This document shows, in pieces, positions 1 through 64,000 of a stretch of 64,000 bases of DNA. The stretch lies in the sequence record KX397373.1; one strand, given 5' to 3'. How positions within the stretch are numbered: the stretch's first letter is position 1; each line of letters opens with the position of its first letter. The notes under the pieces are model-generated. The model saw only the letters and a list, made by a program, of their open reading frames with translations, was not told the DNA's origin and made no database searches. Position numbers and translations under genes: made by a program.

Positions 1-722
1 ATGGCGTCGTGGGGTCAACCTGGTCGGGCAAAAAGAACGTGTTCTACGACCGTCTCCAGATTCAGGACTTGGTGGTGCTGATTGGTGACACGCTCTATAT
101 CGGGCCGTCAAACAACCATCTTCAGGAAGCTATCCCTGCCCTGAACCTGCGTTATGGTTTTGTGTTTGAAGCGGGTGATTTGCAAGAAGCAGAAATCCTG
201 TGGAACGAAGACAAAACGGCGGGCACGGTAAAAGTGAAAGCGGTTGAGACTTCACTGGGCTGGATTGGTGAGTACAACTTTAAAGTGGTGAAAGGTGACG
301 AATCCCTGCCGTCGAAAGTGTCAACCAACACTCTGTCCGGCCTGAAATACCCGAACGGCCAGATGGGTTCCGAGACGGTCGCTGCTACCATTGCGCAGGT
401 CTACTCGTACCCGTTCAACTTCACCGTGTACCACGACCTGTTCAAATCCTTCACACCGGGTGTGTTGACGGGCGACGCCCTGACCAACTTCGTCAACGCG
501 ATGAAGGTCATCACCGGCGGGTCGTGGGTCACTACCAACAACGCCACTTGGGGTCTGTCTGGTGCAGAGGTTACGTTCGTGGGCAACAACGACGCAGTTA
601 CCATGCCAACCAACAGCAAGTACAGCTTCGTGCTGGCGGTGAAACTGCCTGCGTCGCTGACGGCGATGGTCGGTACGATGTACCTGCAATTCAACAAACC
701 AGAAGACCCGAACGAGGTGTAA
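1..722 (+). CDS. Virion structural/fibre-associated protein, 5'-truncated at the window edge
   Basis: Frame is open upstream of the GTG at 9. The motif G..W.GKKNVFYDRL matches the G.G(Y/F).G...(L/F)YYDRL motif of the downstream paralogs. Confidence 0.7.
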   Translation, partial: GVVGSTWSGKKNVFYDRLQIQDLVVLIGDTLYIGPSNNHLQEAIPALNLRYGFVFEAGDLQEAEILWNEDKTAGTVKVKAVETSLGWIGEYNFKVVKGDESLPSKVSTNTLSGLKYPNGQMGSETVAATIAQVYSYPFNFTVYHDLFKSFTPGVLTGDALTNFVNAMKVITGGSWVTTNNATWGLSGAEVTFVGNNDAVTMPTNSKYSFVLAVKLPASLTAMVGTMYLQFNKPEDPNEV

Positions 723-725
723 TGT

Positions 726-1571
726 ATGGGACTCAACTACAGTAAGCCTTCTGACTTGCTGGTCTTCGATCTGTTAAACCGGGATAACCCCGGTTTACCG
801 ATTCCGGTGGATGCGAATAACGTAATCATCGAGAAGATTACGCAAGTGACGCCAGGCCCGGCCAATAACAACCGCAACACCCAGGCGCGTCTTCGCGGGG
901 TACAGGGAATGGGGTTCCGCGATTCCCTGACCTTGTACTACGACCGTATCAGTTTGGCACGTCTTATCCCGTGGTGGAGCTACGGTACAGCTACACGTAC
1001 TGCGTGCGGTATTACCAACTTCACAGCAGCGAACCTGCACGAACTTCTGCCATCCATTCTGGATACGTACGGTATTAACCTGCAACCCAAAGATGTGACC
1101 AATCAAAACTTTGGTGGTGTAGGCCAACCGAATTATAACTTTACCTACTCCTGTAACGCGTTGGCGACTTCGCCCGCGTATTTCAATGGTTTCACTGGTT
1201 ACCTGATGCGTGGTCTGCCGGTGCTGGATACGTCGATTACGATTGACACCTTGAACGTCATGAAGCACCCGATTGGCATTGACACCAATCAGATGTGTGT
1301 GGACTTGATGACCTGGGGTATCGATTTCACGGCGTACAAGAACCTGCTGACGGTCACGTCGGGTGGTCTGCCAAACTGGGCGGGCCTACGTAACCTGTTG
1401 GACAGCCTGGGTGTGCCGAACTACGCTGCGCCGATGAGCTCCAACACGGTGCAGGATGTCGCCACCACGGGGAACCAGTGGGCGAACAAAGACTACGACC
1501 GTGTGGTGATTCAAACCGGTATCGATGAGACCGGGGCGAAGGGTGTAGCCTACTATCACTACAACAACTAA
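726..1571 (+). CDS. Virion structural protein sharing the YS..S..L..D..NRDNP...G...LYYDR N-terminal domain
   Basis: 281 aa ORF with GAGG RBS. N-terminus is homologous to 1626, 4997 and 8335. Followed by a terminator. Confidence 0.75.
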   Translation: MGLNYSKPSDLLVFDLLNRDNPGLPIPVDANNVIIEKITQVTPGPANNNRNTQARLRGVQGMGFRDSLTLYYDRISLARLIPWWSYGTATRTACGITNFTAANLHELLPSILDTYGINLQPKDVTNQNFGGVGQPNYNFTYSCNALATSPAYFNGFTGYLMRGLPVLDTSITIDTLNVMKHPIGIDTNQMCVDLMTWGIDFTAYKNLLTVTSGGLPNWAGLRNLLDSLGVPNYAAPMSSNTVQDVATTGNQWANKDYDRVVIQTGIDETGAKGVAYYHYNN

Positions 1572-1574
1572 ACC

Positions 1575-1600
1575 AAGGGCCTGCGGGCCCTTTCTTTTTT
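1575..1600 (+). terminator. Intrinsic terminator
   Basis: AAGGGCC-TGCG-GGCCCTT hairpin followed by a T-run. Confidence 0.85.
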
Positions 1601-1625
1601 GTCGTAGGTGGGCTTAGGAGTCACT

Positions 1626-3044
1626 ATGCAATTCTATTCCAGTGCTGCGTTACAACTGATATACGACCAGGTGAACCGAGACAACCCGGATTTACCGGTA
1701 AAGCTTACCCAGGACGTCGCGGCACTCAAGAGTGGGCCGACGGCTAACTCTGCCAATGGGCGCAATACCCGTGCGGTATTTGTCGCCTATCCCGGTAAAG
1801 GGTACCGTGGTGAAATCACACTCTATTACGACCGTGTTAACTTAGGACAAATCTTTACCACGACACTCCGCCCGCTTATCAGCCTGCCTACGACAGTGAA
1901 GACGTTAGCAGATGCGTTGCCGTATTTGAACGACTTGCTCGGGCTCAGTCTGACCGTTGAGGATTTACAATCCCCTACGATGCCTCTGGCTCCGGATACC
2001 ACTGTTAAGAGTACCCAGGCGGCGATTGTCGCCACATCACCAGCGTTTCAGGGTGGGGTGAATTTCTCGTACCAGGCAGAAGGGCTTGGCTATTACCCGA
2101 ATTCAGGCCCAGGGCCAAAGACGCTCCGCGCGGGCAATACCCTGATGGGTTATTTCGGGAAGGTGGATGCGTCTGAACTGTATACGCACGCAGAGCTGTA
2201 TAACCTGACGCTGAAAGGCACACCAGCTACGCTGTATGCAGGAACCGAAGGGTGGTACAAGTTCTTTTACCAAGGCGGGATTATTTATCTACCGGTAACG
2301 CCACTCGCGTATAACGTTAACTGGTCTATCATCTATAACGCGGGGATTGCGTACGGTATCGAGGGTGTCGGGGCATACCCAACCGTCACACCGGTCAACC
2401 AGTCGAAGATTCTGACGAAGTCACTGCCTGAGGGCAAGTTCTATCTGCGGCCACGTTTACCGACAGCCAGTGTGAAAGACCCGATGACCGCAACCACCGG
2501 CACACTGCCAATTGCAGAATACATCGGCAGTATCCTCGAGTTAATGTTGAAGGTGCGTGACGGGACGTGGGAATCTAACACCGAAGGTCGGTGGAATGAC
2601 TGGGCAGTGTTCCTGAACAGCATCGCCGGGACAACCGGTAGTTTTAAACTGGTGGTGCCGCTGTCAAAGAACGGTACCAACGTCGTCAAAACCAATACCG
2701 CTACCGCCTGGTACTGGTGGCCGGTGTTAGAGTTGGTGGATACCAATACTACGTTGTTGAAACTGGAAGACCTGACCGGAAAACTGGAAACCTCCTTTAC
2801 CCCGATTGTGGCCAGCCGTGAACAGAAGTTCGCGTTAGCGCCTGCGGTGTTCAGCGGGCCGAAGACCACGTTGTTCCAGCCGGTTGTCGCGTCACGAGAA
2901 AACAGCTTGACCATTGCTCCGCCGATTTTCCAGTCACCGAAGACTGTTGATTTCCGACCGGTCGTTGCAACAGGCAGTCAGGTAGACGCACCATCCAAAA
3001 TCAATCTTTCCTCCCTCAATGGCGAATTGAGTGGGTTTAATTAG
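1626..3044 (+). CDS. Module 1, type A virion/fibre protein
   Basis: AGGAG RBS before ATG 1626. Shared N-terminal domain, central GPGP..L..G....GYFG domain, C-terminal tandem repeats and NGELSGF end. Confidence 0.75.
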   Translation: MQFYSSAALQLIYDQVNRDNPDLPVKLTQDVAALKSGPTANSANGRNTRAVFVAYPGKGYRGEITLYYDRVNLGQIFTTTLRPLISLPTTVKTLADALPYLNDLLGLSLTVEDLQSPTMPLAPDTTVKSTQAAIVATSPAFQGGVNFSYQAEGLGYYPNSGPGPKTLRAGNTLMGYFGKVDASELYTHAELYNLTLKGTPATLYAGTEGWYKFFYQGGIIYLPVTPLAYNVNWSIIYNAGIAYGIEGVGAYPTVTPVNQSKILTKSLPEGKFYLRPRLPTASVKDPMTATTGTLPIAEYIGSILELMLKVRDGTWESNTEGRWNDWAVFLNSIAGTTGSFKLVVPLSKNGTNVVKTNTATAWYWWPVLELVDTNTTLLKLEDLTGKLETSFTPIVASREQKFALAPAVFSGPKTTLFQPVVASRENSLTIAPPIFQSPKTVDFRPVVATGSQVDAPSKINLSSLNGELSGFN

Positions 3045-3056
3045 AGGTAAGACGCC

Positions 3057-4046
3057 ATGGCATTTATATTGCGCTGGACGAACCCAAACGCAATGAGCAC
3101 GGTGATTAATATTTACCGTGACACCAAAGACATCCTCACCAGTGCCTTGCCTGCACCAATCGCCACACTAAGTAACGGCGAGACCGAGTGGCGGGATACT
3201 ACCGCACTGGGTGGAAAAACCTACTACTACCTGATGACCGTTACCGCTAACGGGAAAACCGTCGCAGGCCCTTCGACACCATACACCATTGCGGTGAAAC
3301 GCGGTATCGGGCCAAACACCTTTATCCACGGCGATGACAAACTGGGCTTTATGGGCGTGGTGCCGTACGAAGAACGTTTCGATGTGAACCAACTCCCCGC
3401 AGCATTCCTGGCCATGTTCCCAGCATCGTTCACTGACCGGCCGGTACTGCTCAAGTTCAGTTACTACGGCAAGATTCTGTACATTCCTGAGTTCAGCCCA
3501 GCCATTGGGTTTGCCAGCTGGGCTGCACTGTATAGCGCTGGGTTGATTTACGGTCGGGACGACAACGGGCCCGCGGGCGGATGGGGTACATTACCACCGA
3601 CGAAGCAGGATGCGAAGGTGATTCACAAAGGGGACACCTATCGAATGCGTGTCCCGCGGGGGTTAGTGGGTCAGAACGGCGAAGATGTCTTCCCGTTCAA
3701 TGACGCTTACCAGTTGAAAGACCATGATGCCACTGACCTCGTTACGTACAACGAATTTAACGATTTGTACTACGCGATGGTAATGGACTGTCCGGTTAAA
3801 CAACGGGCTATCAATGCCGCCAACTTCTCCTATTCGTTCTTCGGCGCTGGTACAGTTAACTCAGCGAACCCACACTACAACGGTGGGGCGGTGTGTATGG
3901 AACACGACAGCGTGAACGATCGTGTTCTGCACCGTGGGAAGTTTGATGCCGCCGGTGGGGCTAACCTGAGCATGATGCAAAAAATCAACTATGTCACCCC
4001 ACAGCAAACGGGCCGTTATCTCCCGCTTTTTGAACTGGTAGAATAG
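3057..4046 (+). CDS. Module 1, type B virion protein (FN3/Ig-like N-terminus plus shared GPG..GY(F/Y)G domain)
   Basis: L.W.NPN...T.I.IYR...YYY motif, paralogous to 6409 and 9870. Confidence 0.75.
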   Translation: MAFILRWTNPNAMSTVINIYRDTKDILTSALPAPIATLSNGETEWRDTTALGGKTYYYLMTVTANGKTVAGPSTPYTIAVKRGIGPNTFIHGDDKLGFMGVVPYEERFDVNQLPAAFLAMFPASFTDRPVLLKFSYYGKILYIPEFSPAIGFASWAALYSAGLIYGRDDNGPAGGWGTLPPTKQDAKVIHKGDTYRMRVPRGLVGQNGEDVFPFNDAYQLKDHDATDLVTYNEFNDLYYAMVMDCPVKQRAINAANFSYSFFGAGTVNSANPHYNGGAVCMEHDSVNDRVLHRGKFDAAGGANLSMMQKINYVTPQQTGRYLPLFELVE

Positions 4047-4054
4047 GAGCAGTT

Positions 4055-4984
4055 ATGACCATTCGTTTAAGCTGGGTTTCACAGGCCAGCAAAAACCTGA
4101 CTGCTATCGAAATCTATCGTAAAGTCGGGTATGCCGCAACCATCGACGTGAACGCCCCTGGAACGCCGTATAAGACGCTCTCTCCAACAGCCACAGAGTT
4201 TATCGAGAATGTGACTGACCTCACGGAGAAAACCATCTACAGCTACTGGGTGGTGGGTGTGAAGGATACCGAGCGGTTGTTCGGTGGGCGTATTGTGCAG
4301 GGGTTCTTCCTGGACACCGGACCTGGCCCGCAAACCATTCTTCGCGGAGACTGGTACTGTGGTTACTTCGGGCCGGTAGCGGCCGCAGATTTCTTCACCA
4401 CGGCGGAGATTAAAGCGTTACTGACCACCACTCAAGCAGGTGTGGTCAGTAACGAACCGGGGACATGGTACAAGTTCATCTACCTCGGTAAAATCATCTT
4501 TGTTCCCGCAACCCAACACGGCCAGAACATCCTTGCCAACATCTACAACCGTGGGATGATGTTTGGTACGGATGACAACGGGAACTTCGTCCCGCCGGGG
4601 GCGTCGGCAACTAAACAAGATGTCCGCATCAGTAAAAACGGCCGTAGCTATCGGATTCGTTTACCGCGTGGGGATGCGTATGACGGGAAACTGGATCAGA
4701 TTAACGGGGAGTGGTTCTCGACCATGGGACGTATGTTCCTGACATCAATTGACACCTCGAAAAACGTGGATGCGAACGGTGTAGGGCGGGGGAAAATGGG
4801 TAGTCTGGCCGTATTGGGTAACAGTGGCAACCAGTACGATACCGGTGCACAGGCATTAACCCCGATGTATAGCGCAAGTACGATTTTCTTCGCGTATGGA
4901 TACCGTCCCGATACCTGGTCAACCACGTCCTCGCTCTCCTCAAACGTAGGTTACAGTTTCGTGTTTGAATTAATCCTCCCGTAA
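4055..4984 (+). CDS. Module 1, type C virion protein
   Basis: I.L.W..Q....L.AIEIYR motif, paralogous to 7435 and 10864. AGGAG RBS. Confidence 0.75.
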   Translation: MTIRLSWVSQASKNLTAIEIYRKVGYAATIDVNAPGTPYKTLSPTATEFIENVTDLTEKTIYSYWVVGVKDTERLFGGRIVQGFFLDTGPGPQTILRGDWYCGYFGPVAAADFFTTAEIKALLTTTQAGVVSNEPGTWYKFIYLGKIIFVPATQHGQNILANIYNRGMMFGTDDNGNFVPPGASATKQDVRISKNGRSYRIRLPRGDAYDGKLDQINGEWFSTMGRMFLTSIDTSKNVDANGVGRGKMGSLAVLGNSGNQYDTGAQALTPMYSASTIFFAYGYRPDTWSTTSSLSSNVGYSFVFELILP

Positions 4985-4996
4985 TGGAGAACCACC

Positions 4997-6397
4997 ATGG
5001 GGTTTTACAGTGATACGTCGTTGGAACTACTGTGCCAACAGATTCTCCGTGATAACCCCGGATTACCTTACCCGCTGACGAAAGACAATGTGCTTATCTT
5101 AAGCGGGCCTTTGACTTCCGGTGTCAGTGGAAGCGGCCGTAATAGCCGCATCACCCTCAACGGGAAAATGGGGTCAGGTTTTTCTGGGCGAAAGGAGTTC
5201 TTTTACGATCGTCTGAAAATGGAATCGATTTATACCAGCTTGCTTTCAACGCTGGTGTTGACGATGCCGAACGATGCCAAGACCAATGCCGACTTACTGC
5301 CGACCATCAACGATGCGTTAGGGCTGGGGTTAACTGCAACCGATTTGGCAGCGCCTACCACAGCGTTAGCGCTCGGACGGACACCCACCACAGCCAGCCT
5401 GGTTATTGCCAGTAACTGTCCGTGTTTTACCGGGACACTGACGGTGAAATGGCAACGTGGCAGCGCTGCACTGTACCCAGACTCAGGGCCAGGCAGTAAA
5501 ATGATGCTGATGGGCGACATGAACGAAGGTTACTTCGGGATGGTGACGCAGCAGGAACTGGCACGCGGCTCCGACGTCTACAGCGCCTTCGCCGAGGGGA
5601 AATCCCTGAAAGCGGCAGTGGGGATAGACACCGCGGATATGTTCTGGTTGAAGTTTGCGTTAGACGGCAAGATTTGTTATTTCCCGTCCCGCAATATCGC
5701 AGCGAGTCTGGTCTGGAATGACCTGGCAGATAATGGCGCAGCGCGTGGCGATGCCAAATACCCGACGACCTTTGTTGCCGGGGACGGCACTACCGTGTTT
5801 GCCCAGTTCCGCCTGCCCAACATCAGCACCACCGAAGTGGTTAACCCGTCTCGTGGGGATGCGACCTCTGACCCGGTACGATTGTTTAATAAGGTACACA
5901 AACAAACCTACGGGACGGGTGTGTGGGATGAGCTCACCACCATTAACATGGCGGAAGTGTTCTGGTGGTTAAACCGCTATACGGCTTCCAGCGGTAACTC
6001 AGCGGTTATCAGTCAGTTTAACCTGGCATCTGTTAATCCCAATGCCATTGTGAACACCCACAACTGGCGGCCGTTTGTTATTTTGGTGGACGGTAACCTG
6101 TATATCGTGCCAGTACGGAACATCGAAGGGAAACTGGAGAAAAGCGTCAGGGGCTTTGATGTCCTTGTCTCCTCGACCGTTGACCCGAACATGCTGCGGG
6201 CCATGGAAAATGTTGAGGGCAGTATTGTTCTTAGCAGCCCAACACCACTCGTGTACGCGCCGAGTTATAATGTCTTTAAAGCCGTGCAAGATGTCCGTGG
6301 TGGTACTCCACTGCGTTCTATCGGGTTCGACTTTACTGCAACGTACGAAACCAAGTTTAACCTGTCCGCTGCCAATGGTGAGCTGACCGGTTTCTAA
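4997..6397 (+). CDS. Module 2, type A virion/fibre protein
   Basis: MGFY..SLELLCQQI.RDNP; KEFFYDRL; ends NGELTGF. Confidence 0.75.
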   Translation: MGFYSDTSLELLCQQILRDNPGLPYPLTKDNVLILSGPLTSGVSGSGRNSRITLNGKMGSGFSGRKEFFYDRLKMESIYTSLLSTLVLTMPNDAKTNADLLPTINDALGLGLTATDLAAPTTALALGRTPTTASLVIASNCPCFTGTLTVKWQRGSAALYPDSGPGSKMMLMGDMNEGYFGMVTQQELARGSDVYSAFAEGKSLKAAVGIDTADMFWLKFALDGKICYFPSRNIAASLVWNDLADNGAARGDAKYPTTFVAGDGTTVFAQFRLPNISTTEVVNPSRGDATSDPVRLFNKVHKQTYGTGVWDELTTINMAEVFWWLNRYTASSGNSAVISQFNLASVNPNAIVNTHNWRPFVILVDGNLYIVPVRNIEGKLEKSVRGFDVLVSSTVDPNMLRAMENVEGSIVLSSPTPLVYAPSYNVFKAVQDVRGGTPLRSIGFDFTATYETKFNLSAANGELTGF

Positions 6398-6408
6398 AGG
6401 ATGCGATC

Positions 6409-7425
6409 ATGTCATTAAAGCTTACATGGGCTAACCCGAATACGGCAGCCACAGCGATTCGTATCTACCGCAAAGATACGACCTTCGATTCTTCTTCATT
6501 ACCCGCGCCGTTGGCAGAAATTGGGCCACTGGAGACCACCTACACCGACACCACAGCAGTAGAAGGCAACACCTACTACTACATCATCGGTACGGTGAAC
6601 GCTATCGACGAAGTGTTCACACCCACGCAAAAAATCACCGTCAGTGATAACCGTGGCGTGGGGCCGGGGGTATTACTCGGTGGTAACGGTGTGTTGGGGT
6701 ACTTTGGTACAGTGGCTCCGGAAGACTTTATCAACAGTTCTTCTATTCTGGCACAGGCCGCATCAGTTACGGGTATCCCAAGCACCTTGATTTCACCCAC
6801 CTGGCACAAGTTCATTCGTAACGGGAAAATCCTTTACGTCCCCGATACCTTCTTCGGTACTAGCGACTGGCGTTATCTGTACCAGGCGGGGTTTGTGTAC
6901 GGGGTTGATGGGAATGGGCCACCGGGGTTCGTCAGCACCGGTGTAACATTAACTAACCAGTTGCGGGTTGTTGTGTTTAAAGGCCAACGTTACAAAATTC
7001 GCCTGTTACGCGGGTGGAGTGACGGCCCTGAAACCGACATCATCAATTTCAATGGGGCGGTATCGAACCACGATAATCTGGCCAATACCCCCGATAACGA
7101 ATACAACGATTTGGTGTACGCACTCTGCAAGTTCACCCCGTACAAACAACGGGTGCCGAACTTTGCCAATCTGGAGTGGGACAAACTTATCGGTCTCCCC
7201 ACCACGGACTGGAGCAGCAGTGGTAGCCAGGCTAACCAAATTAACACTTATCGTTTTGTTTGCCAGGAACGCTGGCCGAGCGGTAGCGTGTTAAACCGTG
7301 GGCAACGTGAAGTGACCTGGGGACAGAACGCCTCCCCGCACCGTCGCGATCATGTCAGTCAGATTGCGGCATCGATTGTCACCCAGTCGTTGTATTGGCT
7401 TCCAGTTCTGGAACTCATCGATTAA
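6409..7425 (+). CDS. Module 2, type B virion protein
   Basis: LKLTWANPN..IRIYR; paralog of 3057 and 9870. Confidence 0.75.
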   Translation: MSLKLTWANPNTAATAIRIYRKDTTFDSSSLPAPLAEIGPLETTYTDTTAVEGNTYYYIIGTVNAIDEVFTPTQKITVSDNRGVGPGVLLGGNGVLGYFGTVAPEDFINSSSILAQAASVTGIPSTLISPTWHKFIRNGKILYVPDTFFGTSDWRYLYQAGFVYGVDGNGPPGFVSTGVTLTNQLRVVVFKGQRYKIRLLRGWSDGPETDIINFNGAVSNHDNLANTPDNEYNDLVYALCKFTPYKQRVPNFANLEWDKLIGLPTTDWSSSGSQANQINTYRFVCQERWPSGSVLNRGQREVTWGQNASPHRRDHVSQIAASIVTQSLYWLPVLELID

Positions 7426-7434
7426 GAGGCTACC

Positions 7435-8325
7435 ATGGGTATCAAATTGAATTGGGCGGATCAGTCTGCCCAGCAACTGACCGCGATTGAGATTTATCGC
7501 GGCAGTGCACCAATCTCCTCGGCAAACCCTGGAACGCCTCTTGTCGTGTTGGCGGGAACGGCAACGCAGTATGAGGATAACAACGTCAAAAACAAGACCC
7601 GCTACTACTACCGGGTGGCAGCGGTCAAAGGCAGCGAGCGGAGTTGGGGAAACAACCAGTTGGCTGGCTACTTCTCTGAAACGGGGCCAGGTCGTGCGAC
7701 ACCACTGCGTGGGTCGTGGGATGCTGGGTTAATGGACGTCGTAGCACCTGGCGACTTTATCACCTTGGCACAGTTACGTGCCCGCCTTCCTAAACTCGCT
7801 ATCGGTGGGGGAAATGAACCTACCCAGTGGTACAAGATGGTGAGTAAAGGCAAGGTGTTCTTTTTCCCCAATTCGAACATCGTCACTGCTAACTGGCAGA
7901 CGCTGTACGCGGCGGGACTGGTCTACGGGACGAACGATACCGGGACAATGCCAGCGGGTGCGAATCCAGGCGTCGCCCTCACGAATCAGTACACGACAGT
8001 GAACATTCGTGGTCTCGACTATATCGTCCGCTGTCCAAGTACCACCGATGCGCCACTAACGGAATTCGTTAATGCTCAAGAACCGACCGTGGGTTCTGAA
8101 TGGCGTAATACGTTGGCCCGACTTGTGCAGGACAAAGTCGACCCCTCGCCCGGCAAAGCATCGCGGTTAGGTGATGCCGATTCTCTGCCAAATATGTTTG
8201 GTGAACACTTCACCGCCAGCGGGTTTATCGGCTACCACGCGGGTGCAACGCCCGAAACGTACCGAGGCACGGTGACCAGCACGTCACAACCCTGTGCGTT
8301 GTTGTTCGAATTAATCATGCCTTAA
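7435..8325 (+). CDS. Module 2, type C virion protein
   Basis: GIKLNWADQ..LTAIEIYR; paralog of 4055 and 10864. Confidence 0.75.
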   Translation: MGIKLNWADQSAQQLTAIEIYRGSAPISSANPGTPLVVLAGTATQYEDNNVKNKTRYYYRVAAVKGSERSWGNNQLAGYFSETGPGRATPLRGSWDAGLMDVVAPGDFITLAQLRARLPKLAIGGGNEPTQWYKMVSKGKVFFFPNSNIVTANWQTLYAAGLVYGTNDTGTMPAGANPGVALTNQYTTVNIRGLDYIVRCPSTTDAPLTEFVNAQEPTVGSEWRNTLARLVQDKVDPSPGKASRLGDADSLPNMFGEHFTASGFIGYHAGATPETYRGTVTSTSQPCALLFELIMP

Positions 8326-8334
8326 GGAGGGGTT

Positions 8335-9858
8335 ATGGGGCTTTATAACAAGGCGTCCCTCGAACTGTTGTGTCAGCAAATCGAACGGGACAATCCCGCA
8401 ACCGCGGGAATGCTTGACGCGGCATCGATATTGGTGCTGAGCGGGCCCTTAACCACTGGTCTTGGAACAAGCGGGCGCAATGCCCGCATTATCCTGAATG
8501 GTCGTTTAGGTAATGGTTTCGTTGGGAAGAAGGAATTCTTTTACGACCGTTTGAATATTGGACAAATGTTCAAAGGCATCACAGTGGTGTTTCAGGCAGA
8601 GGGGTCGTCGAAGACGTACGCCGATTTACTGCCAGCGCTCAATGCGCAATACGGGCTAGGGTTGACCACCGAGGACATTACCAACGGGACAACCAAACTG
8701 CCTTATGGCTACGCACCAACACAGCTTACGTTAACCATCGCTGCAACGTCCTTGGCTTATACGGGCACGTTAGCAGTGACCTGGTCACGGAAACCGGTGG
8801 GTGTCTTCCCGGAATCTGGCCCAGGTTCGAAAGTCATGCTTATCGGGGACATGAATGAAGGCTACTTCGGGGTTGTCACCGAAGCCGAACTGTTCAGTCC
8901 TGTCGAGGTTCTCAGTCAACTGAACGAAGGGCGTACTGAGCCTTACGGAACCTTGACGGCAATGCCAACCAGCCGATTCTGGTATAAGTTCGCCCGCGAT
9001 GGAAAAATCTTCTATCTCGCGAACTACAACCACATCAGTATTCGCTGGCAGGAGTTGTACCGCTTAGGGGGTATCTACGAAACGGATACCCCGGACAATA
9101 AACAGTTCCCGCCCGATGGGGTGCTGTCTCGTCAAAAGAGCGTGTTGAAAAAGAAAGAAAATGGTCGCGATTGGTATCTTTCACCAACCACACCGAAACT
9201 CGCGGGGAGTGACCCGTGGGAGTACGCCGGAACAAATCAAACCCCCGACCCGAACGGGGATGTAGCGAGACTGTTTGCGAAGATTGTGCCGTCGGGTGGT
9301 TTCGCCACCGGGGAATGGGATGGGCAAGCCATCAATGCGGACGGGTTCTGGATGTCGACGACGTCACAGGCCACACCTGCAAATACCTACGGCAGCAGCA
9401 TGATCGGCACTAACCAGGGTCAGTACAATAAGACCAACTTTGTTGGGGGCTGGCGGCCCTTCCTGGAACTGGTTGATGTAACCAAAATCGCATTAGGCTT
9501 GAACCCGTTCAGTGGGGTACCGGAAGGGGTGTTAAGAAAACCTCTGGTCTCCATCAGTCCAGAAGTGACGGATGTGTTGTTAACTCTGAGTGATGTGAAG
9601 TGGGAACAAAACGGGGCATTGCGTATTCCGTTAGTGTCGCAGACATTGCAACCGTTACAAATGACCACGTATTTTGGCTGGACACGGTTACTTCGTCCGG
9701 CACTCGTCACGGTAAAGCATGAGCCAATACGTAACGTCAACCAGGTAGGGTGGACTCGCCCTCTCCGGCGACCTGTCGCGGCACTGACCGTGGACTACAA
9801 GGAATCAACAGCCTTTAACTTAGCCAACGCCAACGGTGAGCTAAACGGCTTTAAATAA
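8335..9858 (+). CDS. Module 3, type A virion/fibre protein
   Basis: MGLY..SLELLCQQI.RDNP; KEFFYDRL; ends NGELNGFK. Confidence 0.75.
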   Translation: MGLYNKASLELLCQQIERDNPATAGMLDAASILVLSGPLTTGLGTSGRNARIILNGRLGNGFVGKKEFFYDRLNIGQMFKGITVVFQAEGSSKTYADLLPALNAQYGLGLTTEDITNGTTKLPYGYAPTQLTLTIAATSLAYTGTLAVTWSRKPVGVFPESGPGSKVMLIGDMNEGYFGVVTEAELFSPVEVLSQLNEGRTEPYGTLTAMPTSRFWYKFARDGKIFYLANYNHISIRWQELYRLGGIYETDTPDNKQFPPDGVLSRQKSVLKKKENGRDWYLSPTTPKLAGSDPWEYAGTNQTPDPNGDVARLFAKIVPSGGFATGEWDGQAINADGFWMSTTSQATPANTYGSSMIGTNQGQYNKTNFVGGWRPFLELVDVTKIALGLNPFSGVPEGVLRKPLVSISPEVTDVLLTLSDVKWEQNGALRIPLVSQTLQPLQMTTYFGWTRLLRPALVTVKHEPIRNVNQVGWTRPLRRPVAALTVDYKESTAFNLANANGELNGFK

Positions 9859-9869
9859 CAGGTGGAAAC

Positions 9870-10853
9870 ATGGCACTTAAACTTCTCTGGAAGAATCCCA
9901 ATACCGTTGCAACCACGATTGACATTTACCGTGGTGATACAGCGAACGTTAGCTTAACCACGCCACTGAAAACCGTGGATGGTGCGGAGACGTCGTGGAT
10001 TGACACCACGGCATTGTTTGGGAAAACGTACTATTACGTCTGGGCAGTAAACTCGGCAGTTGACCGGGTCGTGTCTCGTCCGCAGAAAATCGAAGTCTCT
10101 GACCGTCGTGGGCCAGGGTCGAACTTGTTGCGTCACGGTGATGAGAACTACGGTTACTACGGTGCGGTGTCGGCGGCAGACTTCGTTAACAGCACCACGC
10201 TGTATAACGCAGCGAAAAACACCTCCGGTTTACCGACCACCGTTATCTACCCGACGTGGCACAAATTTGCCCGTAAAGGGAAAGTCGTCTTTGTACCCAA
10301 CCAGTGGTTCGGGGATGCTACCTGGCAGAGTCTGTATGATGCGGGTCTGGTCTACGGGACGGATGATGTTGGCGGAGCCAATCCGGCAGGCACCGTTAAC
10401 CAGTTGACCACTTTTGATTTCAACGGTGAAACGTTCCTGATTCGTTTGATGAAAGGAATGCCAGAGGGTCTCGTGTGGGACGGGTCAAACTTTAACCCGA
10501 ATACCTTCGCCCCGATGAAAGACGTCTACGCCGAATACGAGGACTTCCTCTACCCGTTGTGTAAAGACGCGCCGTTACGCCAAAGAATGGTCTCGGTCGA
10601 TACACTCGACGGCAGGGCTTGGATACCAGGGGCAGCCTACAACAACCGTGTCAACTATGGGGTGATTTGTCAGGAAGCTCTGGCCAACGTGTTGGTACGT
10701 GGTACGCCGAACTACAACAACGACCCGTCAACACGCAGTTCCATGGAATCCACGATTGCCCGCAGTCGTACCGCCGGGACACCGTGGGTACCGGTTGTCG
10801 AATACGTGGGTCGTGTAGGTGAGACCTTTACCCTGCCGAAGACGGTCAAGTAA
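9870..10853 (+). CDS. Module 3, type B virion protein
   Basis: LKLLWKNPN..IDIYR; paralog of 3057 and 6409. Confidence 0.75.
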   Translation: MALKLLWKNPNTVATTIDIYRGDTANVSLTTPLKTVDGAETSWIDTTALFGKTYYYVWAVNSAVDRVVSRPQKIEVSDRRGPGSNLLRHGDENYGYYGAVSAADFVNSTTLYNAAKNTSGLPTTVIYPTWHKFARKGKVVFVPNQWFGDATWQSLYDAGLVYGTDDVGGANPAGTVNQLTTFDFNGETFLIRLMKGMPEGLVWDGSNFNPNTFAPMKDVYAEYEDFLYPLCKDAPLRQRMVSVDTLDGRAWIPGAAYNNRVNYGVICQEALANVLVRGTPNYNNDPSTRSSMESTIARSRTAGTPWVPVVEYVGRVGETFTLPKTVK

Positions 10854-10863
10854 GGAGTAGAAT

Positions 10864-11760
10864 GTGGGTATTAAAATTAACTGGGATGACCAGACTGACC
10901 AGGCACTGGATGCGGTAGAAATATACCGCAGCACTTCACCTATCGATGAGAACGCACCTGGTACCCCCATTGCAACATTGGCGGGTACGGCACGAGAGTA
11001 CGAAGACACCGGTGTGAAAAACGGGAACACGTACTACTACCGTGTGGCAGTGGTGAAGGGTGGTAACCGTTCCTTCGGGGCGCAGCAAACCGCGGGCTAC
11101 TACTCGAACCTCGGGCCGGGGCCGAAGAAGATTCTACGTGGGGATTGGATTGCCGGGTACTTCGGTGAGATACTGAACGCAGACTGGGTATTGCCGCTGG
11201 ATGTGGCGAACAAAATTACCGCGGCTCTGAAATCCACCGTTGGGATTAACTACATCACCTCGTCTGACCGTTGGCACAAGTTTATCTATAAAGGTAAAGT
11301 GCTGTTCGTGCCTTCCACTCGACTGATCTACTCGACGTATGCAAACGCGTACAACGCCGGGTTCTTGTTCGGTGAAGATGGCGTTGGTCAACTGCCAACA
11401 GGGCCTGCCGGTAACGTTAATCAGAAAACGGTTATCGAGATTGGCGGATACCAATTCTTGGTACGCCCTATCCGTATGTCGGACAAACCCACATCGCAAT
11501 ACCTGACCGCACAAGCGGACTTTGTGGAAAGCGAATGGAAGAAGACGTTTGCCCGTTTGCGTATCGATGCGAACGCACAAACCGACCCAACCATCTTTGC
11601 CCGGTTCAGCGACTACACCACCATCGACTGGTGCGGTGGTCCACACCAGGCAAGCGCAACGACGTGTGCAACTGCGGTTAACGGCAACCCGGAGAATCTC
11701 GGCACCACGGCGAACACCAGTAACATCAACTGGTGTATTGCATTGGAATTGATTCCGTAA
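10864..11760 (+). CDS. Module 3, type C virion protein
   Basis: GIKINWDDQ..LDAVEIYR; paralog of 4055 and 7435. Confidence 0.75.
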   Translation: MGIKINWDDQTDQALDAVEIYRSTSPIDENAPGTPIATLAGTAREYEDTGVKNGNTYYYRVAVVKGGNRSFGAQQTAGYYSNLGPGPKKILRGDWIAGYFGEILNADWVLPLDVANKITAALKSTVGINYITSSDRWHKFIYKGKVLFVPSTRLIYSTYANAYNAGFLFGEDGVGQLPTGPAGNVNQKTVIEIGGYQFLVRPIRMSDKPTSQYLTAQADFVESEWKKTFARLRIDANAQTDPTIFARFSDYTTIDWCGGPHQASATTCATAVNGNPENLGTTANTSNINWCIALELIP

Positions 11761-11765
11761 GCCTT

Positions 11766-11802
11766 ACCCTCTCGCCTTCGGGTGGGAGGGGTTTTATTTT
11801 TT
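11766..11802 (+). terminator. Intrinsic terminator (UUCG loop)
   Basis: CCCTCTCGCC-TTCG-GGTGGGAGGG followed by a T-run. Confidence 0.85.
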
Positions 11803-11849
11803 ACGCGTATGGTATGAACCATTGTTGTTAATGCTATAAGGAGGCCATT

Positions 11850-12449
11850 GTGGCTGCTGTTGCTCGTTTTAGTAAAGAAGGTATCATCCGTGCGAAGACT
11901 GCGATTGAAGCAGGCTACGTGAACAATCCCAATGACCTGGGCGGGGAAACCAACCACGGGATTACCATTGCAACTGCGCGTGAATTTGGCTATACCGGAA
12001 ACATGCGTGACCTGACGGTTGAACAGGCGTTGGTCATCTACGACAAAGGTTGGTGGCAGCGTATGCGTCTTGACCAGATTCTGGCCATGAACGTAATGCT
12101 GGCTGACCGTCTGTTCGACTTCGGTATTAATGCCGGTCGTGCAAACGCCATCAAATCCTTACAGCGTGTACTGAACGTGTTAAACCGTCAAGGTAAACTG
12201 TACAGCGACATTGATGCGGATGGCGGTATCGGGACATTGACCCTGACAGCACTGGCGGGCTTTATCAAAGCGCGTGGTGCCGATGGTCTGAACCGTCTGA
12301 TGTTTGCACTGACCTGTCACCAGGTGGCGTACTACACGGAAATCAGTGAGAAGCGTGTACAGAACGAAGAGTTCACGTACGGCTGGTACGACCGTGTGTA
12401 TCGCGAAATGCCGGACTATGTTGTCCAGCTGGGAATGTGCTCAAAATGA
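11850..12449 (+). CDS. Glycoside hydrolase family 108 lysozyme (endolysin) with C-terminal peptidoglycan-binding region
   Basis: IEAGYVNNPNDLGGETNHGIT matches the GH108 E-G-G-Y..D.GG.T..GI signature. FDFGINAG and DG.IG..TL motifs. AGGAGG RBS, GTG start. Confidence 0.9.
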   Translation: MAAVARFSKEGIIRAKTAIEAGYVNNPNDLGGETNHGITIATAREFGYTGNMRDLTVEQALVIYDKGWWQRMRLDQILAMNVMLADRLFDFGINAGRANAIKSLQRVLNVLNRQGKLYSDIDADGGIGTLTLTALAGFIKARGADGLNRLMFALTCHQVAYYTEISEKRVQNEEFTYGWYDRVYREMPDYVVQLGMCSK

Positions 12450-12553
12450 AATCCAACTGGTTCGTCACGTTAATGCGTGCGGTTGGACGTGCTCTGTTAG
12501 CGGCAATGCGGAGAAAACGTCATGACAAACCCGAAAGCGGATTTAAAGCCTGA
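12446..12553 (+). CDS. Putative 35-aa cationic amphipathic peptide (MKSNWFVTLMRAVGRALLAAMRRKRHDKPESGFKA)
   Basis: ATG overlaps the endolysin stop (ATGA). Translated by hand; not in the ORF track. Confidence 0.5.
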   Translation: MKSNWFVTLMRAVGRALLAAMRRKRHDKPESGFKA

Positions 12554-12608
12554 CGCAGGCTTCTTCAAACTGTTACGGGCCATCTTTCTGCGGAGAGTGG
12601 TCGAGTAG
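12522..12608 (+). CDS. Putative 28-aa peptide (MTNPKADLKPDAGFFKLLRAIFLRRVVE)
   Basis: GGAG RBS upstream; fills the gap to the next gene. Translated by hand. Confidence 0.45.
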   Translation: MTNPKADLKPDAGFFKLLRAIFLRRVVE

Positions 12609-12616
12609 GCACACCC

Positions 12617-13258
12617 ATGGAAAAGCTCAACTATAAGCTGTTAGAGAAGCCGTGGTTCGTTCTCACGGAAGATTTCCACTTCGCCTTTACCTTACGGTCG
12701 CTTTACCGTGAAGTCGGTGGGATGGATGAGATGGTGAAATTGTCAGGCGTGTTGCCCGACAAAGAACTGTTTGTGACTGCACCAAAAGGTTTCGTAACCG
12801 ACATGGCCAGTATCCCTGAACCGCTCCAGCCTATCCTGCATCCGGATGGGCCGTGGGCGGCGGCAGCCTGTGTCCATGACCTGTTCTACCAGAAATGTTC
12901 CAGTGTGGGGGTTTATCCAACCGGTGATGCGGGTGATCTCTCCCGTGCGGTGGATAAACGGTTCGCGGACATTATGTTCCTGCGGATTATGGAAGCGCTC
13001 GGGGTTGACCCGTTTATTCGCAAGTCATTCTACGAAGCGGTTCACCAGTTTGGTTGGCCGTCATACGTGGACAACAACGCGAAAGTGCAATACAGCCACC
13101 CGGTGGAGAAAACCCTGACGTATAATCGCAACTACCTGTTCATTCGTGAGCAGTGTGAAGTGGCGATTCCGGAACACGAGCGGGTAGACCTCACCACAGG
13201 ACATTCCGTCAATGTGAAGTATTTGAACATTAAACGGGCTTTCCTGAGCCTCGATTAA
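12617..13258 (+). CDS. DUF1353-family protein
   Basis: VPKGFVTD.ASIP-like motif (APKGFVTDMASIP) ...GPW..AACVHD.FY...AD..F...M...GV matches DUF1353. Confidence 0.8.
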   Translation: MEKLNYKLLEKPWFVLTEDFHFAFTLRSLYREVGGMDEMVKLSGVLPDKELFVTAPKGFVTDMASIPEPLQPILHPDGPWAAAACVHDLFYQKCSSVGVYPTGDAGDLSRAVDKRFADIMFLRIMEALGVDPFIRKSFYEAVHQFGWPSYVDNNAKVQYSHPVEKTLTYNRNYLFIREQCEVAIPEHERVDLTTGHSVNVKYLNIKRAFLSLD

Positions 13259-13331
13259 TTCGTAAGGTCATTTATCGTCTTACGGATTAAAAGCGCTTAG
13301 AACGCTTCCTAGGCGCTTGTAGGGGGCAAAT

Positions 13332-13377
13332 AAAGAAAGAATTACCCACTCCTTTGCGGGAGTGGGTAATCTCTTTT
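13332..13377. terminator. Bidirectional intrinsic terminator between convergent genes
   Basis: ATTACCCACTCC / GGAGTGGGTAAT stem flanked by A-rich and T-rich runs. Confidence 0.8.
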
Positions 13378-13891
13378 ATTTCGCGTCGACTTTGTCTGTC
13401 GTTTCGCTTGGAGACGGGGTAATTAACACGGGTACCGATGGCTGGTCGAGGGGCCCGATGATACAACGGAAGAAGGTCATGCCGGAACCGCTGCCCGTCA
13501 GTGGGCTGACAGTTGAATAATCAAACGACGGTGAGCCTGTCAGTAATCCGTTGGTACGGTAAAAGCGTTTCCCCGACTTGGTATCGATGTTCCCGTCAAT
13601 CTTACCGGTGGCATCTTTATACAACTGCGGTGCTTCTAACTTACCACCGTCCCAGGTCGCTACCCAATTCGCCCCTACATCCATAACCGTAACGGCACGA
13701 GGGAAAACAGCGATGCTGGAAGCAACGGGTCGGTAATCAACAAATTCCGTCTCCACACCCGTACAGGTGTAGATGACCATATCGTGATTAGTGACAGGGA
13801 CAGTGGAGAACTGCCCTTTATCATCTGCGTTCATGGCACAACCTGAAAGCAACATGATAAACGCGAGCACGCACAACAAGTGCTTGGTCAT
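13376..13891 (-). CDS. Predicted lipoprotein
   Basis: N-terminal basic residue, hydrophobic stretch and LLSG-C lipobox. Confidence 0.7.
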   Translation of the reverse strand: MTKHLLCVLAFIMLLSGCAMNADDKGQFSTVPVTNHDMVIYTCTGVETEFVDYRPVASSIAVFPRAVTVMDVGANWVATWDGGKLEAPQLYKDATGKIDGNIDTKSGKRFYRTNGLLTGSPSFDYSTVSPLTGSGSGMTFFRCIIGPLDQPSVPVLITPSPSETTDKVDAK

Positions 13892-14025
13892 GATGAGATT
13901 CCTGTTCGGTGAAAGTGAGTTTTATTCCAGACGAGATTAACAATCGTCATATAAACCTAATAATAGCGTGAATTTTTATTGCTTTTTATATGCACCCCAA
14001 CAGCCTGTTGTAAGAGGAACTACCC

Positions 14026-14550
14026 ATGGCAAAAACAGCACAAGCGCAATTTATTGCGATGTTCAACGCGGATAACACTGGTCTGGCGCAAGCACTGGTC
14101 GAAGCAGATGTTACCTTTGGCGCAGTGGCCGAATATGACCCTGCCGACGAGGCCGATACCCGCAACTCCAAAGTGACGCTGACTGCCGTTGCAGAAAGCA
14201 CGCACTTTACCGGGGAAAAGGAATTCCACTTCACCCGTCTGGCTGCAAGCATCGTTGGCGCGAAAGCAGTTACCGATGACCAGGCCGACTGGGACACCGA
14301 TGCCGAAGTCCTGGCATTCCTGAATGCTGACGTTATCACTGCCGGTAAAACGGACGATGCGTTTGCACTCAGCGAGCTGGACATTGTTCGTACCGATGGT
14401 GCGGATGATGCGAAAGTGATTACCGTCACTATCAAAGCCGGTCACCTGAAGTTCCTGCCAGGCGATGTGGCAGTCTACACCATTACGCAAGAGATCACTA
14501 AAACTGACCTCTCTACCACAAATGGTGAGCTCAACGGTTTCACAGCTTAA
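14026..14550 (+). CDS. Small acidic virion protein ending NGELNGF
   Basis: RNSKVTLTA...FTGEKEFHFTRL resembles the RNTR..L....F.G.KEFFYDRL domain. GAGGA RBS. Confidence 0.7.
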   Translation: MAKTAQAQFIAMFNADNTGLAQALVEADVTFGAVAEYDPADEADTRNSKVTLTAVAESTHFTGEKEFHFTRLAASIVGAKAVTDDQADWDTDAEVLAFLNADVITAGKTDDAFALSELDIVRTDGADDAKVITVTIKAGHLKFLPGDVAVYTITQEITKTDLSTTNGELNGFTA

Positions 14551-14573
14551 TAAGCTACTAAAACCGCTATTCA

Positions 14574-14606
14574 CGGGAGACCTGATGGTCTCCCGCTTTT
14601 TATTTT
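14574..14606 (+). terminator. Intrinsic terminator
   Basis: CGGGAGACC-TGAT-GGTCTCCCG followed by a T-run. Confidence 0.8.
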
Positions 14607-14632
14607 GTTTACTTTAACGGAGTGAAGTAAGT

Positions 14633-15139
14633 ATGGCTAAGTCGTTGCAAGAACTGTTTGTCGATATGATCAACGAAGTCAATCCAGATTTAGGGTTAAC
14701 GCTCAGTGACGTCACATTCGGTGCGCCTTCCGAATACACCCCTGCGGATTCAGGGGACACCCGCAATACCGTGTTGACTTTAGTGGCAAAAGATGACAGC
14801 CCGAATTTCAAGGGCAGTAAAGATTACCACTTCTTCCGCTTCAATTTCACTAACCCTGGTGGTGTCACTACCCCAACATTAACCACCGGGGATTTGATTG
14901 GGAACTGGCAGGACGATGCAAAGGTCTTGATGGTCATGAACATGATGCTGCCGAATTACAAACTGACAGCAGAAGAGATTGCCATCGAACGCGTGACCGT
15001 GGATGACACCACGTTAGATGTACGCATCACTATCGACCCCAACCATTTAAAGTGGCACGGGACATTTGTGACACGCGTAATCGACGAAGGAAAAACCAAC
15101 CTGCAATGGTTGAATCCCGAGTTGAGCGGGTTCAAATAA
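14633..15139 (+). CDS. Small virion protein, paralog of 14026
   Basis: DVTFGA..EY.PAD..DTRN..(V/L)TL.A shared with 14026; ends NPELSGFK. Confidence 0.7.
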   Translation: MAKSLQELFVDMINEVNPDLGLTLSDVTFGAPSEYTPADSGDTRNTVLTLVAKDDSPNFKGSKDYHFFRFNFTNPGGVTTPTLTTGDLIGNWQDDAKVLMVMNMMLPNYKLTAEEIAIERVTVDDTTLDVRITIDPNHLKWHGTFVTRVIDEGKTNLQWLNPELSGFK

Positions 15140-15189
15140 AAAGAAAGCGACCTACTACCCGTAAAGGTAGTAGGTCTGCTTATTTTATT
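15138..15189. terminator. Bidirectional terminator ending the minus-strand rSAM/fibre gene run
   Basis: GACCTACTACC / GGTAGTAGGTC stem with A-run to the left and T-run to the right. Confidence 0.85.
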
Positions 15190-15192
15190 CGC

Positions 15193-15861
15193 TTACAACA
15201 AGCCTTCTTCGGTCGCCACGGATTTGATACCCGTGAAGTCCTGTGCTTCGGCCAGTGTGCGAATCTTACGCTTGAGCTCCGTCATCGCTGCGTGCAGTTG
15301 CGCATCACGCTCAACAATAGCGGCCAGCACCGCTTTACACGCTGCAACGTCGAACGGGTGTTCTTCACTGCCTAAGCGGTTGTTCTGCGCATCCAGCCAA
15401 TACCCCGGCGAGGTATCGGATTGAACGTACGAGGCCAAGGACGCACGAGACTTCTCATCGGCTTGCAGCAGGATGCCCTGGAATTCGATGTTCTCGTGAC
15501 GCTGAGTTTCGTAGCGTTCCGCGATACGGGTATAGATAGGCTGAATCTCTTGGTAGAGATAGTTTACCGTCGAGGTCAAGCCTTTGCGGATTTCATCCAA
15601 CGGCAGCTCTAACACGGTTTCGATAAACTCTTTCGCCTTACGCAGCGTGAACTGGGCTTCCGGTTCACTGAGGTCGTACTCACGCAGCTTTTTGACGGCT
15701 GCTTTATCCGATACCCCGTTCAACAGATGATAATGCAGCAGGGTACAGTACCCCTGCTTGGTTTCATCGTCTTTCGCCAGAATGGTCATGTAATTACCGT
15801 GGCGGTCAATCGGGTTACCGAATTCGAAGTAACGGGCCTTTATCTCGTCATTACTAAGCAT
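15193..15861 (-). CDS. DUF4376-like tail-fibre assembly protein with a possible PqqD/RRE-like N-terminal domain
   Basis: C-terminal half FQG..LQADEKSR.SL...W.DA.N.......AI..R......H.....LK..I resembles DUF4376. AGGAG RBS. Confidence 0.65.
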   Translation of the reverse strand: MLSNDEIKARYFEFGNPIDRHGNYMTILAKDDETKQGYCTLLHYHLLNGVSDKAAVKKLREYDLSEPEAQFTLRKAKEFIETVLELPLDEIRKGLTSTVNYLYQEIQPIYTRIAERYETQRHENIEFQGILLQADEKSRASLASYVQSDTSPGYWLDAQNNRLGSEEHPFDVAACKAVLAAIVERDAQLHAAMTELKRKIRTLAEAQDFTGIKSVATEEGLL

Positions 15862-16430
15862 TCAGATTCTCCTGCTAACCCGAGGTCCATCAGCAGGCCG
15901 AAGTCAACCATCTGGAAGTGTTCGGATAATTCCTCACCCCAGATAAATTTCATCTTCTCTGCTAAGTCCCCGTTCTGTTCCTGGAAGATAAAGATTTGGT
16001 GCATTTCCTCACCAAACGAGTCGAACTGATGGTTAGAACGCAGCGCACGTACGCGCACACCGATCAAATCCGCAGCTTCCGGATTCTCCGGGTCGGCCCA
16101 GTTTAATGCCAGACCAATCAGGTTATCGGTATCCAGGTTCTGCGTAGAGCGACGCAGGATTTCGATTTTGTGGCGCGGGAATTCCGCAACACGCTGTTCG
16201 AAGCCCGGATTACGGATGGCCACCTGCTCCACAGAGTTGTGTGTTTTCTCAACCCCGTCCAGCGGCAGAATGACGTTCAGCCCGAAGCGCACACACAGAC
16301 GACGAATCTCATCAGTAAACGTGTCTGGTTCCACAATCGCGTGGATGTTGTACATGCCGTGCTTTTGCATAAACGCGGCAACAAGGTGAAGATTACGCTT
16401 CGTAAAATTGTGTATCAGCAACGACTTCAT
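15840..16430 (-). CDS. Hypothetical protein in the rSAM cluster
   Basis: 196 aa, AGGAG RBS, overlaps both neighbours. Confidence 0.7.
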   Translation of the reverse strand: MKSLLIHNFTKRNLHLVAAFMQKHGMYNIHAIVEPDTFTDEIRRLCVRFGLNVILPLDGVEKTHNSVEQVAIRNPGFEQRVAEFPRHKIEILRRSTQNLDTDNLIGLALNWADPENPEAADLIGVRVRALRSNHQFDSFGEEMHQIFIFQEQNGDLAEKMKFIWGEELSEHFQMVDFGLLMDLGLAGESECLVMTR

Positions 16431-17736
16431 TCGCTGGTGCTCCTAATTGGTTTTTCTTCTCGGCTGCTAATTTGCGATCGCGCACACAAGACACACAGTA
16501 GCACTGGGTCTTATCGTTCAGATCGGTATAACGGGTAGTACCGGTTTTCTGGTAGAAGTATTCTGCTACCAGCAGTTTGGCGGTAGTCCAGCCACACTGA
16601 CGACGCTCGGCGTGATACGCTTTGCGGTCTTCCATTTCCCCGTCACCGTTCTCGTATGACGCCGCGGCACAACTACCACACGCGTGCTTCATCGGGCAAC
16701 CCAGGCACGTTTCTGGGTAGTTGGTGTACTGCGTTTGAATTTCGTTCAACAGCTTATTGTCGTCGATATTGACAATCTCACGGCCACGCAGTTCTGCGAT
16801 AGCCTGACGTGTCGTTACCGTGGACATAAAGCGGTTACAGCCGTAAATCTTGCGGTCGAAGCCCAGGCAGGTCATGTGGGTTACGGTACCGCAGAACGGA
16901 CGCACACGCTCCGGGTTCAGACGCGTTGCTTCGTCGTCCAGGAGCTTCTGACGCCAATCCGGGTCCCAGGTTGCCATGAAGTCCAGGCCATCCGGGAAGA
17001 TGTGGGTCAGGCGGTTACGTGGGTCTTTCTCAAACCCTTTGTCGAACCAGTAGTCAATCACGTCCATCATCTGCAACGCAATCGACATTGCCATGGTGCG
17101 CGGCAGAATGTCTTCGTACGTGACGTTACCGGAAATGGTACCACCGCCAGTGACGTCCATCAGGTGCTTCATGGACTCGGCGTATTTCGGCAGGGTCTCA
17201 GACGTAAAGGTGGCTTTGATACCCAGTTCCAGGATACCGACCGATTTCAGGTAGTTGTAACCACGCATCGCTTTTTCGTACGACCCTTCACGGGTCGTGG
17301 TGAAGATACGATAGCGGTCGTGCACTTCCGGCAGACCATCGATAGACACACCGATGGACAGTTTGTCACGCCAGCGTTCGATAATCTCGCGGTTCAGCGG
17401 CTTGTCGAATAACGTGCCGTTCGTCGAGATGGAGAAGATAACATCACGGTTATCACGCTTCGCCAGTTCTTCGGCCGTTTCAAATACGGCTTTCAGAATC
17501 TTCGGCTGCATCATGGGTTCACCACCGATGATATCGATGATAACTTCCACGTTCTTCAAATGACGGTCACGGTCGAAACACGCATGAATGAAGTCCACTG
17601 CATCATCGGCTTTATTGTTACGCGGGTATTTACGCTCGTAGCAATATTCACAGTCGAGGTTACAGGAGAGGTTGGTCACCACCTGATAGGTTTTGGTGAT
17701 TTTGGGCTCTTGGGCCGGTGCTTTGGTATCACGCAT
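16393..17736 (-). CDS. Radical SAM/SPASM-domain peptide maturase
   Basis: CNLDCEYC (CX3CX2C); IIGGEP; SISTNGTL; SIDG. SPASM-like cysteines: CGTV..C..DRKIYGCNRF and CLGCPMKHACGSCAA...C. Confidence 0.92.
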   Translation of the reverse strand: MRDTKAPAQEPKITKTYQVVTNLSCNLDCEYCYERKYPRNNKADDAVDFIHACFDRDRHLKNVEVIIDIIGGEPMMQPKILKAVFETAEELAKRDNRDVIFSISTNGTLFDKPLNREIIERWRDKLSIGVSIDGLPEVHDRYRIFTTTREGSYEKAMRGYNYLKSVGILELGIKATFTSETLPKYAESMKHLMDVTGGGTISGNVTYEDILPRTMAMSIALQMMDVIDYWFDKGFEKDPRNRLTHIFPDGLDFMATWDPDWRQKLLDDEATRLNPERVRPFCGTVTHMTCLGFDRKIYGCNRFMSTVTTRQAIAELRGREIVNIDDNKLLNEIQTQYTNYPETCLGCPMKHACGSCAAASYENGDGEMEDRKAYHAERRQCGWTTAKLLVAEYFYQKTGTTRYTDLNDKTQCYCVSCVRDRKLAAEKKNQLGAPANEVVADTQFYEA

Positions 17737-18634
17737 TGCGATTTAACCCCGCTTGTATTACACGATTCATGTACTGGTAAGCGTCATAGCCAATGACTTC
17801 GGCCAGACGGTTACAGCCCGAGTTCAACACATCAATGGCATTGTCAGACTGGTCAAACGTGGCATCGGATTTTACCCACACCAGATTGCTACAGTCGTCA
17901 CAGTGCTGCTTGAAGAACTTGTTGATGCTGAGCGTTTGGTGGAACCCGTTCAGCGTGTTCAGCTCGGTCAACTGGTCGTGCATTTTGTTGTACCCGTACA
18001 TAAAGTTCATGACGAGATCCTGGTTAAGCGGCTTAGGCATGAAGTTATCAAACATCACACGGTAACCGTTTAAGCGGTAATGGTACAACGACTCGTGGAG
18101 TTTCAACAGGTCGTAGAACCAGTGCTTCGGTGCTAACTGGGCACGGGTAATCACCGACCATAACGTGATGTTGTCCAGCGCGTCAAACACCTCGAAAGCA
18201 TCGTAGCGACGCTCCTCAGCGATACGCAGCAACGGACGTTCGGATTCTGCATAGCCGTCAAAGGAGACGAAGATGCGATCCATTTGCTCGAGCACCGGCA
18301 GCTGGGCCGGGGTCAGTCGCAGACCGTTGGTGTACATTTCATGCTGTAGGTGCGGATAACGTTCCTTCAACTCAGCCATAAAGTCCTGGATTTTATTGAA
18401 CGCCAACAGGGGTTCACCGCCCGTCCAGTTAATTTGCTGAATAGTAGGATGCGCTTCCAGCGTTTCAAACAGCTTCTCTCTTTGGATGTCGCGCGCACTG
18501 TCCTTGACATCCATATACCCAACACCGCCACAGAAGCTACAATCGAGATTGCACTTCGAGGTGGTGACAATCGACAGCTCCATCGGAGTTGACGAAGGGT
18601 CGCGACGAATAGCCGACACAGCTTCTTCACTCAT
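17729..18634 (-). CDS. Second, shorter radical SAM protein
   Basis: CNLDCSFC; WTGGEPLL; YTNG; VSFDG. Only CDDC..C at the C-terminus. GGAG RBS. Confidence 0.88.
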   Translation of the reverse strand: MSEEAVSAIRRDPSSTPMELSIVTTSKCNLDCSFCGGVGYMDVKDSARDIQREKLFETLEAHPTIQQINWTGGEPLLAFNKIQDFMAELKERYPHLQHEMYTNGLRLTPAQLPVLEQMDRIFVSFDGYAESERPLLRIAEERRYDAFEVFDALDNITLWSVITRAQLAPKHWFYDLLKLHESLYHYRLNGYRVMFDNFMPKPLNQDLVMNFMYGYNKMHDQLTELNTLNGFHQTLSINKFFKQHCDDCSNLVWVKSDATFDQSDNAIDVLNSGCNRLAEVIGYDAYQYMNRVIQAGLNRNA

Positions 18635-18650
18635 TGCAGATTTACTCCAG

Positions 18651-19538
18651 TTATTCGAAAGTCAGCTTGAACAGCGGGTCATCTTTGATGTCCACACCCG
18701 TCTTTAACACGAACGGGTCGTTATAAGCATCAAGGATCTGGTTCAGAATAGCCTGACGGTCATTCACACGCCGTAAGTCATCTAACGTGACCGTGCGAGC
18801 ATGGAAGGCAGACACTGCGGTTTTCTCTTCAGCCGTCAGTTCTACTTTCGTCAGCAGGAACGCTACCAGTTTGTTCAGGTCTGCTTCGGTTGCAGGTGCT
18901 TCACCGAACTGCGTCTGCACCAGGTACTGCATCCACGGTTTGCGGATACGCTTGGTGATGTCGTGTTCGTCAAAGATTGCTTCGAATTGTTTCTCAGCCG
19001 GGTTCCAGACAAACTTGTAGCTGTAGGCCAGCAGGTCAAGCATGTTGGTAATGCCGTGCTTTTCAAAGCCAACGATAGGGTAATACTCTTCGACACCGGT
19101 ATACTGCTCAGTGTCTTGCGTTACCTGCGTAAACCAGCCAGGCATAGACCCCATGTAGTCCCAGCTCCATTCACGGCGGGCCATCGGTTTCAGGCCACTT
19201 TCGGTAAACGGAATCAGGAACATTTCCAGGTCAACCACCTGGTTCAATACCGCATCGCTCAGGAAGTATTTCCCATCCACTAAGCGACCTTTCACATCTT
19301 GCTCACCGGCCGTGATGTGAATGTGCTGCACGCTACGACCCGCTAACGTATAATCGGCTTCCACCGTATAGTTCTTCGGGTTAGCCAGCTCACGTCCACG
19401 AACCTTTGGCCACTCCCCTGGCAACTGACTGATCAGTCGCACCTGGTCTAACAGGTGGAATTTCACACTGTCGTACAGGCTGATATGCAGTGGGAAGTTT
19501 TGCGTTGTCTTAAACGCAAGGTGTAGATCGTTCTTCAT
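18651..19538 (-). CDS. Hypothetical protein between the precursors and the rSAM genes
   Basis: 295 aa, AGGGG RBS, short gaps to neighbours. Confidence 0.75.
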   Translation of the reverse strand: MKNDLHLAFKTTQNFPLHISLYDSVKFHLLDQVRLISQLPGEWPKVRGRELANPKNYTVEADYTLAGRSVQHIHITAGEQDVKGRLVDGKYFLSDAVLNQVVDLEMFLIPFTESGLKPMARREWSWDYMGSMPGWFTQVTQDTEQYTGVEEYYPIVGFEKHGITNMLDLLAYSYKFVWNPAEKQFEAIFDEHDITKRIRKPWMQYLVQTQFGEAPATEADLNKLVAFLLTKVELTAEEKTAVSAFHARTVTLDDLRRVNDRQAILNQILDAYNDPFVLKTGVDIKDDPLFKLTFE

Positions 19539-19548
19539 TTAAGTCCCC

Positions 19549-19755
19549 TTATCGGTTCCCCGCTCCGTGACTACAACCACCGCTACATGTCCAGCTACAA
19601 GACCCGCCGCAGTTATAGTGCGATAACGGTAACCCAGCAAGGTTGTTAGTCGTACTAACCGTCCCCTGGGTTGCGATGAACGAGTTAGCGTCCGCCGTCT
19701 TGATATAGCCTTCCACTTGCACCATTTTGTCACGGATGTTTTTGAGTGAAATCAC
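19549..19755 (-). CDS. Short Cys-rich precursor-like peptide P3 (4 Cys)
   Basis: GTG start after GGGGG RBS. ISLKNIRDKM leader and HYNCGGSCSWTCSGGC core are homologous to P1 and P2. Confidence 0.8.
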   Translation of the reverse strand: MISLKNIRDKMVQVEGYIKTADANSFIATQGTVSTTNNLAGLPLSHYNCGGSCSWTCSGGCSHGAGNR

Positions 19756-19799
19756 ACTAACCCCCAAATTTGTAAAAAGTTAACTGGGAGACGAGGGCG

Positions 19800-20198
19800 T
19801 TACCGCGTTGGCCCGGAACAACCGGAACAACCAGAGCAGCTTGAGGAACATGAAGAAGAACAACCTGTTGAACACGTTCCTGAACAGCCGTTTGCACAGC
19901 CTCCTGAACATGCACCCGAACAGCCCGTACAGGTCGAAGAACAACCCGAAGTACAGCTGGACGAACAACTTGCCCCACACGTTCCCGACGCAGAACCTGA
20001 GCACCCGCCGGAACACGACGAACATGTCCAGCTACAGGTACCGCCACAATCATAATGCGCACGCGGCTGGCCGCCAAACAACGTCGAGTTGTTCGTGGCT
20101 TTATTGCGAATATAGGTCTGCACCCCTGCCGCGTTTTTCAATGCGGTATTATCAATACTATTCAGACGGTTCTGAATATCTTTTAGGTTGATAGCCAT
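19800..20198 (-). CDS. CX2-3-repeat precursor-like peptide P2 (132 aa, 20 Cys)
   Basis: AGGAG RBS, ATG 20198. MAINLKDIQNRL leader; HYDCGGTCSWTC then a Ser/Gly/Thr-Cys repeat. Confidence 0.88.
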   Translation of the reverse strand: MAINLKDIQNRLNSIDNTALKNAAGVQTYIRNKATNNSTLFGGQPRAHYDCGGTCSWTCSSCSGGCSGSASGTCGASCSSSCTSGCSSTCTGCSGACSGGCANGCSGTCSTGCSSSCSSSCSGCSGCSGPTR

Positions 20199-20209
20199 GA
20201 TGTCTCCTA

Positions 20210-20593
20210 CTACGGCCCAGAGCAGCCAGAACAGCCCGTACAGCTCGATGAGCACGACCCCGAGCACCCGCTACATTTACCGGAGCACCCGCCGGAGCAA
20301 CTGCCTGAACAACCTGAGCAACCCGAACACCCGGTAGAACAACCACCCGTACAGCTGCCGGTACACGTCGACGTACACGTTCCCGAACAACTGGTACAAC
20401 TTGCCGAACACCCGTTAGAGCACGACCAGCTACACGTACCACCACAATCTAATTGACCCGGTGTCCAACCCGCAAAGCGCTCTTGCGCGTTATACGCTTG
20501 CGAGGCAACTTGCGCATCAACGCGAGGTCCGGTGGCGACATTGGCTTCCACTATTTGCAGGCGGTCGCGTATGTTTTTAAGTGAGATTGCCAT
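20210..20593 (-). CDS. CX2-3-repeat precursor-like peptide P1 (127 aa, 21 Cys)
   Basis: AAGGA RBS. MAISLKNIRDRL leader; DCGGTCSWSC then a Ser/Gly/Thr-Cys repeat. Confidence 0.88.
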   Translation of the reverse strand: MAISLKNIRDRLQIVEANVATGPRVDAQVASQAYNAQERFAGWTPGQLDCGGTCSWSCSNGCSASCTSCSGTCTSTCTGSCTGGCSTGCSGCSGCSGSCSGGCSGKCSGCSGSCSSSCTGCSGCSGP

Positions 20594-20610
20594 ACGTTTC
20601 CTTTAAGAAT

Positions 20611-20644
20611 AAAAAAGAGGACACTGCCATAAAGACAGGTCCTC
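20611..20644 (-). terminator. Terminator-like hairpin between the fibre gene and the first precursor
   Basis: Minus strand GAGGAC-CTG...CAG-T-GTCCTC followed by TTTTTT. Confidence 0.55.
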
Positions 20645-20659
20645 GTGTTTTTAAAAAGT

Positions 20660-21859
20660 TTAGCGTGTACCAGCTTCTGCTTGTACGTCGTCGCGAGTCG
20701 TGAGACTGTTGTTGACGTGAACCGCAGCTTGCACCACACCACCGTACGTCTTGTGGAGGTAGTTCGGGTGTGGGTTGTCCGCTGCAACGTGGTTCGCCAG
20801 GTTCTGGTTTGCCTGCGAGATAGCGTTGGTATTGTTCGTGATGCGGGTGTTCTGCGCGGTAATCTGGGCTTGCAGGTTATCAATCTTCTGTTGGAAGTCT
20901 TGACCTTGCGATTCCAAATCACCGACACGCTGCGTTAACGCGTTCAGGGCAGACTGCAAATCATTGACAGCTTTCTGCAACTGCAACACCAGGGAGTTGA
21001 GGTTCGCCAAGGCGAGCGACATCTTCTGGTAGTTCTGCGCCACGGTGTTCAGCTGGTCATTCCATGCCACCAGAGATTGCACCACTGCATCGATACGGGC
21101 TCCCAGTGCAGTATCGGCGGTTTTCAGTGAAGCAATTTCTTTTAAGGTGTCATCAATCTGCGTTTGAACCGCGGCAATCAGTGCACGAATCTCGGTTTCT
21201 GTCAGACCGTTGATCTGGTGAATATTGAGACTGTGGACGTTGCCTTGTGCATTAACGTGCGCATTCAACGCATCAAGGAAGTCTTGTTTCAGACCGTCGA
21301 TGATACCTTTGATTTGTTCGAGCTGTACCGCCGACCCGGAGTTAATCGCGTCTTTGATGCCCGACAGTACCGTGATGATAAACTCGAACCCGTAGATGTC
21401 ACCCACGTCTTTAAACGTAGGTGCTGACGGGAACGTATCCGGAACGTTACGCAAGTCTTTGAAATCAACCGTGCGGTCTTCCAGTTTCAGCTCTGCAATC
21501 GCCTGAGTAATGGCAACAACGTTTGCTGACTGTGGACCACCGATGACCTGAGCCGAGATAGTGATGTCGGTTGGAATAGCAGAGTTGGTGACCACCACCC
21601 CCATCAGGATTTCTTGGTTCTTGGTAAGCTTCTCGTACGCCGGGTGAGCGAAGATCAGCTCATAGTCCGTCCCACGTTTATAGAAGGTACCGGGTTTGTT
21701 CGTTGCAGCCAGACGAAACGACTCCGCGTAAAACGGCCCGTCTGGGAATGCAAAGGCCCGGTTAACCTTACCGGAACCTAACGTAACGCGTCGTGTGACT
21801 GCGTTCGACGTCAGTGTCCCCTTTAGGTCAAACGGGTACTGATATACAATAGCGGCCAT
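20660..21859 (-). CDS. Tail fibre/baseplate-associated protein with a long C-terminal coiled coil
   Basis: AAGGAG RBS, ATG 21859. YPFD..G N-terminus, GPFY, G.DY.L, DLRNVPDTFP, heptad region, H....NPH motif. Confidence 0.75.
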   Translation of the reverse strand: MAAIVYQYPFDLKGTLTSNAVTRRVTLGSGKVNRAFAFPDGPFYAESFRLAATNKPGTFYKRGTDYELIFAHPAYEKLTKNQEILMGVVVTNSAIPTDITISAQVIGGPQSANVVAITQAIAELKLEDRTVDFKDLRNVPDTFPSAPTFKDVGDIYGFEFIITVLSGIKDAINSGSAVQLEQIKGIIDGLKQDFLDALNAHVNAQGNVHSLNIHQINGLTETEIRALIAAVQTQIDDTLKEIASLKTADTALGARIDAVVQSLVAWNDQLNTVAQNYQKMSLALANLNSLVLQLQKAVNDLQSALNALTQRVGDLESQGQDFQQKIDNLQAQITAQNTRITNNTNAISQANQNLANHVAADNPHPNYLHKTYGGVVQAAVHVNNSLTTRDDVQAEAGTR

Positions 21860-21902
21860 AGCCAAACTCCTTTGATTGGGGCGTCCGTGCCCCACAGCGC
21901 TG

Positions 21903-24900
21903 TTAAGACTTGAACATAAGATTGACCTGAATCTCGTCCAAGTCAACCAGCGAGTTACCTCCAGCGTATTCACAGGCCACTGTCAGAGTCAGCGTTCCGG
22001 AATTGTAACTGGCAACAAACGGAGGGTTCAGCGCATCTTTCCCGGTGTTCAGTACCACCGCCGGTTCAGAAGGCAGATTCGGGATGACCAGCTCACGCGC
22101 TACCCGCACCACACCAAAGCTCGATGTCAAATCGCTCAATGCATACAGCATGAACGGGGTATCAACATCGGTCTGTCGGAAGACGGTGCCGGTACTGTCG
22201 TCCACCACCTGTATCGCCAACATCTTCGTCTTCAGTGTTTGATACTGAGCCGCGGTCAGTTGCGCAGACAAAGTGGCCACAAACTCCACCCCAGCCGGAA
22301 GTCCTGAGCCGGTGACATTCACGAGGTCAGGACCCGTTGCAAACGGTATCTCCGCAGCGGACGGATTCACCCCGGACGTCAGGCAATACCAGAACATCGG
22401 GATACCGTTCGGTACCGCGTAACGCAGGCTAATCTGGCGAGCCGGATCACCAATATTCCCCGGCACCGTAAAACGCAACCTGGCCACCGCCATGTAGGTT
22501 TCCCCGGCGACGTGCGGCACAGACTCAGCACCGATCCACTTCATGTTAAAACTGGCCGCGCGGGCATTGTCTGCCGTTACGGCGGCCGTCTCAACCGGAG
22601 GTTTCAACCAGAAGCGCTCAGAGACATTCACCAGGTCTTGCCACCGCGTGGCACCAAACCCGCTATAGCGTTTCTGGATAGGGAGCGCAGGACGAGTTTG
22701 TCGTGTAATCCCTTTGGACAGCTCTTGTCCATCGGCATACCCGGCAGTGCCCGAGCCCGGTGTCGCTAACGGCACTTTGCTCAGTTGCGCCATTGACCCG
22801 ATACGGGCTTCACGGGCAGCGGACACATCGTGACGGTTAGCGACCGCAGCGTGCTCTACCAACTGCTTGACGTTACCGAAACGTTTCACCTTATCAAACG
22901 TCGACAGGGTAATGCGTTCGCTGTCCGTCACAACCGTACCGATATACAGCTGGGTATCGCTGTCCGGTTCCTGTTGCTCCAGCAGGCGGTATTGCGGAAC
23001 CCCGTTGACCAGCGCAGCGTGCATGTAGAACGTGCGGTTCTGGTAGTTAGTTGGGTACAAGTCACGGATATCGGAACTGTATTCGCCCAACGTGTAGTAC
23101 GCTGAACCGAATCGCAGCAACTCCTGTTCCGTGATGTACAGCGCCCAACCTTCCGCAGTCTTCGTCCCGGCGAGGATGTTATCCTCAGGTGTCCCGGTAC
23201 GGAAATTGCGGACGGTGTTCTTGTAGACACTGGCGGCAAAGTACAACCCATTAAACAACCATTTGGTCATCCCGATATAACCGGTCTCTGGCATCACCAC
23301 AATGTCGACTTCATTCGAAGACGGGTTCATGGAAATGAGCGAGTTCGTCCAGCCCCCGAAAGTCGTATCACACGACAACAGGAAAGAACGCCAGCGACTG
23401 TCTCCAACCACCCCCATTCGGTACAACGCCCCCAGGAACAACACATAGCCGTCGTCACGCTGAATCAACTTCGAGTTGGTGTACTGGTCGTGTGCCAAAG
23501 AGATACCGGCATCCGGGTCGCGGTAGTTCTCGACCACCGGTGACAACATCGTGGTACCCAACTGCACGTTCCCGTTGGTCACCGACATCGGCAGTTTCCA
23601 CACCCAGGTAAAGGTGTGGGTTACCAGCCGACTGGTGTTGTCCCACATGCGCACAGACGCCATGGCGAATGCCGCATTTAACCCACCGACATCGAACACT
23701 TGCAGCTTGGTTAATGTTTGCACGACCAACTCGTCGTTCCACACCGGCACCGCTGCTGCAATCGCCGCATTCAATGCTGCCCAGGTCGCATCCGATACCG
23801 TGATACGATCTGCGGTAAAGGTGGACGTCCCGGTCACGGTCTTGTACGGGAAAGACCCTGCCTCGGTAATAACACGACCGTTGATGTACAGTTGGCCATC
23901 TTTCCAGATATTCGGCGAAGACAGCAAGGTTCGGTAGTCAGGGTCGGTCACCGCGATACGCGCATTGTCTGGCCCCCAGCCCGGATAGTCCGGGAAGTAG
24001 CGAGACGATTGGGTATAACGGAGCTGGATAACCTCTGCGGCCACATTGAGGTGTCGCATCAATACCGTGTTGGCAGTCCCACCGAGGTGGATAAGGCCAC
24101 GCATGTATTGCTGGTACACCGACCCTACTGCACCACCCACGGTGGCGTTTGCGGTTTCGATAAGCGTTGTGCTGCTACCGAGTAAATCGTACAAACTCGT
24201 GTTCGGTGCTGGACTGATACCGATACGTGGCGGGTTGTTTGAATAAACGTCACAGAAGGAGTTCATCAACAACCCTGAGGACAGGAAGACCCTGTTCGTC
24301 AGCGCCACACCTTTGTTACGGTTGGTCACCGAGGGCAGAGGCTGGGCATTTGGGAACTCAATCTTGTTCTCGGTTAATGCGATCGGGAAGATTTTGTTCT
24401 CAAGCGTCAATAACCAGTTCTCCGTGTTAAGGGAGAGTGATACCGACCAGGCATCTGTCCACTGTGCCGAGGTATTATCGGAGAAGTACCCGTGCATCTC
24501 TGCACGCAACCGCACCATGTTCACCTGTGAGGCTGAATAAAACGAAGGGAGGTAGTTAACCGCATTCCCGTTCGGCCAACGGGCTTTCCCCTCCGCGGTA
24601 CGGTAGGCCAGGAACTTGGTTGTGGCATCGTCGCCATAACCGCCTTCTTGTACAATCAGCGCCACGTCGCCGTCTTTGTCTGGGTAATTGAAATTAATTA
24701 CCGGGATAGTCGAACTGTTTTTACTGCGCAGTTCGCTCAGACTGATACTCCAACCGCCAACAGTAAAGCGGGTGTTGTTGACAATAGACATCAACACAAC
24801 CACACGACCTTTGGTCACCGTCACTGTCGAATACTGACGATAATCTTTAAAGGCGAGGGTACTGCCGTTCGACCGGACACAGTCGGGCAGAGTGATCTGG

Positions 24901-26933
24901 TACACGTCGTTGTGGGTCGCGTAGTTCATCGTCCCGTTGAACAACACCAGATAGAACAACCCGTCGCTCGCCTCAAAGATACCGGCATCAGAATCCCCCA
25001 CCACTACACGCGTCAATACCACACCAGGGAATTTACTCATCCCAGCTGGATGGTACGGGAACGTCGTGGGGTAGTTCTTCAGGAAATTATTAGACCCCCC
25101 GATAGACGCATACCAGTAATAGACCCGGCGGGTGTCTTCTGGCCCATCGCTGCCGTTACGCAGCACATAGACGTTACCGCCTTCGTAACGGGCAACCGCC
25201 CAGTTATTGGAACGATCGTAACCAAAGCCCGCGTAGTTACTGACGGTAGGAATAGGCAGGAAACTCGGGTTACCGTATTCCGCGCCCCCGACTGTCCAGG
25301 ATGGCAGTAAAGTGTTCACCTTCTCATTCAGCGACTTGATAGACTGGTCGATAGCGTACCCCTGTTTCGAGGTCACCATCTTATCATCGGTCGAGTCAAT
25401 CGCATCCCACAGTTTCACCAGACCACTGACAGACGTTGACCCGTACGGGACGTTGTCCAAATCAGCGAGGGTATGCGTGTGGTCTGTTTTTGCCTTACTC
25501 GCCAATGCCGCAGTTAGTGCTTTAGTAACCGGCTTCTCTAACGGGGCAGTGTTGTCCATTTTGTCGATACCGAAATCGGTTTTCGTCAAGGTCAACACTT
25601 GTTTCCCATCAGACCCTTTCACAAACTTCTTGCCGTTGATGCTGTAAGTGTCATCAACGTACAAGTCCAGTTTGTTTTTCAGGTCATTCACCGCCTTCTG
25701 CGAAATAGCAGCACCGGTGGCTACTGAGTTCGAGATATTGGTGATAGAGAACAGACCCGCTACCGCCGTCGTTGCGGTAGGCAGTTCCACGTTCATGTAC
25801 ACCCGGTTGGTGTCTTTCCCGCTACCGTAAATCTTGAGTGTGTCGCTCGATTTAAAGTAGGCGTTCGCCGGTAACAGTTTCACCGAGGTCAGATACATCC
25901 CGACCATCTCCGGCGTCACCAGATACACAGAGTTAAACACCGGGGCCAAGACATCGGCTGCTGCACCGGAGTGTACCCAGAGGGTATTCAGACCCGCAGA
26001 GAACTCTACCCCGATACCAGGGTCGTTGTTGTCCTGGTCAGCTTTCAAGACCAGCGGTTTCGGCGAGGTAATAATGAACTTCTCGCCCTTCATGCTGATC
26101 AGGTGACCTGCGGTGGTCTGGAAAGTAATCGCGTCGTTGTTCAGAACACGCAGACGTCCCAGTAAATCCCCCAGGGTGTTGTCCATCAACAGGTCAACGT
26201 GCGCCTGTGAGATGCCCGAGGTGGACATCAACGTCACCAGCTCTGCCAAGGTACGGCCGAAGGCTTTCGTCGCGTCTACGGCCTTCCCAACGACCGGGAG
26301 CGCCCCTACGTCAGCGGTGGTGTAACCGTGGGCATTACTTTTCAGGTGGTGCTGGTACATCTCCTGCTCGAACACGGTGTTACCGTTCTGGTAAATCATG
26401 TCGGTCAGTTCAGTAAAGGCACCGTCCAGCTCACTGGCACGCTCGAGGATACCCAGACGAATATCTTCCAGCGCTTTCACCACTTCATCACGCAGAATCG
26501 CCTCATCCAGATTCTCTGGTGGGTCGATAGGTGAGATAACCGGGGCATACTTCATTAACTCTGACCAATCCACGTTACGCGGATCAGGCAAGTCGGTTTT
26601 CACCAGGTACTTACCAATCTCTGACTGAGGCAGGCGATATTGACGCCCCACGGCCAGGAACTCGTAATCCACTTCGGAGGCAGTCAGTAGGATGAAGCCC
26701 CCGTAGATTTGGTCTTGCTCAGCTTCGGCCAGCTCTTTGAAATAGTAACCGAGATAGTAATCCAGACCCTCAATCAGGGTGCGTTTACCGCCGGGTGCTA
26801 TTGCATCCTTAACGGTGAGTTTCAGACCAATGCGGTAGAAAGGCCCTTCGGCAGGAATCACCGCATTGTATTTGTTCGGGTACGTTGCGGTCTTAAGCGT
26901 ACCGTTAAACTGCGCCGCATCTTCTCTCGGCAT
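21903..26933 (-). CDS. Large tail fibre protein (about 1676 aa)
   Basis: AGGAG RBS, ATG 26933. Fibre-repeat motifs ATTAVAGL, STSVSGLVKL, HTHTLADL, GIDKMDNT..LEKPV. Confidence 0.8.
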   Translation of the reverse strand: MPREDAAQFNGTLKTATYPNKYNAVIPAEGPFYRIGLKLTVKDAIAPGGKRTLIEGLDYYLGYYFKELAEAEQDQIYGGFILLTASEVDYEFLAVGRQYRLPQSEIGKYLVKTDLPDPRNVDWSELMKYAPVISPIDPPENLDEAILRDEVVKALEDIRLGILERASELDGAFTELTDMIYQNGNTVFEQEMYQHHLKSNAHGYTTADVGALPVVGKAVDATKAFGRTLAELVTLMSTSGISQAHVDLLMDNTLGDLLGRLRVLNNDAITFQTTAGHLISMKGEKFIITSPKPLVLKADQDNNDPGIGVEFSAGLNTLWVHSGAAADVLAPVFNSVYLVTPEMVGMYLTSVKLLPANAYFKSSDTLKIYGSGKDTNRVYMNVELPTATTAVAGLFSITNISNSVATGAAISQKAVNDLKNKLDLYVDDTYSINGKKFVKGSDGKQVLTLTKTDFGIDKMDNTAPLEKPVTKALTAALASKAKTDHTHTLADLDNVPYGSTSVSGLVKLWDAIDSTDDKMVTSKQGYAIDQSIKSLNEKVNTLLPSWTVGGAEYGNPSFLPIPTVSNYAGFGYDRSNNWAVARYEGGNVYVLRNGSDGPEDTRRVYYWYASIGGSNNFLKNYPTTFPYHPAGMSKFPGVVLTRVVVGDSDAGIFEASDGLFYLVLFNGTMNYATHNDVYQITLPDCVRSNGSTLAFKDYRQYSTVTVTKGRVVVLMSIVNNTRFTVGGWSISLSELRSKNSSTIPVINFNYPDKDGDVALIVQEGGYGDDATTKFLAYRTAEGKARWPNGNAVNYLPSFYSASQVNMVRLRAEMHGYFSDNTSAQWTDAWSVSLSLNTENWLLTLENKIFPIALTENKIEFPNAQPLPSVTNRNKGVALTNRVFLSSGLLMNSFCDVYSNNPPRIGISPAPNTSLYDLLGSSTTLIETANATVGGAVGSVYQQYMRGLIHLGGTANTVLMRHLNVAAEVIQLRYTQSSRYFPDYPGWGPDNARIAVTDPDYRTLLSSPNIWKDGQLYINGRVITEAGSFPYKTVTGTSTFTADRITVSDATWAALNAAIAAAVPVWNDELVVQTLTKLQVFDVGGLNAAFAMASVRMWDNTSRLVTHTFTWVWKLPMSVTNGNVQLGTTMLSPVVENYRDPDAGISLAHDQYTNSKLIQRDDGYVLFLGALYRMGVVGDSRWRSFLLSCDTTFGGWTNSLISMNPSSNEVDIVVMPETGYIGMTKWLFNGLYFAASVYKNTVRNFRTGTPEDNILAGTKTAEGWALYITEQELLRFGSAYYTLGEYSSDIRDLYPTNYQNRTFYMHAALVNGVPQYRLLEQQEPDSDTQLYIGTVVTDSERITLSTFDKVKRFGNVKQLVEHAAVANRHDVSAAREARIGSMAQLSKVPLATPGSGTAGYADGQELSKGITRQTRPALPIQKRYSGFGATRWQDLVNVSERFWLKPPVETAAVTADNARAASFNMKWIGAESVPHVAGETYMAVARLRFTVPGNIGDPARQISLRYAVPNGIPMFWYCLTSGVNPSAAEIPFATGPDLVNVTGSGLPAGVEFVATLSAQLTAAQYQTLKTKMLAIQVVDDSTGTVFRQTDVDTPFMLYALSDLTSSFGVVRVARELVIPNLPSEPAVVLNTGKDALNPPFVASYNSGTLTLTVACEYAGGNSLVDLDEIQVNLMFKS

Positions 26934-26952
26934 TGCAAAGACTCCTACTTTG

Positions 26953-26989
26953 AAATAAAACGGATACCCCACCCCGGAGGGTGGGGTTA
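26953..26989 (-). terminator. Terminator-like hairpin between fibre genes
   Basis: ACCCCACCC / GGGTGGGGT stem with a T-rich tail on the minus strand. Confidence 0.6.
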
Positions 26990-27023
26990 CCTACGGACGC
27001 AAAACGTCCGCAGACGTTCCGTC

Positions 27024-30000
27024 CTAAGAGGACCACTCACCTAATGCGTTACCTGCCGCAGTCTGCTCACGCTTCAGCTCAGACAACACCCACAGCCAGG
27101 CTGTAGAAGTGAGATGGAAGGGGTTACGCTTCTCAGCCACGTACTGCGGGCTGGCGCTACGTAACTCCCACGCAGAGTCCGGCGTCAGTGTGGTGATGGT
27201 CGCCCCACTGCTGTCCAACACGTTTAAACTGAACGACAAGTTCAAAGACTCACCATTCACAGTGTCCGCAGGTTTAAACCACAGGTACACTGCTTGCCCG
27301 GCACAGATAACCGTTGCATCAACGGCCGCCGACGGCGAACCTGACTGCGCGGCCCAACTACGACCACTGCCCCCATCCACGATACGCGACCCCAAGATAA
27401 TCCCACCGGCCATAACTGGCCCAGTGATATTCCCAGTAATCTTCGCAATCGCTTTCGCGGTTGCTTTATCAGGACGCCAACACAACATCACCGGTTCGCG
27501 GAACCGCATCGGGGTTTTACCAGCTGCCGTCGCTTTCGCCACTGTCCAGTTAACCGGAAGTTTCCCTGCCGGGTACAGTAATGAACCGCGCTCGGCCCGT
27601 GAGGCATGGAACGGTAACCCCAGTTGTCCACGGTGTGAGATTTCGGCATTGCCTTGCCCACACGGCACGGACACCCATTCAGTCAATTCCCAGTTCACCG
27701 GTTCCCCATACGTTGTCGGGTCAACGACCTTTAACACATACTCGGAATCACGAGTGTTGTCTGTACGCCGTTCGATATTGGTATCGACGTAGGCTTCAAA
27801 CAAGGGGCGCAGGAACTGGTATTTGTCCAAATCGATTGCAGGGACGTTCGGGTTCATTAAGGCATGGCCCACACGCAAACGTTCACTAGGGGCAAGACCA
27901 TTGAACAGCACACCCACACCGTCACCCAGGAAGTACGAGAGTAAATCAAACGGCAGTTTAATCTCGACTTGTTGTTCACGCACCCCAGTAAAGCCAGGCT
28001 GACCACACAGGACAGACATACGCAAAATACCGGTAGTGACGTTATAACGGTAACGTACTGCCCAACGTGGGGAATACGTGCCGGTGAACGGCGCATTGGT
28101 TCCCAGGTCGACGTAGTCCAGGCAATCACCGGTTGCAATGGTGGTATCGGAAAGTTTGGTCACGGTAATTCCGCGCGTCACTTCCGTCAAGCCAATAACT
28201 GGGATGTTGCCACTGTTACGTACGTCATTCGCTTCTTGCGTCGTACGACTCAAATACCCGTAATGGCACTTGAAGTCTTTCAACGAAATGCGCAACACCT
28301 TACTGCTGCCCGGCATGGCGTTCTTCGCCGCAATCAGCACCAGGTACGGTTCTTCGGCATGAGCAACCGCTGCTGCCGTGTTCGCCACGTCAATGGTCAG
28401 CGTCCCTTCAAACGTCGGAGCGTTATTCTCTTTCGGGTTGAATGGGGTGAACCAACACATCGGGTGGTTACCGAGGGTTTCGAACCAGGCCAAAATATCC
28501 GATGAACCGTTACCGGTGTGGTACCAGTCAATCATTCCGCGGGTACCGAAGTACATATTGCTGAACGTGTTGTTGGAGTTGTTCTTCGTGATAGCATGGT
28601 TGTACGGTTCCGGCTGCACTTTACCCAACATCTTAAACCTCGGGTTATCACTGAACGCCCAGTCACTGGCTTTGGAGCCGTGGGCTTTGCGTATCGCGAT
28701 ATGATCGGAGATTTCATCCGACGGCCCGAAGTCGAAGGTAGTATTAAAGGTAAGTGTGCTGGCGGCACCCGGACTGTTAGGCAAGTCAACGTACCCGATG
28801 AGACCGCGCTCGATATCCAAGTCTTGCGAGAGGATAGGTTCGGCACGGGAATACAACGAGGTGGTCAACATGTTCACGTACAGGTAATGACGCAGCCCGC
28901 CCGGTTTGGTCACAAACTCTTGCAGGTGCTCCAGACGTGTCTCTGTCCCGGACGTATACAACGGATAGATGTCATCGTAGATGTCGAACTGCAAGGCAGC
29001 GGCTTTCGCAGGGTCGTTACACTCTGCTTTAATCGCGATGCAGTGCTCCTCAACACCCAACGGTGGTTCAGCCACGACATACAGCGGTGAGTTCCCCGTC
29101 GCAACTTGTTCCCCGTTCAGGTACACGGTGATTTTACCGCCACCGGCGATGTACATCTTAAAGGCACCGGTTGCTGATTTCAAACGCATCTTGGCGAGCA
29201 CAGACACCACGGACAGATTCCCCATCCCGGTAGCCGACTTACCGATTTGCTTCCCTTGAATGGCGATTGGTGGTTGTTCCGTCATCCCGGTAAAGGTCAA
29301 CCCCGCGCCGGTATTGATAACCCCGGTACCCCAGGTGTCTTCCATCTGGTTATCCGGAGAGAACCAGTTGAACATCGGCGTCGTCTGCAAATCAATCGAC
29401 CCGGATACCACACCCTCTTTGCGTGTCCCGTCTTGCAGATAGAAATATTTCAAATCTGTGACAGACATGCGGTAGGTGTTGAGTGTCCAGGTAGACGCAT
29501 TCACCGCGGTGAAGTCTGTGACGGTACCAGACTTCGCATTGGCAAGGGCGGCTGCCACCACCGCTAAGCGGTCAGACAACGCTTTCAACACCGACGGAGT
29601 CACGCCACGACCCGCAGCCAATCCAGCTTGGTTCTTGGAATAACGCCCAATCCCCTGGAGCTGTTGTGAGGCTTCGTAGATGTTCAGTTCCGACCAGTCA
29701 TGGTGGTGCCCGGTCGGGCTGAGGTCTGTAAGCGCTTCACTGAGGTCATCAGACAGCGGTTTGTCGGCATCGGGGATGTTGTTCGCATTCCCCAGTCCCA
29801 GGTCGGTCTTGGTCAGCGTACGACTACCATCGTCCATTGCTTTGTTGTTCAGCAAAGTCGATTTCAGCACGTACCCGCCCATGTCCGCTTCGTATCCCGT
29901 CAGTGAGTCAGGCGTTGCCGCCACTCCCGAGGTTTCTGTCCCTGGCCCTTTCTTCAGTTTGACCACACCTTTAACAGTAGTGGTCGCGTTCTGCGGCGTG

Positions 30001-31193
30001 ACGGTGCCAGTGACCGGGTCGACTTTCGACCCTTTGCCCGTAAAGTTAATCCCGTTACGTCCTTCGATGTACACCTTGGTGTCGTCCGGGTCGGACGTTC
30101 CGCCACCGTCGTTCGGGTCTTGTTGGTACTCCATCAGTGCCGTGGTGGTCAGCAGTGTCACCCCGTTAAGGGTGAGTTTGTCCATGCCCAACGCTGAACC
30201 CGTAGATTCGATGCGTAAAGTGTTGGTGCCTGCTTTCCATTCCATAAACCGTACAGTGCTGTCGCCCGAAACATACCCGGCGGCCAGAATAATCGAGCCG
30301 TTCGATTTCAGAGTAAAAGCATCGGTGGAGAACACAATCTCAGACTCACCCCCAGGCGAACGGAACAATGCCCGCGTCCCTGAGATGGTGGCATTGAAGA
30401 CACCCTTGGCATCTTTCGATACCCACTTCGAGATGTACTTATCAATGTCAGCCTGTTGCAACCCCAACGCGCGAATCTCACTGGTGAGCTGACGGAGTTT
30501 CTTTCCGTAAGCCAGGAAGGTGTCCGGCGTTTTCAACGACACTGGGTGTGCGCCATTCTGCGCCACCGTGGTGCTGTGTGGGTTTTTCGCAGCAGTGTGT
30601 GCCGGGAAGTTAAACGTCACAATCTCGTTGGCCAGTCCCTGCACTTCGGCTTTCAATGCGGTAAGCTTATCGCGAATCAAATCGTTCGCCGCGCCCGCGT
30701 CGACTTCTACATCATGAACCGCAGAAGCCAGGTACTTCTTATTCAGCATATCCGCCCAGGAGGTGGCGGCTGGGGTGGCCGGATACAATGAAGGTCGGTT
30801 AGCCAGTAGCAGGAAGTCCGCACTGGTCGGGTTGTTGATGTACTTAATCAATTCATCGAGAATCTCAACGAATGCATCGTAGAACGTACCCCCGAGCATT
30901 TGCCCTTCAAAGGACACCAAACCTTTGATTGTAGGGTTAATCAGGTGCACCCCACAAAACACTGGGGTCGTTACCGAGTCGTCCAGCGCTGTTAGCGCAT
31001 ACTCCAGTTCGTAATCCACCCCGCGGGTCAGCGGGTTAGACGAACCAGGTTGGCGAACCACCAACCCGTCGAAGAACGGGGAGTGGTCTAAGACCACCAC
31101 CCGGTCGTTGGAGTTATCGGACTCGATGATACGTTCCTCAGTGAAGTGATTCTCGGTATTAGTGCCCCGAGGATCGTAAGGATACGTTTTCAT
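27024..31193 (-). CDS. Large tail fibre protein (1389 aa)
   Basis: YPYDPRG N-terminus; ATTTVKGVVKL; DLGLGNANN..DADKPLS; HHHDWSEL. Confidence 0.8.
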   Translation of the reverse strand: MKTYPYDPRGTNTENHFTEERIIESDNSNDRVVVLDHSPFFDGLVVRQPGSSNPLTRGVDYELEYALTALDDSVTTPVFCGVHLINPTIKGLVSFEGQMLGGTFYDAFVEILDELIKYINNPTSADFLLLANRPSLYPATPAATSWADMLNKKYLASAVHDVEVDAGAANDLIRDKLTALKAEVQGLANEIVTFNFPAHTAAKNPHSTTVAQNGAHPVSLKTPDTFLAYGKKLRQLTSEIRALGLQQADIDKYISKWVSKDAKGVFNATISGTRALFRSPGGESEIVFSTDAFTLKSNGSIILAAGYVSGDSTVRFMEWKAGTNTLRIESTGSALGMDKLTLNGVTLLTTTALMEYQQDPNDGGGTSDPDDTKVYIEGRNGINFTGKGSKVDPVTGTVTPQNATTTVKGVVKLKKGPGTETSGVAATPDSLTGYEADMGGYVLKSTLLNNKAMDDGSRTLTKTDLGLGNANNIPDADKPLSDDLSEALTDLSPTGHHHDWSELNIYEASQQLQGIGRYSKNQAGLAAGRGVTPSVLKALSDRLAVVAAALANAKSGTVTDFTAVNASTWTLNTYRMSVTDLKYFYLQDGTRKEGVVSGSIDLQTTPMFNWFSPDNQMEDTWGTGVINTGAGLTFTGMTEQPPIAIQGKQIGKSATGMGNLSVVSVLAKMRLKSATGAFKMYIAGGGKITVYLNGEQVATGNSPLYVVAEPPLGVEEHCIAIKAECNDPAKAAALQFDIYDDIYPLYTSGTETRLEHLQEFVTKPGGLRHYLYVNMLTTSLYSRAEPILSQDLDIERGLIGYVDLPNSPGAASTLTFNTTFDFGPSDEISDHIAIRKAHGSKASDWAFSDNPRFKMLGKVQPEPYNHAITKNNSNNTFSNMYFGTRGMIDWYHTGNGSSDILAWFETLGNHPMCWFTPFNPKENNAPTFEGTLTIDVANTAAAVAHAEEPYLVLIAAKNAMPGSSKVLRISLKDFKCHYGYLSRTTQEANDVRNSGNIPVIGLTEVTRGITVTKLSDTTIATGDCLDYVDLGTNAPFTGTYSPRWAVRYRYNVTTGILRMSVLCGQPGFTGVREQQVEIKLPFDLLSYFLGDGVGVLFNGLAPSERLRVGHALMNPNVPAIDLDKYQFLRPLFEAYVDTNIERRTDNTRDSEYVLKVVDPTTYGEPVNWELTEWVSVPCGQGNAEISHRGQLGLPFHASRAERGSLLYPAGKLPVNWTVAKATAAGKTPMRFREPVMLCWRPDKATAKAIAKITGNITGPVMAGGIILGSRIVDGGSGRSWAAQSGSPSAAVDATVICAGQAVYLWFKPADTVNGESLNLSFSLNVLDSSGATITTLTPDSAWELRSASPQYVAEKRNPFHLTSTAWLWVLSELKREQTAAGNALGEWSS

Positions 31194-31205
31194 TCAGAGT
31201 TCTCC

Positions 31206-34200
31206 TTAATCGCGGAAAATCGCCGCACGAGCTAAATTGTTTTGACAGTACGCAATCACACGTTCTTCATTAACCTGCGTCGGGATAGGCAACACGTTCA
31301 CGTTCTGAACCAATGTCCGTTCCGCATCTGCGATGGTCATGGCCAGCGTTTCGAGCGTGCTGTCGCCCCCAACATAATTGAACTCCAGGAAACGGGCGCG
31401 GTTTAACACCGAGAAGTTTGCCAGGTAGTCCAGGAAGGTTGCGTTAAAGAACCGGGTGTAGGTCGTGTCAGCCGGGTGCGTCACGGTGGCGCGTGTAGAC
31501 GCGTTGAACAACCCACCCAGTCCTTGGTAAACCGGGGTCGTCGGTTCTTTCCACAGCGCGCTGATGTCAAGGTAATCCGGACGGATACGGTTTGACAAAT
31601 CGATGGTTTGGGTAGTTCCCGCTGCACGAGCGGTACACTTCACCGTCTTCACCGCTTCACCCAGGGTTAACACAATGTCGTACACCAGACTTGCCATCGT
31701 CAGCACGCAAGTGATGGTCAGGGTACCGTCAGTGGCCCGTGAGTTGCTAAAGGTTAATGACGGTGACAGCTCCGTCCAGGCAGGTGCAGGGGACGCAACA
31801 CGCATGGGGGTAAAGCCGATGACCACGTTACGCCCTGCACCAAAGTTGATACCGAGACCGGCATAACAGAACAGACCGTTACTGTCGGCAATACGGGTAC
31901 CTCGGCTCATCAGGATGGAGACACGATTAAAGAAGTTGTCTTTATCGTGCCAGCCTGCAACGATGGATTCGAGCAGCGTGTTATAGCTCTGGTCGGCGAG
32001 TGCCCAGCTGTGGGTGATCCCTGCGTTGCGATACAGCGGGAACGTGTGGTGGATAAAGCGATAATCGTTCATCGTCACACCCGCAGGGTCAAACTCCCAA
32101 CGGCTCGTCTGGCTATCGTACAACATCCCCGACATCGGCCAATACTGGTCAACCAACCCCATACGCCAATCGGCTTCACCACGCGAGGCATTCGGTACAC
32201 CCGAAGACCAACACGGGCCACCTTTCCCGTAACCTAACGTATACCCGAAGTCTGCCATTGACATCGTCCGACGGATGTGGGCGTTGTCATTAGCCTTATG
32301 CTCCTCCAGTTCACGGTAATCACCGAGACGAGTCACGTTGTGAATCTCAGCAATCTCGATACCGTCCTCAGACGTATCAATCGTACCGACCTTCGTCATC
32401 GTGTCCGTTTCAGCCGTGTCTGGGTTGGCCAGGATATAGTATTTCGCGGCCCCGTCAGCAATATCGACAAAGATACCAAAGGTGGTGTCTTCGTACGCGT
32501 CCGGGAAAGCCTCGGTTAAGTTCACGGTGGTAAGGGGAGCTTTGTACAGCTGACCCACGAAGTAGTTCTCTTCCGCCAGGGTGACCATCCAACCGGTGAC
32601 CGTAGCCCCGTTTTGAATGATGTTACTGCCCGGCACCCCAAAGCGCAGGATATTGACAGAAGCGGCAGAGTCTACCCCTTTGGCCGTGGCTTCCAGCGTC
32701 CCAATACGGGTAGTCTGGTCAATCACCACCGAACCATCCAGTGCCAGTGTCGCATTGTCGACGGCTAAACCGTACTGAATCAACCCGAACTGGGTAGCCG
32801 TGGCGGCCTTCACACCGAAGACAGCCGCAGCGTGGGTGTGACCGACTACCGCATATTTCGCCATCTCCGCACTCTGAAGCGTCGAAACCGGCAAGTCCAC
32901 ATCCGCGGTGTTCACCACCTTATCCAGGTTAAAGGTTAACTTGTCGATAAACACAGAGCTGGTTAACGGCAGGTCATTGATGTACGCCTTCACTTTCTCG
33001 AGCTTACCGGTGAACATCGCATCGAGTTTAGCAATCAACGCCGGGGTGGCTGCCAGGTCTTCCGCAGTACCGAAGTCGTTGGCCAGTGAACGCATGGCCA
33101 GGATGTTGACATCGGCAGAGGTCGGTGGCACGAAAGTACAGATAAAGGGTACAGACTGTATCCCGTTCCCGTTGATGGTCACCGTTGCGGTATTCGTCCC
33201 GTAGAACAACCCATCATTACCACCGCCTGTTACACCCGGCAAATACGGCCCTACCGTGGTTGGGTCGAGTAACTTCTTCCCGTTCCAGAGTAAGCCGCGG
33301 CTATCCGGGTAGAGAATCAGTTGGTTCGCCCCCGACTGGAAAGTGATCGGGTTGTTGCCCGCATTCACGGTCTGCGAATCACGACCCAGGAAACGAATGA
33401 CTTTCGGGTCAACCGTAAACTGTGCCCCAACACCACCCGTTTCTGTTGCTCCGGTAACAGACGTCACGGAGGTCAGACCCGGTTTGGTACCGAACGTACC
33501 GTTGATAGCCTGCGGGTTAGCCGAATTACGCAACAGTTTGTTGGCGAGGTTACTGAGTTTCGGCAACAGGTTATTGATGTAGTCGGCTAATTGGGCCTGG
33601 GTACGTCCGTAGACGAGCGTGGCATCCGAGGCAATACCATTTAACTCCAATGCACGAATTGCGCCCCAGGAGTCGTTGTGTGGGTTATCCTTGCGGGGAA
33701 CGTGGGCGTGGGCTGGTGCGTCGTCGTAGAGCTTACGCACAATCGCGTGATACTCTTTTAACAACGTCAGTACATCGCTACCGTCGGGCACGGTCATGCC
33801 AGGGAAAACAGCGTGACGCCAACTGTCACCTTTCACCACCGTAAACACCGTACGGACATCCGTACCCCGATGCAGAATAGCCAGCGTGTTGTTGGCTGCC
33901 ATCGGGGCCACTAACGCCGCCGGTGGGTTACGAAGGTCGAGGAGGAAGTCCATCTTCTTCGCGCCGTTCGCATCCGAAACAATACAGTGCACCGTGTCGA
34001 GGTCGTAGTTACGATCCCACTGCACCCGGAACTTCCCAGCCATAAACGATTTCGGGGCGGCGAAGCTGGCTACCGGGTATGCCGTGTTAGCGATGGTCAC
34101 ATTCAGTGACATCACAAGCGTCGTGCTGTCCCAGGCCAAGCCGATGTTCTGATATGGGCTTGCCCATGACGCCAGAATCAACTGACCCCAGGTCTTCGCG

Positions 34201-34916
34201 TTGGCGTTGGTGGCATAACCCGGCATGGTGTACGTGGTATCGTACTGGAAGTTCTTCAGCAAATAATCGTTAGACGAATGGTACACCTGGATGCTGCCAG
34301 CACTCTTGGCTTTATATCCCCCCTGCTGATCGTAATCAACCAACGACCGGCCGTTACTCATGAAGATGTCAGGGAACACCGGAGCATAGATGTTATTCAG
34401 ATACGGGTCTGGAATCGGTGGTGGGGTACCAATCTTTTTACCGATGGCCGCAATCGCTTCCATTAATTCCAGCTCACCCCGCCAGTTCTCACGGTCGAAC
34501 TGAATATCCACCGGTGGGAAGTAAACGTCACCAATAACCTCTTCCCACTGGCACAGACTTGGGAACTTGCCCGCATTCGCGGTACGCTCCGCGGTAATCT
34601 GTGCCTGGGTGGCAATGCCGTTACCAACCGCGTGGTAATCGACTGTGAAGTCTTTGTAATACTTAGGGTTTGTTACCCAAATCATCCCGTGTGACACGTA
34701 GCCTGTGCGCAACATAGCCATCATGTACGGGTGAGTGATAACGTAGTCATCGCCTAAGGTTAAAACTTTGCCGCCGCTCTTGACCACCAGGGATGTGGTG
34801 TAAAAAGGGGCGTACGCGGGAACGAGCATCTTGTACGTCGTACCAATCAGCGTCACCGCTTCACCGGTCTGCATGTTCCCCGGTTCTTTGAAGTGTGGGT
34901 CTAAGACGACAGCCAT
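31206..34916 (-). CDS. Large tail fibre protein (1236 aa)
   Basis: APFY, LG.DY, WEEVIG N-terminal domain; ATATQFGLIQ; LDKVVNTAD.D.PVS; HTH. Confidence 0.8.
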   Translation of the reverse strand: MAVVLDPHFKEPGNMQTGEAVTLIGTTYKMLVPAYAPFYTTSLVVKSGGKVLTLGDDYVITHPYMMAMLRTGYVSHGMIWVTNPKYYKDFTVDYHAVGNGIATQAQITAERTANAGKFPSLCQWEEVIGDVYFPPVDIQFDRENWRGELELMEAIAAIGKKIGTPPPIPDPYLNNIYAPVFPDIFMSNGRSLVDYDQQGGYKAKSAGSIQVYHSSNDYLLKNFQYDTTYTMPGYATNANAKTWGQLILASWASPYQNIGLAWDSTTLVMSLNVTIANTAYPVASFAAPKSFMAGKFRVQWDRNYDLDTVHCIVSDANGAKKMDFLLDLRNPPAALVAPMAANNTLAILHRGTDVRTVFTVVKGDSWRHAVFPGMTVPDGSDVLTLLKEYHAIVRKLYDDAPAHAHVPRKDNPHNDSWGAIRALELNGIASDATLVYGRTQAQLADYINNLLPKLSNLANKLLRNSANPQAINGTFGTKPGLTSVTSVTGATETGGVGAQFTVDPKVIRFLGRDSQTVNAGNNPITFQSGANQLILYPDSRGLLWNGKKLLDPTTVGPYLPGVTGGGNDGLFYGTNTATVTINGNGIQSVPFICTFVPPTSADVNILAMRSLANDFGTAEDLAATPALIAKLDAMFTGKLEKVKAYINDLPLTSSVFIDKLTFNLDKVVNTADVDLPVSTLQSAEMAKYAVVGHTHAAAVFGVKAATATQFGLIQYGLAVDNATLALDGSVVIDQTTRIGTLEATAKGVDSAASVNILRFGVPGSNIIQNGATVTGWMVTLAEENYFVGQLYKAPLTTVNLTEAFPDAYEDTTFGIFVDIADGAAKYYILANPDTAETDTMTKVGTIDTSEDGIEIAEIHNVTRLGDYRELEEHKANDNAHIRRTMSMADFGYTLGYGKGGPCWSSGVPNASRGEADWRMGLVDQYWPMSGMLYDSQTSRWEFDPAGVTMNDYRFIHHTFPLYRNAGITHSWALADQSYNTLLESIVAGWHDKDNFFNRVSILMSRGTRIADSNGLFCYAGLGINFGAGRNVVIGFTPMRVASPAPAWTELSPSLTFSNSRATDGTLTITCVLTMASLVYDIVLTLGEAVKTVKCTARAAGTTQTIDLSNRIRPDYLDISALWKEPTTPVYQGLGGLFNASTRATVTHPADTTYTRFFNATFLDYLANFSVLNRARFLEFNYVGGDSTLETLAMTIADAERTLVQNVNVLPIPTQVNEERVIAYCQNNLARAAIFRD

Positions 34917-34982
34917 GTTCTACTCCTATAATCGAGGGCGTCGAGTTCATACTATGACCTGAACCCTTGGAGGAATAAGCCT

Positions 34983-36245
34983 GTGACTACTGCTTATCAA
35001 GTGCGGGCCGACAGCGCTTTTGGCTTCTCTCGAGACACCCGTACCTGGGTAGCCATTGACGTCACGCAGCCCTTAAATACCTTGTGCACGAACTACCAGT
35101 TTTTCGAAGTTGGGGTATCCGCACTCGAGAAAGATTACACCTTCTTTAGCCAGTACCATCTGGCTGACCTGCAAAACCGTACCGACACCTTGCAGGACTG
35201 GTTGAACAGCAAAGCTGGTACTGTTATCACCACCCTGAAAGCAGGCTTACCGGTGCTGGAGTTTGTCGAAGCTCATTACCAGTCGATTAATGCGGACATC
35301 GGTGTAGAAACCCACCTGTGCCCACCGGGTTATCACTATACCCAGGACTTCGCCTTGGAAGATGCGCATGATGTGGTGATTGTGGCTGACGACCAGTGGA
35401 AAGACAAATACCGTAATGCGGTGTTGTACAACATCAACGGTCAATGGGTACCACACCAGAACGATGCCGTGGGTGTGCGTTTAAACGGCGCAGGTAACAT
35501 CGTAAGGCGTGCAGGCACACCGGACATAGGTTGCCTTGTCATGGACGGGATTGGGGCAGTGAAGACCTATCCTATCGCCAATCTGACGATGAACAAGCTC
35601 GACACCACCCGCGACTACTACTCCACGCTGATGTTATCCTTGCCGGACTCGATTACCGGTAAGACCGTGGGCTTTGTCCTGGGCGGGATATTACACTGGT
35701 TGCCTCCGCAGGGTTATTTCAGTGACAAAGCGATTATGCTGTCACTGCCAAACTTCGATGTGGCGCAAACTGTACTGGAAACCCGGAAGTATTACGACTG
35801 GGATGCTATTGGTGTTGGTGACTTAGCCTCGCCCACGAACGTGCAGCGTATCCGTAACCCAGAAACCTTGAAAGCGTTACTGACCCACGAATCGTCGTTT
35901 GTGTTTACCATCGATAACCCGTATCTCGAACGGGAAAAGGTTGGGGTAAGCCATAACGCGGTCTGGGGACGCTTCTACCTGAAAGACTCCACCGACCCCG
36001 ATGGGAAGAAGCCATTAGGTTTCTTGCAAAACCGCTTTGGTAAAACGGTGGCCTATTGGCCGACGTGGGAAGAAGGGGAGTGGGTGTTCAATACCACCGA
36101 GTATGACCGCGCTAATTACGTGTTCGTCAATGCACGCTGGCAGAACCAGAACAAAATCAACGACGCACAAGCTATCGTCGGGCCACAAGGTGCCTGGGTA
36201 AAAGTGTACGTTGAGATGCACCGCTTCAAAGCACGAAAAAAATAA
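34983..36245 (+). CDS. Probable virion structural protein
   Basis: 420 aa, GGAGG RBS with GTG start, divergent from the fibre genes, followed by a terminator. Confidence 0.6.
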   Translation: MTTAYQVRADSAFGFSRDTRTWVAIDVTQPLNTLCTNYQFFEVGVSALEKDYTFFSQYHLADLQNRTDTLQDWLNSKAGTVITTLKAGLPVLEFVEAHYQSINADIGVETHLCPPGYHYTQDFALEDAHDVVIVADDQWKDKYRNAVLYNINGQWVPHQNDAVGVRLNGAGNIVRRAGTPDIGCLVMDGIGAVKTYPIANLTMNKLDTTRDYYSTLMLSLPDSITGKTVGFVLGGILHWLPPQGYFSDKAIMLSLPNFDVAQTVLETRKYYDWDAIGVGDLASPTNVQRIRNPETLKALLTHESSFVFTIDNPYLEREKVGVSHNAVWGRFYLKDSTDPDGKKPLGFLQNRFGKTVAYWPTWEEGEWVFNTTEYDRANYVFVNARWQNQNKINDAQAIVGPQGAWVKVYVEMHRFKARKK

Positions 36246-36250
36246 GGATA

Positions 36251-36293
36251 CTCCTACTCCCGTTTCGGGGAGTAGGAGACCTGCTTTTTTTTT
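36251..36293 (+). terminator. Intrinsic terminator
   Basis: CTCCTACTCCC / GGGAGTAGGAG stem followed by a T9 run. Confidence 0.8.
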
Positions 36294-36296
36294 CGC

Positions 36297-36512
36297 TTAC
36301 TCTGCTTTGTAAACGATGGCGCTGCCGTGCTGCTGGTTGTTACCAGAAATACCGATCACTTTGAACGCGTCGCCGCCAGCTTTTTCAGCTTCGGCTGCCA
36401 GCTTAGCGGTTACGTCGTCAACAGTGCTACCGGTTGCAGTCACATTACCGATTTTCTTGTAGTTCGCAGGAACGTCTTCGTTGCTTGCAATTTCTTTGAT
36501 GCTCATTTCCAT
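36297..36512 (-). CDS. DUF1471 (BhsA/McbA/YdgH-like) protein
   Basis: KIGNVTATG.T.DD...KLA..AEKAGGDAFKVIG.SG.N..HGSAIVYK matches the DUF1471 pattern. Confidence 0.8.
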   Translation of the reverse strand: MEMSIKEIASNEDVPANYKKIGNVTATGSTVDDVTAKLAAEAEKAGGDAFKVIGISGNNQQHGSAIVYKAE

Positions 36513-36589
36513 ATCTCCATAGCAGTGGAAGTAGAAAGACCCTATGTCTTAATACCGTACATCTGTGCATACTAACGGGCACAAACTGT

Positions 36590-36629
36590 AAAAAAGAATA
36601 CCCTCCTACCCGAAGGTAAGAGGGTTCTT
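36590..36629 (-). terminator. Intrinsic terminator (UUCG loop on the minus strand)
   Basis: Plus strand AAAAAAGAATACCCTCCTACC-CGAA-GGTAAGAGGGT, downstream of the spike gene. Confidence 0.65.
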
Positions 36630-36739
36630 CGCAACATCTTTTTTTGCTGAAAAAAGTGGCAACGCTTAACAAACGAGGGTTTGACCTCGAGAGTGAGGCA
36701 TTAGGGGGTATGTTGCTATACTCATGGCCACTGCCGTAA

Positions 36740-37666
36740 TTAATGCGGCGCGGAGACGTCTTTACCGTCACCTTGTTCGGTGTGCGTGTGCACGGTGAAT
36801 GTGATACCGTTGATGATGGCATCGCTGACCGTGAACTTGCCAATACCGGTACCCTCGCCTTCGTACCTGAAGTCTTTGAGCACTTTAAGGTTGCCGGTGA
36901 ACACACCTTCCGCCCCGTCCATTTTCCACTTCGGCGTTTTAAAGGTGACGGATTCCGCGGCATCAGTAATACGGACTTTGCATTTCTCATTAATCGTCTG
37001 CGTTTCCAGATTGATGGAACGCTTCGAGAACAAGAAAATGTCTTCTTTATTGATATTGATTTTAGACAGCATCGGGTTCTCAAACCCAAGGTCATCTTCC
37101 ACCGAGTTCATGTAGAACTTGTTACCCTTCTGGTCAACACACTGCCATGTTCCATTGGCATTGTCGAACTGGAACAAGAACGCAGCTTTCTCGCCGTTAA
37201 GCATGGTGGTGCGCAAGGTAATGTGTTTGTCGATACTCGAGACGTTTAACACGTACGCATTCGACAGGTCATCCGCCATCTGGTTCTCAGGGTCAGCCGA
37301 CCACGCATACACCGCATCTTCCAGACGCTTCACGTTGGCAAAGTTCAAATCAATCCAGAAGTAAATGTCGGTCTTCCCTAAACGGAGAATCAACACGTAA
37401 TCTTCTTTCTTTACATCGGGGGGATTCACCCGGTTCGAGTTGAACTTCCACCACTTCGCGGTAATCGCGTTACCGGTCGTGACTTCTAAGTTGTCCATCG
37501 CGTTTTCGGATGCGTGCTGCTTTTCGTTCGGGGACTCAATCGATTGTACTTGAGTCGGGTTTACAAAATTGGTTTCGATAGGAATTATCTTGCATCGTTC
37601 GTTACCGCGGGGTTTATCTTCTGCCACGATACCGATCGAGAAGAAATCCACACTGGACTTTTCCAT
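36740..37666 (-). CDS. Baseplate central spike (gpV/gp138-like)
   Basis: N-terminal OB-like region with PP.V, beta-rich middle, C-terminal NGITFTVHTH.E.GDG with the HxH metal-binding tip motif. Confidence 0.8.
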   Translation of the reverse strand: MEKSSVDFFSIGIVAEDKPRGNERCKIIPIETNFVNPTQVQSIESPNEKQHASENAMDNLEVTTGNAITAKWWKFNSNRVNPPDVKKEDYVLILRLGKTDIYFWIDLNFANVKRLEDAVYAWSADPENQMADDLSNAYVLNVSSIDKHITLRTTMLNGEKAAFLFQFDNANGTWQCVDQKGNKFYMNSVEDDLGFENPMLSKININKEDIFLFSKRSINLETQTINEKCKVRITDAAESVTFKTPKWKMDGAEGVFTGNLKVLKDFRYEGEGTGIGKFTVSDAIINGITFTVHTHTEQGDGKDVSAPH

Positions 37667-37843
37667 ACAGCACTCCTCTTCGTCATACTATCTTCTTTTT
37701 TACGTTTTGGTTTATTCATCTGCTAGGGAGGTGTGCCTGGGGGACCGGGGGCGATCTATTAGCGGAGGTGACAACGGTCACCGACATCCTTATTCCAAGG
37801 AACGCAGTGACATCCTTATTCGTCTTTTAACAGGAAGAGAACC

Positions 37844-38161
37844 ATGTCGTTATTTGCAGTTGTAACCGAACACTTAAAACGTCAGGAAAACGAAGACGCC
37901 CTTACTGCCATTAAAAATGCGGCCGGGGGAAAACTCAACGGGGTATTGGATAACCGCCGCCGGATACGGGCGTACATGGTCGGGGAAGACGACACCTTCT
38001 ATTCTGACCTCAGTAACCGGGTGGTCAGTTGTGCGGTACTGGTGATTCCAGACGGTACGTTTGACCAGTTCGAAAACGGTAAGCATTACGGGGAGCTGAT
38101 GAACGATTACTCCACGTTGAACCTGCGTATCGATGACGCGATTATCATCGTGGCCTGCTGA
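37844..38161 (+). CDS. Hypothetical protein
   Basis: 105 aa ORF with AGGA RBS. Confidence 0.65.
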   Translation: MSLFAVVTEHLKRQENEDALTAIKNAAGGKLNGVLDNRRRIRAYMVGEDDTFYSDLSNRVVSCAVLVIPDGTFDQFENGKHYGELMNDYSTLNLRIDDAIIIVAC

Positions 38162-38174
38162 TTACAATAATTCA

Positions 38175-38197
38175 CAGATATATATCATCCTAGTGAG
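38175..38197 (+). promoter_or_regulatory. Candidate early promoter (CAGATATATATCAT..TAGTGAG)
   Basis: Near-copy of the motif at 41289; intergenic, upstream of a plus-strand gene run. Confidence 0.45.
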
Positions 38198-38278
38198 TGA
38201 TGTTCCTTATCGCTTAAACACCGACTGTGCTTTAGTCACAGCTTTTCGGTCACTTAGTGTATTTTACAGGAAAGAAAA

Positions 38279-38950
38279 ATGAAACGTGAACAAATGATTG
38301 AAATGTCCGCAAAGGGTTTGATGATTCTGTTACAGGATACGTTAGCCGCAGAGAGGCGTACCCCGGAATTGATGCAGCCTTTGCTGGAAGATGCGGTTGA
38401 CGCGTTCCTGCAACCGAGCATGGATATCCGAGTACGGACGAACTGGGTACCTACCGAGCTTTCCCCGGTGATGGTGGGACAGGATGGCTGGATTGCACCG
38501 ACAGACGAAATGCTCCGTATTCCGCCAGTCTCAATAATCATGATTCGTCTGCAAGAACTGGCGAACGTTAACGTGGTGCGCGTCGGGATTAATGCGTGGA
38601 CAATGCCCGAGAGCATTGGCCATGGCCCGCAAGCCGCGTTCGTTATCTGGGTACAAGCCGGTGATGGCCCGGTGCACTCATTACACATTCGTACCGAGAC
38701 CTTCCCGCGGGGTCTCCCAAACCATACCAAGCAATACATCCCTGACGTTGACAGCCGTTCCATCAACGAACCCTGCTACCTGATGTCCGCGAAAGACGTG
38801 CGCAACATCTTCGGTGGTCACTACCCGGAATACTGGGAGTTCGAAAAGCTCAAGAAGCTGGCCGAAGGGTTAGGTTGGTACGAAGTGGAACAGCACGGTA
38901 ACCAAATCCTGTTCCGCGCCAAACTCGCTATCCGTCGGGAGGAAGCGTAA
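38279..38950 (+). CDS. Hypothetical protein
   Basis: 223 aa, AGGA RBS. Confidence 0.7.
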   Translation: MKREQMIEMSAKGLMILLQDTLAAERRTPELMQPLLEDAVDAFLQPSMDIRVRTNWVPTELSPVMVGQDGWIAPTDEMLRIPPVSIIMIRLQELANVNVVRVGINAWTMPESIGHGPQAAFVIWVQAGDGPVHSLHIRTETFPRGLPNHTKQYIPDVDSRSINEPCYLMSAKDVRNIFGGHYPEYWEFEKLKKLAEGLGWYEVEQHGNQILFRAKLAIRREEA

Positions 38951-39531
38951 TGGCTAAGGTTATCATTGAACAGCGCGAGATGAATTTCGACGAGCTGAAA
39001 GAACGTTACAGTGTGAAAGCCCCACGGGTCGTTGAAAGCTGCGAGAAGTATGCCGAGGCTGAACTGGTGGTCTTCCAGCAGGATAAACTGCCGCTGATGG
39101 TGTTCGTGAAAACGTTCATCACCGAAGGCACGATGAAGCTCTGCTGTTTGACCAACGTGATTTCCAGTACGCTTGAAGTGGACGTGACGTTGATGCGCCG
39201 TTACAAAGACGCCTACATGAAGAAGGTCAATCTCGTGACCTTTGACTTCCCGCGTTCGATTATGGTGAACGGGTGCCGTCCTGCGATTCTGCGTTTCTCG
39301 CATCTGGAAGAAGATGAGCAGCCGGTGGAGAAATTCCAGCCGTATTCCATTACGCAGGAAACGTACCAACAGCGCGGTGGGATAGATTGGCTGGACACGG
39401 TTGCCCCCAATATTTCTCGTGGGCAGGAAGTGCATCTTATCTGCTATAACCCGGCGATTGAACACACCATCTCTCGTCATCTGGTTGAGCAACACGGCTT
39501 CCAGCAACACCGTGCTATTTACATCCCGTAG
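38950..39531 (+). CDS. Hypothetical protein
   Basis: 193 aa, start overlaps the upstream stop (TAATG). Confidence 0.7.
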   Translation: MAKVIIEQREMNFDELKERYSVKAPRVVESCEKYAEAELVVFQQDKLPLMVFVKTFITEGTMKLCCLTNVISSTLEVDVTLMRRYKDAYMKKVNLVTFDFPRSIMVNGCRPAILRFSHLEEDEQPVEKFQPYSITQETYQQRGGIDWLDTVAPNISRGQEVHLICYNPAIEHTISRHLVEQHGFQQHRAIYIP

Positions 39532-39539
39532 GAGCTGCT

Positions 39540-40100
39540 ATGCGTGTTGTTGAAATTCGTAAAGATGTCTGGATGGAGTCGATTGCTGAAAGCGGTGGTT
39601 GGGAAGGGATTGAAGCAGACCTGCCTGAAACCAATGACGCCCCGTTGGTGCTATTGGTGCAGACGAAAGGCGAGCGTTTAATCCGCGGTATCTTCCACCG
39701 GGTAAATTTGGTTAACCCGCTGCTGCGCGCCACCGCAGTGGGGTTATCTGAAATTGACCCAGATTGGTTTAAAGACTACATCAAACGCAAATCACCGAAC
39801 AACGTGATTAACATCGAGCTGAGCGATGAAACCCGCATGGCAAGATTACAACCAACCGCGTTGTGTATTTACGATCCTAATCTGGAACAGGATACCCCGT
39901 CTGATATCAATCTCAAACTGGGTACCATTCTGGAGAGTAACATTGTTCGTTTGGTCACGGACACATTAGAGCATCTGCAACCCCCGATGCTGATTATCCG
40001 TAATCCGAACGAGCTGGCGTTAGACCACCTGATGAATTACCTCGAGCATAACACGACCTATCTGGTTAACTCCAGAACTTACACCCTTAAAGGAGAATGA
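39540..40100 (+). CDS. Hypothetical protein
   Basis: 186 aa, AGGAG RBS. Confidence 0.7.
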   Translation: MRVVEIRKDVWMESIAESGGWEGIEADLPETNDAPLVLLVQTKGERLIRGIFHRVNLVNPLLRATAVGLSEIDPDWFKDYIKRKSPNNVINIELSDETRMARLQPTALCIYDPNLEQDTPSDINLKLGTILESNIVRLVTDTLEHLQPPMLIIRNPNELALDHLMNYLEHNTTYLVNSRTYTLKGE

Positions 40101-40633
40101 AAATGCAATACGAAGGCTTCGTTGTAACCCAGCAACCGTTTGTTGACACTAACCTGATGCGTTCTCAGGTCGTGTACGCTGATAAAGACACCGCGGTAGA
40201 AATCGCCCGTGGTCGTCCTACTGGTCAACATATCAGCAAGGTGTCTATCGACATCACCAACCCGTTCATTACCGACAAGTCCGACCCGTTTGTGGACATC
40301 GGCAAAATCAAGCCGTACGTCTCTCGTGAGCAGTTCCAACAAATCGCGCAGGGTAATCCGGTTGAGCTGACCGAAACCAATGAATGGGAACGAATTCAGG
40401 AACGTCATCCGGGCTTAGGTCTGATGGAAGTGTTCCACGAATTCCCGGACGAGTTCGATAAGCTGCCGATGTGGGCCGAGCAGCTTTATAACAGCACCAC
40501 CGTTCACGATATGTTAGTCATGAACAATTTCGACGGGGCGATCCATGCTGTTCATGGGCCGTATCCGGGTGCCGTTGCCTACCACACTTTCCACCCCGCA
40601 CGCATTACCTTCATTGAAAAGGTAAGCCTGTAA
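40097..40633 (+). CDS. Hypothetical protein with weak ART-PolyVal-like (ADP-ribosyltransferase-fold) pattern
   Basis: SKVSIDITNPF...NFDGAIH....G.VAYHTFHPARI resembles the vyL.i.NP...GyDGii...yvvF.p.qI pattern. Confidence 0.4.
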   Translation: MKMQYEGFVVTQQPFVDTNLMRSQVVYADKDTAVEIARGRPTGQHISKVSIDITNPFITDKSDPFVDIGKIKPYVSREQFQQIAQGNPVELTETNEWERIQERHPGLGLMEVFHEFPDEFDKLPMWAEQLYNSTTVHDMLVMNNFDGAIHAVHGPYPGAVAYHTFHPARITFIEKVSL

Positions 40634-40640
40634 GTTGTAC

Positions 40641-40677
40641 GGTAGAGACCTTCGGGTCTCTACCTTTCTCTTTTTTT
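40641..40677 (+). terminator. Intrinsic terminator (UUCG loop)
   Basis: GGTAGAGACC-TTCG-GGTCTCTACC followed by a T-run. Confidence 0.9.
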
Positions 40678-40708
40678 ACACTTAAGCCAAATATTAGTAG
40701 GAGCATCG

Positions 40709-41281
40709 ATGTTACAACTCCAATTGCACGAAAACGCCACCCAGTTAAAGAACTGGGCAAAAGGTGATCACCTACCGAAAGGTGCAACGTTATCCAGCGT
40801 GTCTATCCTGTTTAACGATGACACCAATCGGGTATTGACCCTGAACGACCCCGCAACGAATCTGCCTCTGGGTATCTTTGTTGACGAATGTCATGGACTG
40901 CTGCACACCATCCGCCCGGTCTTCTGGGATGCCTCCCTGCAAGGCGAGGTTAAGCTGGACGCATTCAAAGAGTACAGCAAAGACCGCTGCTACTTAGAAG
41001 CGTTCCTCTTATTACCTCCGGGACTGGTGAAAGCGGTGTACGGGAAAATCCGCTATCGCATCTGGGTACCTGAGAAGGCACCACTGGGGCGGACGCTCAC
41101 GAATTTCAATCTCTACATCGATGGGATGTGGAAAATGAAACTGGATTTGGTCGAAGGGCACCCGGATTTAAATCTGATGCTGATTCGTACTTATGGCTTT
41201 GCCGGGACGGAATACAATATGGTCTCGGCACGGTTAAAGCAACTCGGTTTTAAGCGTACCGCTACAGCATTCGTAATATAA
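40709..41281 (+). CDS. Hypothetical protein
   Basis: 190 aa, AGGAG RBS. Confidence 0.7.
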   Translation: MLQLQLHENATQLKNWAKGDHLPKGATLSSVSILFNDDTNRVLTLNDPATNLPLGIFVDECHGLLHTIRPVFWDASLQGEVKLDAFKEYSKDRCYLEAFLLLPPGLVKAVYGKIRYRIWVPEKAPLGRTLTNFNLYIDGMWKMKLDLVEGHPDLNLMLIRTYGFAGTEYNMVSARLKQLGFKRTATAFVI

Positions 41282-41288
41282 ATCATTT

Positions 41289-41311
41289 CAGATATATATT
41301 ACTTAGGTGAG
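41289..41311 (+). promoter_or_regulatory. Candidate early promoter containing TATATTAC
   Basis: TATATTAC at 41295-41302 is the early-promoter consensus described for phiKZ; intergenic position. Confidence 0.5.
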
Positions 41312-41413
41312 CATTGAATGTCTCAATGCTTTTATAACCCGGTAGACTACCTGTATCTAACCCTGTCCCAAATACGTTGGACAGCCAGAGTCAGTCTGCC
41401 AAAGGAGAGTATC

Positions 41414-42745
41414 ATGGTTTGGAACGTAGACGTTTTTGTTAAGTCATTAAACATCCCCGGTTTTCAGGTGTTTGTTGAAAGTATCGACATCCCTAAAGTA
41501 GGCGACTTCACCGGGGTAGATTACCAGAAGCGCCAGAAATTCATTGACGGTCTGGTCTCTTGGGTACAGTTGAAAAACCTGCACCTGCCGGAAATCGCCT
41601 GGGAAGTATCTGACATGCAGTACGGTGTCGTGGTGCGTACCCAGGACAAACACCCGGAATTGAAAAAGATCGTGGTCGAGTTTGTGAACGATCAGATTTC
41701 CTACATGCTGACCCACGGCACGTTTGCAGAGTTTGCCTATGATAAGTATTTCTGGGTGGATGCTGACGTAATGCCTAAGCAGGACACCCCTGACGTGAGC
41801 GAGGTGGGTAAAGCGCTTTACGAAGCAGCCCCCAATACCGTCAGAAAGGAACCGTCACCAGACGCAAGCGTCGAACAATTACGGACGCCGCCATTCCCTG
41901 CACGCCTTATGTCTCTTGTTGCATCAATGCAAGTGCCAAACGTTAACGGGTTAGTTGGTTGGGATTCTGCGATGATCCCGCGTGATATGGTGTTGCGCCA
42001 TGCGCACAGTTACCTACGTGGCGTTGTGAAATACTTCGCTCTGGAAGACCCGGACGTTCGCTACAAATGGCTTGACCTGAAAGCGTACCCGGCCAATGAA
42101 TCTAATCCAGCTGAGAAAGTGCCTTGTACTCGAGAAGAAGCGACACATGTCGTTATCGGCATCGAAAAACCTGGCCATGTCTTCGAGTTCATTCTCGATG
42201 TGGCTGCAATGGTGCGAGCGAGTCGTTCACGACAGCTTAACCCTGCGGACTTCGAGAAAGAGTTCTGGCTCCCTATTCCTTTCAATTGGGCAGACGAACA
42301 AATCGTAGAATCTGAAGGGTTGGATACGCACTTTACTCGCGCCATCGAAAACATGGATGCGAAAGAGAAGGTAGAGTTGGAATTCCACCACTTCCAGGAA
42401 AAACTTTCTCAACTCATGGCTACCACGCTTTATCGTGCAACTGACGGTAATCTACCGCAGCGTAACGATGGCTTCATTCCATTGCGTGCTGTTCATGGGT
42501 TGCTGAACGATTTCATGGATTGGCTGAAGTACAACTTTAGCAACATCATCAGGTACGATGTCTGTGAGTGGGATATGAATGTGTATTTATCAGACACCAC
42601 TACCGCCACCTTAGAAGTAACAGACCGAGTCTCTTTCCGTCGGTTTATCGTAACGTACAATTACGATAACTTCTTTAAAGGGCATATTGCCGCAGGGTTA
42701 GATTGGCACCCTGAAGCGCGCACCTTCTGGCGCTTACCAAGCTAA
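41414..42745 (+). CDS. Hypothetical protein
   Basis: AAGGAG RBS before ATG 41414; about 443 aa. Confidence 0.7.
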   Translation: MVWNVDVFVKSLNIPGFQVFVESIDIPKVGDFTGVDYQKRQKFIDGLVSWVQLKNLHLPEIAWEVSDMQYGVVVRTQDKHPELKKIVVEFVNDQISYMLTHGTFAEFAYDKYFWVDADVMPKQDTPDVSEVGKALYEAAPNTVRKEPSPDASVEQLRTPPFPARLMSLVASMQVPNVNGLVGWDSAMIPRDMVLRHAHSYLRGVVKYFALEDPDVRYKWLDLKAYPANESNPAEKVPCTREEATHVVIGIEKPGHVFEFILDVAAMVRASRSRQLNPADFEKEFWLPIPFNWADEQIVESEGLDTHFTRAIENMDAKEKVELEFHHFQEKLSQLMATTLYRATDGNLPQRNDGFIPLRAVHGLLNDFMDWLKYNFSNIIRYDVCEWDMNVYLSDTTTATLEVTDRVSFRRFIVTYNYDNFFKGHIAAGLDWHPEARTFWRLPS

Positions 42746-42750
42746 TTGTT

Positions 42751-42783
42751 AGGCGACCTTCGGGTCGCCTACTTTCTATTTAT
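42751..42783 (+). terminator. Intrinsic terminator (UUCG loop)
   Basis: AGGCGACC-TTCG-GGTCGCCT followed by a T-rich tail. Confidence 0.8.
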
Positions 42784-42799
42784 TTCACCGGGGACCATC

Positions 42800-43039
42800 A
42801 TGGAACTTATCATCGCCGATCGTGCTGGTAAGACTGTGGAGCGTTACAGAGTTATTTACTGTAGCCAAGCTTTGGATGATGTCATGCACTTTGTGGCCTA
42901 TCCAGACGGGTATGTTATACCCATTAGTCGCGAAATTAGAGAATGCAAAGTTCCACTTACTGCGACTATCCTCGCCTTAAACATCGCCACTCAAGAATCG
43001 CGCCGATTCGAGATTGGCCAATATAAACTGTTAAATTAA
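42800..43039 (+). CDS. Hypothetical protein
   Basis: GGGGA RBS before ATG 42800. Confidence 0.55.
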   Translation: MELIIADRAGKTVERYRVIYCSQALDDVMHFVAYPDGYVIPISREIRECKVPLTATILALNIATQESRRFEIGQYKLLN

Positions 43040-43058
43040 TTCGACTATTGAGAAGAAT

Positions 43059-43493
43059 ATGAAAATCAAAACTTTCCTGAAAGTGGTTATTGCTGTTTGC
43101 GTTATCGGTGTGTTTCTGACGTATCTCGTGCCTGAGAAAGCGTTGGCAGATTCCATCCCTGCTGACGAAGCCTCTATGTTAAACCCGGACGAAGAACCGG
43201 TGTTAATGAAGAAGGTCGAGACGCTCAACATCTATAAGCTCATGGCAGCAGGTAAGTGTACGGGATTGGTCATTGAAGACGCAGACAAACGCCGCGGACA
43301 TAAAGTCTATCAGCGGTTATACGACATCAGCTGTACCCAACCGGATATTTCGTCCGTGAGCGTACAGCCTCTCGAACTGCCCAATCTCGTCGCCATTGAT
43401 TTCTTTCACAATGCGACCATGGTTGGGAGAGTCACCCTCAATCGTGGAGATATAAAGGATGAAATCGTATCGCACAAACGCACACGCCATTAA
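43059..43493 (+). CDS. Predicted exported or membrane-anchored protein
   Basis: MKIK followed by a hydrophobic helix; 2 Cys in the mature part. Confidence 0.65.
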   Translation: MKIKTFLKVVIAVCVIGVFLTYLVPEKALADSIPADEASMLNPDEEPVLMKKVETLNIYKLMAAGKCTGLVIEDADKRRGHKVYQRLYDISCTQPDISSVSVQPLELPNLVAIDFFHNATMVGRVTLNRGDIKDEIVSHKRTRH

Positions 43494-43944
43494 AGTTATC
43501 CTGTTCACCGTGTTCCTGATGGGTATCGTGTTGTTCGCCCATCAGGCAAACGCCAACATTGAAAACGGGTGGTCTGGGAGTGTCTCTGGCGGTATCCCGG
43601 CCATCACCAAAGAATCCAGCTCAGGTAAGCCATTCTGGTGCAATCAGTATGGTTTACTGCACAAAACATGTCGGGTCACTGACATCTCGCCTAGCAAGCG
43701 AATTGCAATCGTCAACCAGCCTCGTCCGGATGCCAATTGTCCGAATGGGGTCTGGGGTATCGTTGACCGGTTGTCTGGTGTTGCTATGACGCTTTATCCA
43801 AACGATAAAGTGACTTTCGAAGAATATTGTCGTGGCAATTTCAAAGTGGGGTTTGTACATACCCGCAATCCGAACTCCCTGGCAGATGTAGTGATGTACT
43901 TTAACAATAAGCCAGTGGAATCTTTAGAATACGTTACGGAGTAG
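43459..43944 (+). CDS. Predicted secreted Cys-containing protein
   Basis: Signal peptide ending ANA; FWC..C..CP..C pattern. Confidence 0.7.
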   Translation: MKSYRTNAHAIKVILFTVFLMGIVLFAHQANANIENGWSGSVSGGIPAITKESSSGKPFWCNQYGLLHKTCRVTDISPSKRIAIVNQPRPDANCPNGVWGIVDRLSGVAMTLYPNDKVTFEEYCRGNFKVGFVHTRNPNSLADVVMYFNNKPVESLEYVTE

Positions 43945-43967
43945 TTCTCTACTTAAAGGGTGTAATC

Positions 43968-44381
43968 ATGAAACATTTCATGCTTCCATTGTTGTTTGCT
44001 GCACTGGTGAGTTTCTTCGCTAACGCTGCGGCACCGACCGTCGAATTGCCAAGGCAGGTTACGGATGTGTCGGACGGTTCGCTGTTCTGGTGTCAGAACA
44101 GCGATGTGGCGGATAAATCTTGTAACATTATCGCGCTCTCGGATAATGCCCGTTATGCGTTGGTCAAGATAGTTGGGGGTGTAGGTTGCCCCGACCCGCA
44201 ATACGGCGTCATCAATCTCTCGACCGGTAAGGCGGGGATTATGATGTACAACAACAACCAAACGTGTCGCGGAGAGGCGGTGGCAGAATTTGCCCGCTCC
44301 CCCGAGGATAATACGTTGACCGTTATCCTGTACGACCCGACCAATCGCAAGAACGTCGGGGTTAACTCAATTACTTATTAA
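43968..44381 (+). CDS. Predicted secreted Cys-containing protein, paralog of 43459
   Basis: Signal peptide ending ANA; FWC..C..CP..TCRG. Confidence 0.7.
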   Translation: MKHFMLPLLFAALVSFFANAAAPTVELPRQVTDVSDGSLFWCQNSDVADKSCNIIALSDNARYALVKIVGGVGCPDPQYGVINLSTGKAGIMMYNNNQTCRGEAVAEFARSPEDNTLTVILYDPTNRKNVGVNSITY

Positions 44382-44392
44382 GGACTGTTGCC

Positions 44393-44788
44393 ATGCGTGG
44401 AGTTGTTGGTTGTTTGATGTTCGTTGTTGTTCTCGTGTCTTCTTTCGCGGTGAGCGCCTCGACGTCGGTTGGTGATTTGTTACTCACCGATTCTCAGTAT
44501 CAGTATAATCCGCCGCCGTTTGAAGTTTGTACGACCAAGACGGATGTGTGTAGCGAACTCGGACAACACGACCACTTCATTCTGGTAAAAGCAGACGGAG
44601 GTGCGACGTGTCCCGCAGGTTACTATTTCGTGTTGGACTCCGCAGCAAAAGAAATTATTCCGGTTGACACGGTGACGTGTGACCCTACGCTTAAGGTCAC
44701 CCTCGCCAAGAACACTAAAACGAAGAAGCACTTAGTCGTCGTAGAACAGCAAGGTAAGACAGTCGGCTCTGTGCCACTAGACAACTAA
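44393..44788 (+). CDS. Predicted secreted Cys-containing protein, distant paralog
   Basis: Signal peptide ending VSA; C..C..CP..TC. Confidence 0.65.
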   Translation: MRGVVGCLMFVVVLVSSFAVSASTSVGDLLLTDSQYQYNPPPFEVCTTKTDVCSELGQHDHFILVKADGGATCPAGYYFVLDSAAKEIIPVDTVTCDPTLKVTLAKNTKTKKHLVVVEQQGKTVGSVPLDN

Positions 44789-44929
44789 GCAGCCTACACA
44801 CAGGTGCCAACTGTAAGACGTCCACGACAACGTCTTACTTGACCTCGTAGTCTAAGTCCCCAACACTTCCGGGCTACGAGGTCCTTTTTGACCCCCCACT
44901 AATCGACTATCAAACCTTAAGGATTACCC

Positions 44930-45439
44930 ATGAATACTCAAACTGCACTTGATGCTCGCGTTGGTTTCTTTGCTCAACATAACGCCCGCCCTGATTACTT
45001 ACGTTCTGTGCTATCTACCGCATGGAAGATGATTCAACTCGACGACCTCACTCGCCACACCAATGCAAGTGAATGGGATGAGACCGTCTATGCTCTCGCG
45101 AACACCATTGATTACGCGTGGGTGGAAGACGTGCTGCAATGTCGTCAACTGGATGTTTACTATCGCCGTATCATCGGCGCACAGCGCGTGCTCATGGCCA
45201 TCGGTGCCAATCGTCGACTCCCGTCGTATCTTCTGACCGAGCGTCAGGACGACGAGACGTTAGACCACGTTCTTATCAGCGACTTCTGGGACAACAGTGC
45301 GGACGTTCTCGAACTGTCCAGCGGTGAACGTATCGCCGCTAACCTAGTGTTCAGCTGTAACGCAGACATGTACAAACCGTATGCCGTGATTAATGGGAAA
45401 GAGGTTCCTGTTATTTCGCTTATGCATATGGGACTGTAA
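44930..45439 (+). CDS. Hypothetical protein
   Basis: 169 aa, AAGGA RBS. Confidence 0.7.
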   Translation: MNTQTALDARVGFFAQHNARPDYLRSVLSTAWKMIQLDDLTRHTNASEWDETVYALANTIDYAWVEDVLQCRQLDVYYRRIIGAQRVLMAIGANRRLPSYLLTERQDDETLDHVLISDFWDNSADVLELSSGERIAANLVFSCNADMYKPYAVINGKEVPVISLMHMGL

Positions 45440-45445
45440 TCATAG

Positions 45446-45474
45446 AGGTAGCCTACGGGCTACCTTCTTTTTTT
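45446..45474 (+). terminator. Intrinsic terminator
   Basis: AGGTAGCC-TACG-GGCTACCT followed by a T-run. Confidence 0.85.
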
Positions 45475-45492
45475 GATTAATAAGGATACACC

Positions 45493-46101
45493 ATGAACGA
45501 ATTGACGTTGGTCCGTTTTATCCAGGCGATGCGCGTCCACGAACTGACCCCGACCAATAAACTGTACATCGACTTGATGGCCGAAGAAATCGAGGGCTTC
45601 CTGGAGTACCCGCGACTAGCTGCGTATTTCGAGAAGTACACTCCGCAGGCATACGCGGAATTAAAAGACGCCCTGGCAAATCAGCAGACACTTACGCTGA
45701 ACACGACGCCGTTCAAGGCGTTAACCGCCATTGAACCTAACGGTTCGGTTGATGTACCACGCCGGGTACTCTTCTTCTACGTAGACGGCGACAACATGGT
45801 CGCTGAGCGGGTTAACTGGATTGGTGAGGAACTCACAACAGAGAACTGGGTGGTGGGTGAGGTGGCCAATGCCTGGAAAGAAGAAAACCACCAAACCTTC
45901 CCGTACGAAGAAATCCCGATGACCTATCTGTTCCCGGTTTACCTGGATAAAGCAGCGCCAGGCAAAACTGCGGAACTGACAGCCTTGCTCTGTCAGCAAA
46001 CGGCCGAGGTGGTAATGAGTACCGCTGGTAAAGCGTGGTGCGACCGGTCAAAAGCAGGGGACTATTGGCTGACCTGTGGCTACAAAAAGTTTAAAGAGTA
46101 A
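45493..46101 (+). CDS. Hypothetical protein
   Basis: 202 aa, TAAGGA RBS. Confidence 0.7.
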   Translation: MNELTLVRFIQAMRVHELTPTNKLYIDLMAEEIEGFLEYPRLAAYFEKYTPQAYAELKDALANQQTLTLNTTPFKALTAIEPNGSVDVPRRVLFFYVDGDNMVAERVNWIGEELTTENWVVGEVANAWKEENHQTFPYEEIPMTYLFPVYLDKAAPGKTAELTALLCQQTAEVVMSTAGKAWCDRSKAGDYWLTCGYKKFKE

Positions 46102-46115
46102 TGGTATCAAAGACT

Positions 46116-46149
46116 TGGAGACCTTCGGGTCTCCATCTCTATTTTTTTA
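46116..46149 (+). terminator. Intrinsic terminator (UUCG loop)
   Basis: TGGAGACC-TTCG-GGTCTCCA followed by a T-run. Confidence 0.85.
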
Positions 46150-46202
46150 CGCTTGAAATCATGGATATGTAGAAACTAATACTTTTTCATTAGAAGGCAA
46201 CC

Positions 46203-48713
46203 ATGCTAAAGGTCGAGCGTATTATTCTGAAAGGATTTACCGGGATGGGGTTGCATGAAATCGAAACCTTTGATTTCACGTTACAATCCACCGTGACGAT
46301 TATCCTCGGCGGCAACGGCTGTGGCAAGACAAGCTTGTTGTCTGTCTTCCTTCCCTTAGCACCCTCCAAAACAGAATTCCGAGACGGGGGCTCTTACACG
46401 AATTATGCACTCGTGGGAGACCAACGTTTCAAGTTCCACGTCAAACGTAAAGGTAGCTCGCTTGTCTGTGACATCGAGAACCTGACCACCGGTGAAAAAC
46501 TGATAGACAATGCCAATTCTAAAGTCTACAACTCCCGCATTGAAGAACTGACGGGTATCACCAAAGAAATCAAAGAACTCATTAACGGGGAAATGCTCCT
46601 TACAGACGCTGGTACTGATTTGCGTCGTAAGTGGCTGAATAAAATGTCCTCTTCTGACCTGACGTACGCGCTTGGCTTCTATGCCCGTTTACGTAAGAAC
46701 CTGACAGGTCTGAACGGGGCGATGGATCACACCAGTCGTAAAATCGCAGAGTTGAAGATGCGGGTTGTCGAAGATAACGACGAACGTAAACAGCTCGGTG
46801 AGCGGCTGAAAGAGTTGGACGGGGATTTGCGTGAGTTGAACCGCACCATCGAACAACTGCCCGGTGTGAACAACGCGGTATCGAAACACAGCATTGAGAA
46901 GTTACTCCAGCAACTCAAGCCGATGACAGATATGATCCAACGCCATAAGGGTGTTATCCCGTCTGACGAAACCCTGCGTGCGACGCGGGCGAACGAATCG
47001 TGTCTGCGTGAATTTGCCGTTGCGGCTGAAACCGAAGTTACGATGCTGAATAAAGAACTGTCAGCCTTGCTCGATGAGTCGACGCGCCAGGATTACCTGA
47101 TGCGTAACCACGAAGGGTTGAAACAAACTTTAACCACGTTGCGCGAAGAGATTGCCAGTTGGGATAACCAGCAGTGGCTGTTCCCGGACTTGTTCGTGGG
47201 TGATACCATCACTATTGACCAGTTACGTGGGGCACAAGACGCACGCGTGTGGGGTCAAAAGCTCGGTACCACATTGGATGCGGTTCACTCCAACGAACGC
47301 TTAGCGATATTGGAAGAACGGCTGTGTCGTTTTGACCAAATCTCTGCGGGATTGAGTGAGCGCCTGCAACGCGTCAAGAACGTGCTGCATGGCTTGGAGC
47401 ATGAACGTGGACATTTCCTGGACACCGCGGAAGTTGACTGTCCGAAATGTACGCACCGTTTCCGTCCGGGTGTACGCAAGTCACTGCAAACCATTGAAAA
47501 GGAAATCAATGAGAACGTAGTGTGGAAGAAACAGGTTGAGGAAGAATTGGAAACCTTGCTGGCGAACCGCAAAGATGTGGAGAGCGATGTAGGGTACTTG
47601 CGCCAGGTGCGTGAAATCGTTTTGACCTATTCCAAAGACCCGGTACTGTGTTTGTTCTTTAAAAAGTTGCAAGAGAAGGATGTGTTCACGGATAACCGTC
47701 ATCAGTTCGCTGGTATTGCGAACACATTTGGCCAGGAGCTGGAACAAGCCGTGGATTGTTTGATCAGTCGTCGCAAGTTAGCGAAAGCTGAGAAGGATTG
47801 GATGGAAGCCGTGGCGGCGGTAGGAAATGTAGACGGGGCGCTGCACCAGAAAATCGAACACCTGCGAAACAGGCTAGGGAATGCGACTGAGCGTCTCTCA
47901 GAGCGACGCAGAGCTGTCGAAGAGGTGTCAGATGTCCTGACGTACCAGGAAAACGTGAAACGTGCTGTAGACCAATTTAACACGCTTTACTCACGGCTCG
48001 GTTCCGACGTGCAAACGTCCATGACCAACACCTTAGTGAACGAGTTGTTGTCTGCGCGTGAAAGTAAGCTTGATGCTTTCACCACCGCCCGCGAACGTTT
48101 CCGTCAGATGGAAAATGAAATGGCGAATCTTGACGGGTTGGAAAAAGAGTTGGCCGAGTTACAAGCCCACCACTTTAACAACAAGTTAATGATTCAAGCC
48201 TGGTCACCGGAGAAAGGTGTGCTGCGCAAATACTTCTATAACGCCATTGTGCGTATTACGGAGTTGATGTCACGCTACATTGACAGGGTCTGGTCTTACC
48301 CGATGCGGGTAATGCCTTGTGATTTGTCTGAGGGGGATTTAGACTACACCTTCCCCGTTCAGCTCAAAACACATCCTGAACCGGTACCGGATGTTCGAAA
48401 AGGGTCAAAAGCACAACGGGCCATCTTTAACCTGATGTTTCGTTTGACAGCCTATAAGGCCCTCAATTTACAACATTACCCCTTGGTATTGGATGAACCC
48501 TCAGAAGGCATGGATGAAGAACACAAAAATAGTTTGGTGGGCTTTATCAAAAGTATCGCGCAATCTGGCGAGTTCTCCCAACTGTTGGTGGTCTCTCATG
48601 AGGCGGAAGTACATTCCAAGCTGAACGAAGCAACCTATTGTGTCGTTGAGCCTGAGGGGGTTACGCTGCCTCCTGTTTACAATGAAGGAGTGAAGATTGT
48701 ATACGCGGCGTGA
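46203..48713 (+). CDS. sbcC: SbcC/Rad50-like SMC-family ATPase
   Basis: Walker A GGNGCGKT, long coiled coils, central CPKC zinc hook, signature-like GSKAQ, Walker B LVLDEP, VVSH. Confidence 0.9.
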   Translation: MLKVERIILKGFTGMGLHEIETFDFTLQSTVTIILGGNGCGKTSLLSVFLPLAPSKTEFRDGGSYTNYALVGDQRFKFHVKRKGSSLVCDIENLTTGEKLIDNANSKVYNSRIEELTGITKEIKELINGEMLLTDAGTDLRRKWLNKMSSSDLTYALGFYARLRKNLTGLNGAMDHTSRKIAELKMRVVEDNDERKQLGERLKELDGDLRELNRTIEQLPGVNNAVSKHSIEKLLQQLKPMTDMIQRHKGVIPSDETLRATRANESCLREFAVAAETEVTMLNKELSALLDESTRQDYLMRNHEGLKQTLTTLREEIASWDNQQWLFPDLFVGDTITIDQLRGAQDARVWGQKLGTTLDAVHSNERLAILEERLCRFDQISAGLSERLQRVKNVLHGLEHERGHFLDTAEVDCPKCTHRFRPGVRKSLQTIEKEINENVVWKKQVEEELETLLANRKDVESDVGYLRQVREIVLTYSKDPVLCLFFKKLQEKDVFTDNRHQFAGIANTFGQELEQAVDCLISRRKLAKAEKDWMEAVAAVGNVDGALHQKIEHLRNRLGNATERLSERRRAVEEVSDVLTYQENVKRAVDQFNTLYSRLGSDVQTSMTNTLVNELLSARESKLDAFTTARERFRQMENEMANLDGLEKELAELQAHHFNNKLMIQAWSPEKGVLRKYFYNAIVRITELMSRYIDRVWSYPMRVMPCDLSEGDLDYTFPVQLKTHPEPVPDVRKGSKAQRAIFNLMFRLTAYKALNLQHYPLVLDEPSEGMDEEHKNSLVGFIKSIAQSGEFSQLLVVSHEAEVHSKLNEATYCVVEPEGVTLPPVYNEGVKIVYAA

Positions 48714-48897
48714 TTGGGGTCGTAAGCTGGCCAGTGCGGTGTTTTGGTTGTGTGCTGCATTGGTCGGCTTTTTCTATTTACTGTTCTGTGCGGTAGTGAT
48801 TATCATCCATTTGGTTCCGTATCTCCTTAAGGGGTTGGAGATGATTTGGGATTGGTTGTGGTCACAACGCGCGGTCTGTGAATGGCGGGGGAAATAA
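48697..48897 (+). CDS. Small membrane protein
   Basis: Long hydrophobic stretch; overlaps the sbcC end. Confidence 0.5.
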   Translation: MYTRRDWGRKLASAVFWLCAALVGFFYLLFCAVVIIIHLVPYLLKGLEMIWDWLWSQRAVCEWRGK

Positions 48898-49007
48898 TGG
48901 AAGTAGGCATTTTACTGGTACTGGGTTCCCTGTGGCTGATTGGTAAAGCCTGGGACTGGATTATCAAACATAAGGGATGGGCGTTCGATGGCAAAACGTC
49001 GCATTAA
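48897..49007 (+). CDS. 36-aa membrane peptide (MEVGILLVLGSLWLIGKAWDWIIKHKGWAFDGKTSH)
   Basis: TAATG overlap with the upstream stop, GGGG RBS. Translated by hand. Confidence 0.45.
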   Translation: MEVGILLVLGSLWLIGKAWDWIIKHKGWAFDGKTSH

Positions 49008-49200
49008 GTCTAAGCTGAAGATGGGTGTATTGTTGTCTTTGCATGTATTGGTGGTAGCCGGTGTTTTGTTTGCGGATGCTACCCCTATCATGTGGCTGTT
49101 TATTTTCCTCATCTTCATCGAAGGAATTTATGTCGGCCGCTTGACAACACGACCACCCTTATTGCGTGACCCGGCTTACGATAACCGGGAGACAGCATGA
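48988..49200 (+). CDS. Small two-TM membrane protein
   Basis: Basic N-terminus followed by two hydrophobic segments. Confidence 0.55.
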   Translation: MAKRRIKSKLKMGVLLSLHVLVVAGVLFADATPIMWLFIFLIFIEGIYVGRLTTRPPLLRDPAYDNRETA

Positions 49201-49304
49201 TCCGTGTACTCGGGCTGTTGTTTAAAGTGGCGCTCCTCGCGGGCGTCGCCGTCGTATGTGGTGTAGTTGGGGCAGTCACTGCACTTACGCAGGGCTGGTT
49301 TTAG
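49197..49304 (+). CDS. 35-aa hydrophobic peptide (MIRVLGLLFKVALLAGVAVVCGVVGAVTALTQGWF)
   Basis: ATGA overlap, GGAG RBS. Translated by hand. Confidence 0.45.
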   Translation: MIRVLGLLFKVALLAGVAVVCGVVGAVTALTQGWF

Positions 49305-49351
49305 CGAAAGGGGTTTTAAATGCGAGGTGTAACATGTAATACCCGGAAATT

Positions 49352-49621
49352 GTGCAGCTTAACGATTTCGATGGCAAGCGGGGTGCGATAATGGGAGAAC
49401 CCAAACGGACACTAACTGCTTGTATTATTGCAGTGCTTCAGCGGAACTTCGAGGGTTCCACATCACAGTTTGCGGATGAAGCTGCTGAATGTGGTCTTGA
49501 TGATGAACCTGAGGTTTCACGTCCAGTAGAAGAGAATTGGCGTGGTAGCCGCGTGCGACAGGCGAATATCGCGCGCACTAAGGCTACAACCAAACGGCTT
49601 TGGCGACCCCAACGTCGTTGA
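49352..49621 (+). CDS. Hypothetical protein (start uncertain)
   Basis: ORF track entry; acidic then basic composition. Confidence 0.4.
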   Translation: MQLNDFDGKRGAIMGEPKRTLTACIIAVLQRNFEGSTSQFADEAAECGLDDEPEVSRPVEENWRGSRVRQANIARTKATTKRLWRPQRR

Positions 49622-49788
49622 GATACTATCCCAGCAGAGGAAGATCTCACACCTGCACTAAAAGTATTAAAGTTATCTGCGTTATACCCAGAGTACACTT
49701 TGACTAATTACACAACTTTTCTTTCGTTATCATACTCCGTTTAATCCGCGTGGTGGATTTAAACGAGAATACTTAGGAACCGAAATCC

Positions 49789-50280
49789 ATGACCGAAATC
49801 GTAATTCTTTCATCCTCCTCCGATTTTTCGGAAGCCGCTAAAAAGCAGTTGTTGGCACTGCACTACAAGTTCCTGAATCATCAGCGCAACACTTTACATA
49901 TCGACAAAGCCGTCGTTCCGGAATTGTCAATTGAAAAGCTGATGGCGGGTAACCGTGTAGCGGTGGCAATGGAGTCAGGCAGCCCGGTGGGTTACTGTCT
50001 CTACCGTATCATCGGTGGGGTGTTAAAGATTCGTACGATGTTTGTCAGTGAAGCCTATCGTCGTCGTGGCTTCATGACGCAAATCCTCGATGCCCTGGGC
50101 AGCAAAGAGACGTTCCACCGCATTCATGCGGGCGTGTTTGCCAAAGAAGAACCAGCGGTCACGTTCTTCAAAGCACGCGACTTCAACTGCGTACCCAGTC
50201 GTGACGGGGATTGGTTAGAAGTAGATAAATTCATCATCTCTGATGAAATTAAAGCTGAAGGCACTTTAGCCGTAGCTTGA
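49789..50280 (+). CDS. GNAT-family acetyltransferase
   Basis: VGYC; IRTMFVSEAYRRRGFMTQIL (motif A, R.RG); A..FF...DF. Confidence 0.8.
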   Translation: MTEIVILSSSSDFSEAAKKQLLALHYKFLNHQRNTLHIDKAVVPELSIEKLMAGNRVAVAMESGSPVGYCLYRIIGGVLKIRTMFVSEAYRRRGFMTQILDALGSKETFHRIHAGVFAKEEPAVTFFKARDFNCVPSRDGDWLEVDKFIISDEIKAEGTLAVA

Positions 50281-50349
50281 TAACACAGCTCTCCTTTCGT
50301 ATAGATATCCCCCGATAACCGTGGGAATTTTACGTTAGGAGAGCTATTT

Positions 50350-50679
50350 ATGTTAAACCGTCCTCATGTACCTGGCATCGACTCTAACGTTTGTTGGTCG
50401 GAATATGCGCGGGTCGTTCCGTTCCTTCAAGAGGCTAAAATGAAAGCGCCTGTTCACGTTAACGTCGGCACCATTGGTCACGTTGACCATTCCCGTTCTG
50501 CGGTCTCTGCTTGCGTCGGTGGGGCATTGGGTACACTCCCAACGGCTAACCCGTTTGAGTTCCGCCCATTACACAGCCAACCGCTTGTGCTGATTCATGC
50601 CAGTGAAATGGATAACTTGCTCTCCATGCTGGAAAACGGGATGTCCCTGCACGTCGAGGTACACCACCCCGTAGAGTAA
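50350..50679 (+). CDS. Small protein containing an EF-Tu G1-region sequence
   Basis: AGGAG RBS; HVNVGTIGHVDH at 50455-50490. Confidence 0.7.
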   Translation: MLNRPHVPGIDSNVCWSEYARVVPFLQEAKMKAPVHVNVGTIGHVDHSRSAVSACVGGALGTLPTANPFEFRPLHSQPLVLIHASEMDNLLSMLENGMSLHVEVHHPVE

Positions 50680-50704
50680 CCGCCGTACCCTAAAGGATAA
50701 TGTA

Positions 50705-51265
50705 ATGGATAAATTAGTAATCGGTAATACAATGCGTTCTGCTGTGTCAACTGGTGCTAAACACCGTTTTGGGGATAGCGAGCCTGCTGTACGCATCCCT
50801 TACAAACGTTTATTTGCACTCCAGAAAGCCGACATGCTGCCTGGTGACTTCAATGGGCGTGGCATGACCCGTTCGCTGCTTACTGAATCACTGATGCGAA
50901 TGGAAGAAGAACAAAACCACGACCCGTCACTGATTAAGGCGTTGCAATGGCACAGCCTGCTGATTAACCGCGATCGCGTGAACAGTACCCCAGTAAACGC
51001 GTGCAGTCACTTACTGGGGTTAACCCCATCAATCCAAATCGCCCTTATCAAACCACGATACTGGCGTCCGGCTTTGATACGTGAAGCGTACCTGCTGGAG
51101 CGCTGCAAGGTTGACCCGCAGAAAGTCTGGCGCAAGATGGATGATCACACCTACCGCGAAGAAATTACACATTCACTTAATCTTTTGTTAGCCCTCCGCC
51201 GTCAAGGTATCCATCACGAGGGTTTTGAATCCGCGATGAGTACCTGGCTGAGGAAGCACAAATGA
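50705..51265 (+). CDS. Hypothetical protein
   Basis: 186 aa, AAGGA RBS. Confidence 0.65.
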   Translation: MDKLVIGNTMRSAVSTGAKHRFGDSEPAVRIPYKRLFALQKADMLPGDFNGRGMTRSLLTESLMRMEEEQNHDPSLIKALQWHSLLINRDRVNSTPVNACSHLLGLTPSIQIALIKPRYWRPALIREAYLLERCKVDPQKVWRKMDDHTYREEITHSLNLLLALRRQGIHHEGFESAMSTWLRKHK

Positions 51266-51453
51266 GTGGCGAAGCAGAAGTTGTTGAGTTAGTGGAAGAT
51301 GGTCGTTTGGTTGGCTTTTACTTTCCGCCAACCGAAGAAGAGAAGCGCATCCATCAATCGTGGTTGGTTACCAATATGAAACCCAACCCAGCGATGGACT
51401 GTATTGCAGTGACACTGCCAGGGAACAGTCCCTGGGGTTGGGGGAAGTGGTAA
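51262..51453 (+). CDS. Hypothetical protein
   Basis: ATGA overlap, GAGGA RBS. Confidence 0.55.
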   Translation: MSGEAEVVELVEDGRLVGFYFPPTEEEKRIHQSWLVTNMKPNPAMDCIAVTLPGNSPWGWGKW

Positions 51454-51893
51454 TGAGTGAGAAGCCTTATACCGGCACGGTCGTGCGTATCGGTGAAACG
51501 ATTTCAGTAGTGGATGCCTACGGTAACCCGGTGGCTGAACTGGTTGTTCCGACACTCGATGAGTTTCGTAATTCAGAACCTATCGGTGGTCGGGTAGTCA
51601 TCTTCTTTAAAGGATTAATCCGTAAAGCGGGTTTACGTCCGGACGGTGTGCCGGGTGAAGTATTGGCAGAGTTTCGTCAACGTTATAAAGAGTTAGGGTT
51701 GTCGTTGGGGGAAGTTACCCAATACCGTCCCAATCCTCACGATTTGGCCATGATTGGCTGGAAAGTGGGTGAGTATCGCGGAACCCTGCCTCGTGTCGCC
51801 GATGGGCTTCGTCGTGACATCTATTTTGCGAAACCTACGGGCGCACCATTTACGACTCTGTTCACGCACCGTGATGTGGAGTACGAAAAATGA
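51453..51893 (+). CDS. Hypothetical protein
   Basis: TAATG overlap; start at MSEKPY. Confidence 0.65.
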   Translation: MSEKPYTGTVVRIGETISVVDAYGNPVAELVVPTLDEFRNSEPIGGRVVIFFKGLIRKAGLRPDGVPGEVLAEFRQRYKELGLSLGEVTQYRPNPHDLAMIGWKVGEYRGTLPRVADGLRRDIYFAKPTGAPFTTLFTHRDVEYEK

Positions 51894-52192
51894 CAGTGGG
51901 GTACCTTCGTCTAAAAAGCGGGTACGTTGAAGCCCCACGTACCTGGAATCGTCGGACTACGATAGCGGCGCTGGTACACATGGCCTGCGGGTACCCTAAG
52001 CGGATACCGACTGAGCCGGAGTTTATTCCGAATGTGCCGGAAGAGGTTTCAGCCTTACGCCAGGCCGTCTTAGATCGTATCTGTGAAACGGTTGAGCACA
52101 TCGCCCAATCTGCATGGGCACAAATCGCTCAGGAGAGCATTGATGTCACTCGAACTGATAGACGAGGCCGTTATCTCCGCAGACCTGTTTAA
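51890..52192 (+). CDS. Hypothetical protein
   Basis: ATGA overlap, GGAG RBS. Confidence 0.55.
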   Translation: MTVGYLRLKSGYVEAPRTWNRRTTIAALVHMACGYPKRIPTEPEFIPNVPEEVSALRQAVLDRICETVEHIAQSAWAQIAQESIDVTRTDRRGRYLRRPV

Positions 52193-52643
52193 CGCGCCTG
52201 AGCGCTTCAAGGTCGTCACGGTAAACTGTGTGGGTGCAATGGGTGCGGGGATAGCGTTGGCCTGTAAGGAACGCTTCCCTGAGCTTTATCAGCACTACCG
52301 CAAACGGTGCTATGCCGGTGAGATTGTGGTCGGTAAGGTGTACCTTTATTCCGATGAAGGAATCATACTCCTGCCGACCAAGACCCACTTTAAGTACAAA
52401 TCTCAGGTTTCTTATGTTACTACCGGCGTTACGGCGTTGGCAGAACAAGGCGAAGACTTAGAAGGTGGCATTGCAGTCCCTCCTTTGGGGATGGCACACG
52501 GCTGGCTAAGCTTTAATGAACGGTGGGGTATTTACCAACACCTTCACAAGCGACTACACACCACGGAGCAACAGTATCGACTATACCTACCAGCAAAACT
52601 ATTAGCGGAAGCCGCAAGAGCTATCCCAAACGCTTTGAAATAG
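52143..52643 (+). CDS. Macro-domain protein (DarG/TARG1-like ADP-ribosylglycohydrolase)
   Basis: AGGAG RBS before ATG 52143. DLF...V.TVNCVGAMGAGIALA.KERFP...I.L.PTK.H...S....IAVPPLG...G.L. Confidence 0.85.
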   Translation: MSLELIDEAVISADLFNAPERFKVVTVNCVGAMGAGIALACKERFPELYQHYRKRCYAGEIVVGKVYLYSDEGIILLPTKTHFKYKSQVSYVTTGVTALAEQGEDLEGGIAVPPLGMAHGWLSFNERWGIYQHLHKRLHTTEQQYRLYLPAKLLAEAARAIPNALK

Positions 52644-52744
52644 ATATTATTAATTGGGCACGTAACAAAGGAGACTGAGCTGTCCGCGCCGTGATTCTAA
52701 TTCGAGAATACGGAAAAGTAATATAATTCCAACGGAGAACCGTC

Positions 52745-53461
52745 ATGTTTCGTCTTATTCTAACTTTGCTGGTAGTAGCTGTGTCGTTCAACACCCACGC
52801 ATCTTATCAGTCTTCGAGTACCAAGCAGCAAAAGGAATTCAAACTCATCGAGCAGCGCTTTGAGAAAGTCAGGCCGCTCATCGTTAAGGTAGCCAAAGAG
52901 CAGGGCGTCCACGCAGGCACACTGACCACGACCATCTACCGTGAATCCAAGTTCGACGTCAACGTCGGCAAAAATAAAAAGAGTAGCGCCCACAGCCTCG
53001 TGCAGATGACCATGCCGACGAAGCGTTACGTGCTTAAACTTTACGGAAGCCAACTGGGCATTCCGAAGAATGCGGATTTGAATAATCCGAAGTACGCTGT
53101 GATGTTAGCAGCAGCTTACTTTAACCACATCGAGGATCACCTGACCAAACAACTCAAACGCAAGCCGACTAATGCCGAAGTTGCCCTCGGTTATCGTTTC
53201 GGTGAAGGTGCCGCGGTCGCGATGATTAAAAAGAAATCATCTTCGGGTAAACGCTGGATGGCCAGCTTCCGTAAAGACGCCGCCTTCTATGGAGCCAAAG
53301 TGACTCCACCGAAAGTTATCGAAACACATCAGCTTGCTTTTGCGGAGAAGAAACCTGCTGTCAACGTAGCAGAGTTGCAGAGTATCTGGAACAACTTATA
53401 CAAACCCGCCGTTAACACACTCGTGGCGTTTAACGGCAACCTTAAAGGAGCATCGCTTTGA
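52745..53461 (+). CDS. SLT-family lytic transglycosylase with an N-terminal signal/anchor
   Basis: IYRESKFD (catalytic Glu), SAHSLVQM..T..Y, DL.NP...MLAAAY; hydrophobic N-terminus. Confidence 0.75.
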   Translation: MFRLILTLLVVAVSFNTHASYQSSSTKQQKEFKLIEQRFEKVRPLIVKVAKEQGVHAGTLTTTIYRESKFDVNVGKNKKSSAHSLVQMTMPTKRYVLKLYGSQLGIPKNADLNNPKYAVMLAAAYFNHIEDHLTKQLKRKPTNAEVALGYRFGEGAAVAMIKKKSSSGKRWMASFRKDAAFYGAKVTPPKVIETHQLAFAEKKPAVNVAELQSIWNNLYKPAVNTLVAFNGNLKGASL

Positions 53462-54036
53462 CAATTGTTACGCGCCCGTGGTACGACGGTTTCAAACGTG
53501 CTGCACAACTTACCGCCGAAGACGCTTTCACGTTGCTGAAAGCCGGTGCGGAGAGCGTGCAGACCAATCCCGATTACGTTGAGCCACCAGAAGGTGAAGA
53601 ACCTGCGGTGCAGCCGACGTACGTGGATTATAATGAGTGGTTCGCGACCAACCATGAATTCTACGACGCCCTGAACTCTGCGTTCGGTGACGATGAAGAC
53701 GAAGGTCTGGAGTTCGACTGGAACATCAACCTGGCGCTGCTGTGGATTCTGGGCTTACGTCCTCACATCGACGATACCGAAGCCGGTCACGTACTGACCT
53801 GGCGTCCGGTAGCCGGTTATAACCGTGAGCAGACGTTTAAAGAAGCGTACATGGCTGTCACGGTTGAACTGCAAACGATGTGGTTCGGTGACAGCGAATA
53901 CTGCCAGCGTTCTTTCCTGACCATTCTGGAAAAGCTTGGCCGTTGCCACAAGCTGTGGCGTTCGGAAACTGCACCGGAGCATCTGTTTGTGTTGGAATAC
54001 GCTGTGATTCCAAACGAACCGTTCTTCGATAAGTAA
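53458..54036 (+). CDS. Acidic hypothetical protein
   Basis: 192 aa, AAGGAG RBS, TTG start overlapping the upstream stop. Confidence 0.65.
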   Translation: MTIVTRPWYDGFKRAAQLTAEDAFTLLKAGAESVQTNPDYVEPPEGEEPAVQPTYVDYNEWFATNHEFYDALNSAFGDDEDEGLEFDWNINLALLWILGLRPHIDDTEAGHVLTWRPVAGYNREQTFKEAYMAVTVELQTMWFGDSEYCQRSFLTILEKLGRCHKLWRSETAPEHLFVLEYAVIPNEPFFDK

Positions 54037-54041
54037 TATCC

Positions 54042-54076
54042 ACCCCTACCCATTGTGGTAGGGGTTCTCTTATTTT
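54042..54076 (+). terminator. Intrinsic terminator
   Basis: ACCCCTACC / GGTAGGGGT followed by a T-rich tail. Confidence 0.7.
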
Positions 54077-54151
54077 AATCGCATCAACAGCTTAATATTT
54101 ACAAACCAACCACTTAATCTGAATAAACCAATCCCACTTAAGGATAATGTG

Positions 54152-55378
54152 ATGAAATTCCCAATTACCGTACTGAACGATTTAGCCAAGAAACTGCGTA
54201 GCCGTGAAGTGTCCGCACGCAACCCGGAACTGACTGCCTACACCAACGCACTGATTCATCAGAATCATGCAGGTGACAACCCGCTGGTATCCTCTGACTT
54301 CACCCAGGAGCAGTTCGCGTTACTGGCGGGCGAAGGTGATTTCGAATATTATTTCCCACTGCCGTATGCACGTACGCATGTCTGCGAGCCTTCAAATTCA
54401 CTCCAGTTCAACGATCTGCCGCCGATTGTGTTGGGGCCGTTCGCCGATTTCTTCGGCCTGGGTGGTTATACCGGCCCACGCTGGTCTATCGTAGCGCAGG
54501 GCGACGACGGTAAATATTACCTGCTGGCGTCAGAAGACGAACACGCCTTTGAGCCAGGTGTACTGATCCGTGAAGCAACAACACCTAACGCAGATGTGCG
54601 TGTGGGACATGCACACATTTACGGTGCCCACGTTGTTTACGAAGTGAAAAACTGGAACGCCGCGGCGCTCATCCTGGGTGACAACCAGAACCCTGGTGTG
54701 GAAATCACCCGCCATCGCGCGCCTTTGGCCATGATGGGGATGGATCTGTCTGATGCCGGTGGTGATGACACCGCCGATGCGGCTGGCACTGGTGATGACC
54801 GTGATTACGCACCGCGTGAAGAGTGTGAGCGTATCGCGAACATCGACTTCACGAAACTCTTCTCTGTGGGCCAGTCGGGTAACGCTAAACTGTTGCCGTT
54901 CACCATCAGTGGCGAAACCTCTTGGCAGGACTTTGTTCAGTATTGCGAACAGAACCTGCTGAACCACTGGGACTTCACGCTGAAACTTCCGTTCCCGGAA
55001 GACGACGGTGATGCTGCCGATTTCGGTGTAAAGGCCAACGGTAGTTTCACTAGCGCCGAGACAAAACGTGACCAGCCACTGATTCTGGAAACGTTGCACG
55101 ACATCGAACGCACCTTCGTGGCTGACGAAGTGTTCGAAGCACTGAACCTGAAAATCGATGCAGCCACACCACCTATCTCTGTGGCGGGTATCATCGGTCG
55201 TCTGATGACCATCGAAGACGAAACGGTTGAAGTTCACCTGAACGAAGACGAGATGCAGGCTCAGGCGAAAGTCATGAAAGTGCTGAACGTTGAAGCGATT
55301 GTGAAAGAAGTGATCGCGCTGCCGAAGTCTAAGCGTACGCCTAAGAACATCAAGGCCATCGCTGTAAACTACGCGTAA
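54152..55378 (+). CDS. Acidic hypothetical protein
   Basis: About 408 aa, TAAGGA RBS, followed by a strong terminator. Confidence 0.7.
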   Translation: MKFPITVLNDLAKKLRSREVSARNPELTAYTNALIHQNHAGDNPLVSSDFTQEQFALLAGEGDFEYYFPLPYARTHVCEPSNSLQFNDLPPIVLGPFADFFGLGGYTGPRWSIVAQGDDGKYYLLASEDEHAFEPGVLIREATTPNADVRVGHAHIYGAHVVYEVKNWNAAALILGDNQNPGVEITRHRAPLAMMGMDLSDAGGDDTADAAGTGDDRDYAPREECERIANIDFTKLFSVGQSGNAKLLPFTISGETSWQDFVQYCEQNLLNHWDFTLKLPFPEDDGDAADFGVKANGSFTSAETKRDQPLILETLHDIERTFVADEVFEALNLKIDAATPPISVAGIIGRLMTIEDETVEVHLNEDEMQAQAKVMKVLNVEAIVKEVIALPKSKRTPKNIKAIAVNYA

Positions 55379-55380
55379 GC

Positions 55381-55435
55381 AAATAAAATAAAGGCTACCT
55401 ACTCCTTCGGGAGTAGGTAGTTCTTTTTTTCTTTT
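55381..55435. terminator. Bidirectional terminator (UUCG loop)
   Basis: A-run, CTACCTACTCC-TTCG-GGAGTAGGTAG, T-run, between convergent genes. Confidence 0.9.
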
Positions 55436-56057
55436 AATTCGCTAACCCGTTGGCTTGCAGAATTTCCAACATCGCCGCATTGAGTGCTTTGAGTTTGGCA
55501 TTCTCCTGCTGGGCGGAAACCAACTGCTCAGAAACCGGTGTGGTATTACGAATCTTCGCTTTACGTACCGCCTCCATTTGCAAGTGATTCTCCTCAGTCA
55601 CTGTCCCTTCATAATCCATTGACGTGATATCAATAATCGGGTCAATGCCTAAGCCTGCGGTGATGATGTTCTTCACATCTTCCGAGATGGTCGTTGGGTC
55701 GACATAACTCGGAATGAAAGCCAGGTCAATCACCATGACATTACGCTTGTACTCTAAGCCATTAATCCCTGGGTACGACTCGATGTACGTATCCGGAATA
55801 TAGACGACTTGACCGTCACGCGATTTCAGGGTAAGAATCGACCCGCCAACATTCGCATCCGCCAGGTATGCTTCCCGTCCTAAACCAACAGGCAGGTAAT
55901 ACTTGTTGTAGACGTCTTCTTTCCGGTCAACCAGCTCAGGGAAGGTACGCACTGCTTCGACGGTATAGATAACGTCTTCGGCAATGGCGAACGGTTCCTT
56001 GACCTTGAACAGACCGGTAGTGTTAACGGTAACGACAACCGGTAATAACGTGGCCAT
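55434..56057 (-). CDS. Probable virion structural protein
   Basis: 207 aa, AAGGAG RBS, C-terminal coiled coil; co-oriented with 56067. Confidence 0.55.
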   Translation of the reverse strand: MATLLPVVVTVNTTGLFKVKEPFAIAEDVIYTVEAVRTFPELVDRKEDVYNKYYLPVGLGREAYLADANVGGSILTLKSRDGQVVYIPDTYIESYPGINGLEYKRNVMVIDLAFIPSYVDPTTISEDVKNIITAGLGIDPIIDITSMDYEGTVTEENHLQMEAVRKAKIRNTTPVSEQLVSAQQENAKLKALNAAMLEILQANGLAN

Positions 56058-56066
56058 TTAATCTCC

Positions 56067-57446
56067 TTACGGTGTTGTGTCTTCCCACACCGCTTTACGG
56101 GCAAGCACACGGTACTCAACGTTGTCGTACTCGAACACGTAGAAGTAAATCTCCGGGTTCGCATCATCGACCAGTTTCACGATGTCCAAATCTGTCTGAT
56201 ACGGATGGTACTCTTCGGCCGCGATTAACGCTTTGAAGAACAACTCGTACCATTCGGTGGTTGCTTTTGACATCCGGGCAATGTCCGGGTTGGTCGTGGC
56301 AATCAACGCATAGTCAGGAATGGTTTCGTGCAACGTGGCTTTGCGTGTGTCGTTTTCAGGGCCAGAAATAACCACACCATTTAACGACTTATAGATGCTC
56401 GGCAAGTCCGTCACGTCAGTAGTGGGTTTCGGAATCACACCACTATTTTTGTCGGAAACCGTCAGTGCCTCCCACTCCCCAAACTTGCTGATTGCTTTGA
56501 CCCAGAAATCATATGGGAGGATGGGGGAGTATTGCGCTGCGATATCTTCCTCGTTCGGGATACCGCGGATTTTCCAGCCCGGCACGATAGTGAATTTCGT
56601 GGTGGTGAAAATCTCGGGAAACACTTTAACGCCGAGTGGCACTGTAAAACTGGAGTTCGCTAAAATGTAATCACGTAACGCTTGTTTAATGCGGCTAGGG
56701 TTCTTCCCAGCGCGACCATAGATGATGACCGACATCGGAATAATCAGTGTCGCTTCATAATCTTCCTGGTCATGCCACGTATAATAATTCGTCTGAATAT
56801 TGGTATACGGGAAGCCGTCCATAAGCTCATTAATCTTCTTATGGTGATCGGAAAGGTTAAAACTTTCCATCGCTTTTTCGACTACTGACTTCACAGCTAA
56901 AAACGTATCGACCGGTAAAATCGGCATTTGGACTTCAATCTCAAAGCCGGTATAGTTCTGATCGAAATCTTCATCAGCAAACCAAACAATGATTTGGTTA
57001 CTAACGTCGGTTGGGTCTTGCAGTTTACCTGCCGTCGTTTCCAGTTTCCAACTGACCCAGCGTGGGAACCAGTTGCTATTCGTCTGGACCATCGCCCCAG
57101 ACTGAACACCGCTGATGGTGTTTTGGAACTGTCCAACCAGCAGTCGCTGGAATTCGATTTCATCGTTCTTCAAATTACCCAGGATGGCTTGATTGTAAAT
57201 CCACTGGGTAACAGTAAGAATGTGGTCGGAAAACTCGGACGGCACCACAACCGTCGCTTCATCTCGCTTAGAAGTAAACGTGACCAACTCCACCTGCAAA
57301 TTGGATTTCGCAAACGTTTGTTTACTCTTAGCGTAGGATTTTGTCAGTTCGGACAGCTCACCCACCGGAGCGGTGACGCCGTCCACGTTGTCAAACAGAG
57401 CCGGTATCTGAATAAAGCCTTGTAAATCTAACATAATTAAAAACAC
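56067..57446 (-). CDS. Probable virion structural protein
   Basis: 459 aa; likely start at the second Met (MLDLQG); orientation opposite to the flanking early genes. Confidence 0.55.
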   Translation of the reverse strand: MFLIMLDLQGFIQIPALFDNVDGVTAPVGELSELTKSYAKSKQTFAKSNLQVELVTFTSKRDEATVVVPSEFSDHILTVTQWIYNQAILGNLKNDEIEFQRLLVGQFQNTISGVQSGAMVQTNSNWFPRWVSWKLETTAGKLQDPTDVSNQIIVWFADEDFDQNYTGFEIEVQMPILPVDTFLAVKSVVEKAMESFNLSDHHKKINELMDGFPYTNIQTNYYTWHDQEDYEATLIIPMSVIIYGRAGKNPSRIKQALRDYILANSSFTVPLGVKVFPEIFTTTKFTIVPGWKIRGIPNEEDIAAQYSPILPYDFWVKAISKFGEWEALTVSDKNSGVIPKPTTDVTDLPSIYKSLNGVVISGPENDTRKATLHETIPDYALIATTNPDIARMSKATTEWYELFFKALIAAEEYHPYQTDLDIVKLVDDANPEIYFYVFEYDNVEYRVLARKAVWEDTTP

Positions 57447-57452
57447 TCCGAG

Positions 57453-57956
57453 GTGAGCATGATAGCATCGTTTATCAAACTGCTTCCATTCTTGCAGATG
57501 CTATTGGAAGCTTTTAAACCGGGAGAAGGAGAGCAGGTCACCCGAGCTGGCAAAATTCTGACACTTGTTATCGTGGCACTTATTGCTTTTTCAGGCTTTG
57601 TCTCCTATGCCTATGTGGTTCAGTACCATGCACTAATCAGTGTGCAATCACATGATCAATACCTGGATTTGTCGTACAAAGAGTTAAAAGAGAAAGCGGA
57701 CAAGCTCGGTGAGGAAAATGCCAAGCTGTACGACAGACTCTTTACCTGTCTTGGGCAAAGGCCGCCATATGAAGGCGACCATGCCAAGGATGAACCTGAG
57801 AAAAAACCAGAAGTGCCCGTAGCACCGACGGTTCCGGAAACGCCGGTCCACGCGGCTACACCTCCGGTTAAGAAGCAACAGGCGGCACAGCGTCCCGTGG
57901 GAGTACAAGACGCGAACGAGTTCCGCCAAGAGATTCTTAGAACCCTCAATCAGTAG
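57453..57956 (+). CDS. Inner-membrane protein with coiled coil (i-spanin/Rz-like candidate)
   Basis: TM segment ILTLVIVALIAFSGFVSYAYVV, coiled coil with one Cys, Pro-rich linker. Confidence 0.5.
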   Translation: MSMIASFIKLLPFLQMLLEAFKPGEGEQVTRAGKILTLVIVALIAFSGFVSYAYVVQYHALISVQSHDQYLDLSYKELKEKADKLGEENAKLYDRLFTCLGQRPPYEGDHAKDEPEKKPEVPVAPTVPETPVHAATPPVKKQQAAQRPVGVQDANEFRQEILRTLNQ

Positions 57957-57965
57957 GAGTCAACG

Positions 57966-58436
57966 ATGAAAGTTTTGCTGTTGGTTGGTGTGATGTTGCT
58001 TGTTGGGTGTAACATCGCACAACGTAACAGCGCTACGGTGCAAACCTCAACCGGCTGGCCTTTCCGGCAGCTGGATGAGCCACCTAAAGCACCGACGAAT
58101 GTGTCTGGGGCAGCGGGGGATTTGGCCAAGAAACTTTATGTGGCCGATGTAAACGCGTACGCTTATTACGTTTACTTATATGCTAAGTCCTTGAACAACT
58201 ACGCGGAGACCCAAGGATGGCACCCGCCGATGGTTGCGCCTTTGTGCGAAGAGTTTATTTATCCCGAGGTACACGATATTCCGATGTCCATTGTTTTGGA
58301 CGAACGTGCACGTACGCCTCAAGCCATCAGCCGTGATTTGTCACGTCAGCTGAAGGTGTTGCTGATTAATTACCGTAACGATCGTAAAGCGGTTAAAGAA
58401 GCAGCATTGGCCCATAAAGCCACCTGTCTGAACTGA
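57966..58436 (+). CDS. Lipoprotein (o-spanin/Rz1-like candidate)
   Basis: MKVLLLVGVMLLVG-C lipobox; Pro-rich; directly after 57453. Confidence 0.55.
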   Translation: MKVLLLVGVMLLVGCNIAQRNSATVQTSTGWPFRQLDEPPKAPTNVSGAAGDLAKKLYVADVNAYAYYVYLYAKSLNNYAETQGWHPPMVAPLCEEFIYPEVHDIPMSIVLDERARTPQAISRDLSRQLKVLLINYRNDRKAVKEAALAHKATCLN

Positions 58437-58440
58437 GTCA

Positions 58441-58480
58441 GTCCTCCTATGCCTTCGGGTGTAGGAGGACGCTCTTTTTT
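58441..58480 (+). terminator. Intrinsic terminator (UUCG loop)
   Basis: GTCCTCCTATGCC-TTCG-GGTGTAGGAGGAC followed by a T-run. Confidence 0.9.
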
Positions 58481-58519
58481 AACGTTTTTAGCCATCCTAA
58501 TGTAACCCCTTATAAGGAA

Positions 58520-59266
58520 TTGAAAATCATGCTGCCAATCTATCCCAAGCCATATATGCCGACCATGCCCTCGATTGTTGTGGGGGCGGATGTTGAAACC
58601 CAATCCTTGCGTGACGATGCGTATATCATCGCCATGGGCCTTGTAGGCTTTGATATCCCCACCATGAAAATGGTAGGGTCGTTCTACAAGACGATTGACC
58701 CGAAAGATCCAAAGGCGATGGAAATCTTTCACATCGACCCATCAACGTTAGGTTGGTGGGAAGGTAAAGACAACCCGGATTACGCCCCGACTGAGCAGGC
58801 CCGTATTGAAGCCTTCTCGGGTACGGAAAAAATCGACCAGGTATTGTGGGAAGCGAAAAAGTGGCTGGACACCATTTCGGCCAACCACGAAATCGTCATT
58901 ACCATGCGCGGGCCGGAATTCGACAGCCCGAAAATCATGAACGCGTTCCAGCAGTGCGATGTGCCTGCGGGCAAGTTCCGGAAGTTCTCTATTCTGGATT
59001 CTGACCGTACCACTGAGCGACTGGCTCACGCGTTTGGCCTGGTGCCGAATCACACCGCAGAAGCCCATCACTGGACACGCGGTAAAGACGCCTACGAACA
59101 CAATGCCGGTTTCGATGCAGCAAAAGAAGCGTACTGTACCGCTCGCATGTATCACCTCGCGCTCGTGGCGAAAACTTACGGCTTCGAAAGAATGCTGGAA
59201 TGCCACAACGAGATGTGCAGCGGCGAATACGTTGCTCCGCAGTTGAGAAACCAGTTACAAGCTTAA
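58520..59266 (+). CDS. DEDDh 3'-5' exonuclease (DnaQ-like)
   Basis: ADVET (ExoI), RGPEFD (ExoII), HNAGFDA (ExoIII). Confidence 0.8.
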   Translation: MKIMLPIYPKPYMPTMPSIVVGADVETQSLRDDAYIIAMGLVGFDIPTMKMVGSFYKTIDPKDPKAMEIFHIDPSTLGWWEGKDNPDYAPTEQARIEAFSGTEKIDQVLWEAKKWLDTISANHEIVITMRGPEFDSPKIMNAFQQCDVPAGKFRKFSILDSDRTTERLAHAFGLVPNHTAEAHHWTRGKDAYEHNAGFDAAKEAYCTARMYHLALVAKTYGFERMLECHNEMCSGEYVAPQLRNQLQA

Positions 59267-59276
59267 GAGAATAAGA

Positions 59277-60788
59277 ATGAGAGACGTCGATGTAGCTGTT
59301 ATCTACACAGACGGTAGCCACACATCTGCCCCGGTTGGTACCGGGGCAGGTATTCACGGTTACCTGTTTAACCACGGAGACTTGGAGCCGGATCACGGTT
59401 ATCGTCATCCAAGTATCTCGGAAGCCATCACAACAGGAGGTTATAAGCAAGTTCCGAAAGACACCAAACTTCCGGACGTGCCTGAGTCTGTACAGTTCGT
59501 CGACGCTGTGGTACCGGTACCCAAAGAATTCTATTCTGACGTGGGTGAGTTAATTGCTTTCCTGACGCTGTTCGAAAGCGCACCGTTTCAGGCGCGCAAT
59601 TACGTCATCTTCGTGGATGCCACGTATGTCCTCAATACGTACAACGATTGGATTGACGGGTGGGCCAGGAACGGTTGGCGTCGTGCAGACGGCACCCCGA
59701 TTGCTAACGTCGAGCTTATCAAACGTATCTGGGAAGTGAAGCAACGCCTTAAAAAGGAAGGTCGTGGTGTTAAGCTTCTTAAAATCAAAGGTCACTCTGG
59801 ACGATACGGGAATGACCGTGCTGATGAAATGGCGCGTAAAGGCTCTGCAATCTCTGCAACCGGTGAAGGGGTCATGTACCAAGCCTATTGGTCACAAGAC
59901 GAACTGCCGCAGTGTGCGGAACCGGAAGTCATAGGCGCGGGTAACAACATGGCAGCCTATTCGCCGATTTGCACCATGAAGTATTGCTATCCGGTTGTTG
60001 AGGAAACCCCACCGACGGCAGAGATCAAAGGTGAAACGTTCCACTACATGTTCGGGGGCAACCACGCAAAGAACAAAGACGACTTGGTGTTTATTGGGAA
60101 GATGATTCCCGAAGCCCACTTCGCGGTGCTCTTTACGAAAGAACCCTGGGACAACGTCTATACCATTGTGAATGCACACAATCAGGAAGCGTGGGACAAC
60201 GTGCCGGTACAACGACGTTATCAACCGGTGGCGGTACTGAACAACGAATTCGTCAAGCGTAAGAAGTTTGCCGAAGCGGCGAAGGATGGTATTCCGGTGT
60301 TGCAAATGCGGTTCAGTGAAGACAAGAATGTGTGGTTCTTTGATGACCTGGCCATTTCGCGAATGCTACGTCCGCCGTTGTTGTCGTATCGGGCGTTGAA
60401 GATTCGTGACGAGTTGGCGGGGTGGTTAAACGACTGTCTGACCGAGCAGCCACGGGTGGTGATGAACGACATTACCGATATGCTGTATGACGAAAACGGC
60501 AAGCCACGCAAAGACTTCTACCGCTCGGTTGACCGTAGTTTCGACGTGCAGTTGAAAATCCCAGCGGGCAAAGTTGAGATTCCGATTATCCTCACGCGTT
60601 CAATCGACATCCCTTCGCGTACGGAGCTGAACCGTATCAAAGAACCGGAAGGGCGTTTCTACGTGGCCGTAACGCGTCCACAGGAACGCTACATCGAGTA
60701 TGCGATTGTGTATGTTGGGAAAGAGTATCATGGGTTGTGGTGTGCGTACTACGCCAACAAACGCATCCTGAACGACAAAGAGGTGTAA
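59277..60788 (+). CDS. rnhA: Ribonuclease HI with a long C-terminal extension
   Basis: IYTDGS, GELIAF, FVDATYV, W..NGW, N..L, KIKGHSG..GNDRADEMARKG. Confidence 0.88.
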   Translation: MRDVDVAVIYTDGSHTSAPVGTGAGIHGYLFNHGDLEPDHGYRHPSISEAITTGGYKQVPKDTKLPDVPESVQFVDAVVPVPKEFYSDVGELIAFLTLFESAPFQARNYVIFVDATYVLNTYNDWIDGWARNGWRRADGTPIANVELIKRIWEVKQRLKKEGRGVKLLKIKGHSGRYGNDRADEMARKGSAISATGEGVMYQAYWSQDELPQCAEPEVIGAGNNMAAYSPICTMKYCYPVVEETPPTAEIKGETFHYMFGGNHAKNKDDLVFIGKMIPEAHFAVLFTKEPWDNVYTIVNAHNQEAWDNVPVQRRYQPVAVLNNEFVKRKKFAEAAKDGIPVLQMRFSEDKNVWFFDDLAISRMLRPPLLSYRALKIRDELAGWLNDCLTEQPRVVMNDITDMLYDENGKPRKDFYRSVDRSFDVQLKIPAGKVEIPIILTRSIDIPSRTELNRIKEPEGRFYVAVTRPQERYIEYAIVYVGKEYHGLWCAYYANKRILNDKEV

Positions 60789-60789
60789 G

Positions 60790-61524
60790 ATGAAGCGAGT
60801 CGTGAGTGAGTCACTCACGCTCCACGCACAGAGCCTGATTAAGTGTGTGGAGAAGTATGGGTGGGATTCATGGTTAAGCCATTTACGCCTGATGGACGAT
60901 ACCGTCGAGCGTGATTGGGACAAACTGGAAGCAGTGGGTGCTGAGGCTGCTCGCGACGTTGTGGCTGAACTGGTAACGGATACCATTGCTCGATACAACG
61001 CCCGTTGCGATGAACCCATTCCCAAAACTGTACCGCCCCAGATTCCGGCATTGCCAACCGTTGACCGGCAAGCGTGCCGTATCTGGACGATGGAGGAGTT
61101 GTACGACGAACACATCCGGATGCTTAAGCCGGACGTGTTAATCACCGGAGCATTGAACTGGTACCTCACCCGTTTCTGGTCTGAACTGTGCAATATCGGC
61201 AACGACTGGGACAACGACCCGCAGCTTATCTGGTACGATCGCCAGCATTTCCATGAATCACTGAAAAGCGGCACAATTTGCCCGCTGTACGTCATTACCA
61301 GCCCGCAACAGCTGCACTTCATTACCGAGGCGGATACCTACGGTGGGTTGGTTGAGGCGGTTGCTGAGAAACCGATGGGGTTCTTTAAGCAGGGTGAAGC
61401 GTGGGTACTGACGGATGACATGGCCGGGTATCTGATTGACCCGGATGATTTGCATTCTGATGACGATGACTTTATCGAATATTGGGTGTTAACACCGGAA
61501 GCCCTTCAAAAAACTTTCAAATAG
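60790..61524 (+). CDS. Hypothetical protein
   Basis: 244 aa, GAGG RBS. Confidence 0.7.
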   Translation: MKRVVSESLTLHAQSLIKCVEKYGWDSWLSHLRLMDDTVERDWDKLEAVGAEAARDVVAELVTDTIARYNARCDEPIPKTVPPQIPALPTVDRQACRIWTMEELYDEHIRMLKPDVLITGALNWYLTRFWSELCNIGNDWDNDPQLIWYDRQHFHESLKSGTICPLYVITSPQQLHFITEADTYGGLVEAVAEKPMGFFKQGEAWVLTDDMAGYLIDPDDLHSDDDDFIEYWVLTPEALQKTFK

Positions 61525-61564
61525 ATATTATCTGTACGACCAGCACCACCTTAAGGAGTATGTA

Positions 61565-62299
61565 ATGCTAAAGGTACAGGTGCCACAATTGCAGAAAATC
61601 AACCCCTCGTTATTCGAGGGGCTTTTCTTTAAATTTTGGCCTCACTATTTCCGTAATGAATTGCAGGGCAATCTGAACTGGGGACTGCTGCAAAGCGAGT
61701 TCTTTTATACCGGTCAGAGTATTGCCATCGCGGTCTATTCCGGAATGCTGCGTGAGCTGTTCGACGCAGTTAATCTTGGACGGTCGCCTAACTTCCAGCG
61801 TCTGGATGTCGATTTAGCGATGCATTTCGACGCCTATGAAGCGGATGATGTCGGTACGCCATACGGGTTTGAAAACGATGTTGTAGAAAGTCAAATCTAC
61901 GGGTGGTTAGACAGCTATTCCACCTGGCTGATGTCAAATGAGATGTTAGTGAATGTCACGCAGGTTTTCGAGGCAGTGTATAACGACTTGAAAATCATCA
62001 AAGAGCAACACGGTCTCCTCGGCTACTGGTACGAGTTTTATACCACGGAATCTAAACTATGGGAATCCAACTCGTTTGCGATTGGGATTCAAGAAGGGGA
62101 CTTTGAGGCTATCTATTACGGTCCGTGGCAAGGTCACGCCGGTGATGAGTTCTATAACCGGATGGATGTCCATTCGTGGGAGTTCTTTTTATCCGACGGT
62201 AAGTTGTATTTGGAAGACGGGGCAACCCAGATTCCGGTCGGTCAGATGACGACAATGTGTCGACTGAATGACCTTGTAGGTAAGATGATAAACTTTTAA
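61565..62299 (+). CDS. Hypothetical protein
   Basis: 244 aa, TAAGGAG RBS. Confidence 0.7.
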   Translation: MLKVQVPQLQKINPSLFEGLFFKFWPHYFRNELQGNLNWGLLQSEFFYTGQSIAIAVYSGMLRELFDAVNLGRSPNFQRLDVDLAMHFDAYEADDVGTPYGFENDVVESQIYGWLDSYSTWLMSNEMLVNVTQVFEAVYNDLKIIKEQHGLLGYWYEFYTTESKLWESNSFAIGIQEGDFEAIYYGPWQGHAGDEFYNRMDVHSWEFFLSDGKLYLEDGATQIPVGQMTTMCRLNDLVGKMINF

Positions 62300-62315
62300 C
62301 CCATTAGGAGCATGT

Positions 62316-62693
62316 ATGATTCACGCAGAAATGAAAGAACTGATTCAGAACAACCTGGACGCTGGCCTGGTACTCTACGTTGTTCATCCTGAACTGAAAC
62401 AAGAATGGTTGCAGGGTCAAATGACTGACCTGCGTTGGGCCGTACTGGACACCGATGGTCGCACTTCCATTACCGACATGGGGCGGATGCTACGCCAAAC
62501 CGCACTTGAAGCAAATAAGTTGGTACAAGTGCGCACCACACAAAACGAACCACATATCCGCTTTGCCAATGAAGCCGATGTAGTGGTATTAGTTGGCTTC
62601 GCGGAAGAGAACGTACCGTTCTTCGGTGAGAACGTCATTATCTCGAAGTTCCGTACTGTTCAAGAAATTCCCCGTAAAGTGTTCCCGATTTGA
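62316..62693 (+). CDS. Hypothetical protein
   Basis: 125 aa, AGGAG RBS. Confidence 0.7.
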   Translation: MIHAEMKELIQNNLDAGLVLYVVHPELKQEWLQGQMTDLRWAVLDTDGRTSITDMGRMLRQTALEANKLVQVRTTQNEPHIRFANEADVVVLVGFAEENVPFFGENVIISKFRTVQEIPRKVFPI

Positions 62694-63511
62694 AACGGGT
62701 CAAGATGTACGCGTTGTTGATGCTGGATGATTGGTTCCAGCACCAAACGACGAACAAGAAAGCGGCGAAAATCGCGTACTTCGTCATGGGCAAAGTTATT
62801 AGTGAACTGCGTTGGGATCACTCGTCTTTCTTCGAGCAGTTACTGCGGGGATTGTGCCACGATTTCGACAACTGGGACTACAGCATTAAACGTAGCCTGT
62901 TGTTTGATGCTTGGTGGGAGGTCTCCGAAGAAAACGAATCGTGGTTTAAGCGCGATACCGAAGAAGCGAGTCGCATTATCACCAAAATGTTGTTCGACCC
63001 GTCTGACCCTCGGCAGTTGCGGATTCATAACCGCATGTACCAGATGGGTGAGAACTGGTTGTGGGCCACGCAGGAAGTCGCTGCGGCTTTAGACAGTCCG
63101 GTTTCGCTTGCCTCCTACGAAGACCTACAAGCACACAACTTGTGGTTCGGAGGGGAGGAAGAAGAGTACGGCGATGCTGTTGTGGAGCTGTATCTCTATC
63201 CTGAGGATGAAGATTGGCCTGCACTCATTGCCAAGTACCCCACCGAAGACTACGTCTGGTTGGTACGGGGCGTATTCTGGGAACCGGTGCTCGATGTGGT
63301 GTGCCACAAAGGGGTGACGATTCTCGACCGGTCAGTGATAGTGCAGCAGATGATTAGGGATATCGGTTATGATGACGGTTTACAGTCAGTCTTTGCTCGA
63401 AGTTCAGAAATGGTTCGAGACCTGCGAGACAACATCGAGACGGGGAACTCTCTATCTCCTGATAGCGGAACTGATGATCAACAGCACGCTGACGATAATC
63501 AGCAAAGTTGA
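62690..63511 (+). CDS. Hypothetical protein
   Basis: 273 aa; TTG start overlapping the upstream stop. Confidence 0.6.
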   Translation: MKRVKMYALLMLDDWFQHQTTNKKAAKIAYFVMGKVISELRWDHSSFFEQLLRGLCHDFDNWDYSIKRSLLFDAWWEVSEENESWFKRDTEEASRIITKMLFDPSDPRQLRIHNRMYQMGENWLWATQEVAAALDSPVSLASYEDLQAHNLWFGGEEEEYGDAVVELYLYPEDEDWPALIAKYPTEDYVWLVRGVFWEPVLDVVCHKGVTILDRSVIVQQMIRDIGYDDGLQSVFARSSEMVRDLRDNIETGNSLSPDSGTDDQQHADDNQQS

Positions 63512-63800
63512 TAAGCAGGTCGACTTCACGCCGGGCGAATACCGTGAGGTATTAGAGGCGTTGAAAGAGAAGTATCGGGGAATGGCAGACGCGGATATGT
63601 GGCGGGAGGCGGATAAGCATTTTACTAACCTGCTCTCCGCCCAGCCCCGTATAATCGAGCAGTTTCTGAAAGAGCTGATTAGCACTAACCATCACGGTGT
63701 TGGCATGGTGTACAATGCTAAAGACCTGGTGAGTTGTTGTTATCGGCTGCGGCAACCGGCGGATGTTGTAATTGATAACTTGGCCTTAAGGAGTATGTAA
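63369..63800 (+). CDS. Hypothetical protein (start uncertain, may be downstream)
   Basis: ORF track entry; overlaps the 62690 ORF. Confidence 0.5.
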   Translation: MMTVYSQSLLEVQKWFETCETTSRRGTLYLLIAELMINSTLTIISKVDKQVDFTPGEYREVLEALKEKYRGMADADMWREADKHFTNLLSAQPRIIEQFLKELISTNHHGVGMVYNAKDLVSCCYRLRQPADVVIDNLALRSM

Positions 63801-64000
63801 TGCGCCTGATAGTTGACTTTGCGTTAAGCGCCTCGCGGAATAATTTAAACATTGCTCTAACCGCTCTGCGTAAAGAAGTTCAATTTGAGCTGCATGATAA
63901 ACTGGCGGAGTATGAAAATAAGTATTCCGAGGAACAGGGCGGTGAAGAGGTTGCTATTCTTGATGTGGACGCAATGGTTAACTCATTGATCGGACAGATG
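63800..64000 (+). CDS. Hypothetical protein, 3'-truncated
   Basis: TAAGGAG RBS, ATG 63800, open to the window end (MRLIVDFALSASRNNL...). Confidence 0.6.
   Translation, partial: MRLIVDFALSASRNNLNIALTALRKEVQFELHDKLAEYENKYSEEQGGEEVAILDVDAMVNSLIGQM

Follow-up and report, generated by a model that had tools for sequence, protein, structure and literature searches.

The window analysed, a stretch of 64,000 nucleotides, is 100% identical to Erwinia phage vB_EamM_Stratton (KX397373.1), which belongs to the SPN3US-like jumbo phages. Eight of its genes, gp178–gp185, occupy positions 15193–20593 on the minus strand in the order P1, P2, P3, gp182, rSAM-B, rSAM-A, gp179 and gp178, with gaps of 10–66 nt or overlaps of 8–38 nt between neighbours. 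All these ORFs, and their order, are as described in an earlier sequence-only reading, which also placed a bidirectional terminator at the end of the cluster. Such an intrinsic terminator is present at 15149..15176, between the convergent genes gp177 (+) and gp178 (-), with stems of 12 and 11 pairs and T-runs on both strands. Immediately upstream of P1 lies gp186 (20660..21973, minus strand), a context gene for a coiled-coil virion tail protein that matches phrog_2163 (2e-108) and has SPN3US gp167 and phiKZ ORF134 as orthologues. The cluster is located directly downstream of the fibre genes gp186–gp189 and shares their strand. Among the neighbouring genes in phages CR5 and Kwan is a tail assembly chaperone.

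P1 (gp185; 20210..20593, minus strand; 127 aa) consists of a 49-aa N-terminal domain and a 78-aa tract containing 21 Cys in C-[ST]-[GS]-x repeats, which terminates in CSGP; its ATG is preceded by the Shine-Dalgarno sequence AAGGAAA. P2 (gp184; 19800..20198, minus strand; 132 aa) has a 50-aa N-terminal domain and an 82-aa tract with 20 Cys. It most likely starts at the ATG at 20198 and not at the GTG at 20267 given in GenBank, because AGGAG lies 6 nt upstream of the former and the orthologues start with MAI. P3 (gp183; 19549..19755, minus strand) is a short paralogue of 68 aa with four Cys, which starts at the GTG at 19755 with a GGGGG Shine-Dalgarno sequence; it has the type of N-terminal domain common to P1 and P2, and the junction motif C-G-G-S-C-S-W-T-C. 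The general form of the junction between domain and tract in P1–P3 is N-x-x-[LF]-x-G-x5-[YL]-x-C-x-G-x-C-S-W. In P1 and P2, successive Cys are mostly 4 residues apart (14 times in each) and otherwise mostly 3, and Cys makes up 25–27% of the tract, with Ser and Gly as spacers. The three Cys-repeat precursors proposed earlier correspond to these three paralogous proteins.

The Cys-rich ORFs are genes and not products of chance, because they match a protein family, keep their order, are under selection and have gap-free Cys columns. P1, P2 and P3 match phrog_6085 with E values of 1e-27 to 1e-54 (1.3e-48, 1.1e-53 and 4.6e-27, respectively); P2 also scores 18.5 bits against TIGR04114, below the cut-off of 20. 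The order P1-P2-P3 is kept in all eight SPN3US-like lineages checked. Synonymous sites of P1–P3 are saturated (pS 0.7–0.9) with pN at 0.1–0.2, and dN/dS, where computable, is 0.03–0.2. Between SPN3US and a diverged metagenomic relative, 21 of the 21 P1 Cys columns are free of gaps.

rSAM-A (gp180; 16393..17736, minus strand; 447 aa) carries the radical-SAM motif C25-x3-C29-x2-C32 and scores 54.9 bits against Pfam Radical_SAM (gathering score 29.5). It also has seven SPASM-type Cys (C282, C300, C344, C347, C353, C356 and C381), all conserved, and an extra C-terminal CxCxxC; the Pfam SPASM model does not match it, and an N-terminal RRE is absent. Its top NCBIfam match is PapB (1e-38, 133 bits, below the curated cut-off of 340), and SCIFF is also among the best matches. 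The match to TIGR04115 is full-length (6.8e-35, positions 5–345 of 359), yet reaches 121 bits against a cut-off of 350; the scores for TIGR03906 and TIGR04463 (CrpC) are 3e-18 and only 53.7 bits, respectively. Among solved structures, its best match is the thioether synthase CteB (5WGG, 8.8e-14). TIGR04114 and TIGR04115, named in the sequence-only reading, are indeed the models for the Cys-rich repeat and the CXXX-repeat maturase, and its view of a SPASM-like maturase beside Cys peptides agrees with these matches. rSAM-A is predicted to be the thioether-forming maturase of P1–P3, with P1 as its likely substrate, and the comparisons support a cognate pair of the CXXX-repeat, or ranthipeptide-type, rSAM-SPASM kind.

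rSAM-B (gp181; 17729..18634, minus strand; 301 aa) has the motif C28-x3-C32-x2-C35, which is conserved in SPN3US and CR5 5' of the starts annotated there, and three C-terminal Cys (C245, C248 and C274). It scores 52.6 bits against Pfam Radical_SAM (gathering score 29.5) and lacks a SPASM domain.

The remaining three genes are accessory. gp182 (18651..19538, minus strand; 295 aa) belongs to phrog_8030, a family with only 27 representatives among 1.84 billion proteins. It contains no Cys and no invariant catalytic-looking residues, and its predicted fold (pLDDT 92.5) has no PDB match with E < 0.29. Its context makes it a candidate for a substrate adaptor or a chaperone of the fibre. gp179 (15840..16430, minus strand; 196 aa; phrog_7988) is confined to the SPN3US-like clade. 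Its predicted fold (pLDDT 85) resembles a partial TIM barrel of radical-SAM enzymes, with structural matches to SkfB (probability 0.99, TM 0.52), Cfr, DesII and anSME. Since the fold is of this type but the cluster cysteines are absent, the 196-aa orphan of the earlier reading may be a degenerate paralogue of the rSAM enzymes that serves as a partner without catalytic activity; the profile comparison is not significant. gp178 (15193..15861, minus strand; 222 aa), the last gene of the unit, was correctly recognised as DUF4376-like (PF14301; 3.2e-9, 37.6 bits, cut-off 25) and also matches phrog_8169.

The pairing of the two kinds of gene extends well beyond Stratton. Both rSAMs and P1–P3 are kept together in eight of eight SPN3US-like lineages, and every related phage checked retains the Cys proteins along with the enzymes. 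Among 80 viral loci that encode an rSAM-A relative, 75 have a CXXX-repeat ORF, typically just upstream and on the same strand, and such an ORF is also present in 13 of the 16 top-ranked cellular-genome loci (L090–L105). The viral rSAM of one locus (L037) is a true TIGR04115 member (446 bits), and the target protein of another (L065) passes TIGR04114. Across the 40 dereplicated loci, the commonest annotated neighbours are tail, baseplate and fibre PHROGs.

In several of these phages the repeat is part of a fibre protein. For example, in the P2-like phage L008, a 384-aa fibre with a Cys repeat (PF12571, 1.8e-40) comes after genes taken to be baseplate V/W/J/I-like from their order and size, and is followed by a protein of ~250 aa and then two rSAMs, which is the position of the fibre chaperone in P2; the ~250-aa protein was likened to gp182 by eye and does not match phrog_8030. 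The lambda-like L010 encodes a GpJ-like protein and then a Cys-repeat fibre of 468–482 aa (start uncertain). L009 has a 451-aa Cys-repeat fibre and a protein in which an rSAM-B-like domain is fused to an rSAM-A-like one, and L005 a 258-aa fibre with HxH repeats and the C-terminal end ...NASKLAGQTSGYYRCSGCSWTC. In L005, L009 and L010, relatives of gp182 adjoin the rSAM-A-like genes. In the tree, the SPN3US-like rSAM-A group (100/100) is sister to L005 plus L008 (100/99), and both lie inside a 100/100 clade, the other complete-locus members of which are all fibre-linked. More distant viral CXXX/rSAM pairs likewise follow baseplate wedge genes or are flanked by fibre genes.

Virion data are available for SPN3US. 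Its gp167–170, the orthologues of gp186–gp189, are abundant tail proteins of the phiKZ gp131 fibre family, and in phiKZ the base of the fibres is formed by the N-termini of gp131–135. In the SPN3US virion mass spectrometry, gp161–163 appeared only at trace level and gp164–165 were not seen; the gp178 protein is one of those at trace level and is classed as non-virion. The cluster enzymes are non-virion in SPN3US. P1–P3 are not listed in the SPN3US virion proteomes, which counts weakly against their being fibre parts. This is weak evidence, because the GenBank and RefSeq records of SPN3US leave P1–P3 unannotated or give them in the wrong frame, and because the search treated Cys as carbamidomethylated; the published mass spectrometry may have missed them for the former reason.

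Taken together, the data suggest that the product of the enzymes is a cross-linked component of the tail fibre and not a free peptide, and we regard the cluster as probably a tail-fibre maturation module that places thioether cross-links on Cys-repeat fibre tips. P1–P3 would be small fibre-tip-like proteins, each an N-terminal domain of ~50 aa followed by a (C-S/T-G-x)n tract, produced late in infection along with the fibre proteins gp186–gp189. In the reducing cytoplasm, rSAM-A, with one SAM cluster and two predicted SPASM auxiliary clusters, would take hydrogen from an acceptor residue and link this residue to a Cys sulfur. The reaction would be iterated per unit, with a loss of 2 Da each, up to about 20 per chain. 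Judging from CrpC/CrpA, the Ser, Thr or Gly located at i+3 in each C-x-x-X unit probably serves as acceptor, although these residues differ from the Asp, Glu, Asn and Gln typical of ranthipeptides. The product would consist of small thioether rings in series, forming a rigid, redox-independent and protease-resistant rod. rSAM-B may add a second modification or serve a subset of sites, and gp182, presumably non-enzymatic and with a novel fold, and gp179, possibly a dead rSAM fold, may present or chaperone the substrate in place of the missing RRE. The enzymes would remain outside the virion, and the modified P proteins would be built into the fibre network of the baseplate, perhaps as a trimer of P1, P2 and P3.

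The sequence-only reading had instead proposed a complete peptide-modification pathway. Its RiPP-like enzymology and its substrate/maturase pair are supported, and two outcomes that it named as refuting did not occur: the rSAMs do not cluster with cofactor or nucleotide enzymes, and no related phage checked has the rSAMs without the Cys proteins. The free peptide product, however, does not fit well. If the cluster were a true phage RiPP system, the ~50-aa leaders of P1–P3 would guide the rSAMs, and the modified cores would be freed, at lysis or after host-protease cleavage, as an antibacterial, signal or metal chelator. The enzyme is of the RiPP-maturase type, and P1–P3, which are of 68–132 aa, have a leader-plus-core layout, lack a fibre shaft and are unreported in virion proteomes. 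They resemble the small CXXX precursors of Firmicutes genomes, where related rSAMs adjoin tandem precursors of 60–95 aa, as in classical RiPP clusters. Outside the Cys tract, moreover, the P leaders share with the L005 fibre only a 15-residue junction motif, and weakly (hhalign E 0.018). We nevertheless consider release of a peptide unlikely, because of the fibre-gene context on the same strand, the tree, in which the nearest enzyme relatives all adjoin CXXX-terminated tail fibres, the common 295-aa accessory protein, and the absence from the cluster of any detected peptidase or leader peptidase, exporter or transporter, or immunity gene. Exactly three orthologous paralogues, among them the nearly Cys-free P3, occur in every lineage, and the Cys pattern is conserved exactly; this is more in keeping with a structural part needed in stoichiometric amounts than with a natural product that diversifies.

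The Cys content of the tracts with their Ser and Gly spacers, the suspected metal binding of CrpA (PMC13692751), the missing P1–P3 in virion lists, and neighbours such as the DUF4376 protein or the CR5 and Kwan chaperone would also suit an intracellular factor, either a scaffold or chaperone of fibre assembly or a metallothionein-like or Fe-S reservoir, with the Cys proteins modified or not. Such a role appears rather improbable, since the repeat is the covalent C-terminus of a fibre protein in other phages, which a function confined to the cell would hardly explain, and dedicated rSAM-SPASM maturases favour covalent modification over simple metal binding. That the rSAMs act on a nucleotide, cofactor or host target, with the Cys ORFs as unrelated neighbours or low-complexity artefacts, is suggested by rSAM-B alone, which matches generic radical-SAM cores only (MoaA, viperin, QueE and NrdG, ~1e-10). 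This is highly improbable: the Cys ORFs are under strong in-frame purifying selection and accompany rSAM-A relatives in 75 of the 80 viral loci, which already largely refutes it. In addition, rSAM-A groups with peptide maturases and not with cofactor enzymes, and in L009 a single protein joins rSAM-B to an rSAM-A-like domain.

Enzymatic cross-linking of a tail-fibre part has not been described for a virus particle, and no description of a tail-fibre context for the CXXX-repeat rSAM family was found in the literature searched. The proposed tail-fibre module is comparable in parts to several known systems. In the TIGR04114/TIGR04115 system, as in Stratton, a target with Cys at every fourth residue adjoins an rSAM-SPASM maturase without an RRE; the searches made found this system only as family models in databases, and no paper on its chemistry. 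The rSAM-A clade differs in its low TIGR04115 score, its position as a separate, well-supported sister clade, its own gp182-family accessory and its extra rSAM paralogues. Repeated thioethers between Cys and side chains in CX3D-type repeats are formed by PapB (freyrasin) and CteB (thermocellin), enzymes with three [4Fe-4S] sites. PapB is the top family match of rSAM-A and CteB its best-matching solved structure, but the products of both are small secreted peptides from short precursors recognised via an RRE, and their acceptors are Asp, Glu or Thr, whereas the Stratton units offer Ser, Thr or Gly.

That rSAM-SPASM enzymes can place thioethers on an entire Cys-rich protein, and not just on a short peptide, has a precedent in Methanococcus voltae, in which CrpC (TIGR04463) installs several thioether (ranthionine) links within C-x-x-X motifs of CrpA (PMC13692751, 2026). 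Like P1–P3, the CrpA substrates are paralogous with a common N-terminal domain. In contrast to the Stratton cluster, this system is archaeal and without virion context, CrpC has an RRE domain, and the CrpA repeat is of 17 residues with Asp, Gln, Met or Val acceptors, compared with a unit of 3–4 residues with Ser, Thr or Gly. The fibre chaperones P2 gpG, Mu U and T4 gp38/gp57A are encoded directly after the fibre gene, act in assembly only and are absent from the virion; the gp182-like protein and rSAMs of L008 resemble them by position, and the SPN3US enzymes by their non-virion status. However, these chaperones are non-enzymatic and leave no covalent mark, the Stratton cluster has two radical-SAM enzymes, and no sequence or fold similarity between the two was found. 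Among other RiPP-like modifications of proteins, QhpD/QHNDH (TIGR03906) is a case in which Cys thioethers are introduced within a subunit by an rSAM-SPASM enzyme and the subunit remains in a larger protein assembly, as is proposed here; there, three links to Asp or Glu are formed in an enzyme subunit, whereas tens of links are predicted in the repeat tract of a putative virion component in Stratton.

The window is 100% identical to the genome of Erwinia phage vB_EamM_Stratton (KX397373.1; genus Erskinevirus), a 244-kb SPN3US-like jumbo myophage; addition of 124000 converts its coordinates to those of the record. Eight packed genes on the minus strand, ending at a bidirectional terminator, had been described from the sequence alone, and this arrangement was found. 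The genes are those of the Cys-repeat proteins P1 (gp185, 20210-20593), P2 (gp184, 19800-20198, start corrected) and P3 (gp183, 19549-19755), the accessory protein gp182 (18651-19538), the radical SAM (rSAM) enzymes rSAM-B (gp181, 17729-18634) and rSAM-A (gp180, 16393-17736), and gp179 (15840-16430) and gp178 (15193-15861), all on the minus strand. Gaps between neighbouring genes measure 10-66 nt and overlaps 8-38 nt, and a terminator hairpin (15149-15176; 12-bp stem with T-runs on both strands) closes the cluster against the convergent gp177. A Shine-Dalgarno sequence stands 5-7 nt ahead of the start codon in P1, P2, P3 and gp182, and at P2 this favours the ATG at 20198 over the GTG at 20267 given in GenBank.

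In the records examined, both enzymes are labelled only 'radical SAM' (in one record, AlbA-like subtilosin maturase), and the Cys proteins are labelled 'hypothetical' or are absent, P1 being unannotated in many related phages. In SPN3US (NC_027402, locus L002, 9192-10221) no annotation covers the orthologues of P1 (9829-10221) and P3 (9192-9398), and 'gp166' (9410-9745) is a wrong frame over the orthologue of P2 (9414-9818), the three true genes being on the minus strand. The rSAM-B genes of SPN3US (gp164, L002 7346-8290) and CR5 (CR5_154, L003 6200-7100) retain the SAM-cluster motif CX3CX2C, but their annotated starts lie downstream of it, so that the catalytic cluster is cut off in those annotations.

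P1 contains 21 Cys within a 78-residue tract that is nearly all Ser, Gly, Thr and Cys, P2 has 20 in 82 residues, and P3 has four in 20 residues. The Cys-to-Cys spacing is predominantly 4 and otherwise mostly 3. All three proteins are clear members of a single PHROG of unknown function, phrog_6085. P2 reaches 18.5 bits against the Cys-repeat model TIGR04114, just under the cut-off of 20 bits, and P1 and P3 have no match to it at E<=0.01. In a synteny survey of the kind proposed in the sequence-only reading, orthologues of P1, P2 and P3 occur in the same order in Erskinevirus, Seoulvirus (SPN3US), Derbicusvirus (CR5), Wellingtonvirus (Kwan, pEa_SNUABM_11) and three metagenomic relatives, and all share the junction C-x-G-x-C-S-[WF]. 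Between diverged phages, synonymous differences in the P genes are saturated (pS 0.7-0.9) and non-synonymous differences amount to 0.1-0.2, with dN/dS of 0.03-0.2 where computable; between the P1 proteins of SPN3US and L012, a related locus, 21/21 Cys columns align without gaps. The low dN/dS and the ungapped Cys columns indicate that the Cys tract is a conserved pattern and not drifting low complexity, and a wrong-frame or low-complexity artefact was rejected as the origin of the P genes on the selection analysis.

rSAM-A belongs to the radical SAM superfamily (PF04055; 54.9 bits against a threshold of 29.5), with C25/C29/C32 as the motif for the SAM-binding [4Fe-4S] cluster. Its C-terminal part has seven Cys in SPASM-like spacing (C282, C300, C344-x2-C347-x5-C353-x2-C356, C381), of which six are invariant columns in an alignment of 11 homologues and the last, C381, is near-invariant, with a Ser in its place in P0091 and P0092. 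The SPASM motif (C...C, CX2CX5CX3C, C) binds two auxiliary clusters; its final CX3C spacing is CX2C in rSAM-A. Comparison of the enzymes with SPASM and CXXX-repeat maturase models upheld the sequence-only reading in part. rSAM-A aligns over its full length with the SPASM families TIGR04115 and NirJ, and its best NCBIfam matches are the ranthipeptide maturase PapB (1e-38, 133.4 bits) and the CXXX-repeat maturase TIGR04115 (6.8e-35, 121.2 bits, positions 5-345/359), followed by other Cys-peptide maturases; these scores place it far below the curated cut-offs of TIGR04115 (350 bits) and of the PapB family NF047865 (340 bits), and the Pfam SPASM model PF13186 gives no match at E<=0.01. Like a TIGR04115 maturase, rSAM-A is encoded near a CXXX-repeat protein, with P1-P3 at a distance of 1.8-2.9 kb upstream on its strand. 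The closest solved relative is the thioether synthase CteB. The enzyme has no N-terminal RRE, and 24 residues precede its CX3CX2C. An extra CxCxxC occurs at residues 412-417 (window 16393-16530, minus strand), beyond the SPASM region, and similar motifs occur in P0076 and P0079, long homologues with the same C-terminal extension; it could be an additional metal site.

The pairing of such enzymes with Cys-repeat proteins extends well beyond these phages. When IMG/VR was searched with an alignment that combined rSAM-A and distant homologues, 80 loci were obtained. A CXXX-repeat ORF is present in 75 of them, in most cases immediately upstream and in the same orientation. Related phages carrying the rSAMs without the Cys peptides were looked for, and the P1-P3/rSAM-A pairing was kept in every SPN3US-like phage checked. 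The TIGR04115 scores of the viral relatives at L037, L065 and P0091 are 446.5, 293 and 273 bits. Since the L037 enzyme is a bona fide TIGR04115 member and the CXXX protein of L065 passes TIGR04114 (36.5 bits), the enzymological idea put forward earlier, which pairs rSAM enzymes with adjacent Cys-rich peptides, was correct, as were the two accessions named for it. Among GTDB genomes, 13 of the best 16 loci (L090-L105) have a CXXX-repeat ORF, ranging from tandem 60-95-aa precursors in Firmicutes to proteins of 500-670 aa in Margulisbacteria. The latter (Margulisbacteria and Termititenax MAGs, L090-L093 and L007; lengths from stop to stop) stand beside TIGR04115-like rSAMs, and no phage genes lie near L007, the one such locus with its neighbours inspected, which indicates that the family also has cellular, non-tail uses. 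In eight viral loci (L014-L019, L023 and L025; contigs mostly of 110-190 kb, two shorter) single in-frame stops interrupt the CXXX-repeat ORFs, which would fit stop-codon reassignment in those phages.

In Stratton, and in P2-like, lambda-like and other phages, the module lies among tail genes. In Stratton, the minus strand carries the very large gp189, gp188 and gp187 (1689 aa), then the coiled-coil gp186, and directly downstream the P genes and enzymes. gp186-gp189 are orthologous to SPN3US gp167-170, which are abundant in the tail and belong to the phiKZ gp131 paralogue family; in phiKZ, the baseplate fibres are formed by this family. A hairpin followed by a T-run (about 20615-20640, minus strand) separates the stop codon of gp186 from the start of P1 and could be an attenuator or 3'-stabiliser splitting fibre-shaft from P-gene expression.

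The closest non-jumbo relatives of rSAM-A (36-44% identity) adjoin tail-fibre proteins that have the same Cys repeat as their C-terminus. At L008, which has a P2-like myophage layout, the baseplate genes V, W, J and I (matched by order and size) are followed by a 384-aa fibre (PF12571, 1.8e-40, and many tail-fibre PHROGs) ending in ...FDGSEDIYITMG-CNGCSGSCSGSC...., and then by a 250-aa protein, two rSAMs, a tail-assembly-chaperone-like gene, sheath and tube. The 250-aa protein was aligned with gp182 by eye only and has no match to phrog_8030, the gp182 family. From this gene order, the accessory protein and the enzymes occupy the place of the fibre chaperone of P2. At the lambda-like L010 the order is a GpJ-like protein of 1617 aa, a fibre of 468-482 aa that terminates in CXXX repeats, a gp182-like protein and an rSAM. 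At L009, a 451-aa fibre (KLATARTI...FDGSGNAYLDIG-CKSGCSGSC) is followed by a gp182-like protein and a fused rSAM. The 258-aa fibre of L005, with HxH...Y-x-T-E repeats, ends in ...NASKLAGQTSGYYRCSGCSWTC, its C-terminal junction being the junction of P1-P3, and a gp182-like protein and three rSAMs follow. The CXXX protein comes after baseplate hub and wedge genes at L065 and is flanked by two tail-fibre genes at L037. For 40 dereplicated viral loci, 131 flanking proteins were compared with PHROGs; the annotated families seen most often are those of tail fibres, baseplates, tails and structural proteins, and phrog_2163, the family of gp186, is one of them. The reverse-transcriptase family phrog_1423 occurs in 4 of these 40 loci (four flanking genes sampled each; L014-L087), and may represent diversity-generating retroelements beside the fibre genes.

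A maximum-likelihood tree built from 95 rSAM domains places the SPN3US-like rSAM-A enzymes (100/100) as sister to those of L005 and L008 (100/99), and both groups inside a 100/100 clade whose other members are L009, L010 and a locus truncated at the end of its contig. Sister to this clade are the TIGR04115-proper enzymes, with the SPN3US-like clade outside them; SPASM enzymes without CXXX neighbours form the outgroup.

Two readings of the cluster may be compared. According to the sequence-only reading it is a complete peptide-modification pathway; the product of such a RiPP pathway would be a released peptide. P1-P3 resemble RiPP precursors in that a conserved N-terminal part of about 50 aa precedes the Cys-repeat C-terminal part, beside the modifying enzymes; they have no fibre shaft, and in size they are like the small precursors of the Firmicutes loci. 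The completeness of the pathway is not supported: in profile searches, none of the eight cluster proteins matched a peptidase, a transporter or an RRE/PqqD-like family, although the leader may be removed by a host protease. The alternative, favoured by the position of the cluster, by the Cys repeats on the fibres of other phages, by the tree, by the more distant pairs and by the lack of a peptidase or exporter, is that the cluster is a tail-fibre maturation module, and the fibre-module context suggests a virion location for P1-P3. Homology of the P leaders to the fibre shaft was rejected, as nothing outside the Cys tract aligns beyond the 15-residue junction motif (E 0.018), which we take to be common in tail fibres. 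This weakens the alternative, as do the missing shaft, the precursor-like size and the scores of rSAM-A under the family cut-offs.

In two SPN3US virion proteome papers, the orthologues of rSAM-A, gp179 and gp178 (gp161-163) are of the non-virion class at trace level, as expected of maturation factors. P1-P3 are not listed. Given the annotation gaps at P1 and P3 and the wrong frame of 'gp166', the searches may have omitted the true P1-P3 sequences, and the 2023 search used a database of 273 sequences with Cys fixed as carbamidomethyl; these data are uninformative for P1-P3. It is a tentative proposal, to which we give somewhat less than an even chance, that in many unrelated tailed phages a CXXX-repeat fibre end is turned into a ladder of thioether rings by dedicated rSAMs before assembly, and that in SPN3US-like phages the tip is made as separate P1, P2 and P3, forming a heterotrimeric polycyclic fibril on the baseplate fibres.

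In the tail-fibre proposal, P1-P3 would be produced together with the fibre proteins, and rSAM-A would lay down Cys thioethers repeatedly along each tract. The enzyme type suggests that these cross-links would be sactionine or ranthionine. Each might be confined to one C-x-x-X unit, with position i+3 as the predicted acceptor, by analogy with CrpC/CrpA, where an rSAM-SPASM enzyme puts ranthionine links into C-x-x-X motifs of a 28.8-kDa Cys-rich protein (PMC13692751). The PapB substrate type is CX3[DE], whereas the cores of P1-P3 contain no Asp or Glu. Since the candidate acceptors are Ser, Thr and Gly, apart from single Lys, Asn, Ala and Trp residues, the chemistry may differ from that of the Asp/Glu-type ranthipeptides. 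Disulfides cannot form in the reducing cytoplasm where phages assemble, and outside it they would scramble; enzymatic thioethers would set a defined and irreversible pattern where disulfides fail. The presence of exactly three conserved paralogues suggests, speculatively, a P1/P2/P3 heterotrimer that would match the trimeric symmetry of the fibre. Supporting roles might be assigned to rSAM-B, gp182, gp179 and gp178 from their co-occurrence.

The kind of enzyme-substrate pair is already known from database family models and one archaeal experiment. New are its setting beside tail fibres, the accessory family of gp182 and the division into three separate proteins. Full-text searches of the literature turned up no paper that connects rSAM enzymes or CXXX repeats with the tail fibres of phages, and the link is not mentioned in the RiPP-rSAM compendium (PMC10288494) or in a phage-RiPP mining paper (PMC11118758). 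For the TIGR04114/TIGR04115 family, the literature search found database models and no functional study. If the proposal is true, a structural protein of a virion would for the first time be seen to undergo covalent maturation by radical SAM enzymes, this orphan system would gain a biological role, and the very recent observation of whole proteins cross-linked by RiPP-type enzymes would be extended. The proposal would also bring a new chemistry to phage structural biology, with permanent cross-links where the particle meets the host surface. SPN3US-like phages are used as model systems and are candidates for the biocontrol of Erwinia and Salmonella. Part of their adsorption apparatus would then be unannotated or mis-annotated in SPN3US records and may also have escaped standard proteomics, and heterologous fibre production would require the maturases and anaerobic Fe-S handling. 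With the SPN3US genetic system and the published virion mass-spectrometry data, the module is directly testable.

Of the remaining proteins, rSAM-B matches PF04055 (C28/C32/C35, 52.6 bits against 29.5), and its profile matches are generic rSAM cores only; having just three C-terminal Cys, it is not a SPASM enzyme. At L009 a single protein of 686 aa combines an rSAM-B-like with an rSAM-A-like domain, which ties the two enzymes to one pathway.

The gp182 family (295 aa in Stratton) is tiny, with 27 representatives among 1.84 billion proteins. gp182 has no Cys and no invariant polar residues save one near-invariant Asp, and no match in Pfam or NCBIfam. Its AF2 model is confident (pLDDT 92.5) but has no fold match in the PDB (best E 0.29), and no RRE/PqqD structure is among the 50 matches listed; these searches gave gp182 no identity as an enzyme or an RRE. 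TIGR04116-type accessory proteins were found in neither Stratton nor L065.

gp179 (196 aa) is confined to the SPN3US-like clade. Its model (pLDDT 85) is closest to the partial TIM barrel of radical SAM enzymes (SkfB, Cfr, DesII and anSME, probabilities 0.96-1.0), and a flavodoxin-like reductant was rejected because the fold matches are these half-barrels. The protein lacks the cluster cysteines and may tentatively be regarded as a degenerate third rSAM paralogue, a 'dead rSAM'; the reading stays tentative because profile-profile comparison with rSAM-A and rSAM-B is not significant. The related locus L005 has three intact rSAM genes. gp178 matches DUF4376 (PF14301; 37.6 bits against 25, E 3.2e-9, residues 115-208), and no solved relative was found for it by sequence.

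Two further features were observed in the window. gp175 (13376-13891, minus strand) has an N-terminal lipoprotein-type signal (...LLSGC), and is a phage-encoded lipoprotein near endolysin and tail-assembly-like genes. Tandem paralogues of 174 and 168 aa lie on the plus strand at 14026-14550 and 14633-15139, with a terminator-like hairpin between them (14574-14595), and the pair matches, by position alone, SPN3US gp160, a head protein that published mass spectrometry found to be abundant.

Follow-up and report, generated by a model that had tools for sequence, protein, structure and literature searches.

A two-enzyme radical-SAM cassette in the tail-fibre module of Erwinia phage vB_EamM_Stratton, a candidate maturation system for phage fibres

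Organization of the fibre module

The analysed window, a stretch of 64,000 nucleotides, matches the record KX397373.1 at 100% identity (window position = record position - 124000) and comes from Erwinia phage vB_EamM_Stratton, an SPN3US-like jumbo phage. The minus strand carries four fibre/baseplate paralogues, three small Cys-rich genes (P1-P3), gp182, two radical-SAM enzymes, gp179 and gp178, in the following arrangement.

31206-34916, minus strand: gp189, fibre/baseplate paralogue of 1236 aa, orthologue of SPN3US gp170
27024-31193, minus strand: gp188, fibre/baseplate paralogue of 1389 aa, orthologue of SPN3US gp169
26966-26987, minus strand: G+C-rich hairpin between gp188 and gp187
21903-26972, minus strand: gp187, fibre/baseplate paralogue of 1689 aa as annotated, orthologue of SPN3US gp168
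20660-21859, minus strand: gp186, virion tail protein of 399 aa with a long coiled-coil half, orthologue of SPN3US gp167
20617-20644, minus strand: stem-loop and T-run (20611-20616), immediately 5' of the ribosome-binding site of P1
20210-20593, minus strand: P1 (gp185), 127 aa; the first 49 residues (20447-20593) form the N-terminal segment, the next 78 (20213-20446) the Cys-rich domain
19800-20198, minus strand: P2 (gp184), 132 aa counted from ATG 20198; 50 residues in the N-terminal segment and 82 in the Cys-rich domain
19549-19755, minus strand: P3 (gp183), 68 aa; a short element with 4 Cys follows an N-terminal segment of 48 residues
18651-19538, minus strand: gp182, conserved accessory protein of 295 aa, fold without known match
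17729-18634, minus strand: gp181, small radical-SAM enzyme of 301 aa
16393-17736, minus strand: gp180, radical-SAM/SPASM enzyme of 447 aa
15840-16430, minus strand: gp179, conserved alpha/beta protein of 196 aa
15193-15861, minus strand: gp178, Tfa-like fibre-chaperone candidate of 222 aa with a C-terminal DUF4376
15149-15176, bidirectional: terminator-like hairpin of 11-12 pairs with T-runs on both strands, closing the operon

The PHROG scan revealed a paralogous N-terminal domain, phrog_2163, common to gp186-189. In addition, gp189 and gp188 match phrog_7557 and phrog_8078, respectively, over their full lengths, whereas gp187 matches phrog_7449 from residue 14 onwards, so its true start probably lies near 26933. 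The shortest paralogue, gp186, gives coiled-coil-type matches at residues ~220-360. The SPN3US orthologues gp167-170 have all been placed in the tail by mass spectrometry; gp167 gave 880 PSM in wild-type virions versus ~5 in tailless particles, and gp168 has been compared to phiKZ gp131, a protein of the baseplate periphery. At the other end of the cluster, gp178 scores 37.6 bits against DUF4376 (PF14301; cut-off 25, E-value of 3.2e-9), described as a Tfa-type fibre-chaperone domain (PMC7882524, PMC10579305). The gene order agrees with the sequence-only reading of this DNA, which had placed the cluster right behind four co-oriented fibre/baseplate genes and a DUF4376-like gene at its end.

The same reading had remarked on the lack of a transporter, peptidase or immunity membrane protein, and the profile, structure and transmembrane scans were all empty in this respect. 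Pfam, NCBIfam and PHROG scans of the module found no exporter, protease or membrane protein; from gp178 to gp188 there was neither an ABC family or peptidase match nor a TM-like 19-residue window, and no exporter, peptidase or membrane protein is annotated in the rest of the window.

Two hairpins noticed earlier were examined as possible terminators, and both are real. The one before P1 has a folding energy of -19.5 kcal/mol with z about -4 (-3.7 to -4.4), and a hairpin is kept at the same place before P1 in 10/10 relatives, as judged from per-sequence folds; the stem sequences differ, the loop TATG is common, and the T-run is found in some only. In the MAFFT alignment the stems do not lie in register, and a consensus fold by RNAalifold accordingly contained no pairs. 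The hairpin at 26966-26987, between two fibre genes, has a stem of 9 pairs (7 G-C) and then a tail that contains T. The caveat that the hairpin before P1 might break co-transcription with the fibre genes thus carries little weight, as a comparable hairpin parts two fibre paralogues and the pre-P1 hairpin recurs in all ten relatives. A scan for sigma-70 promoters yielded fewer sites than shuffled sequence and so tells little about a phage that has its own RNA polymerases.

The Cys-rich proteins and the radical-SAM enzymes

P1 contains 21 Cys and P2 contains 20, with a spacing of 4 residues in 14/20 and 14/19 intervals, respectively, and in all three Cys intervals of P3. Nearly all residues of the Cys-rich domain of P1 are C, G, S or T. 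In each of P1-P3 the domain opens with a Cys-x3-Cys-Ser-Trp element, in which the second Cys is followed by an invariant Trp, and continues with Cys-every-fourth-residue repeats. Between the Cys there is hardly anything but Gly, Ser, Thr and Ala, and His, Asp or Glu partners are absent. The preceding N-terminal segment of ~48 residues is made up of a short amphipathic stretch and an Asn/Leu/Gly motif, which also precedes the Cys domain in long fibres. The heptad-like pattern that had been read into this segment is partly borne out: the hydrophobic spacing is present and conserved, but it is only about two heptads long. The stand-alone P1-P3 proteins have no recognisable baseplate or fibre attachment domain.

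All three proteins match phrog_6085 (1.3e-48 for P1, 1.1e-53 for P2 and 4.6e-27 for P3). Compared with phage Asesino, the codon differences are 36 synonymous and 7 non-synonymous in P1 and 61 and 8 in P2, with changes concentrated at third codon positions; this pattern indicates that P1-P3 are real genes and that P1 is under purifying selection. The start of P2 is ATG 20198, and the annotated GTG 20267 is wrong. Against the models of CXXX-repeat targets, P2 remains below the cut-off of NCBIfam TIGR04114 (18.5 bits, cut-off 20) and scores 16.8 bits versus a cut-off of 50 in the TIGR04114/TIGR04117 test, whereas P1 and P3 match neither model; none of P1-P3 has a Pfam match, PF27846 included.

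The small enzyme gp181 matches PF04055 (7.9e-14) and carries the cofactor motif CX3CX2C at residues 28-35 (C28/C32/C35), with only three C-terminal Cys (245, 248 and 274), which recur in relatives. In gp180 the motif comprises C25/C29/C32 and is present in 12/12 aligned relatives. The full SPASM motif follows (C282, C300, C344, C347, C353, C356 and C381), and none of these seven auxiliary Cys varies among 12 sequences drawn from several phage lineages. The best family of gp180 is the PapB-type NF047865 (1e-38, 133.4 bits versus a cut-off of 340), followed by the CXXX-repeat maturase TIGR04115 (7e-35, 121.2 bits versus a cut-off of 350), in which residues 16-375 of gp180 align to model positions 5-345 of 359. 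The QhpD-type TIGR03906 is also among its matches (65.6 bits, cut-off 453). Weaker matches lead to cyclophane-forming and sulfatase-maturing families. The best PDB chain is CteB (5WGG, 8.8e-14), with an alignment starting at CteB residue ~103; gp180 begins where the CteB catalytic domain begins and has no N-terminal RRE-type domain. In every family of characterised maturases gp180 falls far short of the curated cut-off, so homology does not tell which chemistry it performs.

No PDB structure matched the AF2 model of gp182 (pLDDT 87.5) at E below 0.1, and a BFVD search returned its own orthologue only. An RRE, protease or chaperone fold for gp182 was set aside, as no structure match supports any of these despite the confident model. 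For gp179 a degenerate radical-SAM paralogue was considered: its model (pLDDT 85.6) yielded weak Foldseek matches to TIM-barrel-like and radical-SAM-core-like structures (E 2e-3 to 2e-2, TM 0.3-0.43), and profile-profile comparison with radical-SAM alignments was not significant (probabilities of 2.4% and 0.2%). Neither model matched a protease, winged-helix or RRE structure, although a very divergent RRE might escape such a comparison.

Cys-tailed fibres and enzyme genes in other phages

The gene order fibre paralogues-P1-P2-P3-gp182-two radical-SAM genes-gp179-DUF4376 is found in SPN3US, CR5, Asesino, Caitlin, Huxley, EarlPhillipIV, Kwan, Phobos and L018, as well as in 18/18 SPN3US-like IMG/VR loci. 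All relatives examined have a P3 orthologue, which has no more than 2 Cys in Derbicus/Wellington-type phages and runs on into an extra 149-residue domain in L018. The cultured phages with the cassette are all SPN3US-like; all other contexts are uncultured contigs.

Searching 1.84 billion representative proteins with the P1-P3 profile returned 158 matches, many of them proteins of 180-500 aa with a Cys-rich period-4 module at the extreme C-terminus. The Cys-x-Cys-Ser-Trp element is present in 58 of the best 150 of these 158 matches. Among the 58, an N-terminal extension of at least 70 residues is found in 42, and the Cys run ends no more than 11 residues from the C-terminus in 49. Further sequence follows the Cys region in the L018 P3 orthologue, P0276 and P0236. 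The N-terminal parts of several such proteins match tail-fibre PHROGs (P0291, phrog_5073, 6.5e-52; P0281, phrog_1640, 3.7e-31; L041, phrog_6722, 2.3e-40; L045, phrog_2631, 2.7e-32), and their C-terminal parts match phrog_6085, the P1-P3 family. P1-P3 are therefore homologous to the C-terminal modules of tail fibres. The profile match in the long fibres begins at profile positions 4-12, so the 'leader' of P1-P3 is homologous to the segment joining the fibre shaft and the Cys domain, which argues against removal of the leader.

The enzyme genes accompany these fibres across phage types. In 5/5 informative contexts (L011, L013, L014, L015 and L017) the Cys-tailed fibre adjoins orthologues of both enzymes, the small radical-SAM gene and a gene related to gp180 at 31-39% identity (E 1e-59 to 1e-82), and in four of the five a distant gp182-like protein lies beside the fibre. 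The five comprise T7-like, lambda/GTA-like and temperate types, a short contig and a contig that carries a neck gene of the T4 gp13 type. One Cys-tailed fibre is matched weakly by PF27846. An ORF with a Cys run occurs in 71/79 IMG/VR loci with a gp180 relative versus 6/80 bacterial control loci, the controls being representative genomes with more distant SPASM relatives (no more than 30% identity) that are not counted as members of the family.

The published SPN3US virion proteomes list gp167-173 and none of gp161-166. In SPN3US the annotated gp166 was called out of frame and annotation is lacking for P1 and P3, so the true P1-P3 ORFs lie outside the annotation searched; the proteomes were accordingly dropped as a test of P1-P3 in virions. 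In most deposited genomes the Cys-rich genes are mis-called, which makes them invisible to proteomics.

A proposed maturation system for phage fibres

Based on the gene content and the comparison among phages, we propose, as the most likely reading, that the cassette matures phage fibres enzymatically, in a way not described before, and is not the source of a secreted peptide. We consider it probable that 15193-34916 forms one module for the synthesis and assembly of tail fibres, in which P1-P3 are miniature fibre-type proteins, modified by the enzymes and built into the fibre or baseplate. The sequence-only reading had taken the modified peptides as structural rather than as exported RiPPs, and this main idea is now supported, since the Cys module together with the 'leader' segment forms the C-terminus of tail-fibre-type proteins beside both enzymes in unrelated phages; it is the fused fibres and the co-occurring enzyme genes that support a structural role. 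The chemistry, incorporation into the virion, oligomeric state and docking partner described below are what we infer. The modification is probably the formation of thioether links, as suggested by the nearest characterised enzymes only, the CteB, PapB and QhpD-type families, to which gp180 is related far below the cut-offs.

In the proposed pathway, gp180 and gp181 would modify the Cys-rich domain in the cytoplasm late in infection, with gp182 probably handling the substrate, the role that an RRE domain has elsewhere. Modification would most likely introduce many Cys-to-carbon thioether links, giving a rigid, covalently stapled rod or knot. The N-terminal segment of P1-P3 would stay attached and might serve for trimerisation, as the sequence-only reading had suggested, and the Tfa-like gp178, perhaps with gp179, would help to build the products into the gp186-189 fibre/baseplate apparatus. 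P1-P3 may form a mixed mini-fibre in SPN3US-like phages. We lean, by little more than an even chance, towards a portable cassette common to several morphotypes (jumbo myoviruses, T7-like podoviruses, lambda/GTA-like siphoviruses and temperate phages), in which two radical-SAM enzymes and a gp182-type protein cross-link a Cys-every-fourth-residue domain at the distal fibre end, a domain that is split into three small proteins in SPN3US-like phages.

Leader/core-like layout, three small paralogous genes and a SPASM maturase nearest to the ranthipeptide and SCIFF maturases are also what a classical RiPP would present. A host or unrecognised protease would then remove the leaders, and the modified cores, freed at lysis, would act off the virion against competitor bacteria or phages, or as a signal; cell lysis would make an exporter unnecessary. 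We regard this as unlikely, because no protease, exporter, immunity gene or RRE was found in the scans, both the module and the 'leader' have homologues at the C-terminus of tail-fibre-type proteins, and the cassette sits inside tail modules in every informative context. Location at the fibre end could also point to a role in assembly only. The C-terminus of a fibre is the usual place of removable chaperone domains, which are sometimes removed after assembly; most of the fused proteins carry the Cys module at the extreme C-terminus, and a Tfa-like chaperone gene adjoins. The modified Cys domain might thus aid folding or trimerisation of the fibre as an intramolecular or trans-acting chaperone, then be cleaved or left behind and be absent from mature virions. 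However, two dedicated radical-SAM enzymes would be costly for a discarded domain, the three proteins with extra sequence beyond the Cys region do not fit a terminal tag, and scans of the module gave no match to an autoproteolytic domain such as Peptidase_S74; we give this role a small chance, marginally above that of the secreted peptide.

The density of Cys is like that of metal-binding proteins, and the period-4 Cys might coordinate metal ions or clusters along the axis of the fibre while the enzymes carry out another reaction, such as epimerisation, methylation, Cys/Ser oxidation or a Trp link. The invariant Trp and the weaker matches of gp180 to cyclophane-forming and sulfatase-maturing families would suit such a role. 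Against it, the best family and structure matches of gp180 are thioether-forming enzymes, and the inter-Cys residues include no His/Asp/Glu partners; we hold a metal or redox domain to be the least probable of these three alternatives.

The proposed fibre maturation system can be compared with several known ones. It resembles the systems of ranthipeptide and SCIFF maturases (PapB, NF047865; CteB, 5WGG) in the combination of a radical-SAM core and a seven-Cys SPASM motif with a Cys-rich, regularly spaced substrate. In contrast, gp180 is without the N-terminal RRE-type domain and reaches 133 bits versus 340 for the PapB family; the phage cassette adds another, smaller radical-SAM enzyme and a protein of the gp182 type, and its substrates are, or are homologous to, the ends of tail-fibre proteins. 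The Cys at every fourth residue is shared with the NCBIfam CXXX-repeat system (TIGR04115; TIGR04114, TIGR04117 and PF27846), although the scores of gp180 and P2 are all below cut-off; as far as we found in the literature, that family is defined in silico only and has no stated link to phage fibres. The SPASM radical-SAM enzyme QhpD forms Cys thioether links in QhpC, which stays a subunit of a larger assembly. This maturation of quinohemoprotein amine dehydrogenase is similar to our proposal in that the modified polypeptide would be retained in an assembly, and TIGR03906 is among the matches of gp180; however, QhpC is an enzyme subunit with few links and not a virion part, whereas P1 and P2 have about twenty Cys each.

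Among phage systems, a DUF4376 gene at the end of the fibre module is also known from Tfa/DUF4376 fibre assembly (TfaMu of Mu and gp27 of Alteromonas phage V22). Those systems involve non-covalent chaperoning only, whereas the enzymes here are predicted to make covalent changes. The HK97 capsid chainmail is a case of covalent cross-links reinforcing a phage structural protein; its isopeptide bonds are autocatalytic and lie in the capsid, whereas the proposed system would use dedicated radical enzymes, with fibre proteins as substrates.

The bacteria to which a phage can attach are determined by its tail fibres, whose assembly is at present accounted for by self-folding, chaperones and autoproteolysis. 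If our proposal is true, stapling of the fibre end by radical enzymes would add a post-translational chemistry to virion assembly, and the Cys-x-x-x repeat targets of radical-SAM enzymes, so far known in silico only, would gain a function. In the searchable literature we found no paper linking radical-SAM enzymes to fibre maturation; radical-SAM cassettes in phage host-recognition regions have been mentioned without explanation (PMC7029224), and the proposal would explain them. The idea is directly testable, as SPN3US is a cultured model with the cassette and existing proteomic data sets. RiPP-type machinery would then build structural materials besides secreted products, and the host-recognition apparatus of these phages would contain a RiPP-like, enzyme-made structural element.

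The minus-strand fibre block of phage Stratton

The window matches KX397373.1 (Erwinia phage vB_EamM_Stratton, genus Erskinevirus), an SPN3US-like jumbo phage, at 100% identity, and window positions are obtained by subtracting 124000 from record positions. The studied interval is a single minus-strand block:

20210-20593, minus strand: P1, small Cys-rich gene
19800-20198, minus strand: P2, small Cys-rich gene
19549-19755, minus strand: P3, small Cys-rich gene
gp181 and gp180, minus strand: radical-SAM genes
15149-15176: bidirectional terminator-like hairpin closing the block
Order of transcription, minus strand: gp189, gp188, gp187, gp186, P1, P2, P3, gp182, gp181, gp180, gp179, gp178

The genes flanking P1-P3 are fibre genes. 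A paralogous N-terminal domain (phrog_2163) is common to gp186-189. Their SPN3US orthologues, gp167-170, are components of the virion and have been assigned to its tail; three of them, gp168-170, constitute a paralogue family that has been compared to phiKZ gp131, located at the baseplate periphery (PMC5105663, PMC5694885, PMC10052503). This orthology bears out the sequence-only reading, which had placed the cluster in a tail-fibre region. The DUF4376-like gene said to end the cluster was likewise confirmed, as gp178 scores above the Pfam cut-off for DUF4376, a domain treated as the conserved part of Tfa-type tail-fibre chaperones (PMC7882524, PMC10579305). In gp187 the PHROG alignment starts at residue 14, which places the probable start of the gene near 26933 (within 26933-26972), and the Stratton record is probably wrong here. 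Directly past the fibre module, the opposite strand carries the tandem DUF7941 paralogues gp176 and gp177 (14026-14550 and 14633-15139); the same pair is also present in L018, an uncultured SPN3US-like genome on a 222.5-kb contig.

The stem-loop upstream of P1 (20617-20644), which had raised doubt about co-transcription with the fibre genes, is real and stable, and another hairpin lies between two fibre paralogues. A hairpin occupies the P1-upstream position in ten of ten phages (Stratton, SPN3US, CR5, the related cultured phages L004-L009, and L018), with an invariant TATG in the loop, differing stem sequences and a following T-run in some of the phages only. Because it is found in all ten, and a hairpin also separates fibre paralogues, these elements give no reason to assume a functional split. 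They may adjust relative expression levels or the stability of transcripts; the one upstream of P1 could be a terminator, an element affecting RNA stability or part of a phage promoter.

The cysteine-rich proteins P1, P2 and P3

P1, P2 and P3 are genuine genes, paralogous to one another. All three have orthologues in each of the relatives compared (SPN3US, CR5, Asesino, Caitlin, Huxley, EarlPhillipIV, Kwan, Phobos and L018) and in 18 of 18 SPN3US-like IMG/VR loci. Comparison with Asesino revealed 36 synonymous and 7 non-synonymous codon differences in P1, and 61 and 8 in P2, most changes falling at third codon positions. Each protein has an N-terminal segment of 48-50 residues followed by a domain composed almost wholly of Cys, Gly, Ser and Thr, which opens with a Cys-x3-Cys-Ser-Trp element. 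P1, P2 and P3 contain 21, 20 and 4 cysteines, respectively, mostly four residues apart in P1 and P2. The P3 orthologue of L018 (6001-6633; 210 aa) carries an extra 149-residue domain after the usual 68-residue part, although this occurs in one contig only and might be an assembly error; as a predicted protein, it would be more in keeping with a scaffold than with a leader.

The DNA encoding the Cys repeats has long open frames in several frames on both strands. The recorded start of P2 (gp184; 20267) is probably an error: it lies within P1, 23 codons upstream of the ATG (20198) used by the orthologues. Overlapping or opposite-strand 'hypothetical' ORFs are deposited over this DNA in Asesino, Caitlin, Huxley, Kwan and Phobos (L004-L009, positions 3900-5000 of each locus). 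The deposited SPN3US gp166 (L002:13425-13760) is an out-of-frame ORF across the repeats that overlaps the genuine P2 orthologue in a different frame; no annotation exists for the P1 and P3 orthologues (L002:12939-14000). For this reason, the absence of gp161-166 from the published SPN3US virion proteomes is uninformative. Only traces of the SPN3US SPASM enzyme, gp163, were detected, and it was classed as non-virion, which would be expected of an enzyme acting in assembly.

Enzymes and accessory proteins

Besides the radical-SAM motif, gp180 contains seven cysteines in a SPASM pattern, all of them invariant in relatives from several phage lineages. Its best family matches are the PapB-type ranthipeptide maturases (1e-38) and TIGR04115, the CXXX-repeat-target maturases (7e-35, end-to-end alignment), both far under the curated cut-offs. 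Among solved structures the best match is the SCIFF maturase CteB; the alignment begins past the CteB N-terminal domain. gp181, also a radical-SAM protein, is shorter and has three conserved cysteines in its C-terminal part. Its counterparts in SPN3US (gp164, L002:15030-15824) and CR5 (L003:15022-15801) are annotated without the N-terminal CX3CX2C, which in gp164 lies within an in-frame upstream extension.

Confident models of gp182 and gp179 matched no protease, RRE or other informative fold. The gp179 model (15840-16430) weakly resembles partial TIM-barrel and radical-SAM cores and lacks cluster cysteines; gp179 could be a decayed radical-SAM paralogue, but comparison with radical-SAM profiles was not significant. 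As the sequence-only reading had held, family scans of the cluster, a TM-segment scan of gp178-gp188 and the window annotation revealed neither an exporter nor a peptidase or membrane protein.

Cysteine-tailed fibre proteins and their proposed maturation

A search of 1.84 billion representative proteins with the P1-P3 profile gave 158 matches. Among the best 150 of these, 58 have the Cys-x-Cys-Ser-Trp opening element; 42 of the 58 carry at least 70 extra N-terminal residues, and in 49 no more than 11 residues separate the end of the Cys run from the C-terminus. The N-terminal parts of the longer proteins match PHROG tail-fibre families (e.g. 6.5e-52, 3.7e-31, 2.3e-40 and 2.7e-32), including collagen-like and podovirus-type fibre N-termini; the C-terminal parts give matches to phrog_6085, to which P1-P3 themselves belong. 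In the longer fibre proteins the match starts at profile positions 4-12, thus the P1-P3 'leader' corresponds to the segment joining fibre shaft to Cys domain. Five proteins of 1582-1785 aa with about 145-170 cysteines (P0181, P0196, P0206, P0216 and P0221) match the profile in several stretches.

Among cultured phages the enzyme cassette is confined to the SPN3US-like group. In a lambda/GTA-like tail module (L011), a distant gp180 homologue (36% identity) comes after a fibre-repeat protein of 258 residues, which bears the same Cys-rich tail, and after a gp182 homologue. This module has three consecutive radical-SAM genes (L011:8306-11134; 274, 301 and 377 aa) versus two in other contexts. Cys-tailed fibre and enzymes also occur together at the tail-fibre position of a T7-like genome, in a temperate phage with integrase and repressor, in a 228-kb contig with a T4 gp13-type neck gene and in a short metagenomic contig. 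The large enzyme is a clear gp180 orthologue in five of five contexts (31-39% identity, E 1e-59 to 1e-82), as many as have the small radical-SAM gene; a gp182-like protein is detectable in four. gp180 relatives are encoded on 325 IMG/VR contigs, and in 71 of the 79 retrieved loci an ORF on the same strand contains a dense Cys run, compared with 6 of 80 bacterial loci with more distant SPASM relatives, the control for the detection rule. Next to the L011 cassette, in the tail module, lies a protein of 180 aa (L011:12876-13418) that contains a thrombospondin type 1 domain (PF19030, 4.9e-13), which is unusual in phage.

The radical-SAM/SPASM enzyme class and the Cys-x-x-x target family are already known. 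Searches of the full-text literature gave no account of phage fibres being matured by radical-SAM enzymes, although publications beyond the searchable set may exist; a pelagiphage study mentions radical-SAM cassettes in host-recognition clusters without interpretation (PMC7029224). The cassette appears to behave as a portable fibre-maturation unit in which a fibre protein with a Cys tail is accompanied by a protein of the gp182 type and by two enzymes, a small radical-SAM protein and a SPASM enzyme. The SPN3US-like phages instead encode the Cys module as three separate small proteins within the fibre operon. We therefore favour P1-P3 as putative structural fibre-associated proteins with covalently modified Cys domains. 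A structural role had been suggested by the sequence-only reading, and the C-terminal Cys modules of fibre proteins beside both enzymes argue for it; by analogy with the nearest enzymes, thioether links are the probable modification. QhpD, a SPASM enzyme that cross-links a protein remaining as a subunit of an assembly, provides a precedent. The N-terminal segments of P1-P3 are probably retained, and the conserved paralogue trio suggests, speculatively, a mixed trimer.

Follow-up and report, generated by a model that had tools for sequence, protein, structure and literature searches.

Organization of the gp178 Locus

The open reading frame at 15193..15861 on the minus strand of the 64-kb window (the whole stretch of DNA analyzed, to which all coordinates refer) encodes a protein of 222 aa plus stop, as deduced from the ORF list, the GenBank annotation and assignment to phrog_8169, and is identical to STRATTON_178 of the giant Erwinia phage vB_EamM_Stratton, labelled as hypothetical in GenBank. 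The window as a whole is assigned to this phage at 100% identity. This protein, in the following gp178, matches phrog_8169 over its full length (E = 5e-105). The start codon is the ATG at 15861, and a Shine-Dalgarno sequence AGGAGA (15868..15873, minus strand) can be read from the sequence 6 nt before it, within the 3' end of gp179. On the other side, a terminator scan and the sequence itself reveal a bidirectional terminator-like hairpin (15149..15176) between the convergent genes gp177 (plus strand) and gp178 (minus strand). As this intrinsic-terminator-like structure directly follows gp178, the latter is the last gene of a minus-strand unit.

All genes preceding gp178 in this unit are likewise encoded on the minus strand. 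The adjacent gp179 (15840..16430) codes for a 196-aa protein of phrog_7988 with unknown function (ORF list, phrog and annotation). It is preceded by two radical SAM genes identified with Pfam and NCBIfam, gp180 (16393..17736) for a radical SAM/SPASM maturase-like protein of 447 aa without an N-terminal RRE, and gp181 (17729..18634) for a second radical SAM protein of 301 aa. Further upstream are located gp182 (18651..19538; 295 aa, phrog_8030, function unknown) and the genes for three small paralogous proteins, gp183 (19549-19755), gp184 (19800-20198) and gp185 (20210-20593), which had been termed P1-P3 in the original prediction. Annotation and SPN3US homologues assign the following gp186 (20660-21859) to a fibre-like virion structural protein and gp187 (21903-26972) to a giant baseplate/tail-fibre candidate. 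Both are found upstream of the gp178 cassette and have the same direction of transcription, giving an operon order of giant fibre candidates, gp186, gp183-185, gp182, the two radical SAM genes, gp179 and gp178. The distal genes overlap, by 8 nt (gp181/gp180), 38 nt (gp180/gp179) and 22 nt (gp179/gp178), while gp178 is separated from the fibre candidates and the Cys-rich tip proteins of the operon by gp179-gp182.

Full-length homologues of gp178 were found in 62 records of jumbo phages infecting Erwinia, Salmonella, E. coli, Cronobacter and Proteus, and HMMs of both gp178 domains did not detect a paralogue elsewhere in the 64-kb window. When gp178 or its family profile was compared with PDB sequences, the only matches, to an NADH dehydrogenase subunit, to a designed helical protein and to flagellin, were at chance level. 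A 498-aa protein, P0036, was rejected as a homologue, as it matches solely via a repeated 'ND-x-DR-x-G'-type motif. Also rejected were three proteins of 130-135 aa as free-standing N-terminal domains (P0023, P0027 and P0035), which diverge or stop past this domain and thereby resemble gene calls that are truncated or broken.

The C-Terminal DUF4376 Domain

Residues 98-222 of gp178 (15196..15570, minus strand) represent a DUF4376 chaperone domain according to Pfam, structural and profile comparisons. The model PF14301 covers residues 115-208, equivalent to window positions 15238-15519, with its positions 8-103 of 106, at a score of 37.6 bits (E = 3.2e-9; gathering cut-off 25 bits), and is matched by 26 of the 31 members of the gp178 family. 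In hhalign, the family profile aligns with gp27 of phage V22 at a probability of 90.4% (E = 1.4e-6, 110 columns), placing gp178 residues 81-210 on residues 76-185 of V22 gp27. In the AF2 model of full-length gp178 (pLDDT about 91), the C-terminal domain consists of a long helix (98-121), a beta-hairpin (125-132) and three further helices (136-148, 172-205 and 209-218), in accordance with published descriptions of DUF4376 chaperones as a helical body with a beta-hairpin. With this model, Foldseek retrieved many viral DUF4376 proteins from BFVD at an rmsd of 2-4 Å over about 100-140 columns, albeit with modest E-values of 3e-3 and weaker. Against PDB, the full-length model gave long-helix noise alone, and a solved chaperone structure was not retrieved. 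The prediction that the C-terminal half of gp178 is a DUF4376 domain is borne out by PF14301, Foldseek and the hhalign match to V22 gp27, and its homology to a validated tail-fibre chaperone is confirmed.

V22 gp27 and A5 gp9 are DUF4376 intermolecular tail-fibre chaperones of Alteromonas phages (PMC7289586, PMC10579305), and co-expression of the former is needed for a functional receptor-binding fibre (PMC7289586). Like gp178, both have a helical body plus beta-hairpin, are of comparable length (195-239 aa versus 222 aa) and carry DUF4376 at the C-terminal side (residues 92-184 of 195 in V22 gp27 and 138-231 of 239 in A5 gp9). Both are non-virion proteins, as gp178 probably is. In contrast, the N-terminal 75-95 residues are unrelated to those of gp178, and the gene for V22 gp27 is located directly 3' of the fibre gene, whereas gp178 comes after the radical SAM block. 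More generally, Tfa proteins combine a variable N-terminal fibre-binding domain with a conserved DUF4376 C-terminus driving multimerization (PMC7882524). The likeness extends to Tfa of phage Mu (gene U product), whose N-terminal domain binds the fibre's C-terminal region while the conserved C-terminus multimerizes. Since solved Tfa structures were retrieved neither by sequence nor by fold, the relation of gp178 to Tfa rests on the literature. Moreover, Mu Tfa remains on the fibre, unlike the SPN3US homologue of gp178, which is absent from virions. The term 'fusion' used in the original prediction does not fit, since a variable, client-specific N-terminal domain followed by DUF4376 is the standard layout of Tfa-type chaperones and gp178 is not unusual in this respect.

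The N-Terminal Domain

The first 97 residues of gp178 (15571..15861, minus strand) form an all-alpha bundle in AF2 models (pLDDT about 91), with helices at residues 4-12, 35-47, 52-61, 66-83 and 88-96, the first two being connected by a variable loop (13-34). Modeling of this domain only resulted in a pLDDT of 91.0 and a pTM of 0.83, and the full-length model is in agreement, both being devoid of a three-stranded sheet. Beta structure in the N-domain model is restricted to single-residue bridges at 18 and 24. Within the gp178 family, mean pairwise identity amounts to 44.7% in the N-terminal domain versus 33.9% in the DUF4376 domain. A query with the former among 1.84 billion proteins returned only 19 representatives, nearly all of 213-224 aa and of the same architecture. 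Hence, the N-terminal segment of about 97 aa is a genuine, conserved and separately folding domain, specific to the gp178 family.

The original prediction had seen by eye a likeness to the PqqD pattern in this segment. RREs adopt a winged helix-turn-helix fold, made up of a three-stranded antiparallel sheet and three helices. The N-terminal domain of gp178 is of similar size (about 90 aa) and has three consecutive helices of similar lengths, so that a loop or hairpin followed by helices of about 13, 10 and 18 residues loosely recalls the helical half of an RRE. However, the predicted structure is all-alpha, and residues 24-38, where the RRE strands would fall, are the most variable and indel-rich stretch of the family. 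Fitting the PqqD pattern onto gp178 requires indels. PF05402 gave nothing at E ≤ 10, neither with the N-terminal domain alone nor with any of the 31 family members, and Pfam, NCBIfam and PDB sequences did not provide a match to this domain. The Pfam models LEM, NrtR_WHD, DEK_C, RecX_HTH1 and Get5_N appeared at E ≥ 0.004 in just one or two of the 31 members each and were dismissed as noise. Foldseek against PDB reached E = 1.5 at best with the N-terminal domain, and RRE-bearing entries of the PqqD, LynD, NisB, CteB or SuiB type were absent among the best 50 of 55 matches.

Genuine RREs are frequently missed by the PqqD HMM, as illustrated by the probable RRE in P0149, which is detected at E = 0.046 only. 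Profile-profile comparison by hhalign assigned a probability of at most 0.9% to any pairing of the gp178 N-terminal domain with the RRE-position domains of seven bacterial radical SAM/SPASM maturases, a value not exceeding that of the gp178 C-terminal domain used as control, while four of these seven domains detect one another at 88-100%. In addition, the gp178 domain is confined to one protein family, in contrast to the wide distribution of RREs and their recombination between enzymes. The PqqD likeness is not supported and is no more than chance in the tests run.

The Radical SAM Cassette and Its Cys-Rich Proteins

The nearest NCBIfam models of gp180 are PapB (E = 1e-38) and the CXXX-repeat maturase TIGR04115 (E = 7e-35), both below cut-off. 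Its alignment to CteB (5WGG) begins at CteB residue 103, i.e., gp180 is without the N-terminal extension of about 100 aa that bears the RRE in CteB and PapB. For this reason, a trans-acting recognition protein was worth seeking, and gp178, clustered with a maturase having no RRE of its own and translationally coupled to the radical SAM genes, could be considered for this role. A divergent PqqD-like RRE in gp178 would then bind the leaders of gp183-185 on behalf of gp180, with DUF4376 passing the product to the fibre. The better conservation of the N-terminal half of gp178 would also suit a protein that interacts with conserved leaders or enzymes.

The candidate substrates, gp183-185, each possess a 'CGGxCSWxCS' motif and, at the N-terminus, about 55 conserved residues, which are retained in 59 phage records; gp184 and gp185 additionally have long CxxxC-repeat tails. 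The same CxxxC tip, in the form 'CSGCSWTC...', terminates a 258-aa protein that contains tail-fibre repeats and is encoded in the unrelated, phage-like contig L007. The gene for this fibre adjoins a gp182-like gene and three radical SAM genes within a tail module. The Cys-repeat target models TIGR04114/TIGR04117 gave weak matches, below the curated cut-offs, with gp184 as well as with the fibre tip of L007. The element common to gp183-185 and the L007 fibre is the tip motif and not an N-terminal leader, which speaks against leader binding by gp178. Furthermore, a gp178 relative is present neither in the L007 cassette of radical SAM genes and Cys-rich tip nor in the radical SAM/196-aa/DUF1353 arrangement of another contig, so the chaperone is not obligatory for the chemistry. 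A 305-aa protein ending the L007 fibre module resembled a chaperone by eye and was rejected, as neither DUF4376 nor hhalign gave a match. With related cassettes operating without gp178 and the fold and profile comparisons described above, recognition of leaders by an RRE in gp178 is highly improbable.

Besides the relation of gp180 to TIGR04115 and PapB and the weak target-model match of gp184, the resemblance to bacterial CXXX-repeat systems is illustrated by a Margulisbacteria locus, where a 662-aa CxxxC-repeat protein adjoins a TIGR04115/PapB-type maturase. The bacterial systems differ by a TIGR04116-like accessory protein without counterpart in gp178, gp179 and gp182. For these three, NCBIfam including TIGR04116 did not give a match, and hhalign and BLASTP comparisons with the TIGR04116-like protein of L010 were negative. 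The phage cassette, on the other hand, is part of an operon for tail fibres and has a DUF4376 chaperone as its last member. The idea that gp178 links a peptide-modifying system with the fibre stands at the gene level, given the overlaps and the conserved gene order, and is not supported with respect to the RRE. The two systems even seem to be one, since the Cys-rich 'peptides' resemble fibre tips.

Conservation of the Cassette and Virion Content

Gene order around gp178 is kept in every relative seen, including SPN3US and metagenomic relatives that are only about 30% identical, with a gp179-like gene preceding the gp178-like gene in all cases. Homologues of gp178 and gp180 occur in equal numbers of phage records counted by organism name (62 each), the latter showing 61-100% identity across these phages. 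As the 62 genomes all derive from a single clade, the SPN3US-like jumbo phages, and are almost completely syntenic, the co-occurrence of gp178 with the radical SAM genes is not independent evidence. The SPN3US virion proteome of 86 proteins includes the neighbors gp157, gp160 and gp167-173, among them gp167 and gp168 as homologues of gp186 and gp187 and tail-fibre candidates. Missing from it are gp161, the homologue of gp178 with 50% identity, and likewise gp162-165.

Considering this synteny, the position of gp178 might simply be inherited gene order, with gp178 being the chaperone of the upstream gp186 and gp187-189 and having no functional tie to the radical SAM proteins. In SPN3US, the homologues of these fibres, gp167-170, are tail-fibre candidates present in abundance in the virion, and the fast divergence of gp178 (50% identity to SPN3US) resembles that of fibre gp168 (44% between SPN3US and PhiEaH2). 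We regard this as quite unlikely, since classic chaperone genes are found directly behind the fibre gene whereas gp178 and gp186 are eight genes apart, and since gp178 overlaps gp179 and stays in the coupled radical SAM block even at about 30% identity.

Alternatively, gp178 could be a non-catalytic scaffold of the modification machinery, docking with its N-terminal domain on gp179, gp180, gp181 or gp182, with the DUF4376 helices serving for oligomerization only. Its task would then be to arrange these enzymes and not to fold a fibre. The overlap of the genes gp181, gp180, gp179 and gp178, the invariable pairing of gp179-like and gp178-like genes and the joint absence of gp161 and gp162-165 from SPN3US virions are in line with such a role, as is the conservation of the N-terminal over the C-terminal domain, matching the highly conserved gp180. 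This is nevertheless unlikely, as the DUF4376 domain is homologous to that of a validated fibre chaperone and, to our knowledge, no DUF4376 protein acts as an enzyme scaffold. In addition, the bacterial CXXX-repeat systems employ a different small accessory unrelated to gp178, gp179 and gp182, and radical SAM genes elsewhere are found without gp178 relatives.

A Probable Tail-Fibre Assembly Chaperone

Most likely, gp178 is an assembly chaperone for the Cys-rich fibre-tip proteins or for neighboring fibres. Specifically, we favor at a probability of roughly 55% that it acts as an intermolecular chaperone in tail-fibre assembly, belongs to the Tfa/DUF4376 type and is not an RRE fusion, with gp183-185 as the likeliest clients because gp178 comes last in what would be a late operon for the tail, to which it is translationally coupled. 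By analogy with this class of proteins, the DUF4376 domain with its helical body and beta-hairpin would multimerize and cap the nascent fibre at its C-terminal end. The tips of gp183-185 would presumably be cross-linked by gp180 and gp181, and the chaperone itself would probably not be incorporated into the virion. Chaperone activity, client identity and the client-contacting domain are what we infer for gp178. Unlike in the classic cases, gp178 is not encoded directly behind a fibre gene but after four maturation genes. Also, in the gp178 family, as opposed to V22 gp27 and A5 gp9, the N-terminal domain is the more conserved half, the opposite of the rule of a variable N-terminus and a conserved C-terminus. 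This pattern would fit as well with an N-terminal domain docking onto the conserved enzyme machinery.

In a further, tentative model that we would rather bet against, gp178 couples radical SAM cross-linking to fibre assembly, and its conserved, structurally new N-terminal domain is a recognition module other than an RRE. This module might bind the conserved tip start '(H)Y-x-C-G-x-C-S-W-x-C' or the N-terminal region of gp183-185 and present the client to gp180 and gp181, with DUF4376 capping and trimerizing it. If this were true, gp178 would be a chaperone-borne RRE substitute, and the first radical SAM-modified phage fibre tips would be described.

As to the favored chaperone function, the formerly hypothetical gp178 can now be named a fibre assembly chaperone of the DUF4376/Tfa type, the N-terminal domain of which is new. 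For gp178 alone, this is a routine annotation gain and the RRE idea can be dropped; of broader interest is its association with radical SAM proteins and Cys-rich tips. A literature search did not retrieve a paper on radical SAM-stapled phage fibres or on a link between jumbo phages and radical SAM/RiPP systems. If the tips are indeed cross-linked and gp178 assembles them, the phage would possess a fibre that is 'stapled' post-translationally.

DUF4376 Domain of gp178

The open reading frame gp178 (STRATTON_178, annotated as 'hypothetical protein') of Erwinia phage vB_EamM_Stratton, a 244-kb jumbo phage of the genus Erskinevirus in the SPN3US-like group (KX397373.1; window coordinates are record coordinates minus 124000), occupies positions 15193..15861 on the minus strand. 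The gene is real, as its 222 codons start from an ATG at 15861 with AGGAGA read upstream at a spacing of 6 nt, and full-length homologues are found in 62 phage records at identities from 100% down to 32% (Erwinia, Salmonella, Escherichia, Cronobacter, and Proteus jumbo phages). Homologues also occur in about 20–30 metagenomic clusters, and phrog_8169 matches over the full length (E = 5e-105). The gene ends right before a candidate bidirectional terminator at 15149–15176 (both strands), a perfect 11–12-bp hairpin with T-runs on each side, lying between gp177 and gp178 and common to the convergent gp177.

Assignment of the C-terminal half to DUF4376, as put forward in the original prediction, is confirmed by PF14301 matching residues 115–208 (E = 3.2e-9, 37.6 bits at a cut-off of 25) and 26 of the 31 gp178 relatives; the RefSeq name of the SPN3US homologue is likewise 'DUF4376 domain-containing protein'. 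In addition, the family profile aligns with gp27 of Alteromonas phage V22 at an hhalign probability of 90.4% (E = 1.4e-6; gp178 residues 81–210 on gp27 residues 76–185). The latter is an experimentally shown intermolecular chaperone, with the receptor-binding fibre gp26 being functional only if co-expressed, and is absent from the final complex (PMC7289586). Foldseek comparison of gp178 with predicted viral structures ranks the Kwan orthologue first (E = 1e-14), followed by dozens of DUF4376 proteins of 98–377 aa aligning over about 100–140 columns at 2–4 Å. DUF4376 chaperones, which are similar to the intramolecular chaperone domains found in fibres, have been described as an 'alpha-helical body with beta-hairpin tentacle' (PMC10579305), a form to which the helical body and beta-hairpin (125–132) of the gp178 model correspond.

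The proposed fusion is not an unusual one, as DUF4376 is also found behind an unrelated N-terminal part in V22 gp27 (residues 92–184 of 195) and A5 gp9 (138–231 of 239), and the N-terminal parts of gp178 and V22 gp27 show no hhalign alignment. Thus, a non-homologous N-terminal part of 75–140 aa is normal chaperone architecture, and gp178 is probably a further protein of the DUF4376 chaperone class, with a new N-terminal domain.

N-terminal Domain and Search for an RRE

The neighboring gp180 (16393–17736, minus strand) is a radical SAM (rSAM)/SPASM protein. Among curated NCBIfam models, it comes closest to that of the PapB ranthipeptide maturase (E = 1e-38) and to TIGR04115, the 'radical SAM peptide maturase, CXXX-repeat target family' (E = 7e-35), without reaching the cut-off of either. 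The cluster motif of gp180 begins near residue 25, directly at the protein start, and the thioether-forming maturase CteB (5WGG) is aligned only from its residue 103 onward. With the RiPP recognition element (RRE) of PapB comprising residues 1–86 (PMC12715619), the phage maturase thus has no built-in N-terminal RRE, and the reason for seeking one was sound.

Residues 1–97 of gp178 represent a conserved, separately folding unit with I7, G22, H43, Y44, G49, F79, and L84 being invariant across 31 family sequences. When the first 100 residues were queried against 1.84 billion representatives, only 19 proteins were retrieved, almost all of 213–224 aa and with the same two-domain layout, while in the few shorter ones the sequence diverges or ends past the domain. 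A 498-aa match was rejected as spurious repeat-motif similarity. Being almost confined to one architecture, with other hits truncated or spurious, the domain is not a mobile module and, judged from these searches, is known from the gp178 family alone. AlphaFold2 modeling with the 31-sequence alignment as input resulted in a mean pLDDT of 91.3 and a pTM of 0.62 for the whole protein, the latter suggesting two domains in loose mutual orientation, and in values of 91.0 and 0.83, respectively, for residues 1–97 alone. Both models show helices at 4–12, 35–47 (kinked), 52–61, 66–83, and 88–96 and no beta-sheet in the N-terminal domain, with single-residue bridges at 18 and 24 only. Across the family, variability and indels are greatest at about 24–38, where RRE strands would need to sit.

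The N-terminal likeness to PqqD that the original prediction had seen by eye was not borne out. No Pfam family matches the N-terminal half at E ≤ 10, PqqD is matched by none of the 31 family members, and neither NCBIfam nor a sequence search of solved structures (PDB) gave a meaningful match to gp178. Foldseek comparison of the all-helical domain model with 350,542 PDB chains reached a best E of 1.5 and probabilities of at most 0.12; the best 50 of 55 matches are assorted helix-turn-helix and homeodomain-like fragments, with no PqqD or RRE-bearing enzyme among them. For comparison, seven bacterial rSAM/SPASM maturases were taken from the distant gp180 relatives in the protein search. These carry N-terminal extensions of 88–128 aa at the RRE position, one matching PqqD weakly (E = 0.046), and four of the seven detect each other at hhalign probabilities of 88–100% (positive control). 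Against the same extensions, the gp178 N-domain profile reached at most 0.9%, no better than the DUF4376 domain employed as control. The consistently negative HMM, sequence, model, Foldseek, and profile–profile results argue that the RRE-defining features open to test are lacking in this domain.

Cysteine-Rich Proteins Encoded in the Cassette

The small proteins gp183, gp184, and gp185, encoded by paralogous genes in tandem (19549–20593, minus strand), have in common an N-terminal stretch of about 55 aa (MAI-S/N-LK...), conserved in 59 phage records at 39–100% identity with the gene often unannotated, and a 'CGGxCSWxCS' motif. Long CxxxC-repeat tails of 70–80 aa follow in gp184 and gp185, and gp184 weakly matches the Cys-repeat target models TIGR04114 and TIGR04117. 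Both a short form, ending right past the motif, and long forms are conserved in the distant metagenomic relative L011. In SPN3US (JN641803), the gp185-like N-terminal region maps to 144053–144220 where no gene is annotated, and the annotated gp166 (143409–143744) gives a Val/Ala/Arg-rich translation, apparently because a GC-rich Cys-repeat gene was called in the wrong frame. Calls of this kind are also found in L011 and a second metagenomic relative, L012, and many relatives leave genes of this type unannotated.

A gp180 relative (36% identical) is also encoded on the 167-kb contig L007 (ENA ERZ27314234 k141_864900), in the tail module of another type of phage, one that has a GpJ-like tip protein. 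A 258-aa protein of this module (L007:6682–7458) contains tail-fibre-type repeats (Pfam PTR, E = 3e-4) and has the C-terminal end 'CSGCSWTCTTNCTGRC...', which matches the gp185 tip (BLASTP E = 2e-8). Downstream of its gene lie one for a gp182-like protein (E = 7e-10) and three rSAM genes. Finding a CxxxC-tipped fibre-like protein with rSAM genes in this unrelated phage-like element suggests that rSAM modification of fibre tips is more widespread among phages. In the bacterial counterpart on a Margulisbacteria contig (L010, JGI 3300042643), the 'peptide' is a large protein of 662 aa (L010:3886–5874) consisting mostly of CxxxC repeats. Its neighbours are a maturase resembling TIGR04115 (273 bits) and a 123-aa accessory protein resembling TIGR04116. 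The repeat is thus a protein tip or domain, in phages apparently the tip of a fibre, and not a small secreted RiPP of the classical type, and the element conserved across these systems is the start of the tip, not an N-terminal leader. A gp178 relative was found neither on L007 nor on another contig (rSAM, rSAM, 196 aa, DUF1353), so gp178 is not obligatory for the rSAM chemistry.

Gene Order and Virion Content

On the minus strand, the giant proteins gp189, gp188, and gp187 are followed by gp186, gp185, gp184, gp183, gp182, gp181 (rSAM), gp180, gp179, gp178, and the terminator, with overlaps of 8 nt (gp181/gp180), 38 nt (gp180/gp179), and 22 nt (gp179/gp178). This order is kept in SPN3US (gp161–gp168) and in L004, L011, and L012, where the gp178-like protein is about 28–35% and the rSAM protein about 66% (C-terminal part) identical. 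Clade-wide, gp180 is far more conserved (61–100%) than gp178 (32–100%). By organism name, homologues of both are equally found in 62 phage records, which is not independent evidence because these form a single syntenic clade. The supposed link between two systems is supported as far as the chaperone half and the genetic tie to the rSAM cassette (overlaps, kept order) are concerned, but not in its RRE part.

The SPN3US homologues of gp187–gp189 (gp168–170) are virion 'baseplate/tail fibre candidates', with gp168 being a tail protein, and that of gp186 (gp167) was found in the virion. Among the 86 proteins of the SPN3US virion proteome, gp157, gp160, and gp167–173 are present, whereas the gp178 homologue gp161 and gp162–166 are absent (PMC5694885 Supplementary Table 1). 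Their absence fits a non-structural role in assembly or maturation.

Neither gp179 (15840–16430, minus strand, 196 aa) nor gp182 (18651–19538, minus strand, 295 aa) has a Pfam, NCBIfam, or PDB match. Genes resembling gp179 always overlap the rSAM and gp178-like genes. As gp182-like genes go with the cassette even in L007, gp182 is a candidate substrate-recognition partner.

Convergent to gp178 are the tandem DUF7941 paralogues gp176 (14026–14550) and gp177 (14633–15139), both on the plus strand and missing at the corresponding position in distant relatives; their homologue in SPN3US, gp160 (paralogue family B), ranks among the most abundant head proteins (>300 copies). The DUF1353 gene gp174 (12617–13258; 'tail assembly chaperone' phrog_1158) is on the plus strand, whereas in the distant relatives L003, L004, and L011 its counterpart shares a strand with the gp178-like gene and comes immediately after it, pointing to a local inversion or rearrangement. 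Wedged between structural genes, gp175 (13376–13891, minus strand, 171 aa, phrog_9559) has a lipoprotein-like N-terminal signal, a hydrophobic stretch followed by Cys ('...LLSGC'), and is possibly a phage lipoprotein.

Proposed Role of gp178

We propose that gp178 acts as a Tfa-type fibre chaperone. Its DUF4376 helices would form multimers and cap a fibre-like client at the C-terminal end, and the N-terminal domain would supply client specificity. Because of gene position and coupling, the client would most likely be the Cys-rich tip proteins gp183–185, presumably cross-linked by gp180 and gp181. However, mean pairwise identity within the family is higher in the N-terminal (44.7%) than in the DUF4376 domain (33.9%), in 97% of 378 pairs, which does not fit the textbook chaperone picture. 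A partner that is itself conserved would suit this pattern; candidates are the invariant motif of the tip, the conserved N-terminal regions of gp183–185, and the enzymes. The difference in conservation thus keeps two other readings in play, a scaffold of the modification machinery, which it suits by way of a conserved enzyme partner but which we consider rather improbable, and a similarly unlikely function of the N-terminal domain as a non-RRE recognition module. Beyond the putative chaperone gp178, the interesting biology is that of the entire cassette, whose rSAM enzymes would modify the Cys-rich tips of jumbo-phage fibres; the searchable literature yielded no description of such a system.
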